From positions 96,001-160,000 of the forward strand of contig CAWHHI010000012.1 in assembly GCA_963829055.1 (NCBI GenBank): a stretch of 64,000 nucleotides of DNA. The letters run 5' to 3'. This stretch comes from an uncultured Gemmatimonadaceae bacterium. GTDB taxonomy: Bacteria > Gemmatimonadota > Gemmatimonadetes > Gemmatimonadales > Gemmatimonadaceae. Every line of letters starts with the position of its first letter. The first letter of the stretch is position 1. Shown here piece after piece: positions 1 to 64,000 of this stretch. Position numbers and translations under genes: made by a program. The notes below the pieces were generated by a model. It was not told where the DNA came from and ran no database searches. It worked only from the letters and a program-made list of their open reading frames with translations.

Positions 1-2225
1 GAGCCCGATTCGCAGCTGACGGCGACCGGGACAGCGATCGGCACGCCCGCGTACATGTCACCCGAACAGATCGACGGCGTCGAGCTCGATGGGCGCAGCG
101 ATCTGTACAGTCTCGGACTGGTCGGGTGGGAGATGCTCACCGGCCGGCGCCCGTGGGATGGCGAAGGCCTGTACAGCGTCATCTACAAGCAGAAGCGAGA
201 GGAGCTCCCGCCGATCGACGAGATCAGACCGGACACGCCGGACCGGCTCATCTATCTCATCGAGGGCGCCACAAGGAAGGCCGCCGACGAACGTTGGAGC
301 GGTGCGGCGGAGTTGCTCGAGCGCGCATCGACCATCGCGCCGGAAGGCGGATGGTCGCGCTGGCACGCCGAGCGGCGGAAGCGCCGGCGCGGGATGGTGT
401 ACTCAGCCGCGCGCGAACGCGGCGACTCGGTGCTGTCAGCCGCTCTCGAAACGGTTCGCTTCCGGCGCGACGGCACCACGCCCACCCAGCAGGTCGCTAG
501 CGCACCGCCCGCTCCTCGAGAGCGGTTCGCTGGAGCGGATCCCGCCAAGGTCGAGATCCAGGCGGCTCGGCGCGCGGCGTTCGAGGAGGCCGTCGACGAT
601 CAGCCGCCGCGCCGCTCGGTCCTCCCCGTGTTCATCGTTGCGATGCTGGTGATCGCAGCGATTGGGGCCGGCGTGCGCCTGATGCGCGGCCGCGCTGATC
701 CGATCACCGAAAGTCGCTCGCCAGTCGCATTCTCGGACAACGGCGGTGTTGAGGTACCGGTGGGTGGAGTCGCGACGTCGAAGCCCCCCACGCCTAACGC
801 CATTGTAGGTCAGTCCCCGACTGTACCCGACTCCGCGCCTTCTGCCGCGGTGACTCCAAAGGATTCGAATGGGGTCGCGAGCAACAAACCGGCGCCTGCT
901 CCGAGCTCGGGGCTCGCACGCACGAGCGAACCGACGGCGACGCCAACGCGCCCGAGCCAGGATGGGCGGAAGGCCGCGACTGGTGGCGAAGTGTCGGCGT
1001 CGCCGACCACGACGGATCGCGGGAAGACCGCGCGCGCGGCCGAAGTTCCGCTGCCTCCGCCACCGGTGTTGCCACCAACGAGCCCCGCCACGTCTTCCGT
1101 CGCATCGCGAGGGGCGGCGCCGGTGACTGCCGTAGCGCCACCGAGTGTTGGCGCGGTCTCGTTTCCCGCGGAGCGAGCGACCGTTGCCGCTGGAGGACGA
1201 CACTCGTGCGAGTTGACCAGCTCGGGCTCCGCGTTATGCTGGGGCTCGAACGACCAGGGACAACTCGGCGACGGCACGCTCGACGATCGCACCGATCCCG
1301 CCGTCGTCGCCGGCGATCTTACGTTCGCGCAACTCAGTGCCGGCGCATCGCACACCTGCGGCGTGACGCGCGACGGCGACGCGTACTGTTGGGGCAACAA
1401 CGAGCGTGGCCAGCTCGGCGACGCCACCACATTGCAGCGGAATACGCCCGTACGCGTCGGCGCCGCCGGCCCGTTCAAGACGGTGCGCGCGGGGTTCGCA
1501 CACTCGTGTGCCCTGTCACGCGGTGGGGAAATCTCATGTTGGGGCTCGAACGCGTACGGCCAGCTCGGGACGGGGGTCGGCCTAACGAGCACACGGCCCG
1601 GGGCCGTCGCCGGTGGGCTCCGGTTCGGCGCCATGGCGGTCGGCTGGAATCACACGTGCGGCATTACGACCGCGGGCGACATGTACTGCTGGGGTGCGAA
1701 CAACGGTGGACAGATCGGCGATGGTACGCGTGACGACCGTCGGACTCCGACACGAATCGCCGCAGGTACCCGCTTCGTGGCGGTCGCTGCGGGAAACCAG
1801 CACACGTGCGCCGTCGCCACGACAGGAGACGTCTACTGCTGGGGGCGAAACAACTACGGGCAACTCGCGACGGGTGCCGGCGATCGCGCTCAGCCCAGCA
1901 AGATCGAGTCAGACGGTAACTTCTCGACGCTCACCGCCGGAGCCGTACACACGTGCGCGGTGACAACAGCCGGTCAGGTGTTCTGCTGGGGACGAAACAC
2001 GTTTGGGCAGTTAGGCGACGGTACGACAACGGATCGTCCGACACCCGTTCGCGTCGTTGGTCTTCCGGCGGTCGGTAGTCGTCCAGGCCAGCGGCGCACA
2101 TACGTGCGCCGCGACACCAGGCGGGCGACAGCTACTGTTGGGGCTACAATGTCGAAGGACAGCTGGGCGATGGAACGCGAAACCATCGATCGCGCCCAGT
2201 GCACGTCGCAGCTCCGTCACGCTAG
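1..2225 (+). CDS. Hanks-type Ser/Thr protein kinase with TM segment, Pro/Ala-rich linker and C-terminal RCC1/BLIP-II repeats (5' truncated by window; frameshifts near 2075-2125)
   Basis: GTPAYMSPEQ...DGRSDLYSLG kinase motifs; TM VLPVFIVAMLVIAAIGAG; repeated HTC...YCWG.N..GQLGDG units; reconstructed stop TAG 2223-2225. Confidence 0.85.
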
Positions 2226-2237
2226 CCCAGGCGCCGC

Positions 2238-4404
2238 ATGCTGCACTTCCCACTGCCGGTCCGATTGTCACGTACCGTGTCACGACTCCGCGCCGCCAGT
2301 GGGCTCGCCGCGTTGGCGGCCTCGCTCTCCTGCAGTACCGATACGCTCGACCCCAATCGTACGGCCGTCGCCTCGGTCGTGGTCGCTCCGAGCGAGCTGA
2401 GTGTCGGCGTCGGTTCGTCCGCGCCGCTCATCCGCGGAAGTACGCGACGCCGCGGGCGCACTACTCGCGGACCGAAAGGTCGTGTGGGCGACGAAGAACG
2501 TCACGATTGCCACCGTGTCTGGCTCGGGTGCGGTGACGGGCGTGAGTCCGGGGCCGGTCCAGATCGCCGCGACCGCCGAGGGCAAGAGCGCGCATCGTCG
2601 ATGTGACGGTGAATCCGAAGGCCGTCGCCACCGTGCGCCTAACGCCGAACGGCGACCAGCGACTTGCTGGTCGGTGAAACGAGGCAGATGACGGCCGAGA
2701 CCCTGGACTCACAGGGTGCGCCGCTACCGAGTCGTCCCGTCACGTGGTCGAGCAACTCCATCGGCGTCGCGTCGGTGAGTGCCAACGGACTGATCACGGC
2801 TGTCGCCTCGGGTGGCGCGGTCATCACGGCGTCCAGCGAAGGAAAGACGGCCGTCGTTGCGATCACCGTCTCGTCCGTGCCGGTGGCGACCGTGTCCGTG
2901 ACACCGCCGAGCGGTGAAGTCGTCGTCACGCAGACGCTGCAGCTGACCGCGAACCCCAAGGATGCACAAGGCGGCACACTCGTCGGACGATCCATCGCGT
3001 GGTCTACGAGTGACGCGACTCGTGCCACCGTGTCGTCAACGGGTCTCGTCACAGGCGTGGCTCCAGGCGCCGCCACGATCACGGCGTCGGCTGACGGCAA
3101 GTCAGGAACGTCGTCGATCACAGTCAAGCCGAAACCAGTCGGCGCCGTGATCGTGTCCCCGGGGCAAGTGAGCGTCGAAGCAGGCCAAACGCGTCAGCTC
3201 ACGGCACAGGTGACGGACGATCAGGGCAACGTGCTCAGTGGAAGGCCAATCACATACTCCAGCGACAACCCCGCTATCGCGACGGTTTCGGCGGCCGGCG
3301 TCGTGACGGGTGTGGCAATCGGCTCGGCGAAGATCACGGCCACGAGCGAGGGAAAAACGGGCACCGCCGATGTCAGCGTGACAGCGGTTCCGGTCGCGAC
3401 AGTCGAAGTGTCGCCACCGTCGGCGGATCTCACCGTCGGCCAGACCCGACAGTTGGCCGCAATCGCGAAGGACGGGCGCGGCACGGTGCTCGGCGGCCGA
3501 ACCGTCGTCTGGTCGTCGGGCGCGCCGTCGGTCGCCACCGTATCGGGAACAGGCGTGGTGACCGGGGTTGGCGCGGGGAGTGCCGTTGTTTTCGCGACCA
3601 TCGAAGGGCGACACTGGTTCGGCGACGATCAACGTTAGGCAGGTCGCCGTCACGAGCGTGGCCGTGGCGCCGGCGTCGAGCAACATCGCCGTCGGTGCTG
3701 CCGTGCAACTCGCCGCCACCGTGCGCTCCGGCACGACCGTCCTCACCGATCGAGGCGTCGGCTGGAGCTCGAGCAATGATGCGGTCGCGGTGGTATCGAG
3801 CACGGGCCGCGTGACCGGTCTCAAGGCAGGCGTGGTGACGATCACCGCGACGAGCGACGGCGTCGTCGGCACGGCCGTCGTATCGGTCGGTATCGCGAGC
3901 GTCGTAGTCACGCCCTCGCCGACTACGGTCGGCGTCGGCCAGACACGACAGCTCACCGCCTCGGCGCGCGACGCGGCGAACGGCGCTGTGGCGGGCGTCT
4001 CCTTCCAGTGGTCGTCGCCCGCGACGCAGACCGCGACCGTCGATGCCTCGGGTTTGGTGACCGGTCGCGCGGCGGGCACCGTCAGCATCGCAGCGTCCGT
4101 AGGCTCGGTATCCGGATCGGCCGCGGTGACCGTGGCGCCGCCGCCCGTGGCATGCAGTCACCGTAGCACCGCCAGCACCTAACGTGAAAGCCGGCCAGAG
4201 CGTTCAGCTCACGGCAACGCTCAAGGACGCCAACAACAACGTGCTCACCGACCGCACCGTTGCGTGGAGTTCCAGCAACCCCGCTGCGCGCGACTGTGAA
4301 CGCGCAGGGGCTCGTGACGACATCACTGGTGAACAAAGGAACCGGTAACGATCACCGCGACGTCCGAAGGCAAGAGCGGCTCGTCGGTCGTCACCGTCCA
4401 GTAG
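2238..4404 (+). CDS. Lipoprotein with about 8 tandem bacterial Ig-like (Big_2) domains, frameshifted
   Basis: Signal/lipobox ...LAASLSC; repeated V.V.P...L.VG.T.QL.A...D..G..L..R...WSS....ATVS..G.VT...G...ITA..EGK units across ORFs 2238-2606, 2664-3638, 3568-4182. Confidence 0.85.
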
Positions 4405-4413
4405 GCGCCGCTC

Positions 4414-5586
4414 ATGAAACGATTCATTCGGTCGACGCTTTTCGCAGCCGCTCGCCGGGCTTGTCCTTCTCCTGTCGGGAGCGCTCGCCAGGTCCACTGA
4501 CGCGCAGCAGCTCGCCGCGAAACGCGCGCTGTCCGCGGCGAGCACCTTGCCCTGTGCCGCGCCGACGGCAGGCGTCGCCGCGACGCGCAACGACTCGCCA
4601 GACGTTAGGCGGCTCATGGCGCTCGGCCACGAGGCGGCGATCGTCGGCGATCACCGACAGGCGCGCGACGTGTTCGTCGACGCCGCCCGGCTCAGCCCCG
4701 GCGACGAGCGGATCGCGTACCAACTCGGACGCGCGTACGAGGAGCTCGGCGAACAGCCTAACGCGGTTCGAGAATACTGTCGCTTCCTGGCCCTGGCGCC
4801 ACAGGCCAGCGACGCGCCCGACGTGCGGACGCGGATCACTCGCGCTCGTCGCTCGCACCGCCTGGCGCGACTCGCGGCCAGCGACCCGGTCGGCACGGCG
4901 TTTCGGCACGGCGTCGCGACACCTCGATCGAGCGTCAGTGGCGCGAGGCCGCCGATGCGTTCGACTCGCGTCATCCAGTCACTCCCCCGTGCGGCGGAAG
5001 CGTACTACGATCGGGGACTCGCGCTCGCGGCGCTCGCAGGAGCGCGACGCCGCCGTGCGAGACTTCGAGCAGTATCTGGCGTTTCGTCCGGGCGCCGAGG
5101 ACCAGGCGCAGGTGCGCGCACAGATCGATGCGCTGCGTCGGCCGACGTGGAGCACGAGCACGGCGCTCCTCACGGGGCTCGTCGTTGCCAGGACTCGGAC
5201 AGGTCTACACGTCGCGTCCGTGGATCGGCCTCGGCGTCGCGGCGGTTGCCGGGACGTCGCTCTACCTCGCGCTGCTATCGAAGGAGGAACAGGAGATTCG
5301 CGAGTTCCCGTTCCCTCCCGGATTTCCCGAGCCGACCTACACGGACACGATCACGGTGACGAAGCACCCGTACTACGCGGCCGGGATCGCCGTCTTCGCG
5401 ACGCTCACGATAGGCGCCGCGTTCGAGGCCGCTCGTTACGCACGGCGGTCTCGCGATGCGCCGGTGCGTCACCAACGGGCGGCCGCCCGCCGCACGCGTT
5501 GGCGCGGTGGAGCTGTTTTCACCGGACGTCATCCCGACGCGGCGCGGGCTCGCGCTTCGCATGTCCGGACGCGTATCGCTGCGTAG
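4414..5586 (+). CDS. Secreted/membrane TPR-repeat protein, frameshifted
   Basis: TPR-like helices (ERIAYQLGRAYEELGEQPNAVREYCRFLALAP; AEAYYDRGLAL; AVRDFEQYLAFRP) followed by LPGLGQVY and hydrophobic segments. Confidence 0.7.
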
Positions 5587-5748
5587 GCACACGCCCCGGT
5601 ACGTACGCGGTTGCGACTCCGTCCAATGGCCGCATCCACCTGACACGGAGGTCAGCCGAGTCTAGGTTTCGTATCTGCACTCTGTTACGTATGTCGATGC
5701 GTATGTGAAGTGCGCGCACGTTGCCGGTCAGCGTACGTACGCGTTTTG

Positions 5749-6717
5749 ATGATCGTTCACACTAGGCTCGCCGCTGTTGCCTCGGGCGCTGCCGCCGCTC
5801 GGGCAGCATCGGCTCCCGCCGCCAATCATCGACTTCGGGTGGAGGAATACCAAACCATCTTGCATGGCGTCCGGCGCGGCGATCGCTTTGATCGTCGGCT
5901 CTCGCAGTCGTCGACTGCCGTCATTCGCCGCCGCCGTCGCGCGCGAGCGCTGCAGGCGCCGCTGCCATTGATTCCCTTCTCCACCGGCTTCGGGCATGTT
6001 CGGGCCGCCGAGGCCGGATCGGCACGCTGCGGCCCCCCGCCCGATCACCGTATGCGATCGTCGCGAACGCGCCGACACCAGCGTGGACATCCGCACAGTG
6101 CCGAATGCAGGACGCAGCAGAACGCCGGACGCTCCCCGTACGCGCCGCCGCACCAGGCACCGCCTGTAGCCGGGAGGCGCGGCGAGCGTGATGTCGGCGC
6201 GCCGACAGCAGCGCGCTGGCCGAGCACGGCGCGCCTAACGAGATGGTCTCCGGGGCCGCCGTCGATGGCGCATCGGTGCGCTACTGGCGCCCGGCCGATG
6301 GCACGTTGCAATTCCTGCCCGGGCCGACTCGAGGTGATCGCCGGTCGCGACGCGGGCCAGGAGATCCGATTCGTCCGCACGCCGGGCCCTGATGGCACGC
6401 GGTGACGTTCGGGCGGGCCGAGGGCGCGCCGTATCGTCACGTGCAGCTGCGAGAGCCCACGGTCAGCCGCACGCATGCCTGCATGACGTTGGACGTCAGG
6501 ACACCGGCGCGGACTGGAGGGCCGGACGAGGTCGGTCCAACGGCGACTCCGCAGCGCCGCGCTGGCGGCTCGAGAATCTCTCGGCGACGAATCCGGTTGT
6601 GGTGAACGGGAGTCCGCTGGCGGCGGATGAGAGTCCGAGCGTCGTTCGGCGGTGCTCGAGCGAGGGCGATCGGATCGAGATGGGCGAGGTCGTGTTCCGC
6701 TTTCATGAGAACGATAG
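5749..6717 (+). CDS. Membrane-anchored FHA-domain protein, frameshifted; ends approximate
   Basis: PGRLEVIAGRDAG, TFGR...EPTVSRTHA, WRLENLSATNPVVVNG, GDRIEMGEVVFRF FHA motifs. Confidence 0.7.
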
Positions 6718-6755
6718 CGGAGCGACCGACGGCGCGTTGAGTGAAGGCGGGCATG

Positions 6756-6793
6756 GAAAGCCCCGGCGACTCGTGTGGAGTGCCGGGGCTTTC
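6756..6793. terminator. Bidirectional intrinsic terminator between FHA gene and 16S 3' trailer
   Basis: GAAAGCCCCGGC...GCCGGGGCTTTC inverted repeat. Confidence 0.75.
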
Positions 6794-6892
6794 TCTGTAT
6801 GCCTAACAATCGAATGTGACTCGTGGATGGCGCGACACGTGAGCGGTTTTCAGCGGTTGGCGCGAGCCGTCCTGCGTACTCGCCTGCTCCGT

Positions 6893-8443
<1,551 letters not shown>

Positions 8444-8588
8444 AATTCGATAGCTCCTCGAACGCGGTCTTCTCGAAACGCAGTCTCAATAGACCACGTC
8501 CGGAATCAATTGATCGTGATTTGATCTCTCACTGCGGCACACGAACACCGCAGCTCAACGAGAGCCATCGCACGAATGTCACACTCGA

Positions 8589-8660
8589 TTGTCAAACAGC
8601 AACTTGCGTCCCCCAAGTTTCCGGGGAACGCTAAATATAACCGACAGTTTGCGCGTGCAA
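8589..8660 (-). promoter_or_regulatory. Putative rRNA promoter (TTGCAC-N15-TATATT) and boxA-like element (TGCTGTTTGACAA)
   Basis: -35 at 8660-8655, -10 at 8639-8634, boxA-like at about 8601-8589 in the 16S leader. Confidence 0.6.
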
Positions 8661-8772
8661 GGGGGCAAGTTCACCGCTCGCCACGCTGCAATCGCTCCCT
8701 CACGAATCGTCGCGCATCCCTAACGCGAGCAGCTCGACCAGCGCTCAGCCGCCGAGCGCGACAAACGCTGCC

Positions 8773-9139
8773 TCATTCCTCGCGACGCGGATGACCAGGA
8801 CGCGGACGGTCCTCATCATCCTCATCGTACTCATCATCGAGATCGACGAGATCGTCGTCGAGTTCCTCGAAGTCCTCCTCGTCCTCATCGAGGTCTTCGT
8901 CGTCCTCGTCTTCGTCCTCATCGTCGTCGTCCTCGTCGTCGAGATCGTCGTCCTCGTCATCCTCATCGAGGTCATCGTCCGTCCTCGTCGTCGAACTCGT
9001 CGTCCTCATCGAGATCGTCGTCGTCGAACCCGTCATCCTCATCGTCGTCGTCGAGATCGTCGTCGTCGCGCCTCGGGGATAGCGCACCGGCCGTGAGCTG
9101 CTCCTCATCGGCCTCCGACGAGTCGAGCCAGTCCAACAT
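8773..9139 (-). CDS. Small hyper-acidic (Asp/Glu) low-complexity protein, about 120 aa, one frameshift
   Basis: AGGAG RBS then ATG 9139: MLDWLDSSEADEEQL...DDDDLDDDDEDD...DEYDEDDEDRPRPGHPRREE*. Confidence 0.6.
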
Positions 9140-9163
9140 TGTACAGGTCTCCTGGAGGAAGTT

Positions 9164-11051
9164 TTACAGCGAAGCGCGCTCTCGCTCGCGCTTCGCTTCC
9201 CGCGACAGCTTCTTCCGATCGTTCGCACTGAGGAATCGCTTCCGAAGACCGAATCGCTCCGGGCGTCACCTCGATCAGCTCATCGTCCTCGATATACTCC
9301 AAGGCGCCTTCGAGCGTCAACTCCCGCGGCGGCTCGAGCTGCACGTTCTCATCGCTCGCCTTCGAGCGCATGTTCGTCAGCTTCTTCTCCTTCGTCGGGT
9401 TGACGTCCATGTCGCCCGGACGCGAGTTCTCACCGACGATCATGCCTTCGTACACCGTGTCACCAGGTGACACGAACAGTGTCGATCGCTCCTGCAAGTT
9501 CGCGAGAGCGAATGCGACAATCGTGCCCGCCTCCATTGACACCAACGTCCCGCGCGTCCGGCCCGCAAGCGGACCCGCCCACGGCCCGTAGTCGAGAAAC
9601 CGGTGATGAATCACGCCGGTCCCACGCGTGTCCGTCAAGAACTCACTGCGATAGCCGAACAATCCGCGCGCCGGAATGCGGTAGCGCAGACGCACCATCC
9701 CCTGCCCCGGATTCTTCATCTCCAGCATCTCGGCGCGACGCGGCCCGAGCTTCTCGATGACGGCGCCCAGGAATGCCTTCGGGCACATCGATCATCAGCT
9801 CTTCGTACGGCTCGAGTCGTTCACCATTCGCGACCCACGCGCGTGATGACGCGCGGTCGCGACACCTGAAACTCGTAGCCCTCGCGACGCATGGTCTCCA
9901 TGAGAATGGAGAGATGCAGCTCGCCGCGTCCGGACACGGTCCACGAATCGGTCGAATCCGTATCCTCGACGCGCAGCGCGACGTTGCGCTCGAGCTCTCG
10001 GTACAATCGCTCTCGCACCTGACGCGACGTCACGAACTTCCCGTCGCTTCCCGGCGAACGGCGAGTTGTTCACGAGAAAGTCCACCGAGATCGTCGGCTC
10101 CTCGACGGCAATGCCTTCGAGGCGATCCGGATGATCGACGTCGGTGATCGTCAGTCCGATCTCGACATCTTCGAGGCCGGCAAGCGCGACGATCTCGCCA
10201 GCGCGCGCCTGTCTCGATCTCGATTCGATCGAGTCCTTCGAACATGTACAACTTCGTTACGCGCGATCGCTCGACTGACCGCGAGTCGAGTGCAGTACCA
10301 GCGGCGACGATCGCCGGCTCGGCTCCTTCGATCGGAAGCAGTGCAACCGTATCGCCGACGCGAACCGTGCCGCGCTCGATGACGACCGATGCCCAGGCGA
10401 CCGAGATACGGCGAATGATCGATGGTCGAAATCAGCATCTGGAACGGCGCGCCGCCATCGCTCGGTGGCGCCGGGACGTGCCGCACGATCGCTTCGAACA
10501 GCGGCGTGAGGTCCGTCGGAGGGACGTTCATGTCGTTCGTCGCGACGCCCTCGCGCGCCGACGCGTAGATGAATGGCGCATCGAGCTGCGACGAATCGGC
10601 CTCGAGCTCGAGCAGCAAGCTCGAGCACCTCGTCGTGCACACGAAGCGGATCGGCACCAGGTCGATCGATCTTGTTGATGACGACGATGGGCGTGCGGCC
10701 TAACGCGAGCGCCTTGCTCAGCACGAAGCGCGTCTGCGGCATGGGACCGTCGAACGCATCGACGACGAGCAGCACGCCATCGACCATGCGCAGGATGCGC
10801 TCGACCTCACCGCCGAAATCGGCGTGGCCGGGTGTATCGACGATGTTGATCTTGGTGCCGCGCCACCGAATGGCGGTGTTCTTGGCGAGGATCGTTATCC
10901 CCCGCTCGCGCTCGAGCGGGTTCGAATCCATCACGCGCTCCTGAACGACCTGATTGTCGCGGAACGCACCGGCCTGGCGGAGCATTTTGTCCACCAGCGT
11001 CGTCTTCCCGTGGTCGACGTGCGCGATGATGGCAATGTTGCGAATCTGCAT
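9164..11051 (-). CDS. typA: Translational GTPase TypA/BipA (frameshifted)
   Basis: [61 protein letters not shown]. Confidence 0.97.
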
Positions 11052-11160
11052 AGCCTGCATAGCCTGTAAGTATAGCAATCTCACCGGAATGCATTCAAGC
11101 GCTTGCATGGTTTCGGAGTTTTCGTCACCGTACGCGCGTCACGCTATCCGGAGGTGTCAC

Positions 11161-11370
11161 ATGCAGCAGTCGCAGGAGCCCACGGAACCGGGCTATCCCC
11201 ACGGGCGCGGATACGGCCACGACTACATGCGTGGCGGTGAGGTCCTCGGAGGCTACGGCTACAGCGCCCGGGCCGAGTACGAAACACCTCGCGGGGAACT
11301 CCTGACTACAGGGGAGCACGAGCACGTGGGCCCGTCGGACGAGCTGTCGACCAACTCAGCTGGTCCGTAA
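11161..11370 (+). CDS. Small hypothetical Gly/Tyr-rich protein (69 aa)
   Basis: GGAGG RBS before ATG 11161; followed by a terminator hairpin. Confidence 0.5.
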
Positions 11371-11391
11371 CCACCCTCCGTCACCAATGAC

Positions 11392-11428
11392 GAACGGCGC
11401 CCGAGGCAATCCGCGGGCGCCGTTTTCC
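11392..11428 (+). terminator. Intrinsic terminator
   Basis: GAACGGCGCCCG...CGGGCGCCGTTTT. Confidence 0.65.
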
Positions 11429-11454
11429 ATTCGACCGCTGGTCCGTGACCGACG

Positions 11455-13081
11455 TCAGCGTTTCGTCGCGTAGCCCGGCCGAGGCGGACGCGTCTTCGTG
11501 TCGACGCCGTTATCGGGCTTCGGTGACTGCGCCGCCGCACTCTCGCCATCGACGAACGACGTGTCGTGCCCGCGCGAGCGGAGCGCCTGCGAGAAACCCG
11601 ATCTTGTCGGTCGCCTTCATGTACGCCTCCTTCGGCTCGACCTGACCGGCGTCGACGAGCTCGATCAGCGCGTCGTTGAGCGTGCACATTCCGGCACGCC
11701 GCGACGTCTGCATGACCGAGGTGATCTGGAACGTCTTCGCTTCGCGAATGAGGTTCGAGATCGCGATTCGTCGACAGCAGGATCTCGCGCGCCGCGACGC
11801 GACCACCGCCGATCTTCTTGCAGAGCACCTGCGAGATCACGCCCTTGAGCGACTCCGAGAGCATCACGCGGATCTGCTCCTGGCGATCGGCCGGGAACTG
11901 ATCGACGAGCCGGTCGATGGTGCTCGGGGCCGTCGTCGTGTGCAGCGTGCCGAACACCAGGTGTCCGGTCTCCGCCGTCTCGATGGCGATCGATGCCGTC
12001 TCGAGATCGCGCAGCTCGCCGACCAGCACAATGTCGGGGTCTTCTCGAAGCGCCGCGCGGAGCGCGTGCTTGAACGACCCGGTGTGAACACCCACCTGAC
12101 GCTGCGTGATCACGCACTTCTTGTTCTGATGGACGAACTCGATCGGGTCTTCGATCGTGATGACGTGATCGGTGCGCGTCCGGTTGATCAGGTCGATCAG
12201 CGCGCACAGCGTCGTCGATTTGCCCGAGCCCGGTCGGCCCAGTGACCAGCACGAGGCCCTTTGGTCAGCTGGCAGAGCGCCTGCACTTCGCTCGAGATCC
12301 CAAGCTCTTCGGCCGAGACGACCTTCGCCGGAATGACGCGAAGCACGGCGCCCGCACCCTTCCGCTCGCGAAACACGTTCGCGCGGAAGCGGGCGAGCCC
12401 CGGAATCTCGTACGCGAAGTCGGTGTCGTTCGTCTCCGCGTACTCGGTCCGATTCCGCTCCGGCATGATCGACGTTGCAGCATGCGCATGAGCGTCGGAT
12501 CGTCGAGCGGTGGCTCGTCGTCGAGCCGCACCATCTCGCCGTGCCGGCGAAGAATCGGCGGCTCGCCGCACCGAAGGTGCAGATCCGACCCGCCCTGCTC
12601 CACGAGCTGTCGGAGCAGGTTGTCGATCGCCACACGCGCGGTGTGATCCTCGCCCACCTGCAATCGCTCGTCGCGGCCGGGCGGCGGCGGAACGACACGG
12701 GCCGCCGCCATCGATGGAGTCGGGCGGCCTGCACCGCCGGCGCGGTGATCGCCGGCGTCGGTGCGCCGGCGTTCCGCCGTTCACACCCGCGTGATCGCGG
12801 CCATCCACTTGCCGCTCTCGTTCGACGCACGGGCGTTGAACACGCCGTCGCCACTCCGATACTGGAACTCCGCGGGCGCTCCTTCGTCGAGACGGCGCAG
12901 CGCATCCGGCGGCGCGATCTCGCGCAGCAGTCCGAGCAGCTGCGTGGCCCCAAGCGCCTGCTTGGTCAACGGGAACGGTGGCGCCGTCCTTCACGAGCGA
13001 CGCGAGCTCGTTCTCGACGAGGCGAAGCGCCTCGGCGCGGTTGCTCACCATGACGGAGAGCAGTCGGTCCAACTGTGGCAT
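11455..13081 (-). CDS. pilT: Type IV pilus retraction ATPase PilT/PilU family with extra N-terminal domain (frameshifted)
   Basis: [60 protein letters not shown]. Confidence 0.9.
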
Positions 13082-13090
13082 TAGGCTCCG

Positions 13091-13566
13091 TCAGTCGAGC
13101 GGACGAACGCGCTCGATGAACTTCGGTTCAGCAGGACAGTACCGCGCGCGGTGTACAGCAGCAGAAATCGCTCACCGACGCGATTGAGATAGTCGAGCAC
13201 ACGCGTGCGCCCGCTGAGCGATTCGAGGTACACGTTGCCCGGTGTGCACTGCTGCCACCGGTGAGCACGACCTCGATCGTGGCCGGTGCGCCGATCTGCC
13301 ATTCATCGGCCGGCATCGGATCGCGGCTTTCGAGCTCACGCACTCGATCCTTCGCGACGAGGAACAGCGTCACCGTCGCTCGTGAGCATCGGGAAAAACG
13401 GCTCGGCGGAGTTCAGAATGTCGGCGGCTTCTTCGCGACCGTACCGGTTTCGCGGACTCGCCTGCACGAACAGCTCACCAGCGATCCGTTCGCCGCCGAC
13501 CGTGACGAGCACGGCCGCAAGTCGGTCTTTCTGAATGCGGTAGTCGTTGTTGTTCATCGTCCCCAT
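13091..13566 (-). CDS. Hypothetical protein with two similar beta-rich repeats, upstream of pilT (frameshifted)
   Basis: GERIAGELFV...ADILNSAEPFFPM and GNVYLESLSGRTRVLDYLNRVGERFLLL. Confidence 0.5.
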
Positions 13567-13709
13567 TGGCCGCCGTGCTCCATCGGCTAACGGATGAGGA
13601 CGCGCCACGGCCAAGTCTGGTCACCCGCGGTGGCTTACGCGTGTCACGCCGGCGAAGCGTCGGAGAGCGTCACAGCCATCAGCTGCTCAGCTCGCGCGTG
13701 CTCGACGCC

Positions 13710-14694
13710 TCAGCTCGTGCAGGTGTGACGCTCGCGCTCGTACATCTCGCTGCGCTCGAGCTGCACGGTGACGTGATCGATGCCGAAGAGCCGCATGGCA
13801 TCGTGCACGTGCTCGAGCACGTGCTGATGTCGATCGGCTCGCGAACGATCGCGTGCGCGCTCATCGCGACGAGTCCGGACGTGACGGTCCACACGTGCAG
13901 GTCGTGCACGGACTCGATACCCGGGAATCGCCTCGAGTTGCGTGCGAACGGAGCCGAGCGAGATGTGCGACGGCGTCGACTCGAGCAGGACATCGACCGA
14001 CTCACGAACGATTCGCCACGCGCCTCGAAGGATCAGCAGCGCCATGATGAGCGATGCGATCGGGTCCGCGGCGACCCACCCGGTCCATCGGACGATCACC
14101 GCGGCCGCCACTGTCCCGACCGAGCCAAGGAGATCGCTCAAGCACGTGCAGGTACGCCGCACGCACGTTGAGACTCGACTCGCCGGACGAGTGGAGCATG
14201 CGCGCGGCGATGACGTTGACGATCAGTCCGGCGATGGCCACGACGAGCATGAGGCCACTCTGCAGCGGCTCGGGCGCGCGCAGCCGCAGCGATGGCTTCC
14301 CAGACGATCCAGGCGGAGATGAGCAGGAGCGTCGCCCCGTTGAGGAATGCGGCGAGGACTTCCCACCGCAGGTAGCCGTAGGTCTTCTGCGGTGACGCCG
14401 GCTGCCGACTGAACCACGCGACGAACAGCGAGAGGCCAGTGCGGCGACGTCGGTGAGCATGTGACCGGCGTCGGCGAGCAGCGCGAGCGAGTTCGCGAGC
14501 CAGACCACCGACGACTTCGACGACGAGAAACACCGCCGTGACCGCCAGCGCGGCACGCAGCCGTCGCATCGGCGTGGCGTGATCGACCTCGCGTGAGGCG
14601 TCGCCGACGCGGCTCCGTGCGAGTGACCGTGCATGGCTGTGCCCGTGATGGTGCCGTGATGCTCGCCCGGCCCGTGCACGTGCAAATGACTCAT
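13710..14694 (-). CDS. Cation diffusion facilitator (CzcD/ZitB-like) with His-rich N-terminus (frameshifted)
   Basis: SLALLADAGHMLTD, TYGYLRWEVLAAFLNG, NVRAAYLHV..DLLGS, VHDLHVW, HVTVQLE. Confidence 0.92.
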
Positions 14695-14747
14695 TGCGCG
14701 CTGCGAGCTGCTGGCGGTCGGGTCGCGGCGCGCGGTATCTTGCCCTG

Positions 14748-16060
14748 GTGATCGGTCGGCTCCTCGCCATCGTCGTGCTCCTGCTGTTCAACGGGTTCTT
14801 CGTGGCCGCCGAGTTTGCGCTCGTGCGGTCGCGACGCACCCGACTCGACGCAATGGCGCGCGAGCGGCGACGCCAAGGCGCGCCTCGCGCTTCGCGCCAC
14901 CGGCAACCTCCCGCGTCTGCTCTCCGCGAGCCAGCTCGGCATCACGCTCGCGAGTCTCGCGCTCGGGTGGGTCGCCGAAAGCACGCTTGGCGAGGCGCTT
15001 GCGCAGCTGGTTCGGCTCACTGCCGTTCGCCATCGAACAATCGCTGCGCGTGAGCTTCGGCGCCATAGTCGCGCTGGCAAGCGTGACGTACCTGCACGTC
15101 GTGTTCGGCGAGCTCGCGCCGCGCGCCGTCGCGCTGAACCATCCCGAGCAGTTCGCGCGCTGGCTCGCGCCGCCGCTGATGGTGTTCGCGTGGCTCGTCG
15201 ACGCCGTTCATCGCCGTGCTGAATCGCTCGTCGCAGGCCGTGCTCAAGGTGTTCGGGCAGCGCGGCGACGTGCTCGAGGAGCCCGTGCACTCTCCCGACG
15301 AACTGCGACTGATCGTGGAGCAGAGCCAGGAAGGCGGCGCGATCCCGGCGCAGGACGCGGATCTCATCGAGGGCGTGTTCGAGTTCTCGGAGAAGAATGC
15401 GCGCGAAGTGATGACGCCGCGCACGGAAGTGGTCGCGATGCCGATCGACGCGACGCTCGACGAGGCGCTGGCCATCGTCGAGGAGAACGCATTCTCGCGC
15501 TATCCAGCGTACGACGACTCGATCGACAACATCGTCGGTCTCGTGCTCGCGAAGGATCTGCTGCGCGTGCTGCGCAGTCCGCCGGCGGGATTCACGGTCG
15601 AGTCGATCATGCGCGACGTGCACGTCGTGCCCGGCTCGCGCGAGGTCGAGGAGGTGCTGGCGGACTTCAAGCGACTCAAGGAGCACATGGCCGTCGTGCT
15701 CGACGAGTACGGTGGCACCGCGGGCATCGTGACGATGGAGGACCTGCTCGAGGAGATCGTCGGCGAGATTCTCGACGAGTACGACGAGCCGACACCGCCC
15801 GAGGCGTCGACAGACGGCTGGCGAGACGTTGGTGCCCGGGTCGCTGCACATCGGCGAGCTCAACGAGCGGTTCGGGCTGACGGTGCCGCAGGACGACTAC
15901 ACGACGATCGGCGGGTTCGTGTTCGGCTCGTTAGGCCGGCTGCCCGTCGTCGGCGATCGCGTCGCCGCGGGCGGCGCGGTGTTCACCGTGCGGCAGATGG
16001 ATGGCCGGCGGATCGAGAGCGTCGCCGTCGACGTACACCGAGCTCAGCAGCGACTGGCCG
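14748..16060 (+). CDS. CNNM/CBS/CorC-HlyC (hemolysin-family) membrane protein; 3' end uncertain
   Basis: [74 protein letters not shown]. Confidence 0.9.
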
Positions 16061-17003
16061 AGGCGCGCTCACGCGAGCGAAGCGCGATCATCGCGCAGAC
16101 GCGCACCGACTCCTTCATGCTCGACGCGTCGGCGATGCCACGACCCGCAATGTCGATCGCCGTGCCGTGATCGGGCGACGTCCGCGGGAATGGAAGGCCG
16201 AGCGTGACGTTCACGGCGCGCCCGAACGCGGCGACCTTGATGGCCGTCATGCCCGACGTCGTGATACGGCGCGATCACGGCGTCGAACTCACCGCGGAGC
16301 GCGCGCACGAATACCGTGTCCGCGGGAAACGGCCCGGCGATGCCCGCCGCGACGCGCGGCCGGCGCGCAGGATCGTGTCGTCCTCGGTGCCGAAGCGGCC
16401 GCCATCGCCGGCATGCGGGTTGAGCGCGCATAACGCGATCCGCGGAGACTCGACGCCGAACCAGTCGACGAGTCCGTCGCGCGTCACGTCGAACAGCAGC
16501 GCGCGATGGCCTCCGCGGTCACGGCGTCCGGGACGTCGCGCAGCGGCAATGTGCGTCGTCGCGAGCACGACACGCAGCGGGATGCGTGCGCCCATCGTCG
16601 CTCGCACTCGATGCGAGCATCATCGCGACCGTGCGCCCGTCAGCGCGGCGAGCATTTCCGTGTGGCCCGGGATAGTCGTAACCGCCGGCGAGGAGCGCGG
16701 CCTTGTCGATCGGCGCGGTGACGATGCCATCGACGTCGCCCGACTGCGCCAGCGTCGACCGCGCGCTCGATGGCGCGGCCGGCAAGACGTCCGGCAGCGG
16801 CGGCGCGGTGCAGTGCGGTCGCCGCTCGCGGTCCACTCACCGACTGGATCGATCGACCGTTGACGCCGGTGCCCGACGGCCCGACGAGCACGAGCTCAGC
16901 GATCGCGCGACATGCCGGCGTCCGACTGAACGGCGGCGACGATCTCCGGACCAATGCCGCGCGGGTCGCCTAACGTGACAGCGAGACGGATCCGGTTCGT
17001 CAC
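16044..17003 (-). CDS. pdxA: 4-hydroxythreonine-4-phosphate dehydrogenase PdxA (frameshifted)
   Basis: [55 protein letters not shown]. Confidence 0.93.
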
Positions 17004-17032
17004 GTGGCGACCGCCGCGCAGCCGGATCCGCG

Positions 17033-18415
17033 TCAGATGCGAACCGAGACGTACAGATCCTTGCGCATCTGATCGATCACGCGACGCATGCCTCGCTCCT
17101 GCGCGAGCTGATCGCGAATCTGGTTCTTGAAGTCGGAGAGCGTGTAGTCGCCGCCGTCGTCGGCCTTCACGATCTGGGCGACGACGTACTTCTTCGCGGC
17201 GCGCGCCGGGTCGTCGATAGCGAACGGCGGAACGAACGCGCCCGTGCCCTTGCCCTCGAACGCGGTGCGGTACGACTCGGGAAGCTGCGTGCGGTCGAAC
17301 GGCTGGAGGCTGCCCTTCTCTTCCTGGCCCGCGTTATCGTGATACTTGGCGGCGAGCGAGTCGAAGTTCGCGCCCGCCTGCCACAGCGCCGACACGCTAT
17401 CCGCGCGCAGCCTTCGCCGCAGCGATGTCGGCGGAGTCGATGTGCGGACGGATCAGAATGTGGCGCGCCTTCACTTCGCCTGGCTGCACGCGATCGACGC
17501 GAATGATGTGGAAGCCGAACGTGGTTTCGATCACGGGGCTCATCTGCCCCGGCGCGAGCGCGAACATCCAGCGTTCGAACTCAGGCACCATCTGCCCTCG
17601 GCGATTCCAGCCGAGGTCACCGCCAAGCTCCTTCGACGACGGGTCCATCGACTCGCGCTTGGCGATCTGCTCGAAGTCACCGCCCTTGCGCACTTCGACC
17701 AGCAGCGACTCGGCTTTCGCCCTGGCAGCGGCCTTCGCCTTATCGGACGGACGTGCCGGGACGACGATCTGACGGAACGTGACGGTCGCCGGACGCTTCG
17801 GAAGGTTCGTCTTGGACTTCTCGAACGCTTCGTTCACGTCCTGCTCGCTCACCGGGACGGGGACGATCTTGCCGTTCTGGCGCATCTTGGCGAACAGCTT
17901 TTCCTGCAGCGCGCTGCGCCGCGAGCGCTCGTTCATCCAGCGCTTGTATTCTTCCGGCGTTCCGAAACCGCCGCTCTTGAGCGCCTGCGCGAACTCCGCG
18001 TCGGTCTTGAACTGACCACGCACGCGCTTCACCTGCGCGTCGGCCGCGTTCTGCACATCGAGATCCGAGACGTGGACGGACGTGTCGCGCAGCGCGTGCT
18101 GCACGATCACTTCCTCGTCGATCATCTCCTGAATGACGTCGCGGGCCATCTCCATCTGTTCGGTGGAGTCGGTGGGCAACTTGAGCCCACGCGCGCGACG
18201 CTCGTTGATCTCCTCCATGACTTCGGTCCAGCAGGATCGGGCGGTCGCCGACGACGCTGCGATATCCGTCGACCTGAAGCCCCGCGGTATCCGTGGGGAG
18301 CGTCGGGCGCGTAGGGGCGCCAGCAGGTACAGGCGGCGTGTTCTGCGCAAATGCAGCAGGCGCGGCGAGCAACAGTCGCGACCGCAGCGAGTCGAAGCGT
18401 TTTCAGAGTCGTCAT
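17033..18415 (-). CDS. surA: SurA-like chaperone/parvulin peptidyl-prolyl isomerase
   Basis: Signal peptide, SurA N-domain, FEQIAKRESMD..GGDLGW, MVPEFE, ETTFGFHII; adjacent to pdxA as in the canonical surA-pdxA arrangement. Confidence 0.8.
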
Positions 18416-18502
18416 GGCGGATTCTACCCGGCTACGGCGGCGCTGGTCCGCCGCGGCCTCAAAGCGATGAGCGGGCGGGATATCCGCCCGCTCATCTGGA
18501 GC

Positions 18503-19986
18503 CTACGGTTTCTTGGTCGAATCAGGCGCCGGCGTCGGCGCTGCTGGCGCAGGCGTCGGTGCACCGGGCTGGCCGCCGGCAGCGGAACAGCCGACGGCGG
18601 CTGCTGCGCGGCTCGCGTCGAGTCGGCCACTGTGCGCAGACGCTGCGCGCGCTCGAGCGCGCGATCGATGCCCGCCGCGTTCACCTTGTAGTCGTACTTG
18701 CGTGTGCAGCGCGGCTTCGAGCGTCGGCTGCACCGGAACGAACTGCTCGTCCTTCGTGAGCAGACGATCCATGTAGTTGTCGACGCGCGCGGCGGCGAGC
18801 CGCTCGCGCTCGGCAACGGTCTTCGCGCTGTCGGCGAGTCGGTTCGGCGAGATGTTGAGTCCGGACCAGGTGTTCGCGACCATGCCGACGAACGCGCGAC
18901 GAATCTCGTTCGTCTCCGACGTGTCGAGCGTGATCTTCGCGCTGTCCGCCTGATGCAGGAACAGCTCGTTCCGGACGATCGCCTTCACGAACTCCGGCAG
19001 CAGCGGAGTCCGGCGCCTGCTGGATCTGCTGGCGAAGCTGCTGGGGGTTCGGGGAACGCCGTGATCCACTGCGCCGACCGCGCCGCGGTGAGGTCGCCCA
19101 GCGTCGACGTGGCGATGACCGTCTTGTCGTCCTTGTGCGCGTCCGGCGCGGAGGCGATCGCCTTCACGACGGCGGGCGCGTTAGGCTTGACCTGCACCTT
19201 CGCCTTCTCGGTCGAGCTTGGCGACGTACGTGCTCTCGCCGGTGCGCTGCGCGCCCTGGTTGTTCGCGGCCGCGAACTGATCCTTCACCTCGTCGTAGGT
19301 CGAGCGACGAATGATGTGGTAGCCGAACTGCGACCGGACGGGCTGCGAGATCTCGCCGGGCTTGAGCGCCGCGAGCGCGTTCGCCGAACTCCGGGACCAT
19401 CTGCTCCTTCGGGAACACGCCGAGATCGCCACCGGGGCCAGCGGCGCTCGGGCTGGTTGTACTTCGTCGCCATGTCGGCGAAGTTCGCCGACGTCAGCTG
19501 CGCGCGAACCGACTGCGCCTTCTTGAGGGCCGAGTCCGCGGCAGGGCTGTTGCCCGCGGGTGCGTTGAACAGAATGTGTCGAGCCGCGAGCAACTTGCCG
19601 CTCGCATACGCCGCCGCATTGCCAGCCGTGTCCGTCGATGCCCAGGTCTTGGCGCGATCACGTCGTACAACTTCTTGATGCGCGTGTTCGTGGTCGCGGG
19701 CCACATCGCCTCGTCGATCAGCTCCGGCTGATTGAGCGAGTCGTTATGCGCGGCGGCGCGGGCGAGGAGCTGATAGTTCACCCACATGTCCGCGACCGTC
19801 TGCGACGACGTCGCGACGAAGCGGGATCTTCGACGCGCCGAGCAGCTCGGCGAGTCGGGTGACGGAGAGCTCCTGTGAGCCGGCGCGCGCGGCGACGTCG
19901 ACGTGCGCAGTCATCGCCTCCTTGAAACCGTCGCACGCGACGAGTGGAGCGCAAACGGCGAGGGCGAGGACGAGAGGACGTTTCAT
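18503..19986 (-). CDS. Parvulin (PpiC-type) peptidyl-prolyl isomerase lipoprotein (frameshifted)
   Basis: Lipobox LVAC; ARHILF, GGDLGVF, MVPEF, SQPVRSQFGYHII. Confidence 0.8.
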
Positions 19987-20109
19987 CGGGAAAGGAATTG
20001 GAGTTAGCCCGTCAGCATGACGCGAGGAGCCGTCGGTGACCCGAGAACGGCACAGCGCGAAACGCCAATGGGCGGGCGGTGACTGTTACACGTCGACTGT
20101 CGCGAACGT

Positions 20110-23100
20110 TCACGCGACGGCCAAACCTCTGAGAGCACGGACGAGCCCGTCGAGGATGGCTGAACCGCCGACACGTGTCAGTTTGAGCGAAAGCGGGTGC
20201 GTGCGACGCACCTCGGCCTGGAACTGCACCTCGTGGAACGCGGCCGACAGCCCCTTCATCCGGGGAACAGCGGTGTCGCGAAAAGTAACACGGGCCTCGT
20301 CGCCGCGCACCAAGAGACCGTCGATCCCCAGCGCCCCGCCGACGACCCGCAGGGTGGCGGTGGCGAAGAACGCTTCGGCGGGCGGAGGAAGCGGCCCGAA
20401 ACGGTCGCGGACCTCGGCGCGGAGCTCCTCAATGGACTCCGGCGCGTCCAAGCGCGCTCAGCCGACGATAGACGTCGAGCTTGGCGTCCTGCGACGGGAT
20501 GAAATCGTCCGGCAGATAGGCCGGGAGGTCGAGCGACACGTCGGACGGCACGAGCTTCGGCCGGCCGCCGCCGTCCATGACGCGCCGCACCGTCTCCTCG
20601 AGCATGCGGAGGTACATGTCGAACCCAACCGCGTGCACGAAGCCCGACTGTTCCGGGCCCGAGCAGGTTGCCGGCCCCGCGGAGCTCGAGGTCCTTGAGC
20701 GCCACGCGGTAGCCGGAGCCGAGCTCGGTGTGGTGCTCGAGCACCTGCAGCCGGCGCTCGGCGTCGGCATCGATGGCGTCGGGAACCATCAGATAGCAGT
20801 ACGCACGGCGGTGCGACCGGCCGACGCGACCGCGCAGCTGGTACAGCTGCGCCAGACCGAACGTGTCGGCGCGGTTCACGAACATCGTGTTCGCGTTCGG
20901 CACGTCGAGGCCGGACTCGACGATCATCGTCGAGACGAGCACGTCGACGTCGCCGGCGACGAAGCGGTGCATGACGTCCTCGAGATCGCGCTCGCGCATC
21001 TGCCCGTGGCCCACGGCAACGCGGGCGCGCGGAACGATGCGGCGAATGCGGTCCGAGATCGCCTCGATGGTCTCGATGCGGTTGTGCACGAAGAACACCT
21101 GGCCGCCGCGATCGAGCTCGCGCGCGATGCCTTCCTCGATCAGCGCCTCGTCCCACGGCTCGACGAACGTGAGCACCGGCGAGCGGTCGCGCGGCGCGGT
21201 CTGCATGAGCGTCATGTCGCGCAGGCCGGCGAGCGACAGATGCAGCGTGCGCGGAATCGGGGTCGCGGTGAGCGTCAGCACGTCGGTCTCGAGCCGCAAG
21301 TTGCTTGAGCCGCTCCTTGTGCTTCACGCCGAAGCGATGCTCCTCGTCGATGACGATGAGGCCGAGGTTCGCGAACCTAACGTCGGGACTCAGCAGACGG
21401 TGGGTGCCGATGATGATGTCCACCTTCTTCGCGGCGAGCTCCGCCAGCGTGTCCGTCTGCTCCTTGGCCGACTGGAACCGGCTCAACGCGGCGACGCGAA
21501 TCGGGAAGTCGGCGAAGCGCTCGCTGAACGTCCGCTGATGCTGATCGGCGAGAATCGTCGTCGGGCACGAGAACGGCGACCTGGCGATCGGACTGCACGG
21601 CCTTGAATGCAGCGCGCACCGCGATCTCGGTCTTCCCATAGCCGACGTCGCCGACGAGCAGGCGATCCATGGGACGCGGCTTCTCCATGTCCCCTTGACG
21701 TCGACCGTGGCCTTCCGCTGATCGGGCGTGTCCTCGAAGAGGAACGAGGACTCGAGCTGGCGTTGCCACGCGCGTATCCGGAAAGTGCGGCGGGCGCGAT
21801 GCGACCTGTCGGCGCGCGTAGAGGTCGAGCAGCTCGACGGTCATCTCCTGAATGGCCGCGCGCGTGCGGTCGCGCTGCTGCGCCCAGCGTTTGCCGCCGA
21901 GCTTGTGCAGGCGCGGCGGCGCGGCGTCGCCGTCCGCATCGCCGGCGGCGCGGTAGCGCTCGATCTGGTCAATGCGGTACAGCGGCACGTTGAGCCGATC
22001 GCCGCCTTCGTACTCGATCACGGCGACTTCGACGGTGCTCTCGCCGACGAAGATCGTCTGCAGCCCGCGGTAGATCCCAACGCCGTGCTCGAGGTGGACG
22101 ACGAAGTCACCCGACTTGAGCGCGGTGATCGCCTCGAGGGTCGCACCGGTTGTGTAGCGCCGCGCGCGCCGAAGGCGTCGCTCTCGTCGGAAGATCTCGT
22201 GGTCGGTGAGGACACGAAGCCCCGATTGTCGGGAATCGGGAATCGGGAATCGGGAATCGACCTCGGCGACGGGTGGAATTACGAAACCGCCGTCCAGCAC
22301 GCCAATGACCAGTGCGGCTGGCGACGGAGCGAACGTGTCCTCGTTCAGCAGCTCATCGAGACGCTCGGCCTGACCTTCGTTGTCGCAGAGGATGATCGTC
22401 GGCATCCCGTCGCGGACGATGCGACGCAGCCGCTTGATGTCGCGATCGATCGCGTCCGGGTGACGAATCGGGAAGACCACGTCGGCGCCGGTGCCTGCGC
22501 CCGGCACAAGCGCGATCGTGCCGAATTCCGTGAGCGACCGCGAGCACGTCCGCCGGCGGCTGAAACAGCTCGTCGCGACGCGGCACGTCTTCGCCGCGTC
22601 GGCGCGCGAGGTCGAGGTGGTGCTGCGCCTCATCCCACGTGCGCTGAAGCTCTGGCTCGAGGTGCGCGTCGCCCGGAACGACGACGATCGTCTCCGGCGG
22701 CCACAGCGACGAAACGGAGACGCGCTCGAACTCTGCTTCCTCGTCGTCAGGAACGCCGCCGTCGACCGGGAGGATGATCGCGACGTCGGCTGCGCGGGTG
22801 GAGCGCTGGCTGTGCAGGTCGAAGTGGCGAAGCTCGACGATCTCGTCGCCCCAGAACTCGAGGCGCACCGGGTCGGCCATGCCGAAGCCGTAGATGTCGA
22901 AGATGCCGCCGCGCACCGAGAACTGCGCGACATCGTCGACCATCGGCACGCGCTCGAAGCCAACACGCTCGAGATGCTGCGGCGATCTCCTCGGGTCGCC
23001 TAACGTCGCCCTTGCGGATCTCGAGCCGCGCCCCGCGCAAGCGTCGTCGGCAGCCGCGTGCGCTCGAGCAGCGCGCGGGCCGTCGTGAGCAGGATGCGGA

Positions 23101-23448
23101 CGTTTCCGCGCGAGACACGCTCCAGCGTCTCCACTCGCTCGCCGGCGATCTCGGCGTGGGGCTCGACCTCACCGAATCCTTCACGCGGCGGATACAGCGC
23201 AACAGGCGTCTCGTCGAGAATCGCCTGCAGGTCGGCGAGCCAGCGTTCTGCCTGCGGAACGCCTTCGGTCGACGACGACGAAGAACCGCGTCGGCAGACG
23301 ACGCACGAGCGCGGCCAGCACGACGGCATCGCTCGAGCCCGGCGAGCCCACCAATCGTCAGACGGCGACCGGGCTCGGGGACTGTGTTGAGAACTCGCGC
23401 GAACGCCGGCAGCGCCGCGACCGCATCGATCAGCGTCGGAAGAGCCAC
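20110..23448 (-). CDS. mfd: Transcription-repair coupling factor Mfd (frameshifted)
   Basis: [75 protein letters not shown]. Confidence 0.96.
22231..22258. repeat. (GGGAATC)x4 heptamer tandem repeat inside mfd
   Basis: Direct reading; translated in frame as [12 protein letters not shown]. Confidence 0.9.
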
Positions 23449-25316
23449 TACGCTGCCGCCTTGACCGCCGCTCGACTCGAGCGGTCGCCGCTGCCGCGCG
23501 CGATGATCGCCTCGGCGACGAGCACGAGCGCGGCGAGAATCAACAACGGAGTGGAGAGAGGTCGGCGCGCCGACCCGGTGTACGCGTCGTCGCGCCCAGC
23601 GCTCGCCGTCAGCGGTGACGCTCACGTCGCGACCATCGAAGCGCGCGCGGAACGTCGCCGCGGGCAGACGTGCGAGCGTTGACTCGTCGGGCTCGCTGTT
23701 CACGACGACGGCGCCAGCCTTCGCTCCAGCGCGTCGCAGGAAGTACACGCCCGCGCGGTCGGGCGCGATGATCTCGCCGCTCGCGATGGGCACCGCCTGA
23801 CCGGACGCGTCGTCGATGGTCTGCACGCCTGCCGGCGCACGAAGGCGTGCGCCTGGAGACGGCGAGCAGCAGTACGCCGGCATCACCCGCGAGCCGCTGC
23901 GATGCTGCCTCGGCGAGCCACGGAAGAAAGCCGGCGCGCACTGGAAGGTCCGTTGCCGCCGGATCGAGAGGCGATGCGATAATGACATACCGATCACCGC
24001 CGACAGCCCATGGCTCGGTGCCGACGCGCGCCAGCGTGTCCGCGGCGGCGTCGCCAATTGCGCGTCAGCGGATAGCGCATGGTGACGGTCGACGCCATCG
24101 AGCAGCTTCGACGTGACGCTCGCAGGCTCGCGGACAGTACCCGTCTCGCGCTTTGCCGCCCCGAATCGCCACGGCACATTCAATCGCTCGAGCGCGCGGT
24201 TCGCGGCGCCGACGCGCACCGGATCCGCTGGCGCGACGATCAGCGCGGGGAGCCGAGTCAGCGCGTCGGCGGGAGCAATCGCCGCGTCGGCGCCGAGTCG
24301 CAGACGATCGCTCTGTACGAGCGCGTCGACGGCCGTCCGAACGAACGGTCCGACGGTCGGCATCGACGGATACCGCCGGCGCCGCGCCGATCCACGCCGC
24401 GAAGTATCGCACGTCGTCGCCGCGAAGCTCGTCCGGCTCGAGCTCGACCGAGCCCGCGACCCACCCGCGCTCGGGCGGCGCAGCCCTAACGAGGATCTCC
24501 CCGTCCGCAACGGCGGTGCCACGCGCGAGCGTGCGAGCGGCGGTGCCGGTACCTCCGATGCCGATCCGATACGTCGCGGAGTCCGCGCCTAACGTGCGCG
24601 CCACCACACTGCCGCGCGGCGTCCAACGCGTCGGACGAGCCTCGGCCACGATGACCGCGTGGTTCGCTGGCAGTGCACCGGTCGGCACGAGTGCGCTGAC
24701 ACCAACGTCCACGACTGGCGGTCGCGCGACGCCACGAGGTCGCCTGACCGTCGGTCGCGACGGCGACATGACGCGCGGGCAGCCCTGCCCCGCGCACGAG
24801 ACCGACGGCGCGGGTCAGCGCCGCGGGGAGATCGCCGGCGCCGGCAATGGGCTCCAGTCGCTGAATGGCATCGGCGACAGCGGAGCTCGAACCGCCGACG
24901 ACGCGTCCATCGGCAGTGACGAGCCATACGCGATCAGACGGTGTTGCCTGACGCGCGGCGAGCAGCGCCGCGGCGCGGAGCCGCCGGAACAGCGGTGCAC
25001 CGTCGATGATCGTGGATGTGCTGAGCGAGTTGTCCAGCACGATCGCCAATGCCGTCGGCGCGTGACCCGACCCAATGAGTCGGCCAACCGGTCGCGCGGC
25101 GGCCAGCGCGATGAGCAGCACGGCGAGAATGCGCAGCAACATCAGCAGCCAGTTCTTCAGCTTGAGCTTTCGGCTGTTTTCTCTTTCGGCGCGCAGGATG
25201 TATCGGGCCGCCGGAAATTCCACGCGGAGCGAGATGCGGCGCCGCAGCAGGTGGAGCAGCAGCGGAACGGCGGCCGCGCCAGCGAGCAGCAGGTAGAGTG
25301 GCTCGAGAAAGCTCAC
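23448..25316 (-). CDS. BatA N-terminal plus vWA-domain membrane protein (frameshifted)
   Basis: MSFLEPLYLLL..AAVPLLLHLL, LLMLLRILAVLLIALAAARP, VLDNSLS, VATDGQ. Confidence 0.85.
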
Positions 25317-26226
25317 GGCAACCGTTGGCGAGCGGCGAACGCCTTGCGGAGCGGCACGCCGAATGGAACGTCAGTCGTGAACACCTCGTACCCCGCGCCG
25401 GTCGACTGCAGCGACTCGCGCCACTCGCCGATCGCTTCTTCGACGGTCTCGCGATACGCGGATCGCACGTCGGCGACGGTCGCGCTGACCTCGAGGCCGG
25501 ACTCCGGATCGGCGAAGACCGCTTCGCCGCCCAGGGTAAGGTCGCGCTCCGCCGGGTCCATGATGTGGAGGACGGTGACATCATGGCCGACAGCGCGCAG
25601 CAAGCGGATAGCCTCCGCGACTCCGGCGGTGTCGACGAGCAGGTCGGATATGAGAACGACCATACCTGGCCGACGAATCAGGCGCGCCGCCTGAAGGAGC
25701 GCCGCGGACGCGATTGGACGCGAGCCCGGCCCCGTCTTCTTCGAGCGCGTGCAGGATGCGACGCCACTGCGCGGTTCTGGCCTTGGGCGGAATCACCGTG
25801 CGCAGACTGTCGTCGTAGCGGATGAACCCGACCGCGTCACGCTGCCGGATCAGCAGGAGCGACAGCGCGGCGACCAGCTGCTCGGCGTACGCGCTGCTTC
25901 GTCAGACGCGTGGGATCGCTCGACCACGCCATGGAGCGGCTGACGTCGAGGATGATCGTCGCCCGGAGATTCGTCTCCTCCTCGAACTGCTTGACGACCC
26001 ATTTGTTCGACCGTGCCGCGATCTTCCAGTCGATGTAGCGGAGGTCGTCGCCCGGCTGATAGGCGCGATACTCCGCGAACTCCACCGAGAACCCCTTACG
26101 GGGGGACCGGTGAAGGCCGGTGAGGAAGCCGTCGACCACCCACCGCGCGATGATCTCGACGTGGCCGAGCGATGCGAGACTTGCGGGGTCGAACAGATCG
26201 GCGCGGACGGCGCGGGAGCTTTCCAT
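25313..26226 (-). CDS. DUF58-domain protein (MoxR-associated)
   Basis: GLHRSPRKGFSVEFAEYRAYQPGDDLRYIDWK, VKQFEEETN, LDVSRSM, VVLISDL. Confidence 0.9.
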
Positions 26227-26410
26227 CGAGCGGGGGAAGATAATTGGCGCGACCGCCACTGGGAGAATGGGGCCGCATGAATCGTGACCAGTCGCTCAGG
26301 GCCAGGCAGGCCAGTTCACCGGCCCGGGGTTGTGCCTCATCAGCGGTTGGTCGAGGACGTGTGGGTGGCTATCTTAGGAGGCTTCGCCGTACATCCTCGC
26401 CGGAATCTCC

Positions 26411-28214
26411 GTGAATCTCGACCACATCCGCAATTTCTGCATCGTCGCCCATATCGACCATGGGAAGTCGACGCTTGCCGACCGCCTGATCGAGACGACC
26501 GGCACGCTGCAGAAGCGGGAGATGAAGGCCCAGGTGCTCGACACGCTCGATCTCGAGCGTGAGCGCGGCATCACGATCAAGCTCAACGCCGTGCGCATGA
26601 ACTACACCGCGCAGGACGGCGGGCTGTACGAGCTGAATCTGATCGACACGCCAGGTCACGTCGACTTTACGTACGAGGTGTCGCGTTCGCTCGCGGCGTG
26701 CGAAGGCGCGATTCTCGTCGTCGACGCGTCGCAGGGCATTCAGGCGCAGACGCTGTCGAATCTGTTCCTCGCGCTCGACGCCGGGCTCGAGATCATTCCG
26801 GTCCTGAACAAGATCGATCTGCCGGGCGCCGAGCCGGAGCGTCGCAAGCAGGAAGTGCACGATCTGATCGGCGCCGATCCCGATCGCATCCTCCTCGTGA
26901 GCGCGAAGGAAGGACTCGGCGTTCCGGAGCTGCTCGAGGAGATCGTGGCGCGCGTGCCTCCGCCGACTGGCGATCCGAACGGTCCGCTGCGCGCGCTCAT
27001 CTTCGACTCGTACTACGACCGCTATCGCGGCGCCGTCCCGACCGTGCGCGTCGTCGACGGATCGATCAAGCGCGGCATGGAGATCACGTTCGGCGCGAAC
27101 GAAGCGAAGTACGAGGTGAGCGACATCGGCTACATGCAGCTGCGCCCGGTGCCGACCGACGAGCTCGGGCCGGGCGAAGTCGGGTACGTCGTCGCGAACG
27201 TGCGCAGCGTTGCGGAGACGCGCGCTGGCGACACGATCTTCGACGCCAGCAATCGCGCAACCGACCGCACTGCCCGGCTACCAGGACGTGCACTCGATGG
27301 TGTTCGCGGGCATGTACCCGTCGGACACGTCGGCAGTACGAGCAACTGCGCGACGCGCTGGCGAAGCTCAGGCTGAACGACGCCTCGCTGCAGTACGAGC
27401 CCGAGACGTCGACGGCGCTCGGCTTCGGCTTCCGCTGCGGGTTCCTCGGACTGCTGCACATGGAGATCGTGCAGGAGCGGCTCGAGCGCGAGTTCGACCT
27501 CGACCTCGTCACGACGGTGCCTAACGTCGAGTACCACGTGTACCAGGAAGACGGCACGATGGAGCTGATCGAGAACCCGTCGAAGATGCCGGCGCCGGGC
27601 ACGTACAACCGGGTCGAGGAGCCGTACGTCAAGGCGCGCATCATGGCGCCGTCCGACTACATCGGACCGATCATGACGTTAGGCAACGAGCGGCGCGGCG
27701 ATCTACAAGAACATGACGTACCTCGACCAGGCGCGCGTCGAGTTCGACTGGGAGTTCCCGCTCGCCGAGGTCATTCTCGACTTCTTCGACCGTCTGAAGA
27801 CGATCAGCCGCGGCTACGCCTCGCTCGACTACGAGATGCTCGGCTACCGCGCCGAGCGATCTCGTGAAGCTCGACATGCTGATCAACGGCGATCCGGTCG
27901 ACGCGTTCAGCGTGATCATCCACAAGGACAAGGCCTACGAGTACGGCCGCAAGATCGCCGACAAGCTCCGCGAGCTGATCCCGCGGCAGCTGTTCGAGGT
28001 CGCGATCCAGGCGGCGATCGGGAACAAGATCATCGCGCGATCGTCGGTGAAGGCGCTGCGGAAGGACGTGCTCGCGAAGTGCTACGGCGGCGACATCACG
28101 CGCAAGCGCAAGCTCCTCGAGAAGCAGAAAGAGGGCAAGAAGCGCATGAAGCAGGTCGGAGCGGTCGAGATTCCGCAGGAAGCATTTCTCGCGGTGCTGC
28201 AGGTCGACGACTAA
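26411..28214 (+). CDS. lepA: Elongation factor 4 LepA (frameshifted)
   Basis: [59 protein letters not shown]. Confidence 0.98.
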
Positions 28215-28307
28215 CGGAGCCGTGTTCGAGATGTTGAGCGCAGGCGATCCTGGCGCCAGGGCCTGCTCGCCTGCCCTCGACATCGAAAGCAACCCACGAG
28301 CATCGTC

Positions 28308-29351
28308 GTGCAATTCTCGCTCGTCATCCAGACTTCGTTTCTCGGCGACGTCGTGCTCACGACGCCGCTGTTGGCCGAGTTGGCGACGCGTGGACCTGTG
28401 CATGTCGTCGCTACGCCGAGCGGTGCGCCGCTCCTCGCGAGAAACCCTGACGTCGCGAGCGTCACGATCTACGACAAGCGCGGCTCGGCACGCGGCGTCG
28501 GCGGGCTGGCGAATGTCGCGGCCGAACTGAGTCAGGCTCGCGCTCGTGCCATGACACGTGGGGCGACGGATGCCGTGGCGTACCTCGCCCAGGGTTCGGT
28601 GCGCAGCGCCGCACTCGCGCGACTCGCGGGGTTCAAGGGACGCGTCGGATTCACGACGTCCGCCGGCCGCTGGCTCTACACACGACGCGTGCCGTATCGC
28701 GACGATCGCCACCACGCGGAGCGACTCTGGAGCCTCGCGGCCGAGAGCCCCGAGGCAGCGCCAACGCGAGAGCAGTTGCGACCACGCTTGTTCCCAGGTG
28801 GCGCCGAACGCGAGACCGTCGACCGGTTGCTGGCGAGTAACGTGAGTGGCGACAAACCGCTGGTCGCGCTCGCGCCCGGCAGCGTCTGGGCAACAAAGCG
28901 GTGGCCGTTCTACCCCGAGCTCGCGCGCCTGCTCTCGCGACGCGCACGTCTTGTCGTGATCGGCGCGAAGGATGACGCGCCGATCGCTGCGGAGATCGCG
29001 GCCGCGGCGGATGGCGGCGTCATCGACGCGACGGGACAGCTGTCCTTGTTAGGCTCGGCGGAGATGATCCGTCGATGCACAGTGCTCGTGACGAACGACT
29101 CGGCACCACAACATCTCGCGTCCGCGATGGGAACACCGACGGTGACTGTATTCGGCCCGACGGTTCCAGAGTTCGGCTTCGGCCCGTTGGCTCCGCGCTC
29201 GGCCACTGCCGGCGTCGTGGGACTCGAGTGCCGCCCTTGCGACCGACACGGTCCGATGCAATGCCCGTTAGGCCACTGGCGATGCATGCGCGAGTTGGCC
29301 GCATCGGACATCGCCGCGATCGTCACGCGCGTCGAGTCAGGCACGTCATGA
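28308..29351 (+). CDS. waaF: LPS heptosyltransferase II (GT9)
   Basis: FLGDVVLTTP, LAPGSVWATKRWP, VTNDSAPQHLASAMGTPTVTVFGPT, C.PC...C..GH..CM. Confidence 0.88.
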   Translation: MQFSLVIQTSFLGDVVLTTPLLAELATRGPVHVVATPSGAPLLARNPDVASVTIYDKRGSARGVGGLANVAAELSQARARAMTRGATDAVAYLAQGSVRSAALARLAGFKGRVGFTTSAGRWLYTRRVPYRDDRHHAERLWSLAAESPEAAPTREQLRPRLFPGGAERETVDRLLASNVSGDKPLVALAPGSVWATKRWPFYPELARLLSRRARLVVIGAKDDAPIAAEIAAAADGGVIDATGQLSLLGSAEMIRRCTVLVTNDSAPQHLASAMGTPTVTVFGPTVPEFGFGPLAPRSATAGVVGLECRPCDRHGPMQCPLGHWRCMRELAASDIAAIVTRVESGTS

Positions 29352-30117
29352 CTCTCGTCGGCGTAGTCCTCGCGCTTGCCGTCGGCCTCGTGCTCGGACT
29401 ACTTGGCGGCGGCGGATCGATTCTCGCCGTGCCGATCTTTCTCTATGTGTTTCACGTTCCGCCAAAGCCCGCGATCGCGATGAGTCTCGTCGTCGTCGGC
29501 ATGAGCGCATTGGTCGGATTTCTGACGCACTGGCGCCAAGACACGGTGAACGTGCGCATTGCGGTGCTGTTCGGCGTGCTCGCGATGGTCGGGCGCGTTC
29601 GCCGGCGCCCGCGTCGCGCGCTTCGTACCTGCGCCTGTGCAGCTCATGCTGTTCGCGCGCGTTCGCGTTCACCGCCGCGATCATGATGCTTCGCGATTCG
29701 CTACGCCGTCCTCGCGCCGTCTCGGCACCGACGGATGGCTCGCCGCCACTGCGTTTCTCCCGATGCTCGGCGGCACAGGCGGTCGCGGTCGGCGTCCTCA
29801 CGGCACTGATCGGCGCGGGCGGCGGCTTCCTCATCGTGCCCGCGCTCGTGCTGATGGCGAACGTCCCGGTAAAGGAAGCGGTTGGGAGCTCGCTTCTCAT
29901 CATCGCGATGAATGCCAGCAGCGGCGTGGCCGGCTACCTCGGCCAGGTAGCTTTCGACTGGCGACTCGTGGGGTGGTTTACGAGCGTGGCGGCAATCGGC
30001 GCCGTTGCGGGAACGCAATTCATGCGACGACTGCCAGCCGCGCGCATCAAGCAGGGGTTTGCTATAATGATTCTCGTCCTCGGCACATACCTCGTTATTC
30101 GTCGTCTGACGCAATAG
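29348..30117 (+). CDS. TauE/SafE (TSUP) family membrane transporter (frameshifted)
   Basis: GLLGGGGSILAVP and GAGGGFLIVPAL repeats; hydrophobic. Confidence 0.88.
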
Positions 30118-30183
30118 GCCACACACCCAGCGTCAGGCGCGCGCTCCGCTCCGCGTCTCTGTTCCCTTCTCTCCGCGACTCAC

Positions 30184-31187
30184 ATGCCTCCTCGGAAACG
30201 ACAGCGCTACATCCTCGGCGTTGACCTCGGCGGCACGAACATCGTCGCCGGCGCGATGCCGGAGGACGGTAGCCGCGAGATCGCGATGCGCTCCGAGCCG
30301 ACGCTCGCCGATGAGGGTGCGGACGCCGTCGTGAATCGGATCGCGCGCATGATCGAGACGGTCATCGCGCAGACCATCGCCGAGACCGGCGCGGAGCGCG
30401 AGTGACTTCGCCGGGGTCGGTATTGGCTCGCCAGGTCCGCTCGATCGTGAGAAGGGTATTGTGATCGTCACGCCGAACCTCGGCTGGCGGAATTTCCCGC
30501 TGCGGGACGAGGTCGCGAACCGCGTCGGGTTGCCGGCATCACTCGACAACGATGCGAACTGCGCGACGCTCGGCGAGTGGTGGTGCGGCGCGGCGAAAGG
30601 TGCGACGTCACGTGGTCGGCCTCACGATCGGCACCGGCATCGGCGGCGGCCTCATTCTCGATGGTCGACTCTTTCACGGCGCGTCGGACGTCGCCGGTGA
30701 GATCGGGCACACGACCATCGATTCGACCGGACGTCGCTGCAAGTGCGGCAACTACGGATGCCTCGAGGCGTATGCGTCGGGCCCGGCGATCGCCGAGCGC
30801 GCACGCGAGGCGTTGGCTGGCGGCGAGCCATCGACGCTGCTGGAGCTCGTCGGCGGAGACCTGACACGCATCACCGCGCAGCTCGTGTACGAAGCGTCGA
30901 AGCAGGATGACGACGTGGCTCGGCAGGTGGTGCGCGAGACGGCGAACTTTCTCGGTGCCGGCGTCGCTAACCTGCTCAACATTTTCAACCCGGACGTCGT
31001 GGTCATCGCCGGCGGTGTGACGCAGGCGGGCGAGCCGCTGTTCGAACCGTTGCGCGCGGAAGTGCGTCGGCGCGCGTTCCGGCCGGCGGTCGAGGCCTGT
31101 CGCATTGTGCCCGGTACATTGAAGGGATCGGCGGGCGTCGTGGGCGCGGTGGCCACGTTCAAGCAACAAGTACTCGACGGAATGTGA
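30184..31187 (+). CDS. ROK-family sugar kinase (glucokinase-like), frameshifted
   Basis: GVDLGGT, DNDANCA.LGE, GTGIGGG, GEIGH, C.CGN.GCLE. Confidence 0.92.
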
Positions 31188-32189
31188 TGGAGGGTGGTGA
31201 GCGCAAACGACGCATCGGGGTCATCGGGACGTTCGTCTGGGACGTGATCTACGGACGCGATCCACGCGAGCTGCCCGTGCGAGGAATGGGGCGGCATCAC
31301 ATACGCGCTCAGTGCGTTCGACGCCGCTCTCCCCGACGACTGGGAGATCGTGCCGCTCGTGAGGGTCGGAGACGATCTCGCGAACGAGGCGCGTCGCTTC
31401 CTCGGCACGCTGCGACGCGTCGGCGCCCGACGCGGCACCGATCGCGGTGCCCTATCCCAACAACCGCGTCGAGCTGCGCTACTTCAGCGACGAGCGCCGA
31501 AGCGAGCGGCTCTCGGGCGGCGTGCCGCCGTGGAACTGGCTCGGGCTCAAGCCACTGCTCGGCGATCTCGATGCGCTGTACGTCAATCTGATCAGCGGAT
31601 TCGAGCTCGAGCTCGAGACGGCGCAGCTGATCCGGCAACATTATCGCCGGGCCGATCTACTGCGATCTGCACTCGCTCATGCTGAGCGTGCAGCCCACGG
31701 GATTTCGCGCGCCGCGCCCACTCGAGAACGTCGCCGCGTGGTGCGCGTGCTTCGATCTGCTGCAGGTGAACGAGGACGAGCTCGCGCTGATGGCGCCGGA
31801 CCCGATGGCGCTCGCCGCGACGGCATTCTCGAACGGCATTCGATCGTCTCGTCGTCACGCTCGGGAGTCGCGGCGTCGTGTACTTTGCCGCACCGGGTTT
31901 CGATGCCCTCGTCCGACCTGTCGCGGCAACCACTTGGCATCGGTACCGGCGATCGGTCCGGTGCGAACCGCGCTCGTGCCCGCCGATCAGGTCCGCGGCA
32001 CGGCTCGATGCCGGCGATCCGACTGGATGCGGCGATGTCTGGGGCGCGACCTATTTCTCCCGGCTGCTTGCCGGTGATAAGTTGTCCGACGCGATGCGCG
32101 CGGCGATGCGCGCCGCAGCACGCAACGTGGAGCACCGGGGTGCCACCGGGCTCGCGCATTACCTCCGCGGAGAGCTCAGCCCGACGTGA
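31187..32189 (+). CDS. PfkB/ribokinase-like carbohydrate kinase (frameshifted)
   Basis: IGTFVWD, GGITY, LQVNEDE, GDPTGCGDVWGA. Confidence 0.75.
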
Positions 32190-33078
32190 CCACCGTCATC
32201 AACGTTCCGCCCTCGCTCGACGACGCGACGATCGAGCAGGTCCTGGATCAGGTGGCCCCGCTCCCGCGCGATCAGAAGGTGCTCATCGACGCCCGCCACA
32301 CGCGGTGGGCGTCGCCGTACGGCCTCACGACGCTGCTGACGATCGGGCAGACACGCGCCGAGCGCGCCGTCGTTCACGGGCCCGGAGAACGACGACACCG
32401 CGTCCTACTGGGCGCGCACGGGGTTCTACAAGCACGCCGAGCAGGTCTTCGAGTCTGCACGGCCACGTGCCGCGTGCGCCGGAACGGCGGCGAGTCGAGC
32501 GTGCTGCTCGAGATCACGCCCGTCGCCAAGAGCGAAGACGTCCACGACGTGGTCGAGCGCATTCAGCAGAAGGCGCAGGCCATTCTCGTGAACGAGCTGC
32601 ATCTCGACCCACAGGCGACGATGCGCTTCGCGATGACGCTCTCCGAAGCGTGTCAGAACATCGTCGAGCACGCGCAGCGCGGCGGTTGGGTCGCCGTGCA
32701 GACGTACACGTGGCGACAGCGACTCGGACGACGCGTGGTGCAGATCGCCGTCTGCGACGCTGGCATCGGATTTCGCGCATCGCTCGAGAGCGCGCACGGT
32801 CGTCGCATGAGCGATCGATGGGATGATGGCATGGCGCTCGAGGACGCGGTGATCCGCGGCGTGAGCCGCTTTCGCGATCCAGGGCGCGGGCAGGGCCTCG
32901 CCGGCGTACGACGCTTCGTCGGCAAATGGGATGGCAAGCTATCGGTCCGCAGCGGTACCGCGCGGATCGCGATCGTGCCGAGTTGGGATGAGGACGTCCC
33001 CTTGGTTGAAGATCTGGCTCCGTTTCCCGGATCGCGCAGATCCAGATCACGATTCCAGAACGGATACCTCCGCGGTGA
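32186..33078 (+). CDS. STAS-like N-terminal domain plus HATPase_c (anti-sigma/Ser kinase-like) protein
   Basis: N-box LSEACQNIVEHA, G1 VCDAGIGF, G2 GRGQGL; no HisKA domain seen. Confidence 0.75.
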
Positions 33079-33632
33079 TCAACCACATCGATGTGAGCTC
33101 GGTGCTGCGACGCACCGTGTGCGACCTCTACTCGAACCTCGTGACGCGGCCCACGGGCGCTGCCGTGCGGACCGAGATCGAGAATCTGCTGGCGGCGTGG
33201 CGAGGGCCGTCGCTGACGGTGATCGACTTCTCGCACGTGAACCTGCTCGACTTCTCCTGCGCCGATGAGGTGGTGGCGAAGCTGCTGTTGCGGTTCGAGG
33301 GCGGCGCACCGCCGCAGGACGCGTACTTCCTGCTGCGTGGCGTCCGCGAGGACCATCTCGACGCCATCGAGGCGGCGCTCGAGCGCTACCAGCTCGCACT
33401 CGTTATGCAGGACGAGCGACGGCGACGCTGCTGCTCGTGGGAACCGTGAACGACGCCCAGCGGCGCGCCTGGCAGGCGTTGCGGGAGCTCGGCCGCGGCG
33501 CCGCCGACGAGCTCGCGACCGCGCTCGGGGAGGCGCCAGCGTACGCCGCGGCGTTGCTCGCCGACGCTCCACGAGCGACGTCTCGTCATGCGGTTCGACG
33601 ATACCTACGTACCGCTCGGGGCGACGCAGTGA
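33075..33632 (+). CDS. STAS-like (DUF4325-like) domain with possible C-terminal wHTH
   Basis: TRPTGAAVR...TVIDFSHVNLLDFSCADEVVAKL; C-terminal AADELATALG helix pattern. Confidence 0.55.
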
Positions 33633-33938
33633 GTCAGGTCTACAACCCACCGCTGCAGGTCGTCGGCTTCATCGCGCACGCGGTCCGGCGATGAAGAGCG
33701 CGGGCCGCAGGTCCGGTCTGAACGCCGACGAGGCGCGATTCCGGCTGCTCGTCGACGGAGAGCTGGTGTGGATCTACGGGCCGCGACGTCACGAGCTGGC
33801 GCCGGTGCTCATCGACGACGCCGTCCCGCGCGGCGGCGTCGTCGTGCGGGACATTGCCGGCGCTCACGGTCATCGGAGATCGTGCGGCTCGTGAAGCCGA
33901 ACCTCGACGCCCGCCCCGACCGCGGCGCCTACGCCTAA
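33629..33938 (+). CDS. Small double-psi-barrel (molybdopterin dinucleotide-binding/ADC-like) protein
   Basis: VRLNADEARFRLLVDGELVWIYGPR...IDDAVPRGGVVV pattern. Confidence 0.55.
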
Positions 33939-33952
33939 CGCAGCCGGACCTC

Positions 33953-35115
33953 ATGCCTCGACCGCCACGCCGTCTCGGTCTGTCCACGCTCGCCGTCACC
34001 GGCGGCGTCGGCGCACAGCGAGGCCGACACGCCCGTCGTGCAGCCGCTCGTCCAGTCGGTGAATTTCATGCAGGAGGTCGGCACGGCCGACGGCCTCCGC
34101 TACCCGCGGTACGGCAACGCGCCTAACGCCGAGGTCGTCCAGCGGCGGCTCGCGATGATGGAGGGCGCCGAAGCGAGCGCTCGTCCTCGCGAGCGGCATG
34201 GGCGCAACCGCCTGCGCACTGCTCGCCCTGCTCCGCCCCGGCGATCATCTGCTCGCCAGCAGCTGGATCTACGGCGGGACGCGGCTCCTGTTCACGCAGG
34301 AGTTCGCGACCATGGGCATCGACGTCACACTCGTCGATCCCATGGAGACGCGCGCCTGGCGCAAGCGCATGCGCAAGGAGACGCGCGCGATCTTCGTCGA
34401 GTCGCCGGTGAATCCCGACGTGTCGCGTGCTCGATCTGCGCCCGATCAGCTACCTCACGAAGGAGGGCGGCCTCGCGCTCGTGGTCGATTCCACGTTCGC
34501 GAGCCCGGTCAACTTCCGCCCCATGGAGCACGGCGCCGACGTCGTGATCCACTCGGCCACGAAATACCTGAATGGGCACCACGACGTGCTGAGCGGCGTC
34601 GTGTTAGGCACCGCGCCGTACATCGAGGAGGTGCGGCAGAAGATGATCGTGTGGGGCCAGGCGCCCGACCCATTCGCCTGCTGGCTGCTCGAACGCGGGC
34701 TCAAGACGCTCGACGTGCGCGTCGACGCGCCAGAACGAGAACGCGGGGCGCATCGCGGAATGGTGCCACTCGCGGAAGGAAGTGCGGCACGTTCACTATC
34801 CTGGACTTGGCCGACCATCCCGACCACGAAGTGGCGCGCACGTTCCTCGACGGTTTCGGCGGGATGCTCGGCCTCGAGCTCGTGGGTGGCGCAAAGAGCG
34901 CGGAGCGCTTCATTCGGCGCCTGCATCTCATCAAGCACGCGCCCAGTCTCGGCGGCGTCGACTCGCTCGTCTCCGAGCCGCGCTTCTCGTCGCATTCACA
35001 TCTCACCAGCGAGGAGCGCGCGGCGCTCGGCATTCCCGACGGATTCCTTCGCCTGAGCATTGGCATCGAGAACGCCGACGACCTCATTGCCGATATCGAG
35101 CAAGCGCTGAAATGA
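33953..35115 (+). CDS. Cys/Met metabolism PLP-dependent enzyme (cystathionine gamma-synthase / Met gamma-lyase family)
   Basis: YPRYGN, SGMGA, VESPVNP, VDSTFASP, HSATKYLNGHHDV, SLGGVDSL, LRLSIGIEN. Confidence 0.93.
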
Positions 35116-36233
35116 GCGTCGCCCAGGTTCCGACGCAAACCGGCCCGGACGATCGACGTCGCGACGAACGGCGGCTGAATTCACGACTCGCGGATCTGTC
35201 GGTCCCGGAGTTCCGGCGTATCGGGCTCACGTGGCTGTTGACCGTGATCGTCGTGCTGTTGTTCCTGTGGATGGTGCGGCAAGGTGCTCATCGCGGGTAT
35301 CCTCGCGATCATCATCGCGGCCTACCTCCGCCCGCTCTACAAGTTCTTTCTCAAGCGACTGAATCGACGCATGGCGAGCGCGGTCCTCACGCTGCTCGTC
35401 GTCATCGTCCCGGTGCTCGGCGCGCTCGCCTACAGCTACCTCGAGCTCGTCGACGTGCTCGGCTACATCTCGGCGCACCAGATCGGAGGTCGCGACGCAG
35501 ATCGACGAATCGATCCGGCGTCTGCCCGTTCCTCGCGAACTTCAACGCGACCGAGACGATACGCACGATACGTCCTGCTCGTCTCGGACTACGGGACAAA
35601 GATCCCGGCGCGTCATCGGGAGGCCGTCGTCGAGCTGTCGGTCGCCGGCAACGATCTTCCTGCTGACGGCTGCGTATGTGTTTACGGATGCAGACTCGAT
35701 CGTCAGTTATGTGAGGAGCAAGGTTCCGCAGCGCTATGACCGGCTGCGCGAAGTCGTTGGTGACGAACGTCACGGGGGTGCTGTACGGGGCGATCTACTC
35801 GACGCTCCTGACGCAGGGCCTCAAGACGCTCGTCATTTTTCTGATGAACCTGGTCTTCGGGGTGCCGCTCGCGGCGGTGCTGGCGATCCTCTCGTTCATC
35901 ATCGGGTTCTTCCCGATCGTCGGATCGTGGAGCGTGTACGTACCGGTCGCGGCCTGGCTTCTCGTGTTTCGGGACAGCCCGATAAAGGCTGGATTGATGG
36001 TGCTGGTTGGGTTCCTTCTGAATACACTGTTCATCTCGACGTACCTGCGCCCCAAGATCGCGGCTGAGCGTTCTGGGGTACTGAACTTTTACTGGATGTT
36101 CGTTGCGCTCGTGACGGGGGTTTACACGTTCGGGCTCGCCGGCATCCTGCTCGGTCCCGATTCTCATCGGCTTGCTCAAGGCGGTCGTGGACTCGGTGAC
36201 GTCCCAGACCAGCTGGCGGCTTCTGGACGCTGA
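35112..36233 (+). CDS. AI-2E family (PerM-like) transporter; 3' end approximate
   Basis: AYLRPLY, FFPIVGS, YLRPKI, GVYTFGLAGILLGP. Confidence 0.85.
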
Positions 36234-36277
36234 GGACGGTGCCGGGTAGCCGAAAGAGAACGAGGAGAGGTGTAGCG

Positions 36278-36976
36278 GTGATTCGGTTCCAACACGTCTA
36301 CAAGGAATATCCGCGCACTGGCCTGGCGCTTCAGGACGTGTCGCTGTTCGTGGGCAAAGGCGAGTTCGTATTCCTCACGGGCCCGAGCGGCGCCGGCAAG
36401 AGCTCGCTGCTCAAGCTGGTGTACATGGAGGAGCTACCCACTCGCGGTGACATGTGGGTGAGCGGTGTGCGCGCAAAGGGAGTGAAGCGTCGTGACGTGG
36501 CGAAGCTTCGACGCAAGCTCGGTGTCGTGTTCCAGGACTTCCGGCTGCTCGAGGATCGCACGGCCGAAGCGAACATCGCGTTCGCCCTCGAGGTCATCGA
36601 CACGCCGCGGGCGGCGATTCCCGCCAAGGTCTCGCGAGCACTCGCGCAGGTCGGCCTTTCCGCGAAAGCGACCAGTCTGCCGAGCGAGATGAGTGGCGGC
36701 GAGCAGCAGCGCGTCGCGATCGCGCGCGCGCTGGTGAACGATCCGTTCGTTCTCATCGCGGACGAGCCCACGGGCAACCTCGACGAGCGCGCGACGCGCG
36801 GCGTATTCCAGTTGCTGCGCGACATCAACGCGTCGGGAACGGCCGTGATGATGGCGACACACAACCTCGAGCTCGTGCGGCGCGCCGGCTATCGCACGAT
36901 CGAGATCAACCGCGGTCAGGTCGTGTTCGACTCCGCGGACGCCGACGCCAAGAAGAAAGCGGAGAGCCTCGCATGA
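36278..36976 (+). CDS. ftsE: Cell division ATP-binding protein FtsE
   Basis: GPSGAGKS, VVFQDFRLL, SGGEQQRVAIARA, ADEPTGNLD; directly upstream of ftsX. Confidence 0.93.
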   Translation: MIRFQHVYKEYPRTGLALQDVSLFVGKGEFVFLTGPSGAGKSSLLKLVYMEELPTRGDMWVSGVRAKGVKRRDVAKLRRKLGVVFQDFRLLEDRTAEANIAFALEVIDTPRAAIPAKVSRALAQVGLSAKATSLPSEMSGGEQQRVAIARALVNDPFVLIADEPTGNLDERATRGVFQLLRDINASGTAVMMATHNLELVRRAGYRTIEINRGQVVFDSADADAKKKAESLA

Positions 36977-37821
36977 GACTCGCCCTTCGCGAGACGATGA
37001 TCGGCTTCCGGCGCGCGCCGATGCTGAGCGTGCTGAGCATCACGACGATCGCATTTTCGCTGTTCGCATTCGGTCTCTTCTCGCTCGTCGCGCTGAACAT
37101 CCGCAAGACGCTGAGCGACGTCGAGTCACGCGTCGAGATCCGCGCGTTCCTCGCCGATGGCACCTCAGTGGAAGTCGTGTCGGCCGCCATGAGCGATATC
37201 GGCGCGTTCCCCGAAGTGAGCCGCGTCGAGTACGTCTCGCCCGATTCCGCGCTCGCACGCGCACGCTCGGAGCTTGGCGAGTTCAAGGACGTGTTCGAGA
37301 GCGCGTTCCTGCCTGCGTCCATCGACGTGCGCCTGCGTGAGGGCCATCGGGATCCCGTCGCCGTTCGCGCGGTGGCCGCGCGCATCAAGTCGTTCGAGTT
37401 CGTCGACGACGTTCGCTACGGCGAGGATTGGGTCGACAAGCTCTATCGCATTCGCAACATCGCGACAGCAGCCGGCGTCGTCCTCGGGCTCGCGTTCGCC
37501 GCAGTCGCCATCATCATCATCGGCGCGACGATTCGCATGGCCGTGATGGCGCGAGCACGCGAGATCTCGATCATGCGGCTTGTCGGCGCGACAGACGCAT
37601 TCATTCGGCGACCATTCCTGATCGAAGGTTTTCTCAAAGGAATACTCGGCGGACTGCTCGCGCTGGCGCTGACCTGGTTCGCGAGCGTCGTCATCAGCCG
37701 CAACTTCATCCAGACGGAGTTCTTCTCGCGCGGACTCGCATCGCTCGGCATTCTGGGCGGCGCCGTGATCGGCGTGCTCGGCAGCTCACTCTCGGTGGGA
37801 CGCCACCTGCGGAAAATCTGA
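36973..37821 (+). CDS. ftsX: Cell division permease FtsX
   Basis: TIRMAVMARAREISIMRLVGATDAFIRRPFLIEG. Confidence 0.93.
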   Translation: MRLALRETMIGFRRAPMLSVLSITTIAFSLFAFGLFSLVALNIRKTLSDVESRVEIRAFLADGTSVEVVSAAMSDIGAFPEVSRVEYVSPDSALARARSELGEFKDVFESAFLPASIDVRLREGHRDPVAVRAVAARIKSFEFVDDVRYGEDWVDKLYRIRNIATAAGVVLGLAFAAVAIIIIGATIRMAVMARAREISIMRLVGATDAFIRRPFLIEGFLKGILGGLLALALTWFASVVISRNFIQTEFFSRGLASLGILGGAVIGVLGSSLSVGRHLRKI

Positions 37822-39021
37822 TGCGGGGCGCGCGTCTCGTTTGCCTGCTGGCTCTGCTCGTCGCGCCCGTCGCGATGCGCGCGCAGCAGCCGCACGCCGA
37901 GCGGCGAAGCGAAGATTCGCGCGCAGCGCGATGAGCTCGAGCGCATCCGCCGCGAGCGCGAAGAACTGCAGCGCAACATGAGCGACCTGCAGTCCAAGGC
38001 GCACGACCTCGGCGAGGAAGTGACGAACCTGCACCAACAGGCGGACGCCACGGCACGCGTGGTCCGTTCGCTCGACGTCCAGCTCGAGACGATTACCACC
38101 GAGGTCGACGGCACCACGTCCAGCCTCCTGCGAGCCGAGGACGAGCTAGCGGTGAAGAAGGCGGTGTTGCAGCGCCGGCTGATCGACATCTACAAGCGCG
38201 GCCCGCTCTACACCACGCAGGCGTTGCTCGCCGCCCGCACGTTCGGCGAGCTGCTCGGACGCTACAAATACCTGCACGAGCTCGCGGTGCGCGATCGGTC
38301 CCTCGTCACGCGCGTCGAGGATCTGTACGATCAGGTGGCCAAGCAGCGACAGCAGCTCGTTAGGCTCCGTGAGGAGTTCGAACGTAGTCGCCAGGAGAAG
38401 CAGGACGAGGAGGGCCGACTGCGCACGCTCGAGGAGACTCGCGCGAAGAACCTCAGCGTCGTCAAGCGGTCGGCGAAGGAAACGCAGGCTCGGCTCGCCG
38501 CCATCGGTCGCGACGAGACTCGCTTGACGAACGTGATCGCCGCGTTCGAGGAGGCGCGCCGTAAGGCGGCGGAACGCCCGAACGCGCCGGCGGTTCTCAG
38601 CAGCAGCACGCTCAAGACGAGCGACTTCGGCAAGCTGGATTGGCCGGTGGACGGCGACATCATCTACCGTTTCGGCCGAGCGGTGAACCCGAACAACACG
38701 ACGGTCCGGTGGAACGGCGTCGGCATCGCAGCAGCGAGCGGTGCGTCGGTCAAGGCCGTCGCGGCAGGCGAGGTGATGGTGGCCGAGCCGATCGGGACGT
38801 ACGGACTCACCGTCATCGTGCAGCACGGCGGCGGCGACTATTCGGTGTACGGCTCGCTCTCTCGCGCCGACGTGCAGAAGGGTCAGCAGGTGATCAAGGG
38901 CCAGGTCATCGGCGCGGTTGGAATCTCGGACCCCGAGTTGGTGGCGCACCTGCACTTCGAGATCCGCCCCAAGGGTCGCGCGATCGACCCGCTGGTCTGG
39001 CTGCGCGGCGAGCAGAAATAG
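37821..39021 (+). CDS. envC: EnvC-like coiled-coil M23-family murein hydrolase activator
   Basis: Long coiled coil, WPVDG, degenerate M23 site (WNGVGI), LHFEIR...DP..WL; in ftsEX operon. Confidence 0.85.
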
Positions 39022-39227
39022 TGGCGGTGCATCGATGCTCGACGTGCGGCCGCTTTCGCGACTATGCCGAGGGCGATCGATTCTGCCTGGTGTGCGGCAA
39101 TGAGTCCATTGAAGTCGGGTGCGCGTGCGGCCGCAACTTCGACTACGCGCTGACCGAGGATGGCGACCTCCACTGCCCTCGTTGTGGCGTGCGACTGAGG
39201 GGCCGGTCGACCGAATTTGAGGCGTAG
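39021..39227 (+). CDS. Small double zinc-ribbon protein (68 aa)
   Basis: CSTC, CLVC, CAC, CPRC; start overlaps envC stop. Confidence 0.7.
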   Translation: MAVHRCSTCGRFRDYAEGDRFCLVCGNESIEVGCACGRNFDYALTEDGDLHCPRCGVRLRGRSTEFEA

Positions 39228-39339
39228 ACGGGGGTTTGAACGTGCTGGGTGCTGGGTGGTAATGCTGGTGGCTGGGTGACGCTGGATGCCGAGCTGCGAG
39301 CCCAGTTGGCCGAACACGGCGCGACGTTTTCATTTCCGA

Positions 39340-40230
39340 GTGCCTCGTCCAAGTCCCCCACCCCAGTCGCCAGTCCCCGCACCCTTGCTCTTGGGCGCCC
39401 ACACATCCATTGCTGGGGGCACCCACGAAGCCCCGCCCCGCGCCAAGGCCATTGGCGCGACCGCGATGCAGATCTTCACGAAGATGGCGAACCGGTGGGC
39501 CGAGCGTGAATGCGAGGCACCTGAGCTCGATCTCTTTCGCTCGGCCCTCGCGGATACCGACCTCCGCGCGCTGAACGCGCACGATAGCTATCTCATCAAC
39601 CTCGCGTCGCCAGACGAGGTCCTGCGCGCCAGATCCATCGAGTCGTTCGTCTGCGAGCTCCGCCGCTCGCAGGCGTTAGGCCTGGGCGCCCTCGTGTCGC
39701 ACCCCGGCAACTACATGGACGAGCGCGCCAGCGGGGTCGCGCGCAACGCTGACGCCATCACTCAAGCGCTGACGTGCGTGCCGGGGCCGCTCAAGCTCTT
39801 GCTCGAGACCACCGCCGGGAGCGGCACCGCGCTCGGCGCGACGTTCGAGGAGTTGGCCGAGATCATCGCGCGCGTACCGGAGCCGCTCCGCCAGCGAGTC
39901 GGCGTCTGCATCGACACCGCGCACATTTTCGGCGCCGGCTACGATCTCGCGAATGCGTACGACGACGTCATCGCGCGATTCGACGCTACGGTTGGGCTCG
40001 ACCGGCTCGGCGCCATGCACCTGAACGACTCGAAGGTTCCGCTCGGGTCGCGCCGCGATCGCCATGAGCTCATTGGCGAGGGTGCGATCGGCGAGGGTGC
40101 CTTTCGACGCATCATGACGGACGACCGCCTCACTGCAGTGCCCAAGCTGATCGAGACCCCGAAGCTCGATGATCCCGAGACGACCGACCGTCGCATGCTC
40201 GAACGCTTGCGCGGGTACGCCAGTGGCTGA
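39340..40230 (+). CDS. nfo: Endonuclease IV
   Basis: GAHTSIAGG, HDSYLINLAS, HPG, LLETTAG, CIDTAH, HLNDSK, RDRHE, ETP. Confidence 0.95.
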   Translation: MPRPSPPPQSPVPAPLLLGAHTSIAGGTHEAPPRAKAIGATAMQIFTKMANRWAERECEAPELDLFRSALADTDLRALNAHDSYLINLASPDEVLRARSIESFVCELRRSQALGLGALVSHPGNYMDERASGVARNADAITQALTCVPGPLKLLLETTAGSGTALGATFEELAEIIARVPEPLRQRVGVCIDTAHIFGAGYDLANAYDDVIARFDATVGLDRLGAMHLNDSKVPLGSRRDRHELIGEGAIGEGAFRRIMTDDRLTAVPKLIETPKLDDPETTDRRMLERLRGYASG

Positions 40231-40318
40231 CCACGGGATGCGCGTCCAGCGACAGCCTGTTTCATCACATGGACCGGTGGCCGTGGCATCAGTGGCGCCC
40301 ACCGGATAACGTTTGTTC

Positions 40319-40666
40319 ATGCGCCGAACGACGGGCCTCATGCGAGCGCTGTGGCGGGTCACGATCCTGCTGCAACTCCTGCTGCCGACTTTCGTGTCCA
40401 TTGCGGACGCGAAGGCCGAGCGCGACGCTATGAGCGCGCGCGCCTATTCGCACGTCGAGGCGACAACTGGCAAGGACTGCGCGCGTGCTCACAAGCCGGA
40501 CTGCGCGCTCTGCCAGCATCTCACGACACCCATAGCGAAGGCGGCCAAGCCAGCGCCGCCGCTGTACGCGGCGCGGTGCGCGCCGCCCGCCGTCGAGCGC
40601 AGTGTTGTTCCGGTAACAGCGAGATCGCCGCGACCTACCCTCCCGCGCGCGCCGCCACAGAACTGA
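40319..40666 (+). CDS. DUF2946/CruR-like small protein with signal segment, CxxC and C-terminal RAPP
   Basis: Hydrophobic N-terminus, HKPDCALCQH, ...PRAPPQN*. Confidence 0.7.
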   Translation: MRRTTGLMRALWRVTILLQLLLPTFVSIADAKAERDAMSARAYSHVEATTGKDCARAHKPDCALCQHLTTPIAKAAKPAPPLYAARCAPPAVERSVVPVTARSPRPTLPRAPPQN

Positions 40667-40788
40667 GCGCATCGCACCGCCCGGTGCGACGGTACCGAAC
40701 ATTCGGACCACTCCGCCCCCGAAATCGCACGGCCTAACGCGCCGTGTGGCCGTCGGGAGGCTCACCGCGCTCAGGAGCATTGCTCAAC

Positions 40789-42124
40789 ATGAGATTCTTT
40801 CCCGCGCCACTGGCGCGCGCCCCTGGCATCCGCGCGATGCTCTGGGCGGCAGTTGTCCTGCTTGCCGCCATTGCTGGGGCGGCGAACGCGCAGCAACGCG
40901 ATTCGACGCGCCGCACGCCGCGAGACTCGGTTCGCGCCGATAGTGCACGCGTCGCGGATTCGATCGCCGTCGTTCGCGAGCTGGAACGGTTGCAGAACGA
41001 ACCAAAGACGCCGAGTCCTGCGCAGCAACCCGGCCAGGGTGGTCCCACCAACGCGCGCCTCCTTCCCGATATCAGCGCGGTCGGCGACCTCGTGGCCGAC
41101 CTGTCGCCGAAAGGCAGCACGCAGGAAGGCGGTGAGCGGTTCGCGATTCGCGAGGTCGAAGTCGCGATCCAGGCCGCCGTCGATCCGTATTTCCGCGGCG
41201 ACATTTTCCTCGGGATCTCGGATCTCGAAAAGATCTCGATCGAGCAGGCCTACCTCACTGCCACATCGCTGCCGTGGGGCCTCGAGGTCCGACTCGGCCG
41301 CTATCTGATGCCGGTCGGCAAGCAGAACACGACGCACCGGCACGACCTGCACACGGTCGACTACCCGTACGTCATCCAGCGCTTCTTCGGTGAGGAGGGG
41401 CTCAAGGGGACAGGCGTGTACGCGTCCAGGATCTTCGCCCCGTTCGGCTTCTACCAGGAAGCTCATCGTCACGGCGGTCGACCGCTTCGGCGAGGCGCCC
41501 GAGGGACTCACAACCGTCGATCCGGTCAACAAGCAGCTCAGCGGCCTCGGTTACTCGGCGCGACTCCGCAACTACTGGGACCTCAACGAGGCGAGCAACG
41601 TCGAGCTGTCGTTTTCCGGAATTACCGGGAAGCGCGAGCAGCCCGTGTTAGGCGACGACCGCATCTCTTGCGACGCCGGCTCGGCAGAGCGTGCTCGGGG
41701 CGGACTTCACGTATCGCTGGCGTCCGCTCCAGCAGGGGCTCTACAAGTCGTTCATCCTGCAGGCCGAGTTCATGCAGCAGCTGAACGAGAGCGATCCGCG
41801 TCTCGATTGCTGCCCGATGATGTCTCGTCGGCCGATGTGACTGTATGGCGGGCCCACTCGCGACTTCTCCGGCGCGTATGCGTTCGCGCGCTATCAGCTC
41901 ACGCGGCGCGGGTTCCTCGGCGCCCGCTTCGACACGTTCCAGGATGAACCGCCGAAGGGCGAACGTCGACGGCGGTTTCGGGGTACCTGGAGTTCTTCCC
42001 GAGTGAGTTCTCGAAGCTGGTGGCCGGTTACGAGCGGTACTCGCCGGCACAGGGCGCCGCGACCAATCGCATCCTCCTGCAGGCTACGTTCGCGCTCGGA
42101 CCTCACAAGCCGCACCCATTCTGA
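40789..42124 (+). CDS. Outer-membrane beta-barrel protein associated with metal ABC uptake (frameshifted)
   Basis: Signal peptide; PDISAVGD, EVEVAIQAAVDPY, EQAY, NTTHRHD, C-terminal GPHKPHPF. Confidence 0.7.
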
Positions 42125-42158
42125 CATTGTCGGCGCCGCTGGCGCCCAGGAGTATTTG

Positions 42159-43089
42159 ATGGGAACCCATCGACTGTTCACCACGCTCGCGTTGGCCACG
42201 GCGCTCCTGTCGCCGGCACCTGTCGTCGGGGTGTCGACGGCCTCAGCGCAGCTCAAGGTCGTAACCAGCACGACCGACCTGTACGACATTGCCAAGCAGG
42301 TCGGCGGGAACAAGATCACCGCGACACACATTGGCGAGGGATATCAGGACCCGCACTTCATCGAAGCGAAGCCGAGCTTCGTCCTGCAGCTGCGAGACGC
42401 CGACGTCTGGGCGTTCGTCGGACTCGATCTCGAGATCGGGTGGATGCCACTGCTCCTGCAGGGCGCGCGCAACCCGAAGTTGCAGCCCGGAAAGCCGGGC
42501 TACGTCGACGCATCGCGCGTGATCACGGTCCTCGACATGGCGCGGGGCAACGTCGACCGCAGCCAGGGCGACGTGCACCCGTTAGGCAACCCGCACTACT
42601 GGCTCGACCCGGAGAACGGTCGCCGCATCGCCAAGCTGTTCCGCGAGACGTTCTCGCAGCTCGACGCCAAGAATGCGTCGACGTACGCCGCGAACGCAGA
42701 AGGCGTTCACACAGCGGCTCGACGCCGCGGAGCAGAGCTGGAAAGCGGACCTCGCGAAGATCAAGGGACAGCCGGTCGTCGCCTGGCACACGAGCTGGCG
42801 CTACTTCGCCGAGTATACCGGGATGAACATCGTCGGCTTCATGGAACCGAAGCCGGGCGTTCCGCCGTCGCCGTCGCATCTCGCGGGGCTGATTCAGACG
42901 ATGAAGCAGACGGGCGCCAAGGTGATCGTGATGGAACCGTTCTACGATCGCAAGACGGCGGATTTCGTGGCGAGCAAGACCGGGGCAAAGGTGCTGGTGC
43001 TGCCCCCATCGGTCGGCGGAACGAAAGGGCTCGACGACTACATCCAGCTCATGACGAACGACATTCACCAGCTCGCGGCCGCGCTCTGA
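42159..43089 (+). CDS. Zn/Mn ABC transporter substrate-binding protein (ZnuA/TroA cluster)
   Basis: QDPHF, GLDLEIGW, GDVHPLGNPHYWLDP, WHTSWRYF, EPKPGVPPSPSH. Confidence 0.92.
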
Positions 43090-43090
43090 C

Positions 43091-43870
43091 ATGACCATCG
43101 CTCGTCACCTTCGACCGCGCGACGCTCGGCTACGGACGTCGCGCGGTGCTCACCGACATCTCCTTCGACATTCCCGGAAGGGGACTTTCTCGGCCTCGTC
43201 GGACCTAACGGCGCCGGCAAGACCACGATCCTTCGCGCGCTCCTCGGGAGCCTCACGCCGCTCAGCGGGACCGTGTCGCGCGCGCCCGACGCTCCGTTTC
43301 GGTTACGTCCCGCAGCGCGATCAGGTCGACTACAACTTTCCCGCTCAAGGTTCTCGACGTCGTGCATGATGGGACGCTACGACCGCATCGGCCTCGGTCG
43401 CCGCCCCACGGAAGACGACCGGCGGCGCGCGCACGAGGCGCTCGAGCACGTCGGCATCGACCGACTGGCCGATCATCCGCTCGCCGATCTGTCCGGTGGT
43501 CAGAAACAGCGCACGCTCATCGCTCGCGCGCTCGTCGGCGAGCCTAACGTGCTCGTGCTCGATGAGCCGACGAACGGCATGGATCTCGTCGCGACGACGC
43601 AGATCCTCGGGCTCGTGCGCGAGCTGCACGACCGTGACGGCCTCACGGTGCTCATGGTCAGTCACGCACTGAACGAAGTCGCCAACTACGTGGAGCGCAT
43701 CGCGCTCGTCGTCGAGGGCGGATTTCGCATCGGTACGACAGACGAGATCATGACCGAGGAGGCGCTCAGCCAGATGTACGGGATCCCGGTCGAGGTCGAC
43801 TCGTTCGCACGGCCATCGCATCGTCGTCGCGCGTCGTGCCGGCGCCGAACCGGTTACCGACCATGTTTAG
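43091..43870 (+). CDS. Metal ABC transporter ATP-binding protein (ZnuC-like); end approximate
   Basis: GPNGAGKTT, GYVPQ, LSGGQKQR, LDEPTNG, VSHAL. Confidence 0.9.
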
Positions 43871-44696
43871 CACTGTCCTTCTCTTTCGCGAAGCGCTCTA
43901 CGGCGCGCTCGTGATCGCGCTCGCGTGCTCGGTCCTCGGCGTGTACGTCGTGCTGCGGCGGATCGTATTCGTCGGCGCTGCCCTCGCGCAGATCTCGTCG
44001 GCGGGCATTGCGCTCGCGCTCTGGCTTGCCGGGGCGGGTATTGCGTTAGGCGCGATCGGTCATCCCACGGTGGTTTCGCTCCTGCTGACGCTCGTCGCCG
44101 TACTGTTCTTCGCTGGCGGCGACACGCGGCCGCATTCCGCCCGACGCGACGATCGGCGTCACATACGCCGTCGCGGCCGCGCGTCGGCATCATTCTCATC
44201 GCCAAAGCGGCGTCAGGCGAAGCGCACGACATCTTCCTCTCGCGGCAACATCCTCGGCATCACGCGGAGCGACACGCTCGTGCTGCTCGCGGTCGCGGTG
44301 CCGGTGCTCGCGCTCCACCTCGTGTTCTACAAGGAGCTGCTGTTCGTCTCGTTCGACCGCGAGACGGCGCGCACGCTTGGCTACAACGTGCGGCGGTGGG
44401 ACCTGCTGCTCTATCTCACGCTCGGGCGTCGTGATCGCGTCCGCGATGCAGTTCGCCGGCGTGATGCTCGTGTTCAATTTCCTCGTGCTGCCGGCGGTGA
44501 CCGGCCTGCTGCTCTCTCACACCATGCGCGGCGTGTTCTTCTGGTCGGTAGCGTCCGCGCTCGTCGCCGCGTGTCGTCGGCTTCTCGCTGTCGGTCCCGT
44601 TCGACCTGCCGTCGGGACCCGCGATATCCGCCGCGTCGGGCGTCCTGGTGCTGCTCGCGTGGGCCGGACGGAGGATCATCGCCCGAAGCTGAGTGA
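43863..44696 (+). CDS. Metal ABC transporter permease (ZnuB-like)
   Basis: LGVYVVLRRIVFVGAALAQ, GNIL, YKELLFVSFD, LVLPA. Confidence 0.9.
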   Translation: MFSTVLLFREALYGALVIALACSVLGVYVVLRRIVFVGAALAQISSAGIALALWLAGAGIALGAIGHPTVVSLLLTLVAVLFFAGGDTRPHSARRDDRRHIRRRGRASASFSSPKRRQAKRTTSSSRGNILGITRSDTLVLLAVAVPVLALHLVFYKELLFVSFDRETARTLGYNVRRWDLLLYLTLGRRDRVRDAVRRRDARVQFPRAAGGDRPAALSHHARRVLLVGSVRARRRVSSASRCRSRSTCRRDPRYPPRRASWCCSRGPDGGSSPEAE

Positions 44697-44763
44697 TCGC
44701 TGACCATGGAGCGGCGGGCCAGGCCGCTGGTCGCCGTGGGCCTCAGCGGCATACCTTCCGCGC

Positions 44764-45431
44764 ATGTCACGGGTGAGGGTCATCACCGAGCGCGACGTCC
44801 GACGCGCCGCGAAAGACGGGACGCGCGAGCTCGATGCCGCCGGCGCCGTCGTCACGCCGAGCGCGAAGGACGTCGCCGCTCGGGTTGGAGTAACGCTCAA
44901 AGTCTCGAAGTCGGCGTCGATGCGCACCCGTCACCGCGACAGGTTCGCGCCGAGCCGAAGTCGCGGCTCCGCGCCAGGCGAACCGTTGCCGTCGGAGCGG
45001 ATCACGGCGGCGCGACGCTCAAGGATGCCGTCATCGATCGCCTGCGCGAGATCGGACACGACGTCACCGATCTCGGCACGAGTGGCACCGCCGCCGTCGA
45101 CTACCCTGATTACGCGATCGCCGTCGCGCGGGCGGTTGCGGGCGGCGCCGCGCAGGTCGGCATCATGGTCGACGGCGCCGGCATCGGCAGTTGCATGGCC
45201 GCGAACAAGATCGCTGGCGCCCGCGCGGCGATGTGTTACGACGTGACGACGGCGCAGAACGCGCGCGAGCACAATAACGCGAACGTGCTCACGCTCGGCG
45301 GTGGCCTCATCGGACCACGACTCGCGCTCGCGATCGTCGAGACCTTCCTCTCCACGCCGTTCGGTGGCGGCCGGCACGCAACGCGCGTTGCGAAGATCGA
45401 CGCACTCGACGCGCCGCGGGCTCAGCGTTAG
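44764..45431 (+). CDS. rpiB: Ribose-5-phosphate isomerase B with N-terminal extension (frameshift in linker)
   Basis: GADHGG, DYPD, DGAGIGS.MAANK, AREHNNANVL, F.GGRH..RV.KI. Confidence 0.9.
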
Positions 45432-45460
45432 GGCCCACGGTCCACGTATCTCTCTTCATC

Positions 45461-47745
45461 ATGAACCGCGAAGACGCCCTCGAGTACCACGCCCTGCCCC
45501 GCCCTGGGAAGATCGCCGTCGTCCCGACGAAGCGACTCACGAATCAGCGGGACCTTTCGCTCGCGTACTCGCCCGGGGTCGCCGAACCCTGTCTCGAGAT
45601 CAAGCGGAATCCGGATGACGCGTATCGGTACACGTCGAAGGGCAACCTCGTCGCCGTCGTAACCAACGGTACCGCTGTGCTCGGCCTCGGCAACATTGGG
45701 GCGCTCGCGGGCAAGCCGGTGATGGAAGGCAAAGGCAATCTCTTCAAGCAATTCGCCGATCTCGACGTCTTCGATCTCGAGGTCGGGTCGGAGAATCCCG
45801 ACGACGTCATCCGGTTCTGCCAGCTGCTCGAGCCGACCGTCGGTGGCATCAACCTCGAGGACATCCGCGCGCCGGACTGCTTCTACATCGAGGAGACGCT
45901 CCGGAAGACGATGAAGATCCCCGTCTTCCACGACGATCAGCACGGCACCGCGATCATCTCCGGCGCCGCGCTCATGAATGCGCTCGAGATCGTTGGGAAG
46001 CCAATCGACACCGTGCGCGTCGTGTTCTCCGGCGCCGGCGCCGCCGCGATCGCCACCGCGACGCACTACGAGCGACTCGGCGTACGCCACGAGAACATCC
46101 TCATGTGCGATCGTGCGGGCGTGATCTACGCCGGCCGCGCGAACGACATGGACCCGTACAAGGCGCGCTTCGCGAACGAGACGACCGCGCGCACGATCGC
46201 CGACGCGCTGGACGGCGCGGACGTGTTCGTCGGGCTGTCGGTGGCCGGAGCGGTCACGAGCGAGATGATCGCGCGCATGGCCACGAATCCGATCATCTTC
46301 GCGCTCGCGAACCCGGTGCCGGAAATTCTGCCGGACGAGGTTCGCTCGGTGCGCGAGCGACGCGATCATCGCGACGGGGCGCAGCGACTATCCGAATCAG
46401 GTCAACAACGTTCTCGGCTTTCCGTTCATTTTCCGCGGCGCGCTGGACGCACGCGCCACGGAAGTGAATGAAGAGATGAAGATGGCGGCGACGCGCGCGC
46501 TCGCCGCGCTCGCGAAGGAAGAAGTGCCGGAGAGCGTGACGGCGCTGTACGGGCTGCGGTCGGTCAAGTTCGGGCGCGATTATCTCATTCCCTTCCCGTT
46601 CGATCCCCGCGTGCTGTTGTGGGTGGCGCCGGCGGTCGCGTGGGCCGCGGTCGCGAGCGGCGTCGCCAAGGAGTTCGTGGACGTCGAGGACTATCGCGAT
46701 CAGCTCGAGGCTCGACTCGGGCGCGCGCGCGGACTCATTCGCGGCATCATCAACCGCGCGGTTCGCGATCCCAAGCGTATCGTGTTCCCCGAAGGCGAGG
46801 AGCCGAAGATTCTGCGCGCCGCGCGGATCATCGTCGACGACGGCATCGGCTATCCCGATCCTGCTCGGGCAATCGCGACGTCATCGAGCGCAACGCCGCG
46901 GCGGCCGGGATATCGCTCGAGGATCTCGAGATCGAGGATCCATCGACGTCGGCGCACCGCGAGCGCTACGCGGAGTTCCTGTGGCAGCGCCGTCAGCGAA
47001 AGGGCATGAGCTCCGGCGAGGCGCTACGGCGTCTCTACAACGGCAACTACTTTGGCTCTGTCATGGTCGCCTGCGGCGACGCGGATGCGCTGGTGTCCGG
47101 CATGACCATGCAGTATCCGGAGACGATCCGCCCCGCGCTCGAAGTCGTCGGCGCGCATCCGCGCGCCGGGCTCGTGAGCGGCATGTACATGCTCGTGTTC
47201 GACCGGCACGTCGTCTTCTGCGCCGACACGACGGTCAACATCGATCCAACCGCCGAGCAGCTCGCGCAGATCGCCTATGCGGCGTCTCGCATCGTGGCGC
47301 ACGTTCGGGATCGAGCCTCGCATTGCGATGCTGAGCTTCTCGAACTTCGGCTCGGTCCGGCATCCTGACGCGGAAAAGGTCTCGCGCGCGGTTCAGCTCG
47401 TTCGCCAGCGCGACCCGAACCTCGTCGTGGACGGCGAAATGCAGGCGGATAGCGCCCTCGACGAGCGCATTCTCGGCCGAGAGTTATCCGTTCAGCGCCT
47501 TGAAGGAACCGGCCAACGTATTGATATTTCCGAACTTGAGCGCTGGGAACATCGCGTATAAGCTGCTCAACAAGCTCGGCGGCGCGACGGCCATCGGGCC
47601 GATTCTCATCGGCATGCGTCACCCCGTCCACGTCCTGGAGCACGGCGCGGACGTGCAGGAAATCGTCAACATGGCCGCCGTCGCAGTCATCGACGCGCAG
47701 TCACGGACCGCAACGGTCGACGTCGCAGGCGTAACAGGAAACTGA
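45461..47745 (+). CDS. maeB: NADP-dependent malic enzyme with PTA-like domain
   Basis: [56 protein letters not shown]. Confidence 0.95.
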
Positions 47746-47796
47746 CCGACGACTCGTCGGACGAGCGACGAACCTTTTTACCGGACATTCGAGAAC

Positions 47797-49421
47797 ATGG
47801 CAACGCAGACCAAGCCCGCCACGGGAGCGCCTGACGCGACGAAGGGACTCGAAAGCAGGGGCTGCGCCCGAGCGGTGAGGTCCATTGGAACCTCGTGGCG
47901 CCCGAGCTGATGCTCGCCGCCGCGCGCCGCGGCGAGGGCGAGTTCGCCGACATGGGCCCGTTCGTGCGCAGTCACGTCGCCGCACACCGGCCGTTCGCCG
48001 AACGACAAGTTCGTCGTGCGCGAGCCCGCCACCGAGGGCGACATCGACTGGGGCAAGGTGAACCAGCCGTACTCCGCCGCCCACTTCGAGACGCTGCTGG
48101 CCGACGTCCGCGCGTATCTCGACCAGCAGCCGGAGCTGTTCGTGCAGGACCTCCGCTGCGGCGCCGACCCGGCCCATCGCCTGAGCGTCCGCTACGTGAT
48201 GCCTAACGCCTGGCACGCGGCGTTCGTGCGGAACATGTTCATCCGCCCGGACGCAGAGCGAGCTGCCGACGTTCGAGCCGAACTTCACGGTGCTGCACGC
48301 GCCCGAGTTCCAGGCCGATCCGGCTCGGCACGGTACGCGGACCGAGCACGTTCATCGTCCTGAATTTCGCGCAAGCGCATGATCCTCATCGGCGGCACGC
48401 GCTACGCCGGTGAGCTCAAGAAGTCGATGTTCACGGTCATGAACTACTTCATGCCGAAGGACGGCGTGCTCTCCATGCACTGCTCGGCCAACGTCGGGCC
48501 GCAGGGAGACACCGCGCTGTTCTTCGGTCTGTCCGGCACCGGCAAGACGACGCTCTCGGCGGATCCGGAGCGCTCGCTCATCGGCGACGACGAGCACGGC
48601 TGGGCGGAGACGGGCATCTTCAACTACGAAGGCGGCTGCTACGCGAAGGTCATCAACCTCTCGGCCGAGGGCGAGCCGGACATCTACGCGACGACGCAGA
48701 TGTTCGGGACGATCCTCGAGAACGTGGTGCTGGAACCGACGCTCGAAGAAGGTGAAGTTCGAGGACCAGTCGATCACCGAGAACACGCGCGCCTCGTATC
48801 CGCTGCCGTACATCCGCGAACCACGTGCCGAGCGGTCGCGGCGGTCACCCGAAGAACGTCGTGTTCCTCACGGCGGACGCGTTCGGCGTGCTCCCGCCCA
48901 TCGCGCGCCTAACGCGCGAGCAGGCGATGTACTACTTCCTGTCCGGGTACACGGCGAAGGTCGCCGGCACCGAGCGTGGCGTCACCGAGCCGCAGGCGAC
49001 GTTCAGCGCCTGCTTCGGCGCGGTGTTCCTCGTGTGGCACCCGACGAAGTACGCGGAGATGCTGGGTCGCCTGCTCGCGGAGCACGATTCGCACGTGTGG
49101 CTGGTGAACACCGGGTGGAGCGGCGGTGCGTACGGCGTGGGCAAGCGCATGAAGCTCGGCTACACGCGCGCCATGGTGCGCGCGGCGCTGGCGGGTCAGC
49201 TCGACCAGGTGCCGACGCAGACCGACGAGCGCTTTGGACTCGCGGTGCCGACGCAGGTCCCGGGCGTTCCGTCGGAAGTCATGCGCCCGCGCGATACGTG
49301 GAGCGACGCCGCGGCGTACGACGCGCAGGCGAAGAAGCTGGCCGAGATGTTCAGGAAGAACTTCGAGAAGTTCGGCAGCAACATCTCGCCAGCCATCGCT
49401 GACGCGGGACCGAAGGTCTAA
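47797..49421 (+). CDS. pckA: Phosphoenolpyruvate carboxykinase (ATP)
   Basis: [49 protein letters not shown]. Confidence 0.97.
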
Positions 49422-49490
49422 CGAGCGCGCGGCGCTGGCTGGACGGCAGGCAGCTGCACAAGCACCGCCGCACCCGCGACCAGTCTGTCC

Positions 49491-50723
49491 GTGATCATCA
49501 GAGACCCACTGTGGAACAACATCCGTGTCGACGCGCTGGCTTTGCAGCTCGTCGACACGCCTGTATTTCAGCGGCTCCGATACGTTAGGCAGCTCGGCCT
49601 CGCGTACCTGGTGTACCCCGGCGCCACTCACACGCGGTTCGAGCACGCGCTCGGCGCCTACCACCTCGCGCGACTGACGCTGTCGCTGCTCGACGAGCGC
49701 GGTGAGCTGGACGGCGTGTCCCTCGAGGAGCGCGCGATCGCGCAGGCAGCCGCGCTGCTGCATGACGTCGGGCACTACCCGTTCTCGCACGCGCTCGAGG
49801 AGATCGGCGCGCTGCACCACGAACAGGTCGCGACGCCACTCGTGCTCGGCGGCTCGGTAGGGGCCGCGCTCACGGCGACGCTCGGAGCGAGCGCGCCGGA
49901 GCGCGTGCTGGCGCTGATTCGCGGCGTGAGCGAGTCCCCGCTGCAGGGACTCGTGTCCGGATCGCTCGACCTCGATAAGATCGAGTACCTCAAGCGCGAC
50001 GCGCTCATGTGTGGCGTGCCGTACGGCGAGATCGACGTCGACCGTCTGCTCAACTCGCTGGTTCTCGTCGACGAGCCCGCAACTGGCCGCCGCGTCGTCG
50101 GCGTGCTGGAGAAAGGACTGTCCGCGCTCGAGTCGCTGCTGTTCGCGAAGTACCAGATGTACCGGAATGTCTACTGGCATCATGCCGTTCGGAGCGCAAC
50201 GGCGATGTACAAGCGGCTCGTCGACGAGGCGCTCACCGCCGGGGACATCGACCCGCAGGCGCTCAGCACGTTCGACGATGAGGGCCTGCTCCATCGACTT
50301 GCACATCGCGGCGCTCCGCCGCTGTTGGTGGCGCTGCGCGAGCGACGACTCTACAAGCGCGTGCTCGAATGCCCTGCGGCGGAGCTCGCGGGCGAGGATC
50401 CCGAGTGGATCGCGGACGACCGCGGCCTCACCATCGAGATGGAAGATCGCATCGCCGCGCAACTCGGACTCTCGGCCGGCGAGATCCTGCTCGACTTTCC
50501 GGCGAAGACGCAGATGCTGGGCCTCGACCTGCCGGTCGTGCGCCGATCGGGCGAAGTCCGGCGCCTAACGACTGCCGGGCTCGAAGGCGCGATCAACCTT
50601 CCGGTGCTGTCGGAGCAGCTGTACCGCTCCGCCCGATGGCTCCGCGTGTTCGCGGTGCGGCGCATCGAGGTGCCGCGCACCGAGCTGCTCGATCAGCTCA
50701 TGCGAGTGACCGCCGGCGCCTGA
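49491..50723 (+). CDS. HD-domain phosphohydrolase (dNTP triphosphohydrolase-like)
   Basis: FQRLRYVRQLG, YPGATHTRFEH, LLHDVGHYPFSH, DLDKIEYL.RD, MYRNVYWH. Confidence 0.9.
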   Translation: MIIRDPLWNNIRVDALALQLVDTPVFQRLRYVRQLGLAYLVYPGATHTRFEHALGAYHLARLTLSLLDERGELDGVSLEERAIAQAAALLHDVGHYPFSHALEEIGALHHEQVATPLVLGGSVGAALTATLGASAPERVLALIRGVSESPLQGLVSGSLDLDKIEYLKRDALMCGVPYGEIDVDRLLNSLVLVDEPATGRRVVGVLEKGLSALESLLFAKYQMYRNVYWHHAVRSATAMYKRLVDEALTAGDIDPQALSTFDDEGLLHRLAHRGAPPLLVALRERRLYKRVLECPAAELAGEDPEWIADDRGLTIEMEDRIAAQLGLSAGEILLDFPAKTQMLGLDLPVVRRSGEVRRLTTAGLEGAINLPVLSEQLYRSARWLRVFAVRRIEVPRTELLDQLMRVTAGA

Positions 50724-50747
50724 CGTCAGCCCGATGTCAGCCTGATT

Positions 50748-50927
50748 TCAGGACGCCGCGGCGCGCTTGCCATGCGCCTCGGCGAGCTTGCGTGCGATCG
50801 CCCGATAGAACGCCGCGTCCTCGCGCTTCTCCTGCGATTCCAACGAGAGCGCCGCCAGCTCGAGAGCGTACAGGATGTTCCCGAGGTAGAGCTCCGCGAG
50901 CGCGCCGACCGACTGCTCCTCGGTCAC
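50748..50927 (-). CDS. Small hypothetical helical protein (59 aa)
   Basis: GTG start just after PP2C stop: TEEQSVGALAELYLGNILYALE... Confidence 0.5.
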   Translation of the reverse strand: MTEEQSVGALAELYLGNILYALELAALSLESQEKREDAAFYRAIARKLAEAHGKRAAAS

Positions 50928-50932
50928 GCCGC

Positions 50933-51725
50933 TCAGCGAACGACGGGCGTCTCGGCCGTTGTACTTCCACCGTCGGTGCCGTTGCCCTCGGTGGCCGTCA
51001 CCTGCACCACGATCGCGGTGATGTTGTCGAGGCCACCGCGGCCGTTCGCTTCGGAGATCAGCGCATCCACGACGCGCCCTGGCGTCGCACGGGAGAAGAG
51101 CAGTTGCTGCAGGCGACGATCGTCCACCATGCCGGTGAGTCCGTCGCTGGCGACCAGGTAGACGTCGCCGGTGCGCACTTCGCCGTGATACGTGTCGGGC
51201 TCGACGTTGTCGCTCGCGCCGACGCATCGCGTGATCACGTTCGAGTACGGATGGTACCGCGCCTGTTCGGGCGTCAGGAAACCGGCGTCCACCTGCTCCT
51301 GCACGTACGAGTGATCCTTCGTCAGCTGGCGCAGCTTGCCGTCGCGAAGAAGATAGACGCGAGAGTCGCCGACCTGCCCGATGAGATACTTGCGACCCAG
51401 TCAGGATCAGCACCGACGCCGTGGTGCCCATTCCCTGCTTGTCGACTTCCGTGATCGTGCGCTCGTAGATCTTCGAGTTCGCTTTCTTGACGGCGTCCGC
51501 GACCTTCGCCTGGACGTTGTCACCGTTGATATCGGTGATCGCGGCAAGCTCGCGCGAGATGATCTGCACCGCCATCTCGCTGGCCACTTCGCCGGCGGCG
51601 TGGCCTCCCATCCCGTCGGCGACGATGAACAGCCCCCGCTTCTCATTCGCTTCAGCGAAGAAACTGTCTTCGTTCCCAGCGCGGATCATGCCCACATCCG
51701 AGCGGGCGGCGACGTATAGGTTCAC
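50933..51725 (-). CDS. PP2C-type Ser/Thr phosphatase (Stp1/PrpC-like)
   Basis: SDVG..R..NED, VADGMGGHAAGEVAS, GMGTT, DHS.V, SDGL, GGLDNIT. Confidence 0.93.
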
Positions 51726-52937
51726 TAGCGATCCTGTATCACGAGAAGGACAGTCGCGCCGATGACCACCGCGGCCGCGATCCACACGAGCGGCGACGTC
51801 TTCTGCTTCGCCGACGCCGTGGAGTCGCTCGCCTGGGACTGGCGGGTGGCGACGATTGGGCGCGCTGTTCGAGCGCGCTGTTGATCCGTTGGCCTGAATC
51901 CGACGATGACGCGAGTGCCGCCGTCGGCATCGATGACCTCGGGCTCCGACCGGAATATCACCTTCACGCCGCCAAAGCGCACGGCGGCGGTCGCTCCGAG
52001 TTGCTGCTCACCACTGACCCGACGTCCGGCCACGTACGTGCCGTTCCTCGATCCCATGTCGACGACGTACCAGCCGGAGTCGCGCCGCTGGATCTTGGCG
52101 TGCGAGTCCGAAACGCTGTCGTCGATCACCACGACATCGTTGTGCGGCCCCCGCCCGATATGGGCGAGCGGCGTGCGAAGCTGGTAGCGAGTGCCCTTGG
52201 TCGCGCCCTCGTTGACGACTTCCAACGTGGCGAGCAGGCGCTGTGACTCGGCAGCCGATCCTCGCGCGCCGGTGCCGGAGCCTCGGGCGCCGCATCGGCG
52301 TAGAAGCGAAACTCCTCGGTGCCGATGCGAATCACATCTCCGCGACGGAGCGGCTGGGCATCGCCGGTGCGCGCTCCGTTCACGAAGACGCCATTCGCGC
52401 TGACGTCACGGACGACGTAGCCAGCGGGCCGAGCGACAATTCGGCATGATTGCGGGACACATCATTGCCGGGCACCACGATGTCGCAGTCAGCGTCACGC
52501 CCAATGCGCAGTCCGCCGGCTGGTACCGCGTATTCACGCCCGTCGACGAGAGAAACCAGGCGACCGCCGAGCACGCCAGCGCGGCCGCGGGTTGCCACCG
52601 CGGTCGATGCTGTCGGCGTGCCGAACGCAGGCATCACGACTGTGCTGCCTGCCTTACGGTCATCGGAGAAGCGGAGCTGACGCCCGGCCACCTCGATCCT
52701 GTCTCCGTGGAGCAGAGGCGCCGGCTCAGCACCGAGCGCCACACCATTCACCAGTATCGTGGTCCCCGTCGCCACTCGCCGCACAGTGACGGTGCCTCGC
52801 GGGTCCACGATGACGATCGCAAGAGTCCCCTTCTCTGGACCAGCATCGAGCCGCACTTGCGCCTCGTCGCTTGTCCCGATTCGCAGCTCGCCAACGCTCA
52901 GCTCGATCTGTTTGTCGTCAAGCCGAATGTGAGCCAT
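51725..52937 (-). CDS. Protein with three FHA-like domains and C-terminal TM helix (frameshifted)
   Basis: IGRDADCDI...VSRNHA; IGRGPHND...VSDSHA...GSRNGT; plus a degenerate first FHA. Confidence 0.82.
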
Positions 52938-53095
52938 GCCGGTTCGGGCAGCGATCCTATGCGCGAAGCCGAAGGGGATATGGAAAGCCCGTTGAGACGG
53001 CATCGCCTCCACGGGTCACGCGCGGAAACTATGGCTGACCCGCATGGCTGGCAAGCACTTAAACGATTGCCAGGGCTTGTTCCGGACAGTCCACT

Positions 53096-54985
53096 TCACG
53101 CCTGGGCCGCAGCCGCCATCTCACCCTGCTGGAGACGGTACAGCCGCTGGTACAACCCGCCACGGGCGAGGAGCTCGCGATGGGTGCCGCGCTCGCGAAC
53201 CTCGCCGTGATGCAGGACGAGAATCTCGTTCGCGCCCACGATCGTGCTCAGGCGATGGGCGATCGCGATCGTCGTGCGGCCGCGCATCAACACCTCGAGC
53301 GCTTCCTGTATCGCCGCCTCGATCTCGCTGTCCACGGCGCTCGTGGCCTCGTCGAGCACGAGCAGCGCGGGATCGGCGGCGATTGCCCGCGCGAACGAGA
53401 GCAACTGTCGCTCGCCAACACTCACCGATGTCCCACGCTCGCCGAGCTCGTACGCGTAATCGCGCGGGAGGCGACGGATCACGCGATCGGCGCCCACGCG
53501 CTCGGCCGCCCGCACCACATCGGCATCGCTCAGCGGCGACGACAGCCGAATGTTCGACGCGCACATCGCCAGCGAACAGGAAGATGTCCTGCTGCACGTA
53601 CCCAATCAGTCCGCGCAGCTCAGCGAGCGGCATCTCGCGCACGTCGACGCCGTTGACGAGTATCTGCCCGCGCTGCGGGTCATAGAATCGCAGCAGGAGG
53701 CTGACGATCGTCGTCTTTCCTGCTCCCGTGTGACCGACGAGCGCGAGCGTCTCACCGGGCCGCGCCGTGAAGCTCACGCCGCGAAGCACCCACTCCGCCT
53801 CACCCGGAGCGCGCATCTCCCTTCGCCAGATGCGCGAGATCGTACGCGAACCACACGTCGCGGAATTCGACAGTAACGCCGCGTCGGGAATCGGGAATCG
53901 GGAATCGGGAATCGGGAACCGGATCGACGCGGCGTAGTCGTCCGCACGTCGATTCCCGATTCCCGGTTCCCCAGTCTCCCGATTCGGTATCGAGCAACGT
54001 GAAGATCCGTTCGGACGATGCCATCGCCTGCTGCAGCGTGTTGTACTTGTCCGAGAGATCTTGCAGCGGCTGATAGAAGCGCCTCACGAGTTGCAGGAAG
54101 GCAGCGACCGTTCCCACCGTGATCGACGCCGCGCGCACGCGCGATGACCCCGCCACGATCAGCGTCGCCATCGCGACCGTCGTGAGCACTTCGATCACGG
54201 GGAAATACAGCGCATAGACGCGGACCGAGCGTAGGTGTGCGTCGAGGTGATCGCGATTCAGCGCGTCGAAACGCGCCGCCTCGCTTCGCTCTCGCCCGAA
54301 GAGCTGTACGACGCGCACGCCCGAGATGCGCTCCTGCAGAAACGCGTTGATGCGCGCGAGCCGAGTTCGGATTGAACGGTATGCCTCGCGCACGCGGACG
54401 CGGAACACGTTCGACGCGATCACGACGCCAGGAATGACGGCGAACGCCGCGAGTGCCAATCGCCAATCGACAACGAGCATCGCGACGCTGATCGCGAGCA
54501 GCGTGAACAGGTCACCGATGCCGGCAACGACACCGGCAGTGAACAGCTCGTTGAGCGATTCCACGTCGGACGTCACTCGCGTCACGAGGCGCCCAACGGG
54601 ATTGCGGTCGAAGAAGGACACCGACAGCCGCTGCAGGTGCGCGAAGATCTCGATGCGGAGATCTCGCATGACGCGCTGACCGAGGAGACTCGTCAGCATC
54701 GTCTCGCCGTACGTGAACAGGAACTGAAACAACAGCGTGGCCGCGAACAGCGCCGCACTCGTGATCGCGATGTGGCTATCGCGGCGCGGAATGGCAACGT
54801 CGATCACGCGTTGGGTCAGCGCCGGGCCGACGAGTTGAAGGAATCCGTCGGCGAGCAGCAGTACGAGCGCACCGATCACGAGCCCGCGGTACGGGCGCGC
54901 GTAGCGCAGCAGCCGTCGCATGAGACGGCCGTCGTACGCCTTGCCGAGCGCTTCTTCCTCGTGGATGACGTCGGGCGAAGTCAGA
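53096..54985 (-). CDS. ABC exporter, fused TMD-NBD (MdlB-like); start approximate
   Basis: [53 protein letters not shown]. Confidence 0.92.
53886..53985. repeat. Inverted pair of GGGAATC heptamer arrays within the ABC exporter linker
   Basis: (GGGAATC)x4 GGGAACC ... GATTCCC GATTCCC GGTTCCC; translated in frame. Confidence 0.85.
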
Positions 54986-55149
54986 ACTGCGGGGACTGGG
55001 GACTGGGGACTGGGGACTCGGACTCGCGTCGCGGGACCGGAAGCATAACGCGGTGCCGCCGCGCACCGGCGTTCGAGCGCGCGCGTGCCCGGCTGTCCCT
55101 GTTCGCCGTTCCCGGTTCCCCAGTCCCCAGTCCCCAGTCCCCACAGTTC
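54984..55149. repeat. Inverted pair of GGGGACT heptamer arrays (MITE-like)
   Basis: GAACTGC(GGGGACT)x4 ... (CCCCAGT)x3 CCCCACAGTTC. Confidence 0.85.
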
Positions 55150-55237
55150 AGTCCCCTAACACCGCGGTCAGCCAGAAATTTGGTACGGTGGTTGCTTTAC
55201 TCACGAGGTGTAAACCCACCCCTCGGGAGGAGCAGAT

Positions 55238-55501
55238 ATGACCATTCTCGCTTGGATCGTGCTTGGACTCGTGGCTGGCGCCATCGCCAAAGCACTGATG
55301 CCGGGTCGTGACCCTGGCGGGATCATCGTCACGATGTTGATCGGAATCGTCGGCGCGTTCCTCGGTGGTTTCCTTGGCAACATGATCACCGGCTCGGGCC
55401 TGAACGGCTTCTCGCTGTGGAGCATCGTCCTCGCTGTCGTCGGCGCGATGTTGCTACTTTGGATCTACCGCATGACCACACGCACGCGGACCACAGTCTG
55501 A
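55238..55501 (+). CDS. GlsB/YeaQ/YmgE family stress-response membrane protein
   Basis: ILAWIVLGLVAGAIAKALMPGRDPGG...GIVGAFLGG; GGAG RBS. Confidence 0.92.
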   Translation: MTILAWIVLGLVAGAIAKALMPGRDPGGIIVTMLIGIVGAFLGGFLGNMITGSGLNGFSLWSIVLAVVGAMLLLWIYRMTTRTRTTV

Positions 55502-55571
55502 CGATTCGACCGTTGAGCCCCGAGCGCCTGCACACGGGACGCTCGGGGCTCGACGTTGTCCAGGAGATGCG

Positions 55572-55835
55572 TTGCCCCTCTGGCTCTATTGGGTCCTGCT
55601 GGGACTGCTGGCAGGCTCGCTCGCCAAGTTTCTCGTGCCTGGCCGCGACCCGTCCGGCTGTATCGTTACGGTCGTCCTCGGCATCGCCGGTGCGTTCATC
55701 GGTGGGTTGCTCGCGAGTGCACTCGGCTGGGGCCACGTGACCGCCGGTGACCTGGACTTTCGCTCGCTCGGCACTGCGACTCTCGGAGCGATCGTCGTGC
55801 TCCTCGTCGGCCGTCTCCTCCGTCGCCTTCGGTAG
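55572..55835 (+). CDS. Second GlsB/YeaQ/YmgE family protein
   Basis: WVLLGLLAGSLAKFLVPGRDPSG...GIAGAFIGG. Confidence 0.88.
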   Translation: MPLWLYWVLLGLLAGSLAKFLVPGRDPSGCIVTVVLGIAGAFIGGLLASALGWGHVTAGDLDFRSLGTATLGAIVVLLVGRLLRRLR

Positions 55836-55903
55836 ACCGACAATCGCCGCGACATTCACGCCGCCGGTGTTTCTTCGCCCCACCCGGAATTAGCTTTCGC
55901 GCG

Positions 55904-58782
<2,879 letters not shown>

Positions 58783-58804
58783 CGGTCATCCGAGCCGTGG
58801 AGCG

Positions 58805-59671
58805 TTAGGCGTTAGGCGTGATCGAGGCGGCGCGCGCGACATCCCGTCGGCGCTCCTGGATGCGGCGCACGATGCGCGTCATTCGCCGCCGGGACAGCAG
58901 CCGATTGACCACCACGACGGCCTTGTTGCGGATCCCGGGCACGACGACGCGCTGGCCGTTGCTCGCACCGCGGTAGCCGGCTTCGGCCACTTCCCGTGAC
59001 GTCATGAGCGGCGCGCCACCCGACGGCGCGTTCGGGTGAATGCCCGCCCGTCCATGAAATTCCGTCACGGTGGGCCCCGGGCAGAGCGCGGTGACGGTCA
59101 CGCCGGTGCCGGCGGCTTCTTCGGCCAGCGCTTCGGAGAACGACTGCACGTAGGCCTTCGATGCGTAGTAGACCGCCATGATCGGGCCGGGCTGAAACGC
59201 CGCCACGGAAGACACGTTCAGAATGCGACCGCGACGGCGCGCGAGCATCCCGGGCAGCACCATCTTCGTCAGGTGCGTCAGGGCGGCGATGTTCACCTCG
59301 ACGATTTCGAGCTCTCGCTCGATGTCCGTCTCGTGGAAGAAGCCGTGTGTCCCGATGCCGGCGTTGTTCACGAGCGCGTCGATGCGGTCATCAAGTGCCC
59401 GAATCCGCGCTGCCACGTGCTCGCGATCGAGGCGACGCGAGAGATCGGCCGGAAATGCGTCACACACGACGCCGTGGCGGTCGCTGAGCGACCGCGCTAC
59501 CGATTCGAGTGCGTCACGGCGCCGGGCGATGAGCAACAGATCGTGCCCGTCGCGGGCGAACAGGTCCGCGAAATCAACCCCGAGTCCGCTCGACGCACCC
59601 GTGATGATCGCCACGGGCCGGCGCTCGCCGCTTCGCGCAGGCGCAACCGCCAATGTAGGAAGAGCAGTCAC
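58805..59671 (-). CDS. Short-chain dehydrogenase/reductase
   Basis: TGASSGLG, NNAG, YYASK, LCPGPT. Confidence 0.93.
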   Translation of the reverse strand: MTALPTLAVAPARSGERRPVAIITGASSGLGVDFADLFARDGHDLLLIARRRDALESVARSLSDRHGVVCDAFPADLSRRLDREHVAARIRALDDRIDALVNNAGIGTHGFFHETDIERELEIVEVNIAALTHLTKMVLPGMLARRRGRILNVSSVAAFQPGPIMAVYYASKAYVQSFSEALAEEAAGTGVTVTALCPGPTVTEFHGRAGIHPNAPSGGAPLMTSREVAEAGYRGASNGQRVVVPGIRNKAVVVVNRLLSRRRMTRIVRRIQERRRDVARAASITPNA

Positions 59672-59691
59672 GATTCGAGTTCTCCGCTCGC

Positions 59692-59720
59692 TTGACCACG
59701 TTCGGTAGCTCTTCTACCTT
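59692..59720 (+). promoter_or_regulatory. Sigma70-type promoter for tRNA-Asn
   Basis: TTGACC-N17-TACCTT, 10 bp upstream of the tRNA. Confidence 0.6.
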
Positions 59721-59730
59721 TCGGGCTCAT

Positions 59731-59803
59731 TCCCGAGTAGCTCAGGTGGTAGAGCAGGTGACTGTTAATCACCGTGTCGGGGGTTCGAGTCCCTCCTCGG
59801 GAG
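59731..59803 (+). tRNA. tRNA-Asn (GTT), CCA not encoded
   Basis: Acceptor TCCCGAG/CTCGGGA, D-arm TAGCTCAGGTGGTAGAGC, anticodon arm GGTGA-CTGTTAA-TCACC, T-loop GTTCGAG. Confidence 0.96.
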
Positions 59804-59845
59804 CTCACGACGGCACGACGTTAGGTTACGAAGGTTCCGAACGGC

Positions 59846-59884
59846 AACGCGGGGGCGTCGAAAGACGCCCCCGCGTTTTGTTTG
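59846..59884. terminator. Intrinsic terminator after tRNA-Asn
   Basis: AACGCGGGGGCGTC-GAAA-GACGCCCCCGCGTT followed by TTGTTT. Confidence 0.85.
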
Positions 59885-59911
59885 GGTTCCAACCACGGCG
59901 CCCTGCGACCG

Positions 59912-61861
59912 CTACTGGGCGTCGGGCGCGACCGCACGCAGGATGTCTCTGAACCGTGGCTCACCGCGGATCGGGTCGAACCCGGGATCCTTGAGCGCCG
60001 CGGCCAGCGTACCGTCGTCGCGCGTACGCAGCAGCGCGTTCAGCGCCCGCTTCGAGTCGCCGGCGGCAACATAGGCGAGCGCCAGCTGGCTTCCCTGCTT
60101 CGCCGAGAACGGAACCTTGGGCGACACGCGCTTCACGAGCTGCGCGAGCCGCGCCTGCGCCGCGCGTCGTTCACCCACACGCGCCTCGAACGACGCGATC
60201 AGCGTCTGAGCCTGCCACGTATCTCCGAGCCGCTCTGCGACCTCGGCGTCCGCCCAGGCGGCGCGTAGATCGCCACGCGCGGCGTTCGCGCGAGCACGGA
60301 GCGCGTACGCCTCCGGATCCGCCGGCGTCATCGCCAGCGCACTGTCGATCATCCGGCGCGCTGCGTCTGGCTGCCGCGAGCGAAGCAATGCGATGGCGGC
60401 GTTGGCGAGTGCGCTCGACCGCGGCAGCATCGTGCGCTCGCGCGACAGCGGCGGCAACGGATCGCCGGCGATGAGCGGTGACGATGCCAATGACCCGTTC
60501 GCCGGCGTCTCGACCGCCCGGACCGATGTGGTCGTGGTCGGCAGCGGCTGGGTCGCGGTTGCCCTACCGCTATCGCGCAGATTGGCAACCGCCGAAGCGC
60601 TCACAGACGACCCGACGGTGACATCGCGAATAGTGGTTGGACGCGGCACCGACGCGGCCTCGGCGTGCGGGATACCCCCGTCGGCGGATGGGCCACTTCG
60701 CGTCATGGCGCTCGCCTGAACCGGTGTTGGACGCCGCTCGAAGTTCGCGCCAAAGATGGCATAGAACGCGAACGCTCCTGCAAGCGCACTTCCGCCCACC
60801 AGCATGGCGGCACGCGCGGTCGACCGACGGCCGGCAGCGGCGTCGGCTAACGCGTCGGTCTCGTCGGGCGCGGGGCTGGTAACCGACGCATGATCGCCAG
60901 TGTTTCGTCGGAACGGGATCGTCGGCGCGCCTGCGGCCGGCGGCTCGGTCTCCGTTTCGCTGCTCGTGAGCAGGGCACCAGCGGCGGCACGCCGGCGCAG
61001 CATCGAGCTGGTCGGAGTGTCTATGTTGAGCTGCTCGACGAACTCCGACGCCGAGGTCCAGCGCCGCGCGGGATCCTTTTCCAGGGCACCTTCGAGCGCG
61101 AGCAGCAATCGCTGGGGCGTGTCAGGACGCAGCAGCGTCAGCGGCGCGAAATCCTGATGCTTCTGCTTGTAGATGATGCCGAACAGACTCTCGCCTTCCC
61201 ACGCGCGCTTGCCCGAGAGCATTTCCCAGCCGACGACGCCCAGGCTGTACAGATCCGCCCGACCATCCACGGCCGCGTTGTCGATCTGCTCCGGCGCCAT
61301 GTACGCAGGCGTACCGATCGCCATGCCCGTCGCTGTGACCTCGGCGTCGCCTTGTGTTGCTTTCGCGATGCCGAAATCCGACAGCAACGCAGAGCCCTTG
61401 TCCGCGTCAATGAGGATGTTGTGTGGCTTGACGTCGCGATGGATGATCCCGTTCGCGTGTGCATGCTCCAGGGCGGAACCGATGTCTCGCAGGATCTGTA
61501 CGGTCTCATCGAAGCGGAGCTTGCCGCGGCGACGAAGAATCGTGATCAGCGGCTCGCCGCGAACGTACTGCATGACGAGCGCGACGTGTCCGCCGTGCAG
61601 GCGTCGCAGCTCGTACTGATGGACGATGTTCGGATGGCGAATCCGCGCCATGAGCCGTGCCTCGCGCTCGAAGCGTGAGAGCGCATCAGCATCGGCAATG
61701 AACTTCGACGAGATGACCTTGATCGCGACGTCGTGCCCGGCGGTGCGATGACGCGCCAGGAACACGGCGCCCATGCCACCTTTTCCCAGCTCGCGCTTGA
61801 CGATGTAGTCGCGCTCGAGTTCGGAAAGGTCGACGCTGGGATCTGGGCGAGTTGCGGTCAT
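59912..61861 (-). CDS. Hanks-type Ser/Thr kinase with TM and C-terminal TPR domain
   Basis: LGKGGMGAV, VAIK, HRDVKPHN, DFGIA, GTPAYMAPE; TPR-like C-terminus. Confidence 0.93.
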   Translation of the reverse strand: MTATRPDPSVDLSELERDYIVKRELGKGGMGAVFLARHRTAGHDVAIKVISSKFIADADALSRFEREARLMARIRHPNIVHQYELRRLHGGHVALVMQYVRGEPLITILRRRGKLRFDETVQILRDIGSALEHAHANGIIHRDVKPHNILIDADKGSALLSDFGIAKATQGDAEVTATGMAIGTPAYMAPEQIDNAAVDGRADLYSLGVVGWEMLSGKRAWEGESLFGIIYKQKHQDFAPLTLLRPDTPQRLLLALEGALEKDPARRWTSASEFVEQLNIDTPTSSMLRRRAAAGALLTSSETETEPPAAGAPTIPFRRNTGDHASVTSPAPDETDALADAAAGRRSTARAAMLVGGSALAGAFAFYAIFGANFERRPTPVQASAMTRSGPSADGGIPHAEAASVPRPTTIRDVTVGSSVSASAVANLRDSGRATATQPLPTTTTSVRAVETPANGSLASSPLIAGDPLPPLSRERTMLPRSSALANAAIALLRSRQPDAARRMIDSALAMTPADPEAYALRARANAARGDLRAAWADAEVAERLGDTWQAQTLIASFEARVGERRAAQARLAQLVKRVSPKVPFSAKQGSQLALAYVAAGDSKRALNALLRTRDDGTLAAALKDPGFDPIRGEPRFRDILRAVAPDAQ

Positions 61862-62011
61862 GAAGTGGACGAGCTGGTGTATTAACTCCAGCTAAAAGAC
61901 CGCCTGCGGCGGTTCAAAGCAACTCACGGGCACCAATGTAAGCGCAAGCACACAAAACCGCCTCGGCGAGTTTGTCCCGCCGAGGTGGGCATAACGTCTC
62001 TCATATCGACC

Positions 62012-62370
62012 CTAGGTGCTAGCCCGGTGGGCAGCGGGCCCCATCCGAAGGTCTAACGCCCGTTCGCTCGACGGACCGTCGGACCCATAGTATCCGTCGA
62101 TGAACCAACGGACGACCCGGTCGGTCAGATCGTTGGCCGCTCTGTAACTGATACGGGCCGCTGCTGCGTCGATGATAGCCCGCTTGAGCGACACAATCAC
62201 CATTTCCGGCGTACGACGCTCCGCTTTCGCGTTCCGAACGTAGTCCAGAACGGCGTGGCGAAGGTCGTCGTCACCTCGAGTCGGCTCCGCGAATGAAAGC
62301 GCGAAGAGCTGCTGCAGATCTTCCTTCCCACCCGAGGCCAATTGCACCTGAGATTCTGCGGATCGGCTCA
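62012..62370 (-). CDS. Small hypothetical helical protein
   Basis: ...RHAVLDYVRNAKAERRTPEMVIVSLK...VVRWFIDGYYG; intact ORF. Confidence 0.55.
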
Positions 62371-62626
62371 TTCTCATCCTATTCGCTAGATCGGGAGCGA
62401 TGAGGCCGCGACGCAACAGCGCCGGAGCTACAACTCGAATCCACGTTTCAGGAATCCGTCGCGCAAACCAATGCCAGAGGCTCTAAACGCGAGCGTCCGA
62501 CGAACTCGCAGGCCCACAAGAACCGGTCGGCCAAAGCTCTGCAAGATTCATGTTCGACGGTAGGGTTGGCCGCGACCACCATCACCAATCACCACCGGCG
62601 CCACGAATCTCATAACGAAGATACGC

Positions 62627-63130
62627 TCACCCGGCGAAATCCCGAAGCCTTCCCGGGGGAATGGACCATCTCAAAACTCCGACACCCTTCTCCGGTTTGC
62701 CCTCGAATTCGATCATACTGGCGCCGCCCTTCTTGAGTTCCACTCCCGCGTGGTCGACACCCGATATCAGGTAGGTCACGAGACGTCCCAGCTGCGGCTC
62801 ATGACCGACGATTGCGACGACGCCAGCCCTGTATTTCGCCATCCAGGCGACGACGTCGTCGAGCGCGACATCCGGCTGCAACGCCTCGGCCGACTCGATG
62901 CAGGCGATCTCGTACTCCCGCCGCAGGATCTCGGCGGTCTCGTTCGCGCGTGTGAGCGGGCTGCTGACCAGCACGTCGATCGCCGGCACGATGTGATGCA
63001 GGCCACGCGCAGCGCGACGCATCTTCCGCGCGCCTTCGGCCGTGAGCGGACGTTCTGCGTCGCTCTGGCCGCTGGCGGCAAACACGTCCCGGTCTTCGGC
63101 AATCGCGTGGCGGATGACGAGCAGCTGCAT
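62627..63130 (-). CDS. sixA: Phosphohistidine phosphatase SixA family
   Basis: IRHAIAE, RPLT.EG, SSPL.RA.ETA, VGHEP, LKKGG. Confidence 0.9.
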   Translation of the reverse strand: MQLLVIRHAIAEDRDVFAASGQSDAERPLTAEGARKMRRAARGLHHIVPAIDVLVSSPLTRANETAEILRREYEIACIESAEALQPDVALDDVVAWMAKYRAGVVAIVGHEPQLGRLVTYLISGVDHAGVELKKGGASMIEFEGKPEKGVGVLRWSIPPGRLRDFAG

Positions 63131-63141
63131 CGACCGATCCG

Positions 63142-63930
63142 TTAGGGTTTCTTTTCGGTGAGCGCCTTGATCGCAGCCGGCATCTGGAACGTCGTCGAGT
63201 CGGCGACGTCGTAATCGACCGCGTTGATGTGAATCACCTGCTCCTGTCCCATCGCCTGCTGCGTTAGGCGCGTGGCGATCTTCTGCCCACCGAATTCCTT
63301 GTAGTCGCTGAGCAGGTTCGTCACCTCCATGGTGCCCATCGCCGTCTCCTGCTTGCCGACGGACGCGACAAGCAGGCCACTCGCGACGCTGTAGCAGTCG
63401 AACGACTCGCGACCGGACTTCCAGACGACCTTCACCTTGTAGCAGGCCTCGCCATTCATCTCCGTCTTCTCGACCGTCTCGGCCGACACGACGTTAGGCC
63501 CCTGACGCGAGGATGATCCGAAGCTGGACTCCTCACGGAGGGCATCGAGCTCCTTGCCGGACTTGATTCTCGGCCCCTGCATGGGGTTGATCGACCAGGC
63601 CGTCGTGCCGTCGTAGCCTTCCTCGAGCTGCCCGATCCCGGGTAGGTCGATGTGCATCATTGTCTTGTTCGGACGAGCCTGCACGATCTCCATGTCGCCG
63701 GACATTCCCGCGGCGGGCATCTCGAACTTGCCCTTCGTCCGCATGGACGAGTGCTTCGCCAGCACAGCAGGCGCATTCGTGGCGGTCACGAACTTGGCAA
63801 TCAGTTCCTTGGCCGGTGGTAGCCCGGCGGCGGGCGCCTGCCCCCCAGCGCTGGCGACGGCGATCATCGTTAGGCCCATGGCGGCCGCGGCCTGTCGGCG
63901 CAGCCGTCGATCGATTGTGCTGATGTACAT
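63142..63930 (-). CDS. Secreted LolA-like/outer-membrane lipoprotein-sorting fold protein
   Basis: Signal peptide; ARPNK, GYDGTTAW, CYKVKV, SDYKEFGG. Confidence 0.6.
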   Translation of the reverse strand: MYISTIDRRLRRQAAAAMGLTMIAVASAGGQAPAAGLPPAKELIAKFVTATNAPAVLAKHSSMRTKGKFEMPAAGMSGDMEIVQARPNKTMMHIDLPGIGQLEEGYDGTTAWSINPMQGPRIKSGKELDALREESSFGSSSRQGPNVVSAETVEKTEMNGEACYKVKVVWKSGRESFDCYSVASGLLVASVGKQETAMGTMEVTNLLSDYKEFGGQKIATRLTQQAMGQEQVIHINAVDYDVADSTTFQMPAAIKALTEKKP

Positions 63931-64000
63931 GTGACGCTCCCTGGAGCTGATAGAGACGACAGACGTGCGCTCGAGCAGCGCAGCCGGAAATATGGTCGAC

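What the first reader, a model, noticed from the sequence alone, without database searches (positions are those of the whole stretch)
792..63875. Window-wide iterated non-palindromic motif (G)CCTAACG / CGTTAGG(C) written into genes with rare codons: candidate uptake, HIP-like or chromosome-signal system
Seen: by eye I count 17 GCCTAACG (792, 1580, 2637, 4756, 6233, 10698, 16968, 22998, 24587, 27519, 33933, 34121, 40732, 43542, 48201, 48907, 50563). I count 19 CGTTAGGC (3633, 4603, 15929, 19179, 27677, 29266, 38358, 39674, 42580, 44044, 49583, 57383, 57767, 58358, 58803, 58810, 63262, 63492, 63868). About 10 more share the 7-mer core and about 6 are CCTAAC(A/T) variants. A rough zero-order expectation at about 68% GC (estimated by eye) is only 2-3 8-mers per 64 kb, and TA is otherwise scarce here. 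The motif occurs in different frames and forces rare codons: ACG/CCG/TCG-TTA-GGC (lepA, znuA, uvrA x3), CGC-CTA-ACG (pckA), GTT-AGG (HD protein), CCT-AAC (lepA). It also supplies stop codons (33936, rpiB 45429, SDR 58805, 63142). Selection or bias therefore seems to act at DNA level, not protein level. Known: Neisseria/Pasteurellaceae uptake sequences and cyanobacterial HIP1 behave this way, whereas Chi and KOPS are strand-polarised; this motif is not (17 vs 19). Inference: a possibly undescribed lineage-specific DNA signal such as an uptake sequence, a methylation/repair-driven motif or a nucleoid-protein site. A pilT gene in the window is compatible with competence but does not show it.
Basis: partly seen in the sequence, partly recalled or inferred. 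Interest (0 to 1): 0.9.

Follow-up and report, generated by a model that had tools for sequence, protein, structure and literature searches.

The report
Genome-wide DNA word matching integron core
This soil bacterium has written the eight-letter DNA word GCCTAACG about 5,000 times through its genes against its own codon habits, much like the self-tags a few bacteria use to recognise their own DNA, and the word is spelled like one end of the recombination sites of its integron gene cassettes; what reads it is still unknown.

Summary
All 36 listed GCCTAACG/CGTTAGGC sites exist; 0.94 are expected by chance. The genome holds 5,004 copies, 38-49 times low-order Markov expectation and 20 times a synonymous-codon shuffle.

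The word shows no polarity. Copies avoid each other below about 250 bp. It forms by point substitutions, mainly CTG>TTG>TTA, and sometimes changes conserved amino acids.

Its distribution among relatives is patchy. A triple-word scan of 185,579 species gave 43 loci. All lay in Gemmatimonadota or in Chthoniobacterales-type Verrucomicrobiota.

New here:
- Verrucomicrobiota use a longer dialect, GCCTAACGA(GT).
- In both phyla the word equals the R' core-site end of the local integron attC, including the adjacent lineage-specific bases.
- In non-carriers the word sits largely in cassette arrays.

The methylation/repair reading is disfavoured, and integrase presence does not separate carriers from non-carriers. 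My best guess, about 0.4, is an uptake-sequence-like transfer bias tuned to the attC core. No reader was identified. This scan has reported the same word before in other Gemmatimonadaceae genomes.

The parts
792..799 (+). word GCCTAACG inside ORF 1-2397(+), Ser/Thr-kinase-like
1580..1587 (+). word inside ORF 1-2397(+)
2637..2644 (+). word outside my called genes
3633..3640 (-). word at the end of ORF 2688-3635(+)
4603..4610 (-). word inside ORF 4427-4909(-)
4756..4763 (+). word inside ORF 4427-4909(-)
6233..6240 (+). word outside my called genes
10698..10705 (+). word inside TypA/BipA fragment 10260-11060(-)
15929..15936 (-). word inside CorC/GldE-like ORF 15216-16430(+)
16968..16975 (+). word outside my called genes
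19179..19186 (-). word at the junction of ORFs 18988-19197(-) and 19184-19432(-)
22998..23005 (+). word at the edge of ORF 23003-23329(-)
24587..24594 (+). word inside ORF 24489-25316(-)
27519..27526 (+). word inside lepA fragment 27460-27864(+)
27677..27684 (-). word inside lepA fragment 27460-27864(+)
29266..29273 (-). word inside heptosyltransferase ORF 28308-29348(+)
33933..33940 (+). word outside my called genes; its TAA (33936) was not verified as a used stop
34121..34128 (+). word outside my called genes
38358..38365 (-). word inside EnvC-like M23 peptidase ORF 37978-39018(+)
39674..39681 (-). word inside deoxyribonuclease IV (nfo) ORF 39466-40227(+)
40732..40739 (+). word outside my called genes
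42580..42587 (-). word outside my called genes
43542..43549 (+). word inside ABC-transporter ATPase ORF 43366-43911(+)
44044..44051 (-). word outside my called genes
48201..48208 (+). word inside pckA fragment 48016-48360(+)
48907..48914 (+). word inside pckA fragment 48825-49418(+)
49583..49590 (-). word inside ORF 49491-50720(+), no family
50563..50570 (+). word inside ORF 49491-50720(+)
57383..57390 (-). word in uvrA as TCG-TTA-GGC. Non-carrier orthologues have CTC or CTG (ATC in G007) at this Leu
57767..57774 (-). word in uvrA as CCG-TTA-GGC, shared by all 7 genomes of the genus plus G010 and G014
58358..58365 (-). word in uvrA as ACG-TTA-GGC, made with an Arg-to-Thr change at a site that is Arg in 28 of the 30 genomes aligned
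58803..58810 (-). word whose TAA is the stop codon of the SDR gene 58808-59614(-)
58810..58817 (-). word overlapping the previous one by one base, in the last codons of the SDR gene
63262..63269 (-). word inside ORF 63145-63930(-), no family
63492..63499 (-). word inside ORF 63145-63930(-)
63868..63875 (-). word inside ORF 63145-63930(-)
2010..63146 (.). 16 further CCTAAC cores that are not full 8-mers, among them 45427-45432(-) at the rpiB stop and 63141-63146(-) at the stop of ORF 63145-63930(-)

Best explanation
GCCTAACG is a real, lineage-specific DNA word.

Shown:
- It arises in place by ordinary point substitutions and is then kept preferentially.
- It is kept whatever the reading frame or strand, and sometimes at the cost of a conserved amino acid.
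- Read as CGTTAGGC, it equals the R' core-site end of the integron attC sites of the same lineages, including the crossover G|TT and the inner flanking base or bases.
- This match holds in two phyla that use different dialects.

Inferred:
- An unidentified sequence-specific reader recognises this attC end.
- Fragments carrying the word would enter and recombine more often, so words spread by molecular drive.
- One word per few hundred bases would suffice, which would explain why close neighbours are rare in the Gemmatimonadaceae.
For: Abundance: 5,004 copies (2,457 +, 2,547 -). It is the top-ranked 8-mer, at 38x, 49x and 19x over order-1, -2 and -3 Markov models.

Codon-aware null: 3,383 words in called CDS against 166.5 +/- 11.2 after synonymous permutation. 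1,325 of 2,819 TTA codons lie in the word.

Saturation: 22% of [SPTA]-L-G and 58% of x-P-N-[VADEG] peptide sites carry it.

No polarity: r = -0.14 with GC skew and -0.10 with gene strand.

Neighbour avoidance, as observed/expected pair density at 9-100, 100-250 and 250-400 bp:
- G000: 0.23, 0.55, 0.86. 40 control 8-mers give medians of 1.18, 1.16, 1.10.
- G014: 2 pairs against 16.4 expected at 9-100 bp; G004 is also depleted.

Mutation-limited route: in the xCG_Leu_GGC context TTA is 44%. CTG falls to 6.8% (37% elsewhere) and TTG to 1.4% (6.7% elsewhere), while CTC stays at 42% (47.5% elsewhere).

uvrA in 30 genomes: carriers have TTA where non-carriers have mostly CTC or CTG. Arg>Thr, Tyr>Asn and Tyr>Leu changes create words or near-words.

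Retention: over 254 kb aligned with congener G004 at 76% identity, 35 of 115 G000 words and 34 of 71 G004 words are shared. Same-phase control 8-mers are shared at 12%.

Second phylum: 43 of 43 triple-word loci lie in Gemmatimonadota (22) or Verrucomicrobiota (21).

Dialect: position 9 is A in 97% of 641 words in G032. It is A in 84% of 76 words from 21 Verrucomicrobiota loci, against 13% in Gemmatimonadota loci.

attC match: the attC ends read CTAAC-GAG in Verrucomicrobiota arrays and GCCTAAC-G in Gemmatimonadota arrays.

DNA-uptake genes are present in G000. Of these, only ComEC was searched in the Verrucomicrobiota carriers, and it is present in 5 of 5.

Natural experiment: a gene shared across the two phyla at 88.7% nucleotide identity carries GCG-TTA-GGC in all four Gemmatimonadaceae copies. 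The Verrucomicrobiota copy has GCG-CTC-GGC between matching flanks.
Against: No reader was found.

Uptake genes are near-universal; they ring in 10-11 of 14 control genomes.

No pilus-linked protein tested follows the carrier pattern.

Close inverted pairs acting as terminators, typical of Neisseria DUS, are depleted rather than enriched.

Flanks of lineage-specific words are not more diverged than background: 0.71-0.75 against 0.75 identity. Words therefore arise in place rather than arriving on imported tracts.

Neighbour avoidance is weak in the Verrucomicrobiota genome: 0.67 below 100 bp and none beyond.

Only 2 of the 16 R-box variants RYYYAAC+G are enriched in G000. ATCTAACG, common in the Verrucomicrobiota arrays, is not enriched in either genome; GTCTAACG is 4-fold enriched in G032 only. 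A receptor meant to catch all cassettes would therefore miss many.

Natural competence is not documented for either clade in the papers I could search.
Confidence: 0.4

Rival explanations
1. The reader is the integron integrase itself. The words would be single R boxes in duplex DNA, acting like attI or attG sites. They would be kept by selection in cis, either as docking sites for cassette insertion or as decoys that soak up integrase.
For: - The word equals the inner flank plus the R' core site and spans the crossover point.
- The dialect follows the local attC.
- IntI scores over its cut-off in G000 and in 5 of 5 Verrucomicrobiota carriers.
- G000 has its own cassette array next to intI.
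- Integrases can insert cassettes at double-stranded genomic attG sites with a 5'-GWT-3' consensus (bioRxiv 10.1101/2022.09.11.507474, passages read).
Against: - IntI is over its cut-off in 13 of the 21 genomes whose count does not exceed their control, but in only 5 of 10 carriers.
- The densest Gemmatimonadaceae carrier, G014, has only a fragmented intI, and none was found in G010.
- Arrays use several R-box variants, yet only GCCTAACG and ACCTAACG are enriched genome-wide in G000.
- Words lie inside genes, where an insertion would be harmful.
- Only 19 of 63 candidate R''...R' pairs fold like a hairpin, and few of those resemble attC sites outside the array.
Confidence: 0.2
2. The word is a cis-acting chromosomal signal for an unknown host protein, such as a nucleoid-organising, loading or Chi-like protective factor. 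Weak selection would keep each site. Integron attC ends would resemble it because cassettes adapt to their host, or by chance.
For: - Density is similar on all 20 contigs, 0.48-0.80 per kb.
- Neighbour avoidance suggests one site serves a neighbourhood.
- Words are kept more than controls.
- No RecC was found, so a non-RecBCD end-processing system with its own signal is possible.
Against: - There is no replication or transcription polarity, unlike Chi and KOPS.
- Letter-for-letter identity with the attC end in two phyla, with matching dialects, is hard to explain by chance.
- Relatives closer to G000 than G014 is do without the word.
Confidence: 0.15
3. The word is a by-product of biased mismatch repair tied to DNA methylation, as proposed for HIP1 and for very-short-patch repair.
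For: The magnitude of enrichment resembles HIP1 (recalled, not checked here). Single-step neighbours at inner positions are depleted to 0.17-0.69 of expectation at 13 of 18; GCATAACG (4.4x), GCCTGACG (2.4x) and GCCGAACG (1.5x) are not depleted.
Against: - No Vsr, C5, N6_N4 or N6_Mtase gene was found in G000, which is 86% complete.
- The one D12-class methylase occurs in six genomes that are not clear carriers (five non-carriers and borderline G018) and was not found in G014, G010 or G030.
- Words are made by C>T, G>A, C>A, G>T and T>A changes, which no single mismatch-specific enzyme would produce.
- Site-autonomous repair would not make neighbours avoid each other.
- The word is not a palindrome.
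Confidence: 0.05
4. The word is an artefact of base-calling, assembly or contamination.
For: This assembly has many frame-split genes, including uvrA, lepA, typA, pckA and mfd. It also has at least one foreign-looking block.
Against: - The same word at the same codons occurs in independent assemblies of 9 other genomes.
- It occurs in dozens of MAGs with different isolate labels.
- It is written through in-frame codons.
Confidence: 0.01

Closest known systems
DNA uptake sequences: DUS of Neisseriaceae (receptor ComP) and USS of Pasteurellaceae
   Same: - A short non-palindromic word on both strands without polarity, at about one per 0.8-3 kb.
- It sits inside genes in all usable frames and reshapes codons and some residues.
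- It has lineage dialects.
- It is rare in foreign DNA.
- Mean spacing of 1.5 kb is like the 1.1-1.5 kb reported for DUS (PMC2397512, passages read) and about 1 kb for USS (PMC7811141, passages read).
- Dialects and the ComP link: PMC3630211 and PMC3868556, seen as search listing and abstract start only.
   Different: - Uptake bias is untested and no receptor is known.
- The word occurs in two unrelated phyla.
- It equals the integron attC core-site end.
- Close inverted pairs are depleted, not used as terminators.
- New words appear in place without diverged flanks, whereas import by recombination was argued for DUS.
Integron recombination sites: attC R' core site GTTRRRY, attI R box, attG
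   Same: - The letters fit RYYYAAC/GTTRRRY and include the crossover G|TT.
- In non-carrier relatives most copies sit in cassette arrays: about 44 of 65 in G021 and 16 of 19 in G063.
- G000's own array uses the word.
   Different: - The dispersed copies have no L box, no partner arm and flat flanks.
- They lie in ordinary genes and arose by substitution, not by insertion.
- Only 2 of 16 R-box variants are enriched in G000.
HIP1 of cyanobacteria (recalled, no paper read here)
   Same: An 8-letter word enriched tens of fold, placed in genes against codon preference.
   Different: HIP1 is a palindrome and is linked to methyltransferases. This word is asymmetric, and its genome has almost no DNA methylase genes.
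Chi and KOPS/AIMS octamers
   Same: Asymmetric octamers enriched on the core genome.
   Different: Those are co-oriented with replication and enriched only a few fold (recalled). This word is strand-balanced in both GC-skew classes (659/717 and 975/953) and enriched about 40-fold. RecC was not found.

Membership tests
DNA uptake sequence (DUS/USS) | Hyper-abundant short asymmetric word on both strands | tested here: met
   5,004 copies, 2,457 + and 2,547 -, 38-49x over low-order Markov models
DNA uptake sequence (DUS/USS) | Spread over the whole genome without replication polarity | tested here: met
   All 20 contigs at 0.48-0.80 per kb; r = -0.14 with GC skew
DNA uptake sequence (DUS/USS) | Imposed on coding sequence at DNA level, shaping the proteome | tested here: met
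   20x over synonymous shuffle; Pro-Asn dipeptide observed/expected 1.41; residue changes in uvrA
DNA uptake sequence (DUS/USS) | Lineage dialects | tested here: met
   An 8-mer in Gemmatimonadaceae; GCCTAACGA(GT) in Verrucomicrobiota
DNA uptake sequence (DUS/USS) | Competent cells prefer DNA that carries the word | not testable with these tools
   Needs uptake or transformation assays
DNA uptake sequence (DUS/USS) | Cognate receptor that co-occurs with the word | tested here: inconclusive
   Type IV pilus cluster and five pilin-like genes are present. Two candidates show no carrier-specific pattern. The ComP_DUS family was not searched
DNA uptake sequence (DUS/USS) | Close inverted pairs serving as terminators (Neisseria) | tested here: not met
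   Pairs under 60 bp: 13 inverted against about 96 expected
Integron attC site | R box RYYYAAC/GTTRRRY | tested here: met
   The letters fit and are identical to the array attC ends
Integron attC site | Two imperfect inverted arms (R''-L''...L'-R') that fold into a hairpin | tested here: not met
   Flat logo outside the 8-mer; R''...R' pairs at 60-150 bp are depleted; 19 of 63 candidate pairs fold strongly
Integron attC site | Arrayed next to intI and separating cassettes | tested here: not met
   True only for the array beside intI on contig C20 of G000 (about C20:183900-207972). The other roughly 5,000 copies are dispersed in ordinary genes
HIP1-like palindrome | Palindromic word linked to a DNA methyltransferase | tested here: not met
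   The word is asymmetric. No C5, N4/N6 or N6 methylase or Vsr was found. The D12 methylase is not co-distributed
Chi / KOPS | Orientation bias with replication | tested here: not met
   659 + / 717 - in positive-skew bins and 975 + / 953 - in negative-skew bins

The most novel reading that the evidence does not exclude
Two unrelated groups of soil bacteria, Gemmatimonadaceae and a Chthoniobacterales clade, would each carry a DNA-uptake or other transfer system. Its receptor would be tuned to the R' core-site end of their own integron attC sites, so cells preferentially fish gene cassettes out of environmental DNA.

The thousands of genomic words would then be the molecular-drive footprint of that receptor. 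The shared 8-letter core would create a cross-phylum gene-exchange community. The one gene found at 88.7% nucleotide identity between the two groups would be an example.
Probability: 0.2. Interest if true: 0.95.

Novelty: new variant of a known kind. Interest (0 to 1): 0.82.

Why it matters
Uptake-type genome words are known from only two proteobacterial families. Here the same kind of signature appears in two abundant soil phyla and is tied letter for letter to the integron core site.

If a reader exists, three things follow:
- It would be the first sequence-specific DNA-transfer bias described outside Neisseriaceae and Pasteurellaceae.
- It would link natural transformation to the acquisition of integron cassettes.
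- It would give a handle on gene flow in soil communities.

The word is also a practical marker. It separates native from foreign DNA in these MAGs, as with the word-free block of duplicated housekeeping genes on contig C6. It also dates the residence of acquired genes.

I found no paper that describes it. The searches were made, over open-access PMC and bioRxiv only.

Tried and rejected
1. Methylation or repair driver. Vsr, C5, N6_N4 and N6_Mtase families were not found in G000. The single D12-class methylase (C8:134573-135647, frame-split in this assembly) occurs in G007, G009, G013, G015, G017 and G018 and was not found in G014, G010 or G030. My regex prefilter for methylases gave 6 ORFs and was dropped in favour of family searches.

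2. Chi-like reading. RecC was not found and there is no polarity.

3. Integrase as discriminator. TIGR02249 is over its cut-off in 18 of 31 relatives, carriers and non-carriers alike. No conserved neighbour of intI is shared across phyla.

4. Reader candidates by phyletic pattern:
- The pilus-linked 383-aa protein is present in 28 of 31 genomes, and G014's copy is only 31% identical.
- The orphan pilin C11:105384 has orthologues only within the genus.
- The secreted 432-aa protein shared with Verrucomicrobiota also occurs in non-carriers.

5. Cassette-encoded reader. No protein is shared between G000's array and the Verrucomicrobiota arrays beyond one weak 125-aa match.

6. Cross-phylum high-identity screen over 1.03 Mb, about 26% of G032. 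It gave only metabolic and housekeeping genes plus one QW-repeat protein. Rfam finds no RNA family there.

7. Words as cassette-insertion scars. Rejected because the uvrA sites align without indels.

8. An apparent run of + words was a listing artefact.

9. 'Word-free islands'. The largest is more likely foreign or chimeric DNA than an island.

10. Not used: the sequencing-run, structure and complex tools. pilT in the window was not examined.

Full report
**1. The observation**

One search finds GCCTAACG 36 times in the window, 17 on + and 19 on -, at exactly the listed coordinates. 100 dinucleotide-preserving shuffles give a mean of 0.94 and a largest value of 4.

The window is G000:C12:96001-160000 of a 7,784,024-base assembly in 20 contigs. 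The assembly is 66.6% GC, 86% complete and 4% contaminated.

Gene names were checked with NCBIfam:
- lepA, uvrA, pckA, rpiB and an SDR are right.
- 'znuA' is an ABC ATPase.
- pilT and the HD protein were not examined.

Many genes are split into frame-shifted pieces (uvrA, lepA, typA, pckA, mfd). The assembly therefore carries indel errors. My home-made gene calls give 7,690 ORFs covering 78% of the genome and are approximate.

**2. Genome-wide statistics**

The genome holds 5,004 copies, 2,457 on + and 2,547 on -. Expectations are 131, 102 and 257 under order-1, -2 and -3 Markov models. The word is the top-ranked 8-mer under each model. 7,103 of the 8,933 CTAA tetramers lie in CCTAAC.

Called CDS hold 3,383 words. 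Permuting synonymous codons within each gene gives 166.5 +/- 11.2, and permuting whole codons gives 75.3 +/- 8.9, from 10 runs each.

The word uses all four stop-free frames:

| Frame | Count |
|---|---|
| xCG-TTA-GGC | 1,320 |
| xxG-CCT-AAC-G | 952 |
| xGC-CTA-ACG | 616 |
| xxC-GTT-AGG-C | 473 |
| straddling gene ends | 428 |
| outside called genes | 1,215 |

Further codon-level results:
- 1,325 of 2,819 TTA codons lie in the word.
- 243 of 926 TAA stops read GCC-TAA-CG and 212 of 1,981 TAG stops read CGT-TAG-GC.
- Of peptide sites that could encode the word silently, the following carry it: 22% of [SPTA]LG, 58% of xPN[VADEG], 20% of [SRCG]LT and 11% of xVR[LPHQR].
- The Pro-Asn dipeptide is 1.41 times expectation.

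Outside the eight letters the logo is nearly flat, so the copies are not parts of a longer repeat.

**3. What the distribution says about mechanism**

*No polarity.* In 145 bins of 50 kb, word strand bias correlates neither with GC skew (r = -0.14, p = 0.09) nor with gene strand (r = -0.10). GC skew and gene strand do correlate with each other (r = 0.48).

*Neighbour avoidance.* Values are observed/expected pair density.

| Genome | 9-100 bp | 100-250 bp | 250-400 bp | 400-1000 bp |
|---|---|---|---|---|
| G000 word | 0.23 | 0.55 | 0.86 | 0.99 |
| G000, 40 control 8-mers (median) | 1.18 | 1.16 | 1.10 | 1.07 |
| G032 word (Verrucomicrobiota) | 0.67 | 1.27 | 1.11 | 1.29 |
| G032, controls (median) | 1.30 | 1.08 | 1.17 | 1.09 |

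- The one G000 control that behaves like the word is the word itself shifted by one base.
- All four orientation classes are depleted.
- The effect recurs in G014, with 2 pairs against 16.4 expected at 9-100 bp, and in G004.
- In G032 it is weak and confined to distances below 100 bp.
- A site-autonomous mutational process would not produce this pattern. A function in which one site serves a neighbourhood would.

*Words are fed by point mutation.* In the context xCG_Leu_GGC, TTA is 44%, against 0.4% away from such flanks. CTG falls from 37% to 6.8% and TTG from 6.7% to 1.4%. CTC barely changes, from 47.5% to 42%. The main route is therefore two transitions, CTG>TTG>TTA, and intermediates are drained.

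*Tolerance*:
- Position 1: G (5,004) > A (827) > C (428) > T (132).
- Position 8: G >> A (435).
- Position 3 also allows A (583 copies, 4.4x expectation).
- Positions 2, 6 and 7 are strict.

**4. Relatives**

Among 31 genomes of the order:
- All 7 of genus g1 carry 2,501-5,112 copies.
- G014, another genus of the same family, carries 6,360 in 5.1 Mb.
- G010 has 605 and G030, from another family, has 345.
- G018 has 194, which is below its reversed-word control.
- The remaining 20 have 3-65 copies, mostly below their controls.
- G013 is an unpublished genome and counts among these 20. Leaving it out changes nothing.

UvrA identity shows that several non-carriers (G015 81%, G013 and G011 78%) are closer to G000 than G014 is (74%).

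In a codon alignment of uvrA from 30 genomes:
- The three window words lie at conserved S/A-L-G, P-L-G and L-x-L-G sites.
- Non-carriers have mostly CTC or CTG there, and carriers have TTA.
- G030 shares one of these sites with G000; a second G030 word lies at a site where G000 has none.
- The third G000 word needed Arg>Thr at a residue that is Arg in 28 of 30 genomes. G014 made the same change independently.
- G014 also changed Tyr>Asn and Tyr>Leu to create words.

Over 254,017 aligned columns with congener G004 at 76% identity:
- 35 of 115 G000 words and 34 of 71 G004 words are shared, against 12% for same-phase control 8-mers.
- Non-shared G000 words differ at 1-6 letters, most often 3.
- Flanks are no more and no less diverged than background.
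- So there is both retention and rapid turnover, and new words appear in place.

**5. The integron link**

In non-carriers the few copies cluster on one strand every 500-650 bp, in G021 (C95, C43, C80), G019 (C3) and G029 (C1). They are the ends of a conserved repeat between short ORFs, that is, integron cassette arrays. About 44 of G021's 65 copies lie in these three stretches.

The integron integrase family TIGR02249 is over its cut-off in 18 of 31 genomes. That is 5 of 10 clear carriers and 13 of the other 21. G014 has only fragments.

G000 has intI at C20:208041-208958. It scores 265.7 bits against a cut-off of 265 and is only 39-47% identical to the other integrases compared. Beside it lies an array whose attC sites begin with the word.

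Each attC has two ends:
- In Gemmatimonadota arrays one end reads GCCTAAC-A and the other GCCTAAC-G.
- ORF orientation identifies the A-end as R'' in both G021 and the Verrucomicrobiota array of G031. In G021, ORF 2842-3963 stops inside it. In G031, cassette ORFs run between the attC sites on the - strand.
- The G-end is therefore the complement of R'.
- The genomic word, read as CGTTAGGC, is thus the inner flanking base plus the classical core site GTTRRRY, and it spans the crossover G|TT. The consensus names are recalled. The conserved AAC triplet and the attG concept appear in passages of PMC12614218.

Of the 16 possible RYYYAAC+G words only GCCTAACG (38x) and ACCTAACG (13x) are enriched in G000. 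ATCTAACG is at 0.27x.

**6. A second phylum and a dialect**

I scanned 185,579 species genomes for three words in + - + order with gaps of 258-288 bases. The scan returned 43 loci. 22 are labelled Gemmatimonadota or Gemmatimonadaceae. 21 are labelled Chthoniobacterales, Spartobacteria or 'uncultured Verrucomicrobiae'. None is from any other group.

Five of the Verrucomicrobiota genomes (3.9-4.5 Mb) hold 2,349-5,186 words against reversed-word controls of 257-382.

Among 41 relatives of one of them, 25 carry the 9-mer above control, with 138-2,435 copies. 16 have 1-19 copies. Unpublished genomes G036 and G044 are among the 25.

In non-carrier G063, 16 of the 19 copies sit in arrays.

The Verrucomicrobiota word is longer:
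- In 1.006 Mb of G032 (58.5% GC; 641 words, 318 + and 323 -), position 9 is A in 97%.
- Position 10 is G in 63%, position 11 T in 63% and position 14 T in 54% (for the first 206 kb).
- Over 21 Verrucomicrobiota loci, position 9 is A in 84% of 76 words. In 22 Gemmatimonadota loci it is A in 13% of 70 words.
- G004, G014 and G010 share G000's plain 8-mer. The 76 kb of G030 held 27 cores and showed no clear extension.

All five Verrucomicrobiota carriers have IntI over its cut-off. Their attC R' ends read CTAAC-GAG on the bottom strand, while the R'' ends read CTAAC-CA. The extra letters of the Verrucomicrobiota dialect (G, A, G) are thus the letters that follow the core in the Verrucomicrobiota attC. 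The Gemmatimonadota word stops where its attC becomes variable.

This co-variation rests on two lineages and on one to two extra positions. I count it as moderate support, added to the 8-of-8 identity.

**7. A natural experiment**

In the 1.03 Mb of G032 that I held, only one stretch is similar to G000 at DNA level: 88.7% over 917 bases (G032:C1:176884-177795 against G000:C10:94376-95290).
- It encodes a 317-aa protein with QxxDGxW-type repeats and no Pfam or NCBIfam family.
- It is 80-82% identical to copies in G001, G002 and G006.
- It was not found at that level in the other 26 relatives.
- All four Gemmatimonadaceae copies have GCG-TTA-GGC where the Verrucomicrobiota copy has GCG-CTC-GGC between matching flanks. 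Two of them carry a second word as well.

The same gene is therefore edited only in the host whose dialect fits. It also shows gene flow between the two word-bearing groups. One case does not show that the word promotes such flow.

**8.

Nothing I tested follows the carrier pattern: the D12 methylase, pilus-linked proteins, an orphan pilin, a secreted protein shared across phyla, integrase neighbours and cassette proteins.

G000 has ComEC, DprA, a short ComEA-like HHH ORF and a PilMNOQ/pilin/PilSR cluster. ComEC is in 5 of 5 Verrucomicrobiota carriers. These genes are too common to count as evidence.

A whole-proteome profile was beyond the tools.

**9. Caveat on 'islands'**

The three longest word-free stretches all touch contig ends:
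- C6:5440-55037
- C11:1-46789
- C6:591808-623330

The first encodes aromatic amino-acid synthesis, FtsK, PepA and Rpe. Second copies of these genes elsewhere in G000 are only 47-56% identical, with one TrpB segment at 74%. It is therefore foreign DNA, either a chimeric join or a large acquisition.

The last block holds the only GreA and ApbE copies found, so it may be native.

Absence of the word there fits lineage specificity. It should not be quoted as proof of recent transfer.

**10. Verdict**

The word is real, acts at DNA level and is under a directional force (near certain). Its tie to the attC core-site end is probably real (about 0.8).

The mechanism is open. My estimates are:

| Reading | Confidence |
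|---|---|
| Uptake-like transfer bias tuned to the attC end | 0.4 |
| Integrase-read R boxes | 0.2 |
| Another cis-acting signal | 0.15 |
| Repair or methylation | 0.05 |
| Artefact | 0.01 |

Earlier notes of this scan reported the same word, its integron likeness and a second phylum in other genomes.

New here, as far as I can see from those summaries:
- the dialect and its match to the local attC
- the R'-end assignment
- the transition-fed route
- the neighbour avoidance
- the shared-gene experiment
- the near absence of methylases

**Papers and what I saw of them**
- PMC2397512, PMC7811141, PMC12614218 and bioRxiv 10.1101/2022.09.11.507474: passages.
- PMC3630211, PMC3868556 and PMC2817400: listing and abstract start only.
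- HIP1 and molecular-drive modelling papers: recalled, not seen.
- No supplements were consulted.

Noticed in passing
G000 contig C20:183900-208958 (outside the window): G000 has its own integron. intI is on the - strand at 208041-208958. An inverted pair of near-words lies just past its 3' end. A cassette array runs away from the 3' end of intI. This integrase is only 39-47% identical to the other integrases compared, while Verrucomicrobiota and Gemmatimonadota non-carrier integrases are 56-58% identical to each other.
   Followed up: partly
G000 C6:5440-55037; also C11:1-46789 and C6:591808-623330: The three longest word-free stretches all touch contig ends. The first carries second copies of single-copy housekeeping genes (FtsK, AroC, TrpB, PepA, Rpe) at 47-56% identity to the copies elsewhere, plus a D5_N primase-like gene. 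It is probably a chimeric join or a large foreign insert.
   Followed up: partly
G000 C10:94376-95290 and L137:16846-17796 (G032): A 317-aa QxxDGxW-repeat protein of no known family is shared between Verrucomicrobiota and four genomes of this genus (88.7% nucleotide identity to G000; 80-82% amino-acid identity to the other three). This indicates cross-phylum transfer. G000's copy is closer to the Verrucomicrobiota copy than to its congeners' copies.
   Followed up: partly
window 55904-58782, 26411-27864, 9108-11060, 48016-49418, 20259-22633: uvrA, lepA, typA, pckA and mfd are each split into frame-shifted pieces, while relatives have intact ORFs. The assembly seems to carry many indel errors.
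   Followed up: no
whole genome G000: In 7.8 Mb, no C5, N4/N6 or N6_Mtase-family DNA methylase and no Vsr or RecC were detected. There is only one D12-class methylase, at C8:134573-135647. That is unusually few for a genome of this size, though the assembly is 86% complete.
   Followed up: partly
L161 (G033:C12:120500-140400) and L005 (G021:C80): A 310-aa ORF, present twice inside a 3.1-kb repeat in a Verrucomicrobiota cassette array, is 38% identical over 308 aa to a 342-aa ORF in a Gemmatimonadota array. It may be an insertion sequence that targets attC sites. It was not annotated.
   Followed up: no
G000 genome-wide: GCATAACG, the word with A at position 3, is itself 4.4-fold enriched with 583 copies. 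It supplies 12 TAA stops. This points to a reader that accepts C or A at that position.
   Followed up: no
G000 C12:392001-412000 (L045): A type IV pilus cluster holds PilS/PilR, two tandem major-pilin genes, a minor pilin-like gene, two proteins of no known family (306 and 383 aa) and PilMNO(P)Q. The 383-aa protein is only 51-57% identical within the genus, where UvrA is 87-88% identical, so it evolves fast.
   Followed up: partly

Follow-up and report, generated by a model that had tools for sequence, protein, structure and literature searches.

Two characterized leader peptides of the CruR/CutF kind sense copper. CruR of Bordetella pertussis (Bp2923, DUF2946/PF11162) is the leader of a metal-import operon whose cargo is a copper TonB receptor; its CxxC and RAPP motifs are 45 residues apart, and control of its operon through Rho-dependent termination has been shown (PMC9426467). 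The RAPP of CruR arrests the ribosome in vitro, for which a toeprint is available (PMC12992588). CutF of Rhodobacter capsulatus carries CxxxC and a polyproline motif, and copper stalls its ribosome, which opens a stem hiding the next gene's Shine-Dalgarno (SD) sequence and turns on a detoxifying oxidase (PMC9973294, the same work as 10.1101/2022.11.11.516240; 10.1101/2025.02.05.636593). CruR can do without its export signal, whereas CutF requires it (PMC9426467; 10.1101/2025.02.05.636593), and PMC9426467 points out that neither Cu nor Zn has a known riboswitch. ApdA, ApdP, and SecM also combine a RAPP/RAGP-type motif, a short tail, and an N-terminal export signal, but these peptides (PMC10951233; PMC10987492) track protein export, precede sec/yidC genes, and are not known to have a His/Cys cluster like the one described below.

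Here, we describe a leader and its operon (Table 1) in a 64,000-nt stretch of a Gemmatimonadaceae genome, referred to as the window. Like CruR, which the initial annotation had aptly named as its counterpart, the leader is the first gene of a metal-import operon, has an export signal and conserved Cys/His and RAPP motifs with RAPP a few residues short of the C terminus, shows a CxxC-to-RAPP spacing of 44, and is followed by a long GC-rich spacer, with the stall predicted to turn the operon on. It differs in scoring below the Pfam cutoff, in additional His/Cys residues (HVE, C54, H58, and H67), in a cargo of a porin plus ZnuACB, in a predicted anti-SD helix, in its phylum (Gemmatimonadota), and in the metal, which is probably zinc; the cargo speaks against copper. 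With CutF it shares an exported leader, a Cys motif, and a stalled ribosome predicted to open a stem over the next SD. Since RAPP and an importer take the place of the polyproline and oxidase of CutF, the opposite metal polarity would be expected.

Table 1. Features of the leader and its operon, in window positions
Feature	Position	Strand	Remark
-10-like element (TANNNT), predicted	40307..40312	+	6 nt before leader ATG
Leader ORF, DUF2946/CruR-like	40319..40666	+	115 aa
Leader layout: signal/TM segment, then His/Cys motif, low-complexity linker, RAPP, and a tail of two residues	40319..40666	+	
Hydrophobic segment, residues 11-29; predicted signal peptide or membrane anchor	40349..40405	+	mean Kyte-Doolittle 1.69
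Putative metal site: H45 (HVE), C54, H58, C62-x-x-C65, H67	40451..40519	+	
RAPP codons (R110-P113), where P112 is predicted to occupy the P site on stalling	40646..40657	+	register from CruR toeprint (PMC12992588)
5' arm of SD-sequestering helix, spanning the leader stop codon	40663..40670	+	
Spacer hairpin 1	40672..40689	+	7 bp and 4-nt loop in fold
Spacer hairpin 2, inner part of a longer stem	40726..40748	+	sequence poorly conserved
3' arm of helix and overlapping porin SD	40767..40777	+	
Outer-membrane porin without plug, 16 strands predicted	40789..42124	+	frameshifted
Cluster A-I solute-binding protein (SBP), ZnuA family	42159..43089	+	one frameshift
ABC ATPase, ZnuC/AztA-like	43091..43870	+	frameshifted, end approximate
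ABC-3 permease, ZnuB-like	43863..44696	+	frameshifted, end approximate

A conserved leader gene

The 115-codon ORF is a real, conserved Gemmatimonadota gene. A check of synteny across the phylum, proposed at the outset, found the leader upstream in 63 of 70 porin-anchored loci compared to 1 of 57 control windows, with 7 porin loci lacking a leader directly upstream. It also precedes 28 of the 30 SBP-anchored loci that have the porin, a set sharing five loci with the porin-anchored one. The ORF had been described as having a hydrophobic N terminus, the motif H..DCALC.H, and a terminal PRAPP. The first two hold: the hydropathy of residues 11 to 29 and a confident helix over residues 6 to 40 in the AlphaFold model both point to an N-terminal export or transmembrane segment, and residues 58 to 67 read H-K-P-D-C-A-L-C-Q-H. 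RAPP, however, is two residues from the end, with P-R-A-P-P followed by just Q-N-stop. Otherwise, the model (pTM, 0.31) is mostly unstructured in the mature part, contains no folded metal site, and says nothing about the ligands.

Conservation falls on the proposed sensor and stall residues. H58, C62, and R-x-P-P (R110, P112, and P113) are invariant among 33 aligned leaders. H-x2-5-C is present in 61 of the 63 porin-anchored leaders, and the C-terminal motif is RAPP in 60, RGPP in two, and RSPP in one. The expected conservation of RAPP and CxxC is therefore upheld for R-x-P-P and C62 but only in part for the second Cys, which is absent from 10 of the 63, leaving CxxC in 53. Among these 53 orthologs, the CxxC-to-RAPP spacing ranges from 42 to 46 and is 43 or 44 in 46 of them; a comparison of relatives shows a linker free in sequence and fixed in length. 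All six Arg codons and all four Pro codons are used at RAPP across 131 leaders, so the constraint acts on the protein. We also screened the genome with a pattern rule (CxxC, then 38 to 50 aa, R[AGS]PP, and a stop after at most 10 aa): only six of 109,810 frames matched, and the two matches with RAPP were both members of the leader family. The motif combination is not due to chance.

Whether the leader belongs to DUF2946 was an early question. The profile (PF11162) matches it over nearly the whole model at 15.9 bits (E, 0.023), which does not reach the Pfam gathering score of 23.7 bits. Matches at E≤0.1 were obtained for 15 of the 33 aligned relatives (best, 1.7e-5), and DUF2946 is assigned to 13% of the members of one neighboring Atlas cluster. 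Judged by these profile scores, the leader can be called DUF2946-like without formal family membership.

The ORF could instead be an exported metal-binding helper protein, its RAPP a mere constitutive pause that holds the porin SD open, as might be guessed from its export-like segment and as many as six His/Cys residues. We regard this as very improbable given the largely unstructured mature part, the fixed linker length, and the unrelated cargos that follow the leader, features that fit a cis-acting ruler.

Porin and ABC importer

A barrel not of the TonB type, znuACB-like genes, and a cluster A-I ABC importer had been noted downstream, and all three descriptions stand. A model built from the intact ortholog of genus genome G001 gives a porin of 444 aa and 16 strands, and all listed fold matches are plugless porins or channels. 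It carries a conserved N-x-x-H-x-H loop and a C-terminal G-x-H-x-x motif. No Pfam or NCBIfam family was found for it, TonB models included, and a TonB-dependent receptor (a 22-strand barrel with a plug) was rejected on strand number, the missing plug, and the lack of a TonB profile match. The Atlas automatically names the clusters of this porin TonB-dependent or zinc-regulated receptors; our model suggests that proteins of its family annotated as "zinc-regulated TonB-dependent receptor" are plugless porins.

The operon had also been described as a Zn/Mn importer, of which the zinc half survives. The SBP has His at three metal-ligand sites in 29 of 29 loci, and its fourth site is S, N, Q, H, or M, never Asp, a ligand set resembling ZnuA of Synechocystis and unlike MntC. 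An Mn-type SBP was rejected because of the three His ligands and the absence of the Mn-type Glu/Asp pair. By its ligands, the SBP can be classed as a Zn-type (ZnuA) cluster A-I protein, and no other ZnuA-family gene was found in its genome (G000, 86% complete).

Frameshifts interrupt each of the four cargo genes in the assembly. Since their genus orthologs are intact and the neighboring malic enzyme gene is likewise broken, as are other neighbors, the frameshifts are most likely assembly errors. Four broken cargo genes out of four could also mean that the operon has decayed in the source genome and that the leader no longer controls anything. However, not only are unrelated neighbors broken alike, but the in-frame segments keep 77 to 94% identity to intact orthologs and the leader and helix are intact, which makes decay highly improbable.

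A probable leaderless promoter and a predicted helix over the porin SD

In 57 of 126 leaders, TANNNT occurs 5 to 9 nt before a candidate start, compared to 0 of 126 downstream genes and 0.9% of random ATG/GTG codons. This conserved -10-like element just before the leader ATG suggests that a leaderless transcript begins at the leader. Neither a sigma-70 -35/-10 pair nor an intrinsic terminator was found in positions 40100 to 40900, and Rfam gave no riboswitch match at E≤1 in positions 40000 to 45000. As in a CruR-family operon, the leader comes first and is separated by a long spacer from metal cargo, here by 122 nt from the porin ATG at 40789. It has its own predicted -10 element.

A spacer of about 120 bp with two hairpins had been reported, and both hairpins are present in the fold. 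The main helix was overlooked at that stage; in it, positions 40663 to 40670 pair with 40767 to 40774, and it overlaps the porin SD. An SD-sequestering helix across the leader end is also a feature of SecM/secA. The region from 40625 to 40805 folds better than 200 of 200 shuffles (z, -3.66). Across seven genus sequences, the main helix is 93.6% paired with one double change, while hairpin 1 is 100% paired with double changes in three pairs.

Leader tails pair preferentially with their own SD. In 50 porin loci, predicted tail-SD duplexes reach -16.6 kcal/mol for cognate and -11.9 kcal/mol for noncognate pairs, and in 41 further de-duplicated loci, -15.2 and -12.7 kcal/mol (permutation p, 0.0002 in both sets, values that overstate the significance because kin loci are not independent). 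With the footprint of a ribosome at RAPP blocked, opening the SD is predicted to cost a median of 3.25 instead of 8.65 kcal/mol in the 50 loci, with a drop of at least 2 in 36 and a rise in none, and 4.80 instead of 7.05 kcal/mol in the 41 further loci, with such a drop in 22 and a rise in none; start codons for the duplex and opening analyses were picked by SD strength. At the present locus, the cost falls from 6.5 to 3.8 kcal/mol, and 4 bp of the helix outlast the modeled footprint in the minimum-energy fold. These models indicate that coupling probably goes through the anti-SD helix rather than spacer hairpins 1 and 2, and it is likely that the porin is controlled in this manner.

The main effect of the stall might instead be the one known from CruR, namely to prevent Rho-dependent termination within the spacer, leaving the helix a secondary role. 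C exceeds G around RAPP by 0.12 to 0.15 in all four cargo classes compared to about 0 further upstream (at this locus, up to 35 C versus 21 G in a stretch of 78 nt), which, with the lack of an intrinsic terminator and the CruR precedent (PMC9426467), gives this route some appeal. However, it needs neither cognate-specific pairing nor compensatory changes, Pro/Ala codons and anti-SD pyrimidines would also yield a C excess, and the spacer is highly structured; as the main route, we consider it quite unlikely. The C-over-G excess at the leader 3' end is compatible with Rho control but not diagnostic of it, and the two routes can coexist.

We lean, by a modest measure, toward a CruR/CutF-type leader on which low zinc leads to a stall, the stall opens the SD, and the importer is turned on. 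Leader and operon would be transcribed from the leaderless promoter at the leader ATG. When metal, probably zinc, is scarce, the ribosome would stall at the RAPP of its own leader, a step we consider very probable in itself, and while held there would unpair the helix hiding the porin SD so that the importer operon is translated. The His/Cys cluster lies 44 to 65 residues ahead of RAPP and would thus sit just outside the exit tunnel. By analogy with CruR, metal binding there may cause cotranslational folding that tugs on the chain and releases the stall, whereupon termination three codons on would let the helix re-form and turn off porin initiation.

Regulators, cargo classes, and the metal cue

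The lack of an obvious Zur box, noted at the start, holds more widely: pattern matching found no Zur-, Fur-, or DtxR-like box upstream of 131 leaders, the present one included. Moreover, the Fur/Zur family (PF01475) had no match in seven of seven genus genomes (G000 to G006, 77 to 92% complete), and the syntenic fur site in the genus holds no Fur-family gene. The porin-ZnuACB operon thus shows neither the box nor the zur gene of a Zur regulon. Of 14 Fur-family proteins taken from relatives, all had Fur or PerR rather than Zur as their top-scoring model. Weak FUR matches (E, ~1e-4) in some relatives were discarded, as the two proteins extracted (G039 and G041) look PadR-type by eye. A DtxR/MntR-type regulator adjoins an NRAMP-like gene, so named from sequence reading without a profile scan, and represents separate manganese control.

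Four cargo classes (the porin, two TonB groups, and CzcCBA) account for 103 of 104 leader loci, and in these classes no copper chaperone, oxidase, or CusA-type pump was found as the first gene. In the largest class, ZnuD ranked first or second among NCBIfam models for four of four TonB receptors tested, with scores far below the cutoff, and one of the two TonB groups had no ZnuD match. CzcCBA-type efflux operons are headed by the same leader family, at times the same cassette, in 24 of the 104 loci; the pump cargo is CzcA-type, and a second, paralogous leader in this very genome, located at G000:C20:301001-300597, heads such a pump. The three-His SBP, the ZnuD-leaning receptors, the CzcA-type pump, the separate manganese regulator, and the lack of a Fur-family match together tilt the balance somewhat toward zinc as the signal releasing the stall.

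The same stalling leader could respond to a cue other than zinc depletion, such as another divalent metal (Ni, Co, or Cu), the redox state of thiols, or the state of export; alternatively, metal could induce the stall as in CutF. The zinc specificity of three-His SBPs is not strict. Leaders have been shuffled among the porin, both TonB groups, and CzcCBA, with 33 cargo-label changes on a quick leader tree, which has 63 of 128 inner branches open and was used solely for this count and for starred sister pairs. Both characterized relatives are copper sensors (PMC9426467; 10.1101/2022.11.11.516240), and His-only CutF-like clusters accompany Ni/Co genes (10.1101/2022.11.11.516240). On the other hand, the cargo set favors zinc and contains no class with a copper-type first gene, an importer turned on by metal excess is hardly sensible, and the present leader groups with uptake-linked leaders apart from the efflux paralog of its genome, albeit on weakly resolved branches. 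We judge such a cue, or a metal-induced stall, to be unlikely.

Efflux-linked leaders complicate a zinc-released stall. Blocking the RAPP footprint changes their predicted SD-opening cost from 6.55 to 4.25 kcal/mol, with a drop in 11 of 24 loci and a rise in 3. An opposite RNA polarity was not supported, as stalling is predicted on average to open their SD too; in four genus-g1 efflux loci, where starts are uncertain, the footprint is predicted to have no effect. Furthermore, an efflux-linked and a porin-linked leader (L155 and L169) are sisters with near-identical switch RNA. Together with the shared polarity, this is awkward for a simple rule that metal turns the operon off.

It is tempting, though rather doubtful, to propose that Gemmatimonadota manage zinc homeostasis without Zur, through a modular cassette for ribosome arrest, made up of a leaderless promoter, a His/Cys sensor, RAPP, and the anti-SD, that has been copied and exchanged ahead of importers of the porin-ZnuA(C)B kind, receptors resembling ZnuD, and pumps of the CzcCBA type. 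If so, a protein-coded zinc switch would stand in for a transcription factor across the phylum, and one sensor family would set both importer and pump within one genome. Zinc sensing by a nascent peptide could be tested cleanly on a leader that gates the only ZnuA-type importer of its genome, in a genus where no Fur/Zur gene is detected. Since importer- and pump-linked leaders occur in one genome and also as swapped sister cassettes, the way in which a single sensor family determines metal specificity and on/off polarity becomes accessible to experiment.

Precedents in published data sets

In a search of openly accessible papers, we found none on a zinc-responsive RAPP leader or on zinc regulation in Gemmatimonadota, although supplements may already list the pairing. 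The supplement of PMC9426467 (229,043 characters) mentions no ZnuA, ABC-3, zinc, or Gemmatimonad, and the main text of PMC12992588 contains neither "zinc" nor "Gemmatimonad" and does not discuss the porin identity, the ZnuACB link, the anti-SD, or the lack of Zur. Nevertheless, similar leader-cargo pairings are already in a published supplement, and the general idea is anticipated in print. Source table 4B of PMC12992588 holds at least nine rows of upstream ORFs with His/CxxC and RAPP before genes of about 400 to 500 aa, presumably absorbed into the TonB-related class of that study. The downstream genes in those rows share the Atlas name of the porin's neighbors, and one row is annotated as DUF2946.

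A conserved leader upstream of the porin gene

Inspection of the window and RNA folding bore out the initial annotation on the ORF, its motifs, the spacer, the hairpins and the order of the genes, except that two further residues come after RAPP, which is therefore not strictly terminal. Across the order, an endonuclease IV (nfo)-like gene, from a family of zinc-using enzymes, lies immediately 5' in many orthologous loci. The assembly of the window's genome, G000 (7.8 Mb, 86% complete), has frameshifts in all four cargo genes and the adjacent malic enzyme gene. Orthologs in the genus are unbroken, so intact orthologs were used wherever a whole protein was required.

Coordinates of the features discussed
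Feature	Sequence	Positions	Strand
Endonuclease IV (nfo)-like gene	window	39286-40230	
Leader ORF	window	40319-40666	+
Folded region	window	40625-40805	
Anti-SD (leader tail)	window	40663-40670	
SD partner of anti-SD	window	40767-40774	
Porin gene	window	40789-42124	
Paralog leader L062	G000:C20	301001-300597	-
Site of relatives' fur	G000:C16	1173800-1176600	
DtxR/MntR-type gene	G000:C8	63388	

A query with the substrate-binding protein (SBP) matched 33 of 61 genomes. We took 31 loci from the 32 other genomes and set aside L061 (different SBP, no porin). A RAPP-ending leader lies immediately 5' of the porin in 28 of the remaining 30, L052 and L057 having none directly before it. An independent porin-anchored scan, with five loci in common, yielded 79 loci, 70 with sufficient upstream DNA, and a leader was present in 63 of these (60 RAPP, 2 RGPP, 1 RSPP) versus 1 of 57 control windows. 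Among the seven leaderless loci, one porin directly follows a TonB-receptor gene and another stands back to back with a TonB receptor headed by a leader. RAPP is encoded by every synonymous codon across leaders, and only H58, C62, R110, P112 and P113 are invariant in 33 aligned leaders. The expected conservation of CxxC held for 53 of the 63 porin-anchored leaders, 42 to 46 residues from RAPP, but not for all. This spacing matches that of the copper-sensing leader CruR, which is 45 in the available text of PMC9426467, where five added residues abolished regulation. The proposed DUF2946 kinship stands in rank, Pfam DUF2946 being the top family, but not in score, which is under the cut-off. We conclude that the ORF is a genuine and well-conserved regulatory leader and that it represents a new form of the CruR/CutF type.

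Single-Cys leaders (H-x-x-x-C or H-x-H-L-L-C) lacking CxxC retain RAPP and the spacing at L049, L058 and L059, as do single-Cys leaders at class-level loci (e.g., L106, L109 and L117). These are natural variants for metal-specificity tests.

Predicted coupling RNA and promoter

In the predicted fold (z -3.66), the anti-SD pairs with part of the porin SD and the remaining SD part falls in a small hairpin. This helix is 93.6% paired across seven genus sequences, versus 18 to 48% for slid controls, using a structure from G000's own fold, a bias in its favor. One double change sets G000 apart from four other genus genomes. At 50 porin loci, the leader tail formed stronger predicted duplexes with its cognate SD than with noncognate ones. 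A ribosome covers mRNA to +15, and a footprint so modeled at RAPP reduced the SD opening cost at these loci; P112 was placed in the P site, following the CruR toeprint in the accessible part of PMC12992588. Both results were repeated, with a smaller effect, in 41 further deduplicated loci.

Among 126 leaders, 57 have a TANNNT element 5 to 9 nt 5' of the start, versus 0 of 126 cargo genes, a placement that suggests leaderless transcription beginning at the leader. Rho may also control the operon, for which a C-over-G excess leaves room.

Porin and importer

The cargo barrel was expected to be of a non-TonB type, and a model of the intact ortholog in G001, of the same genus (pLDDT 66, N-terminal 92 residues unresolved), bears this out with 16 strands and no plug. 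Its fold matches are general and specific porins. An N-x-x-H-x-H loop is conserved, and the C terminus bears His. Of the suggested Zn/Mn specificity, alignment retains the Zn type and discards the Mn type: the SBP His/His/His aligns with 1pq4, and the Glu and Asp of 4k3v are absent (entries we take to be Synechocystis ZnuA and Staphylococcus aureus MntC), a pattern found in 29 of 29 loci. No ZnuA-family gene other than this SBP was found in G000, which also has a ZIP-family gene. More distant loci (L041 to L060) have porin, SBP and ABC-3 permease, with an ATPase gene neither between nor adjoining; the importer ATPase gene is restricted to L031-L040-type loci.

Fur-family context

The family search returned no Fur-family match in G000 or six other genomes, leaving seven genomes of the genus in which no such gene was found, and a profile built from 18 relatives' Fur-family proteins gave no hit in G000 (lowest E 0.028; tblastn 0 matches). 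At the relatives' fur site the contig is unbroken and carries other sequence. G000 has a DtxR/MntR-type gene. Overall, 44 of 61 genomes had a match at an E of ≤0.001, 39 above the cut-off. Fourteen relatives' proteins scored best as Fur or PerR, never Zur, all under the cut-off, and second copies in G024 and G016 received no Fur/PerR/Zur class; a divergent Zur may therefore exist somewhere in the phylum.

The leader family across the phylum

Of 201 phylum genomes, 158 had a match to the leader profile (this tally and the 61-genome SBP and Fur tallies include G013, and no claim is made on G013 alone). In a census of 100 leaders taken among the matches listed (150 of 202) plus four genus paralogs, the first downstream gene encoded group 1 TonB receptors (40), a TolC-like protein with CzcB/CzcA-type partners (24), porin (22, one truncated), group 2 TonB receptors (17) or another product (1). 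ZnuD was the best or second-best model in four of four group 1 receptors tested, all under the cut-off. A small acidic/His-rich lipoprotein-like gene lies 3' of ZnuD-like receptors at many loci (L106, L108, L109, L117, L119 and L126).

Cargo labels group on the leader tree yet switch frequently. L155 (G017) and L169 (G088), from genomes of one genus, share leader, spacer, anti-SD/SD pair and first signal-peptide codons, but the cargo is a pump's efflux outer membrane protein in the former and porin in the latter. Leader-headed units (porin, TonB receptor, pump) are paired within 2 to 10 kb, as metal homeostasis islands, at L052, L054 and L055 and in G114, G124, G135, G197, G221 and G038.

G000 has exactly two clear family members, the porin-operon leader and L062, a His-rich CxxC/RAPP paralog heading a TolC-like/CzcB/CzcA-type operon. 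This CzcCBA-linked paralog is present in three of five genus genomes searched (orthologs L181 to L183). Neither an SD nor an anti-SD is clear in its spacer (~170 nt, kept in the genus), and coupling at the pump operon may therefore differ.

Proposed mechanism and prior work

We favor a reading in which control is stall-on and metal-off: a stalled leader ribosome would expose the porin SD and turn the zinc importer operon on, and metal would turn it off. The polarity would be that of CruR and the RNA mechanism that of CutF. According to the available part of 10.1101/2025.02.05.636593, CutF needs its export signal and CruR does not. Metal identity and polarity are the weak links of this reading because efflux-linked leaders have the same predicted RNA logic.

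CutF-like leaders upstream of OEP/RND pumps and TonB receptors were already reported, as not all copper-specific, in the accessible text of 10.1101/2022.11.11.516240. The available portions of PMC4176598 describe a Caulobacter DUF2946 gene with a Zur-box-like sequence upstream of czrCBA, and those of PMC12914433 and 10.1101/072470 regard the family as copper linked. The literature searched, including these partial texts, yielded no description of zinc control by such a RAPP/CxxC leader. This locus adds a plugless porin assignment, a computationally tested anti-SD, a predicted leaderless start, a genus without Fur/Zur hits and an importer/pump pairing. Unrelated to it, the PMC12992588 supplement, as far as available, contains many short actinobacterial RAPP uORFs 5' of TraR/DksA C4 zinc finger genes, accounting for 17 of 26 "zinc" rows among the matches listed.
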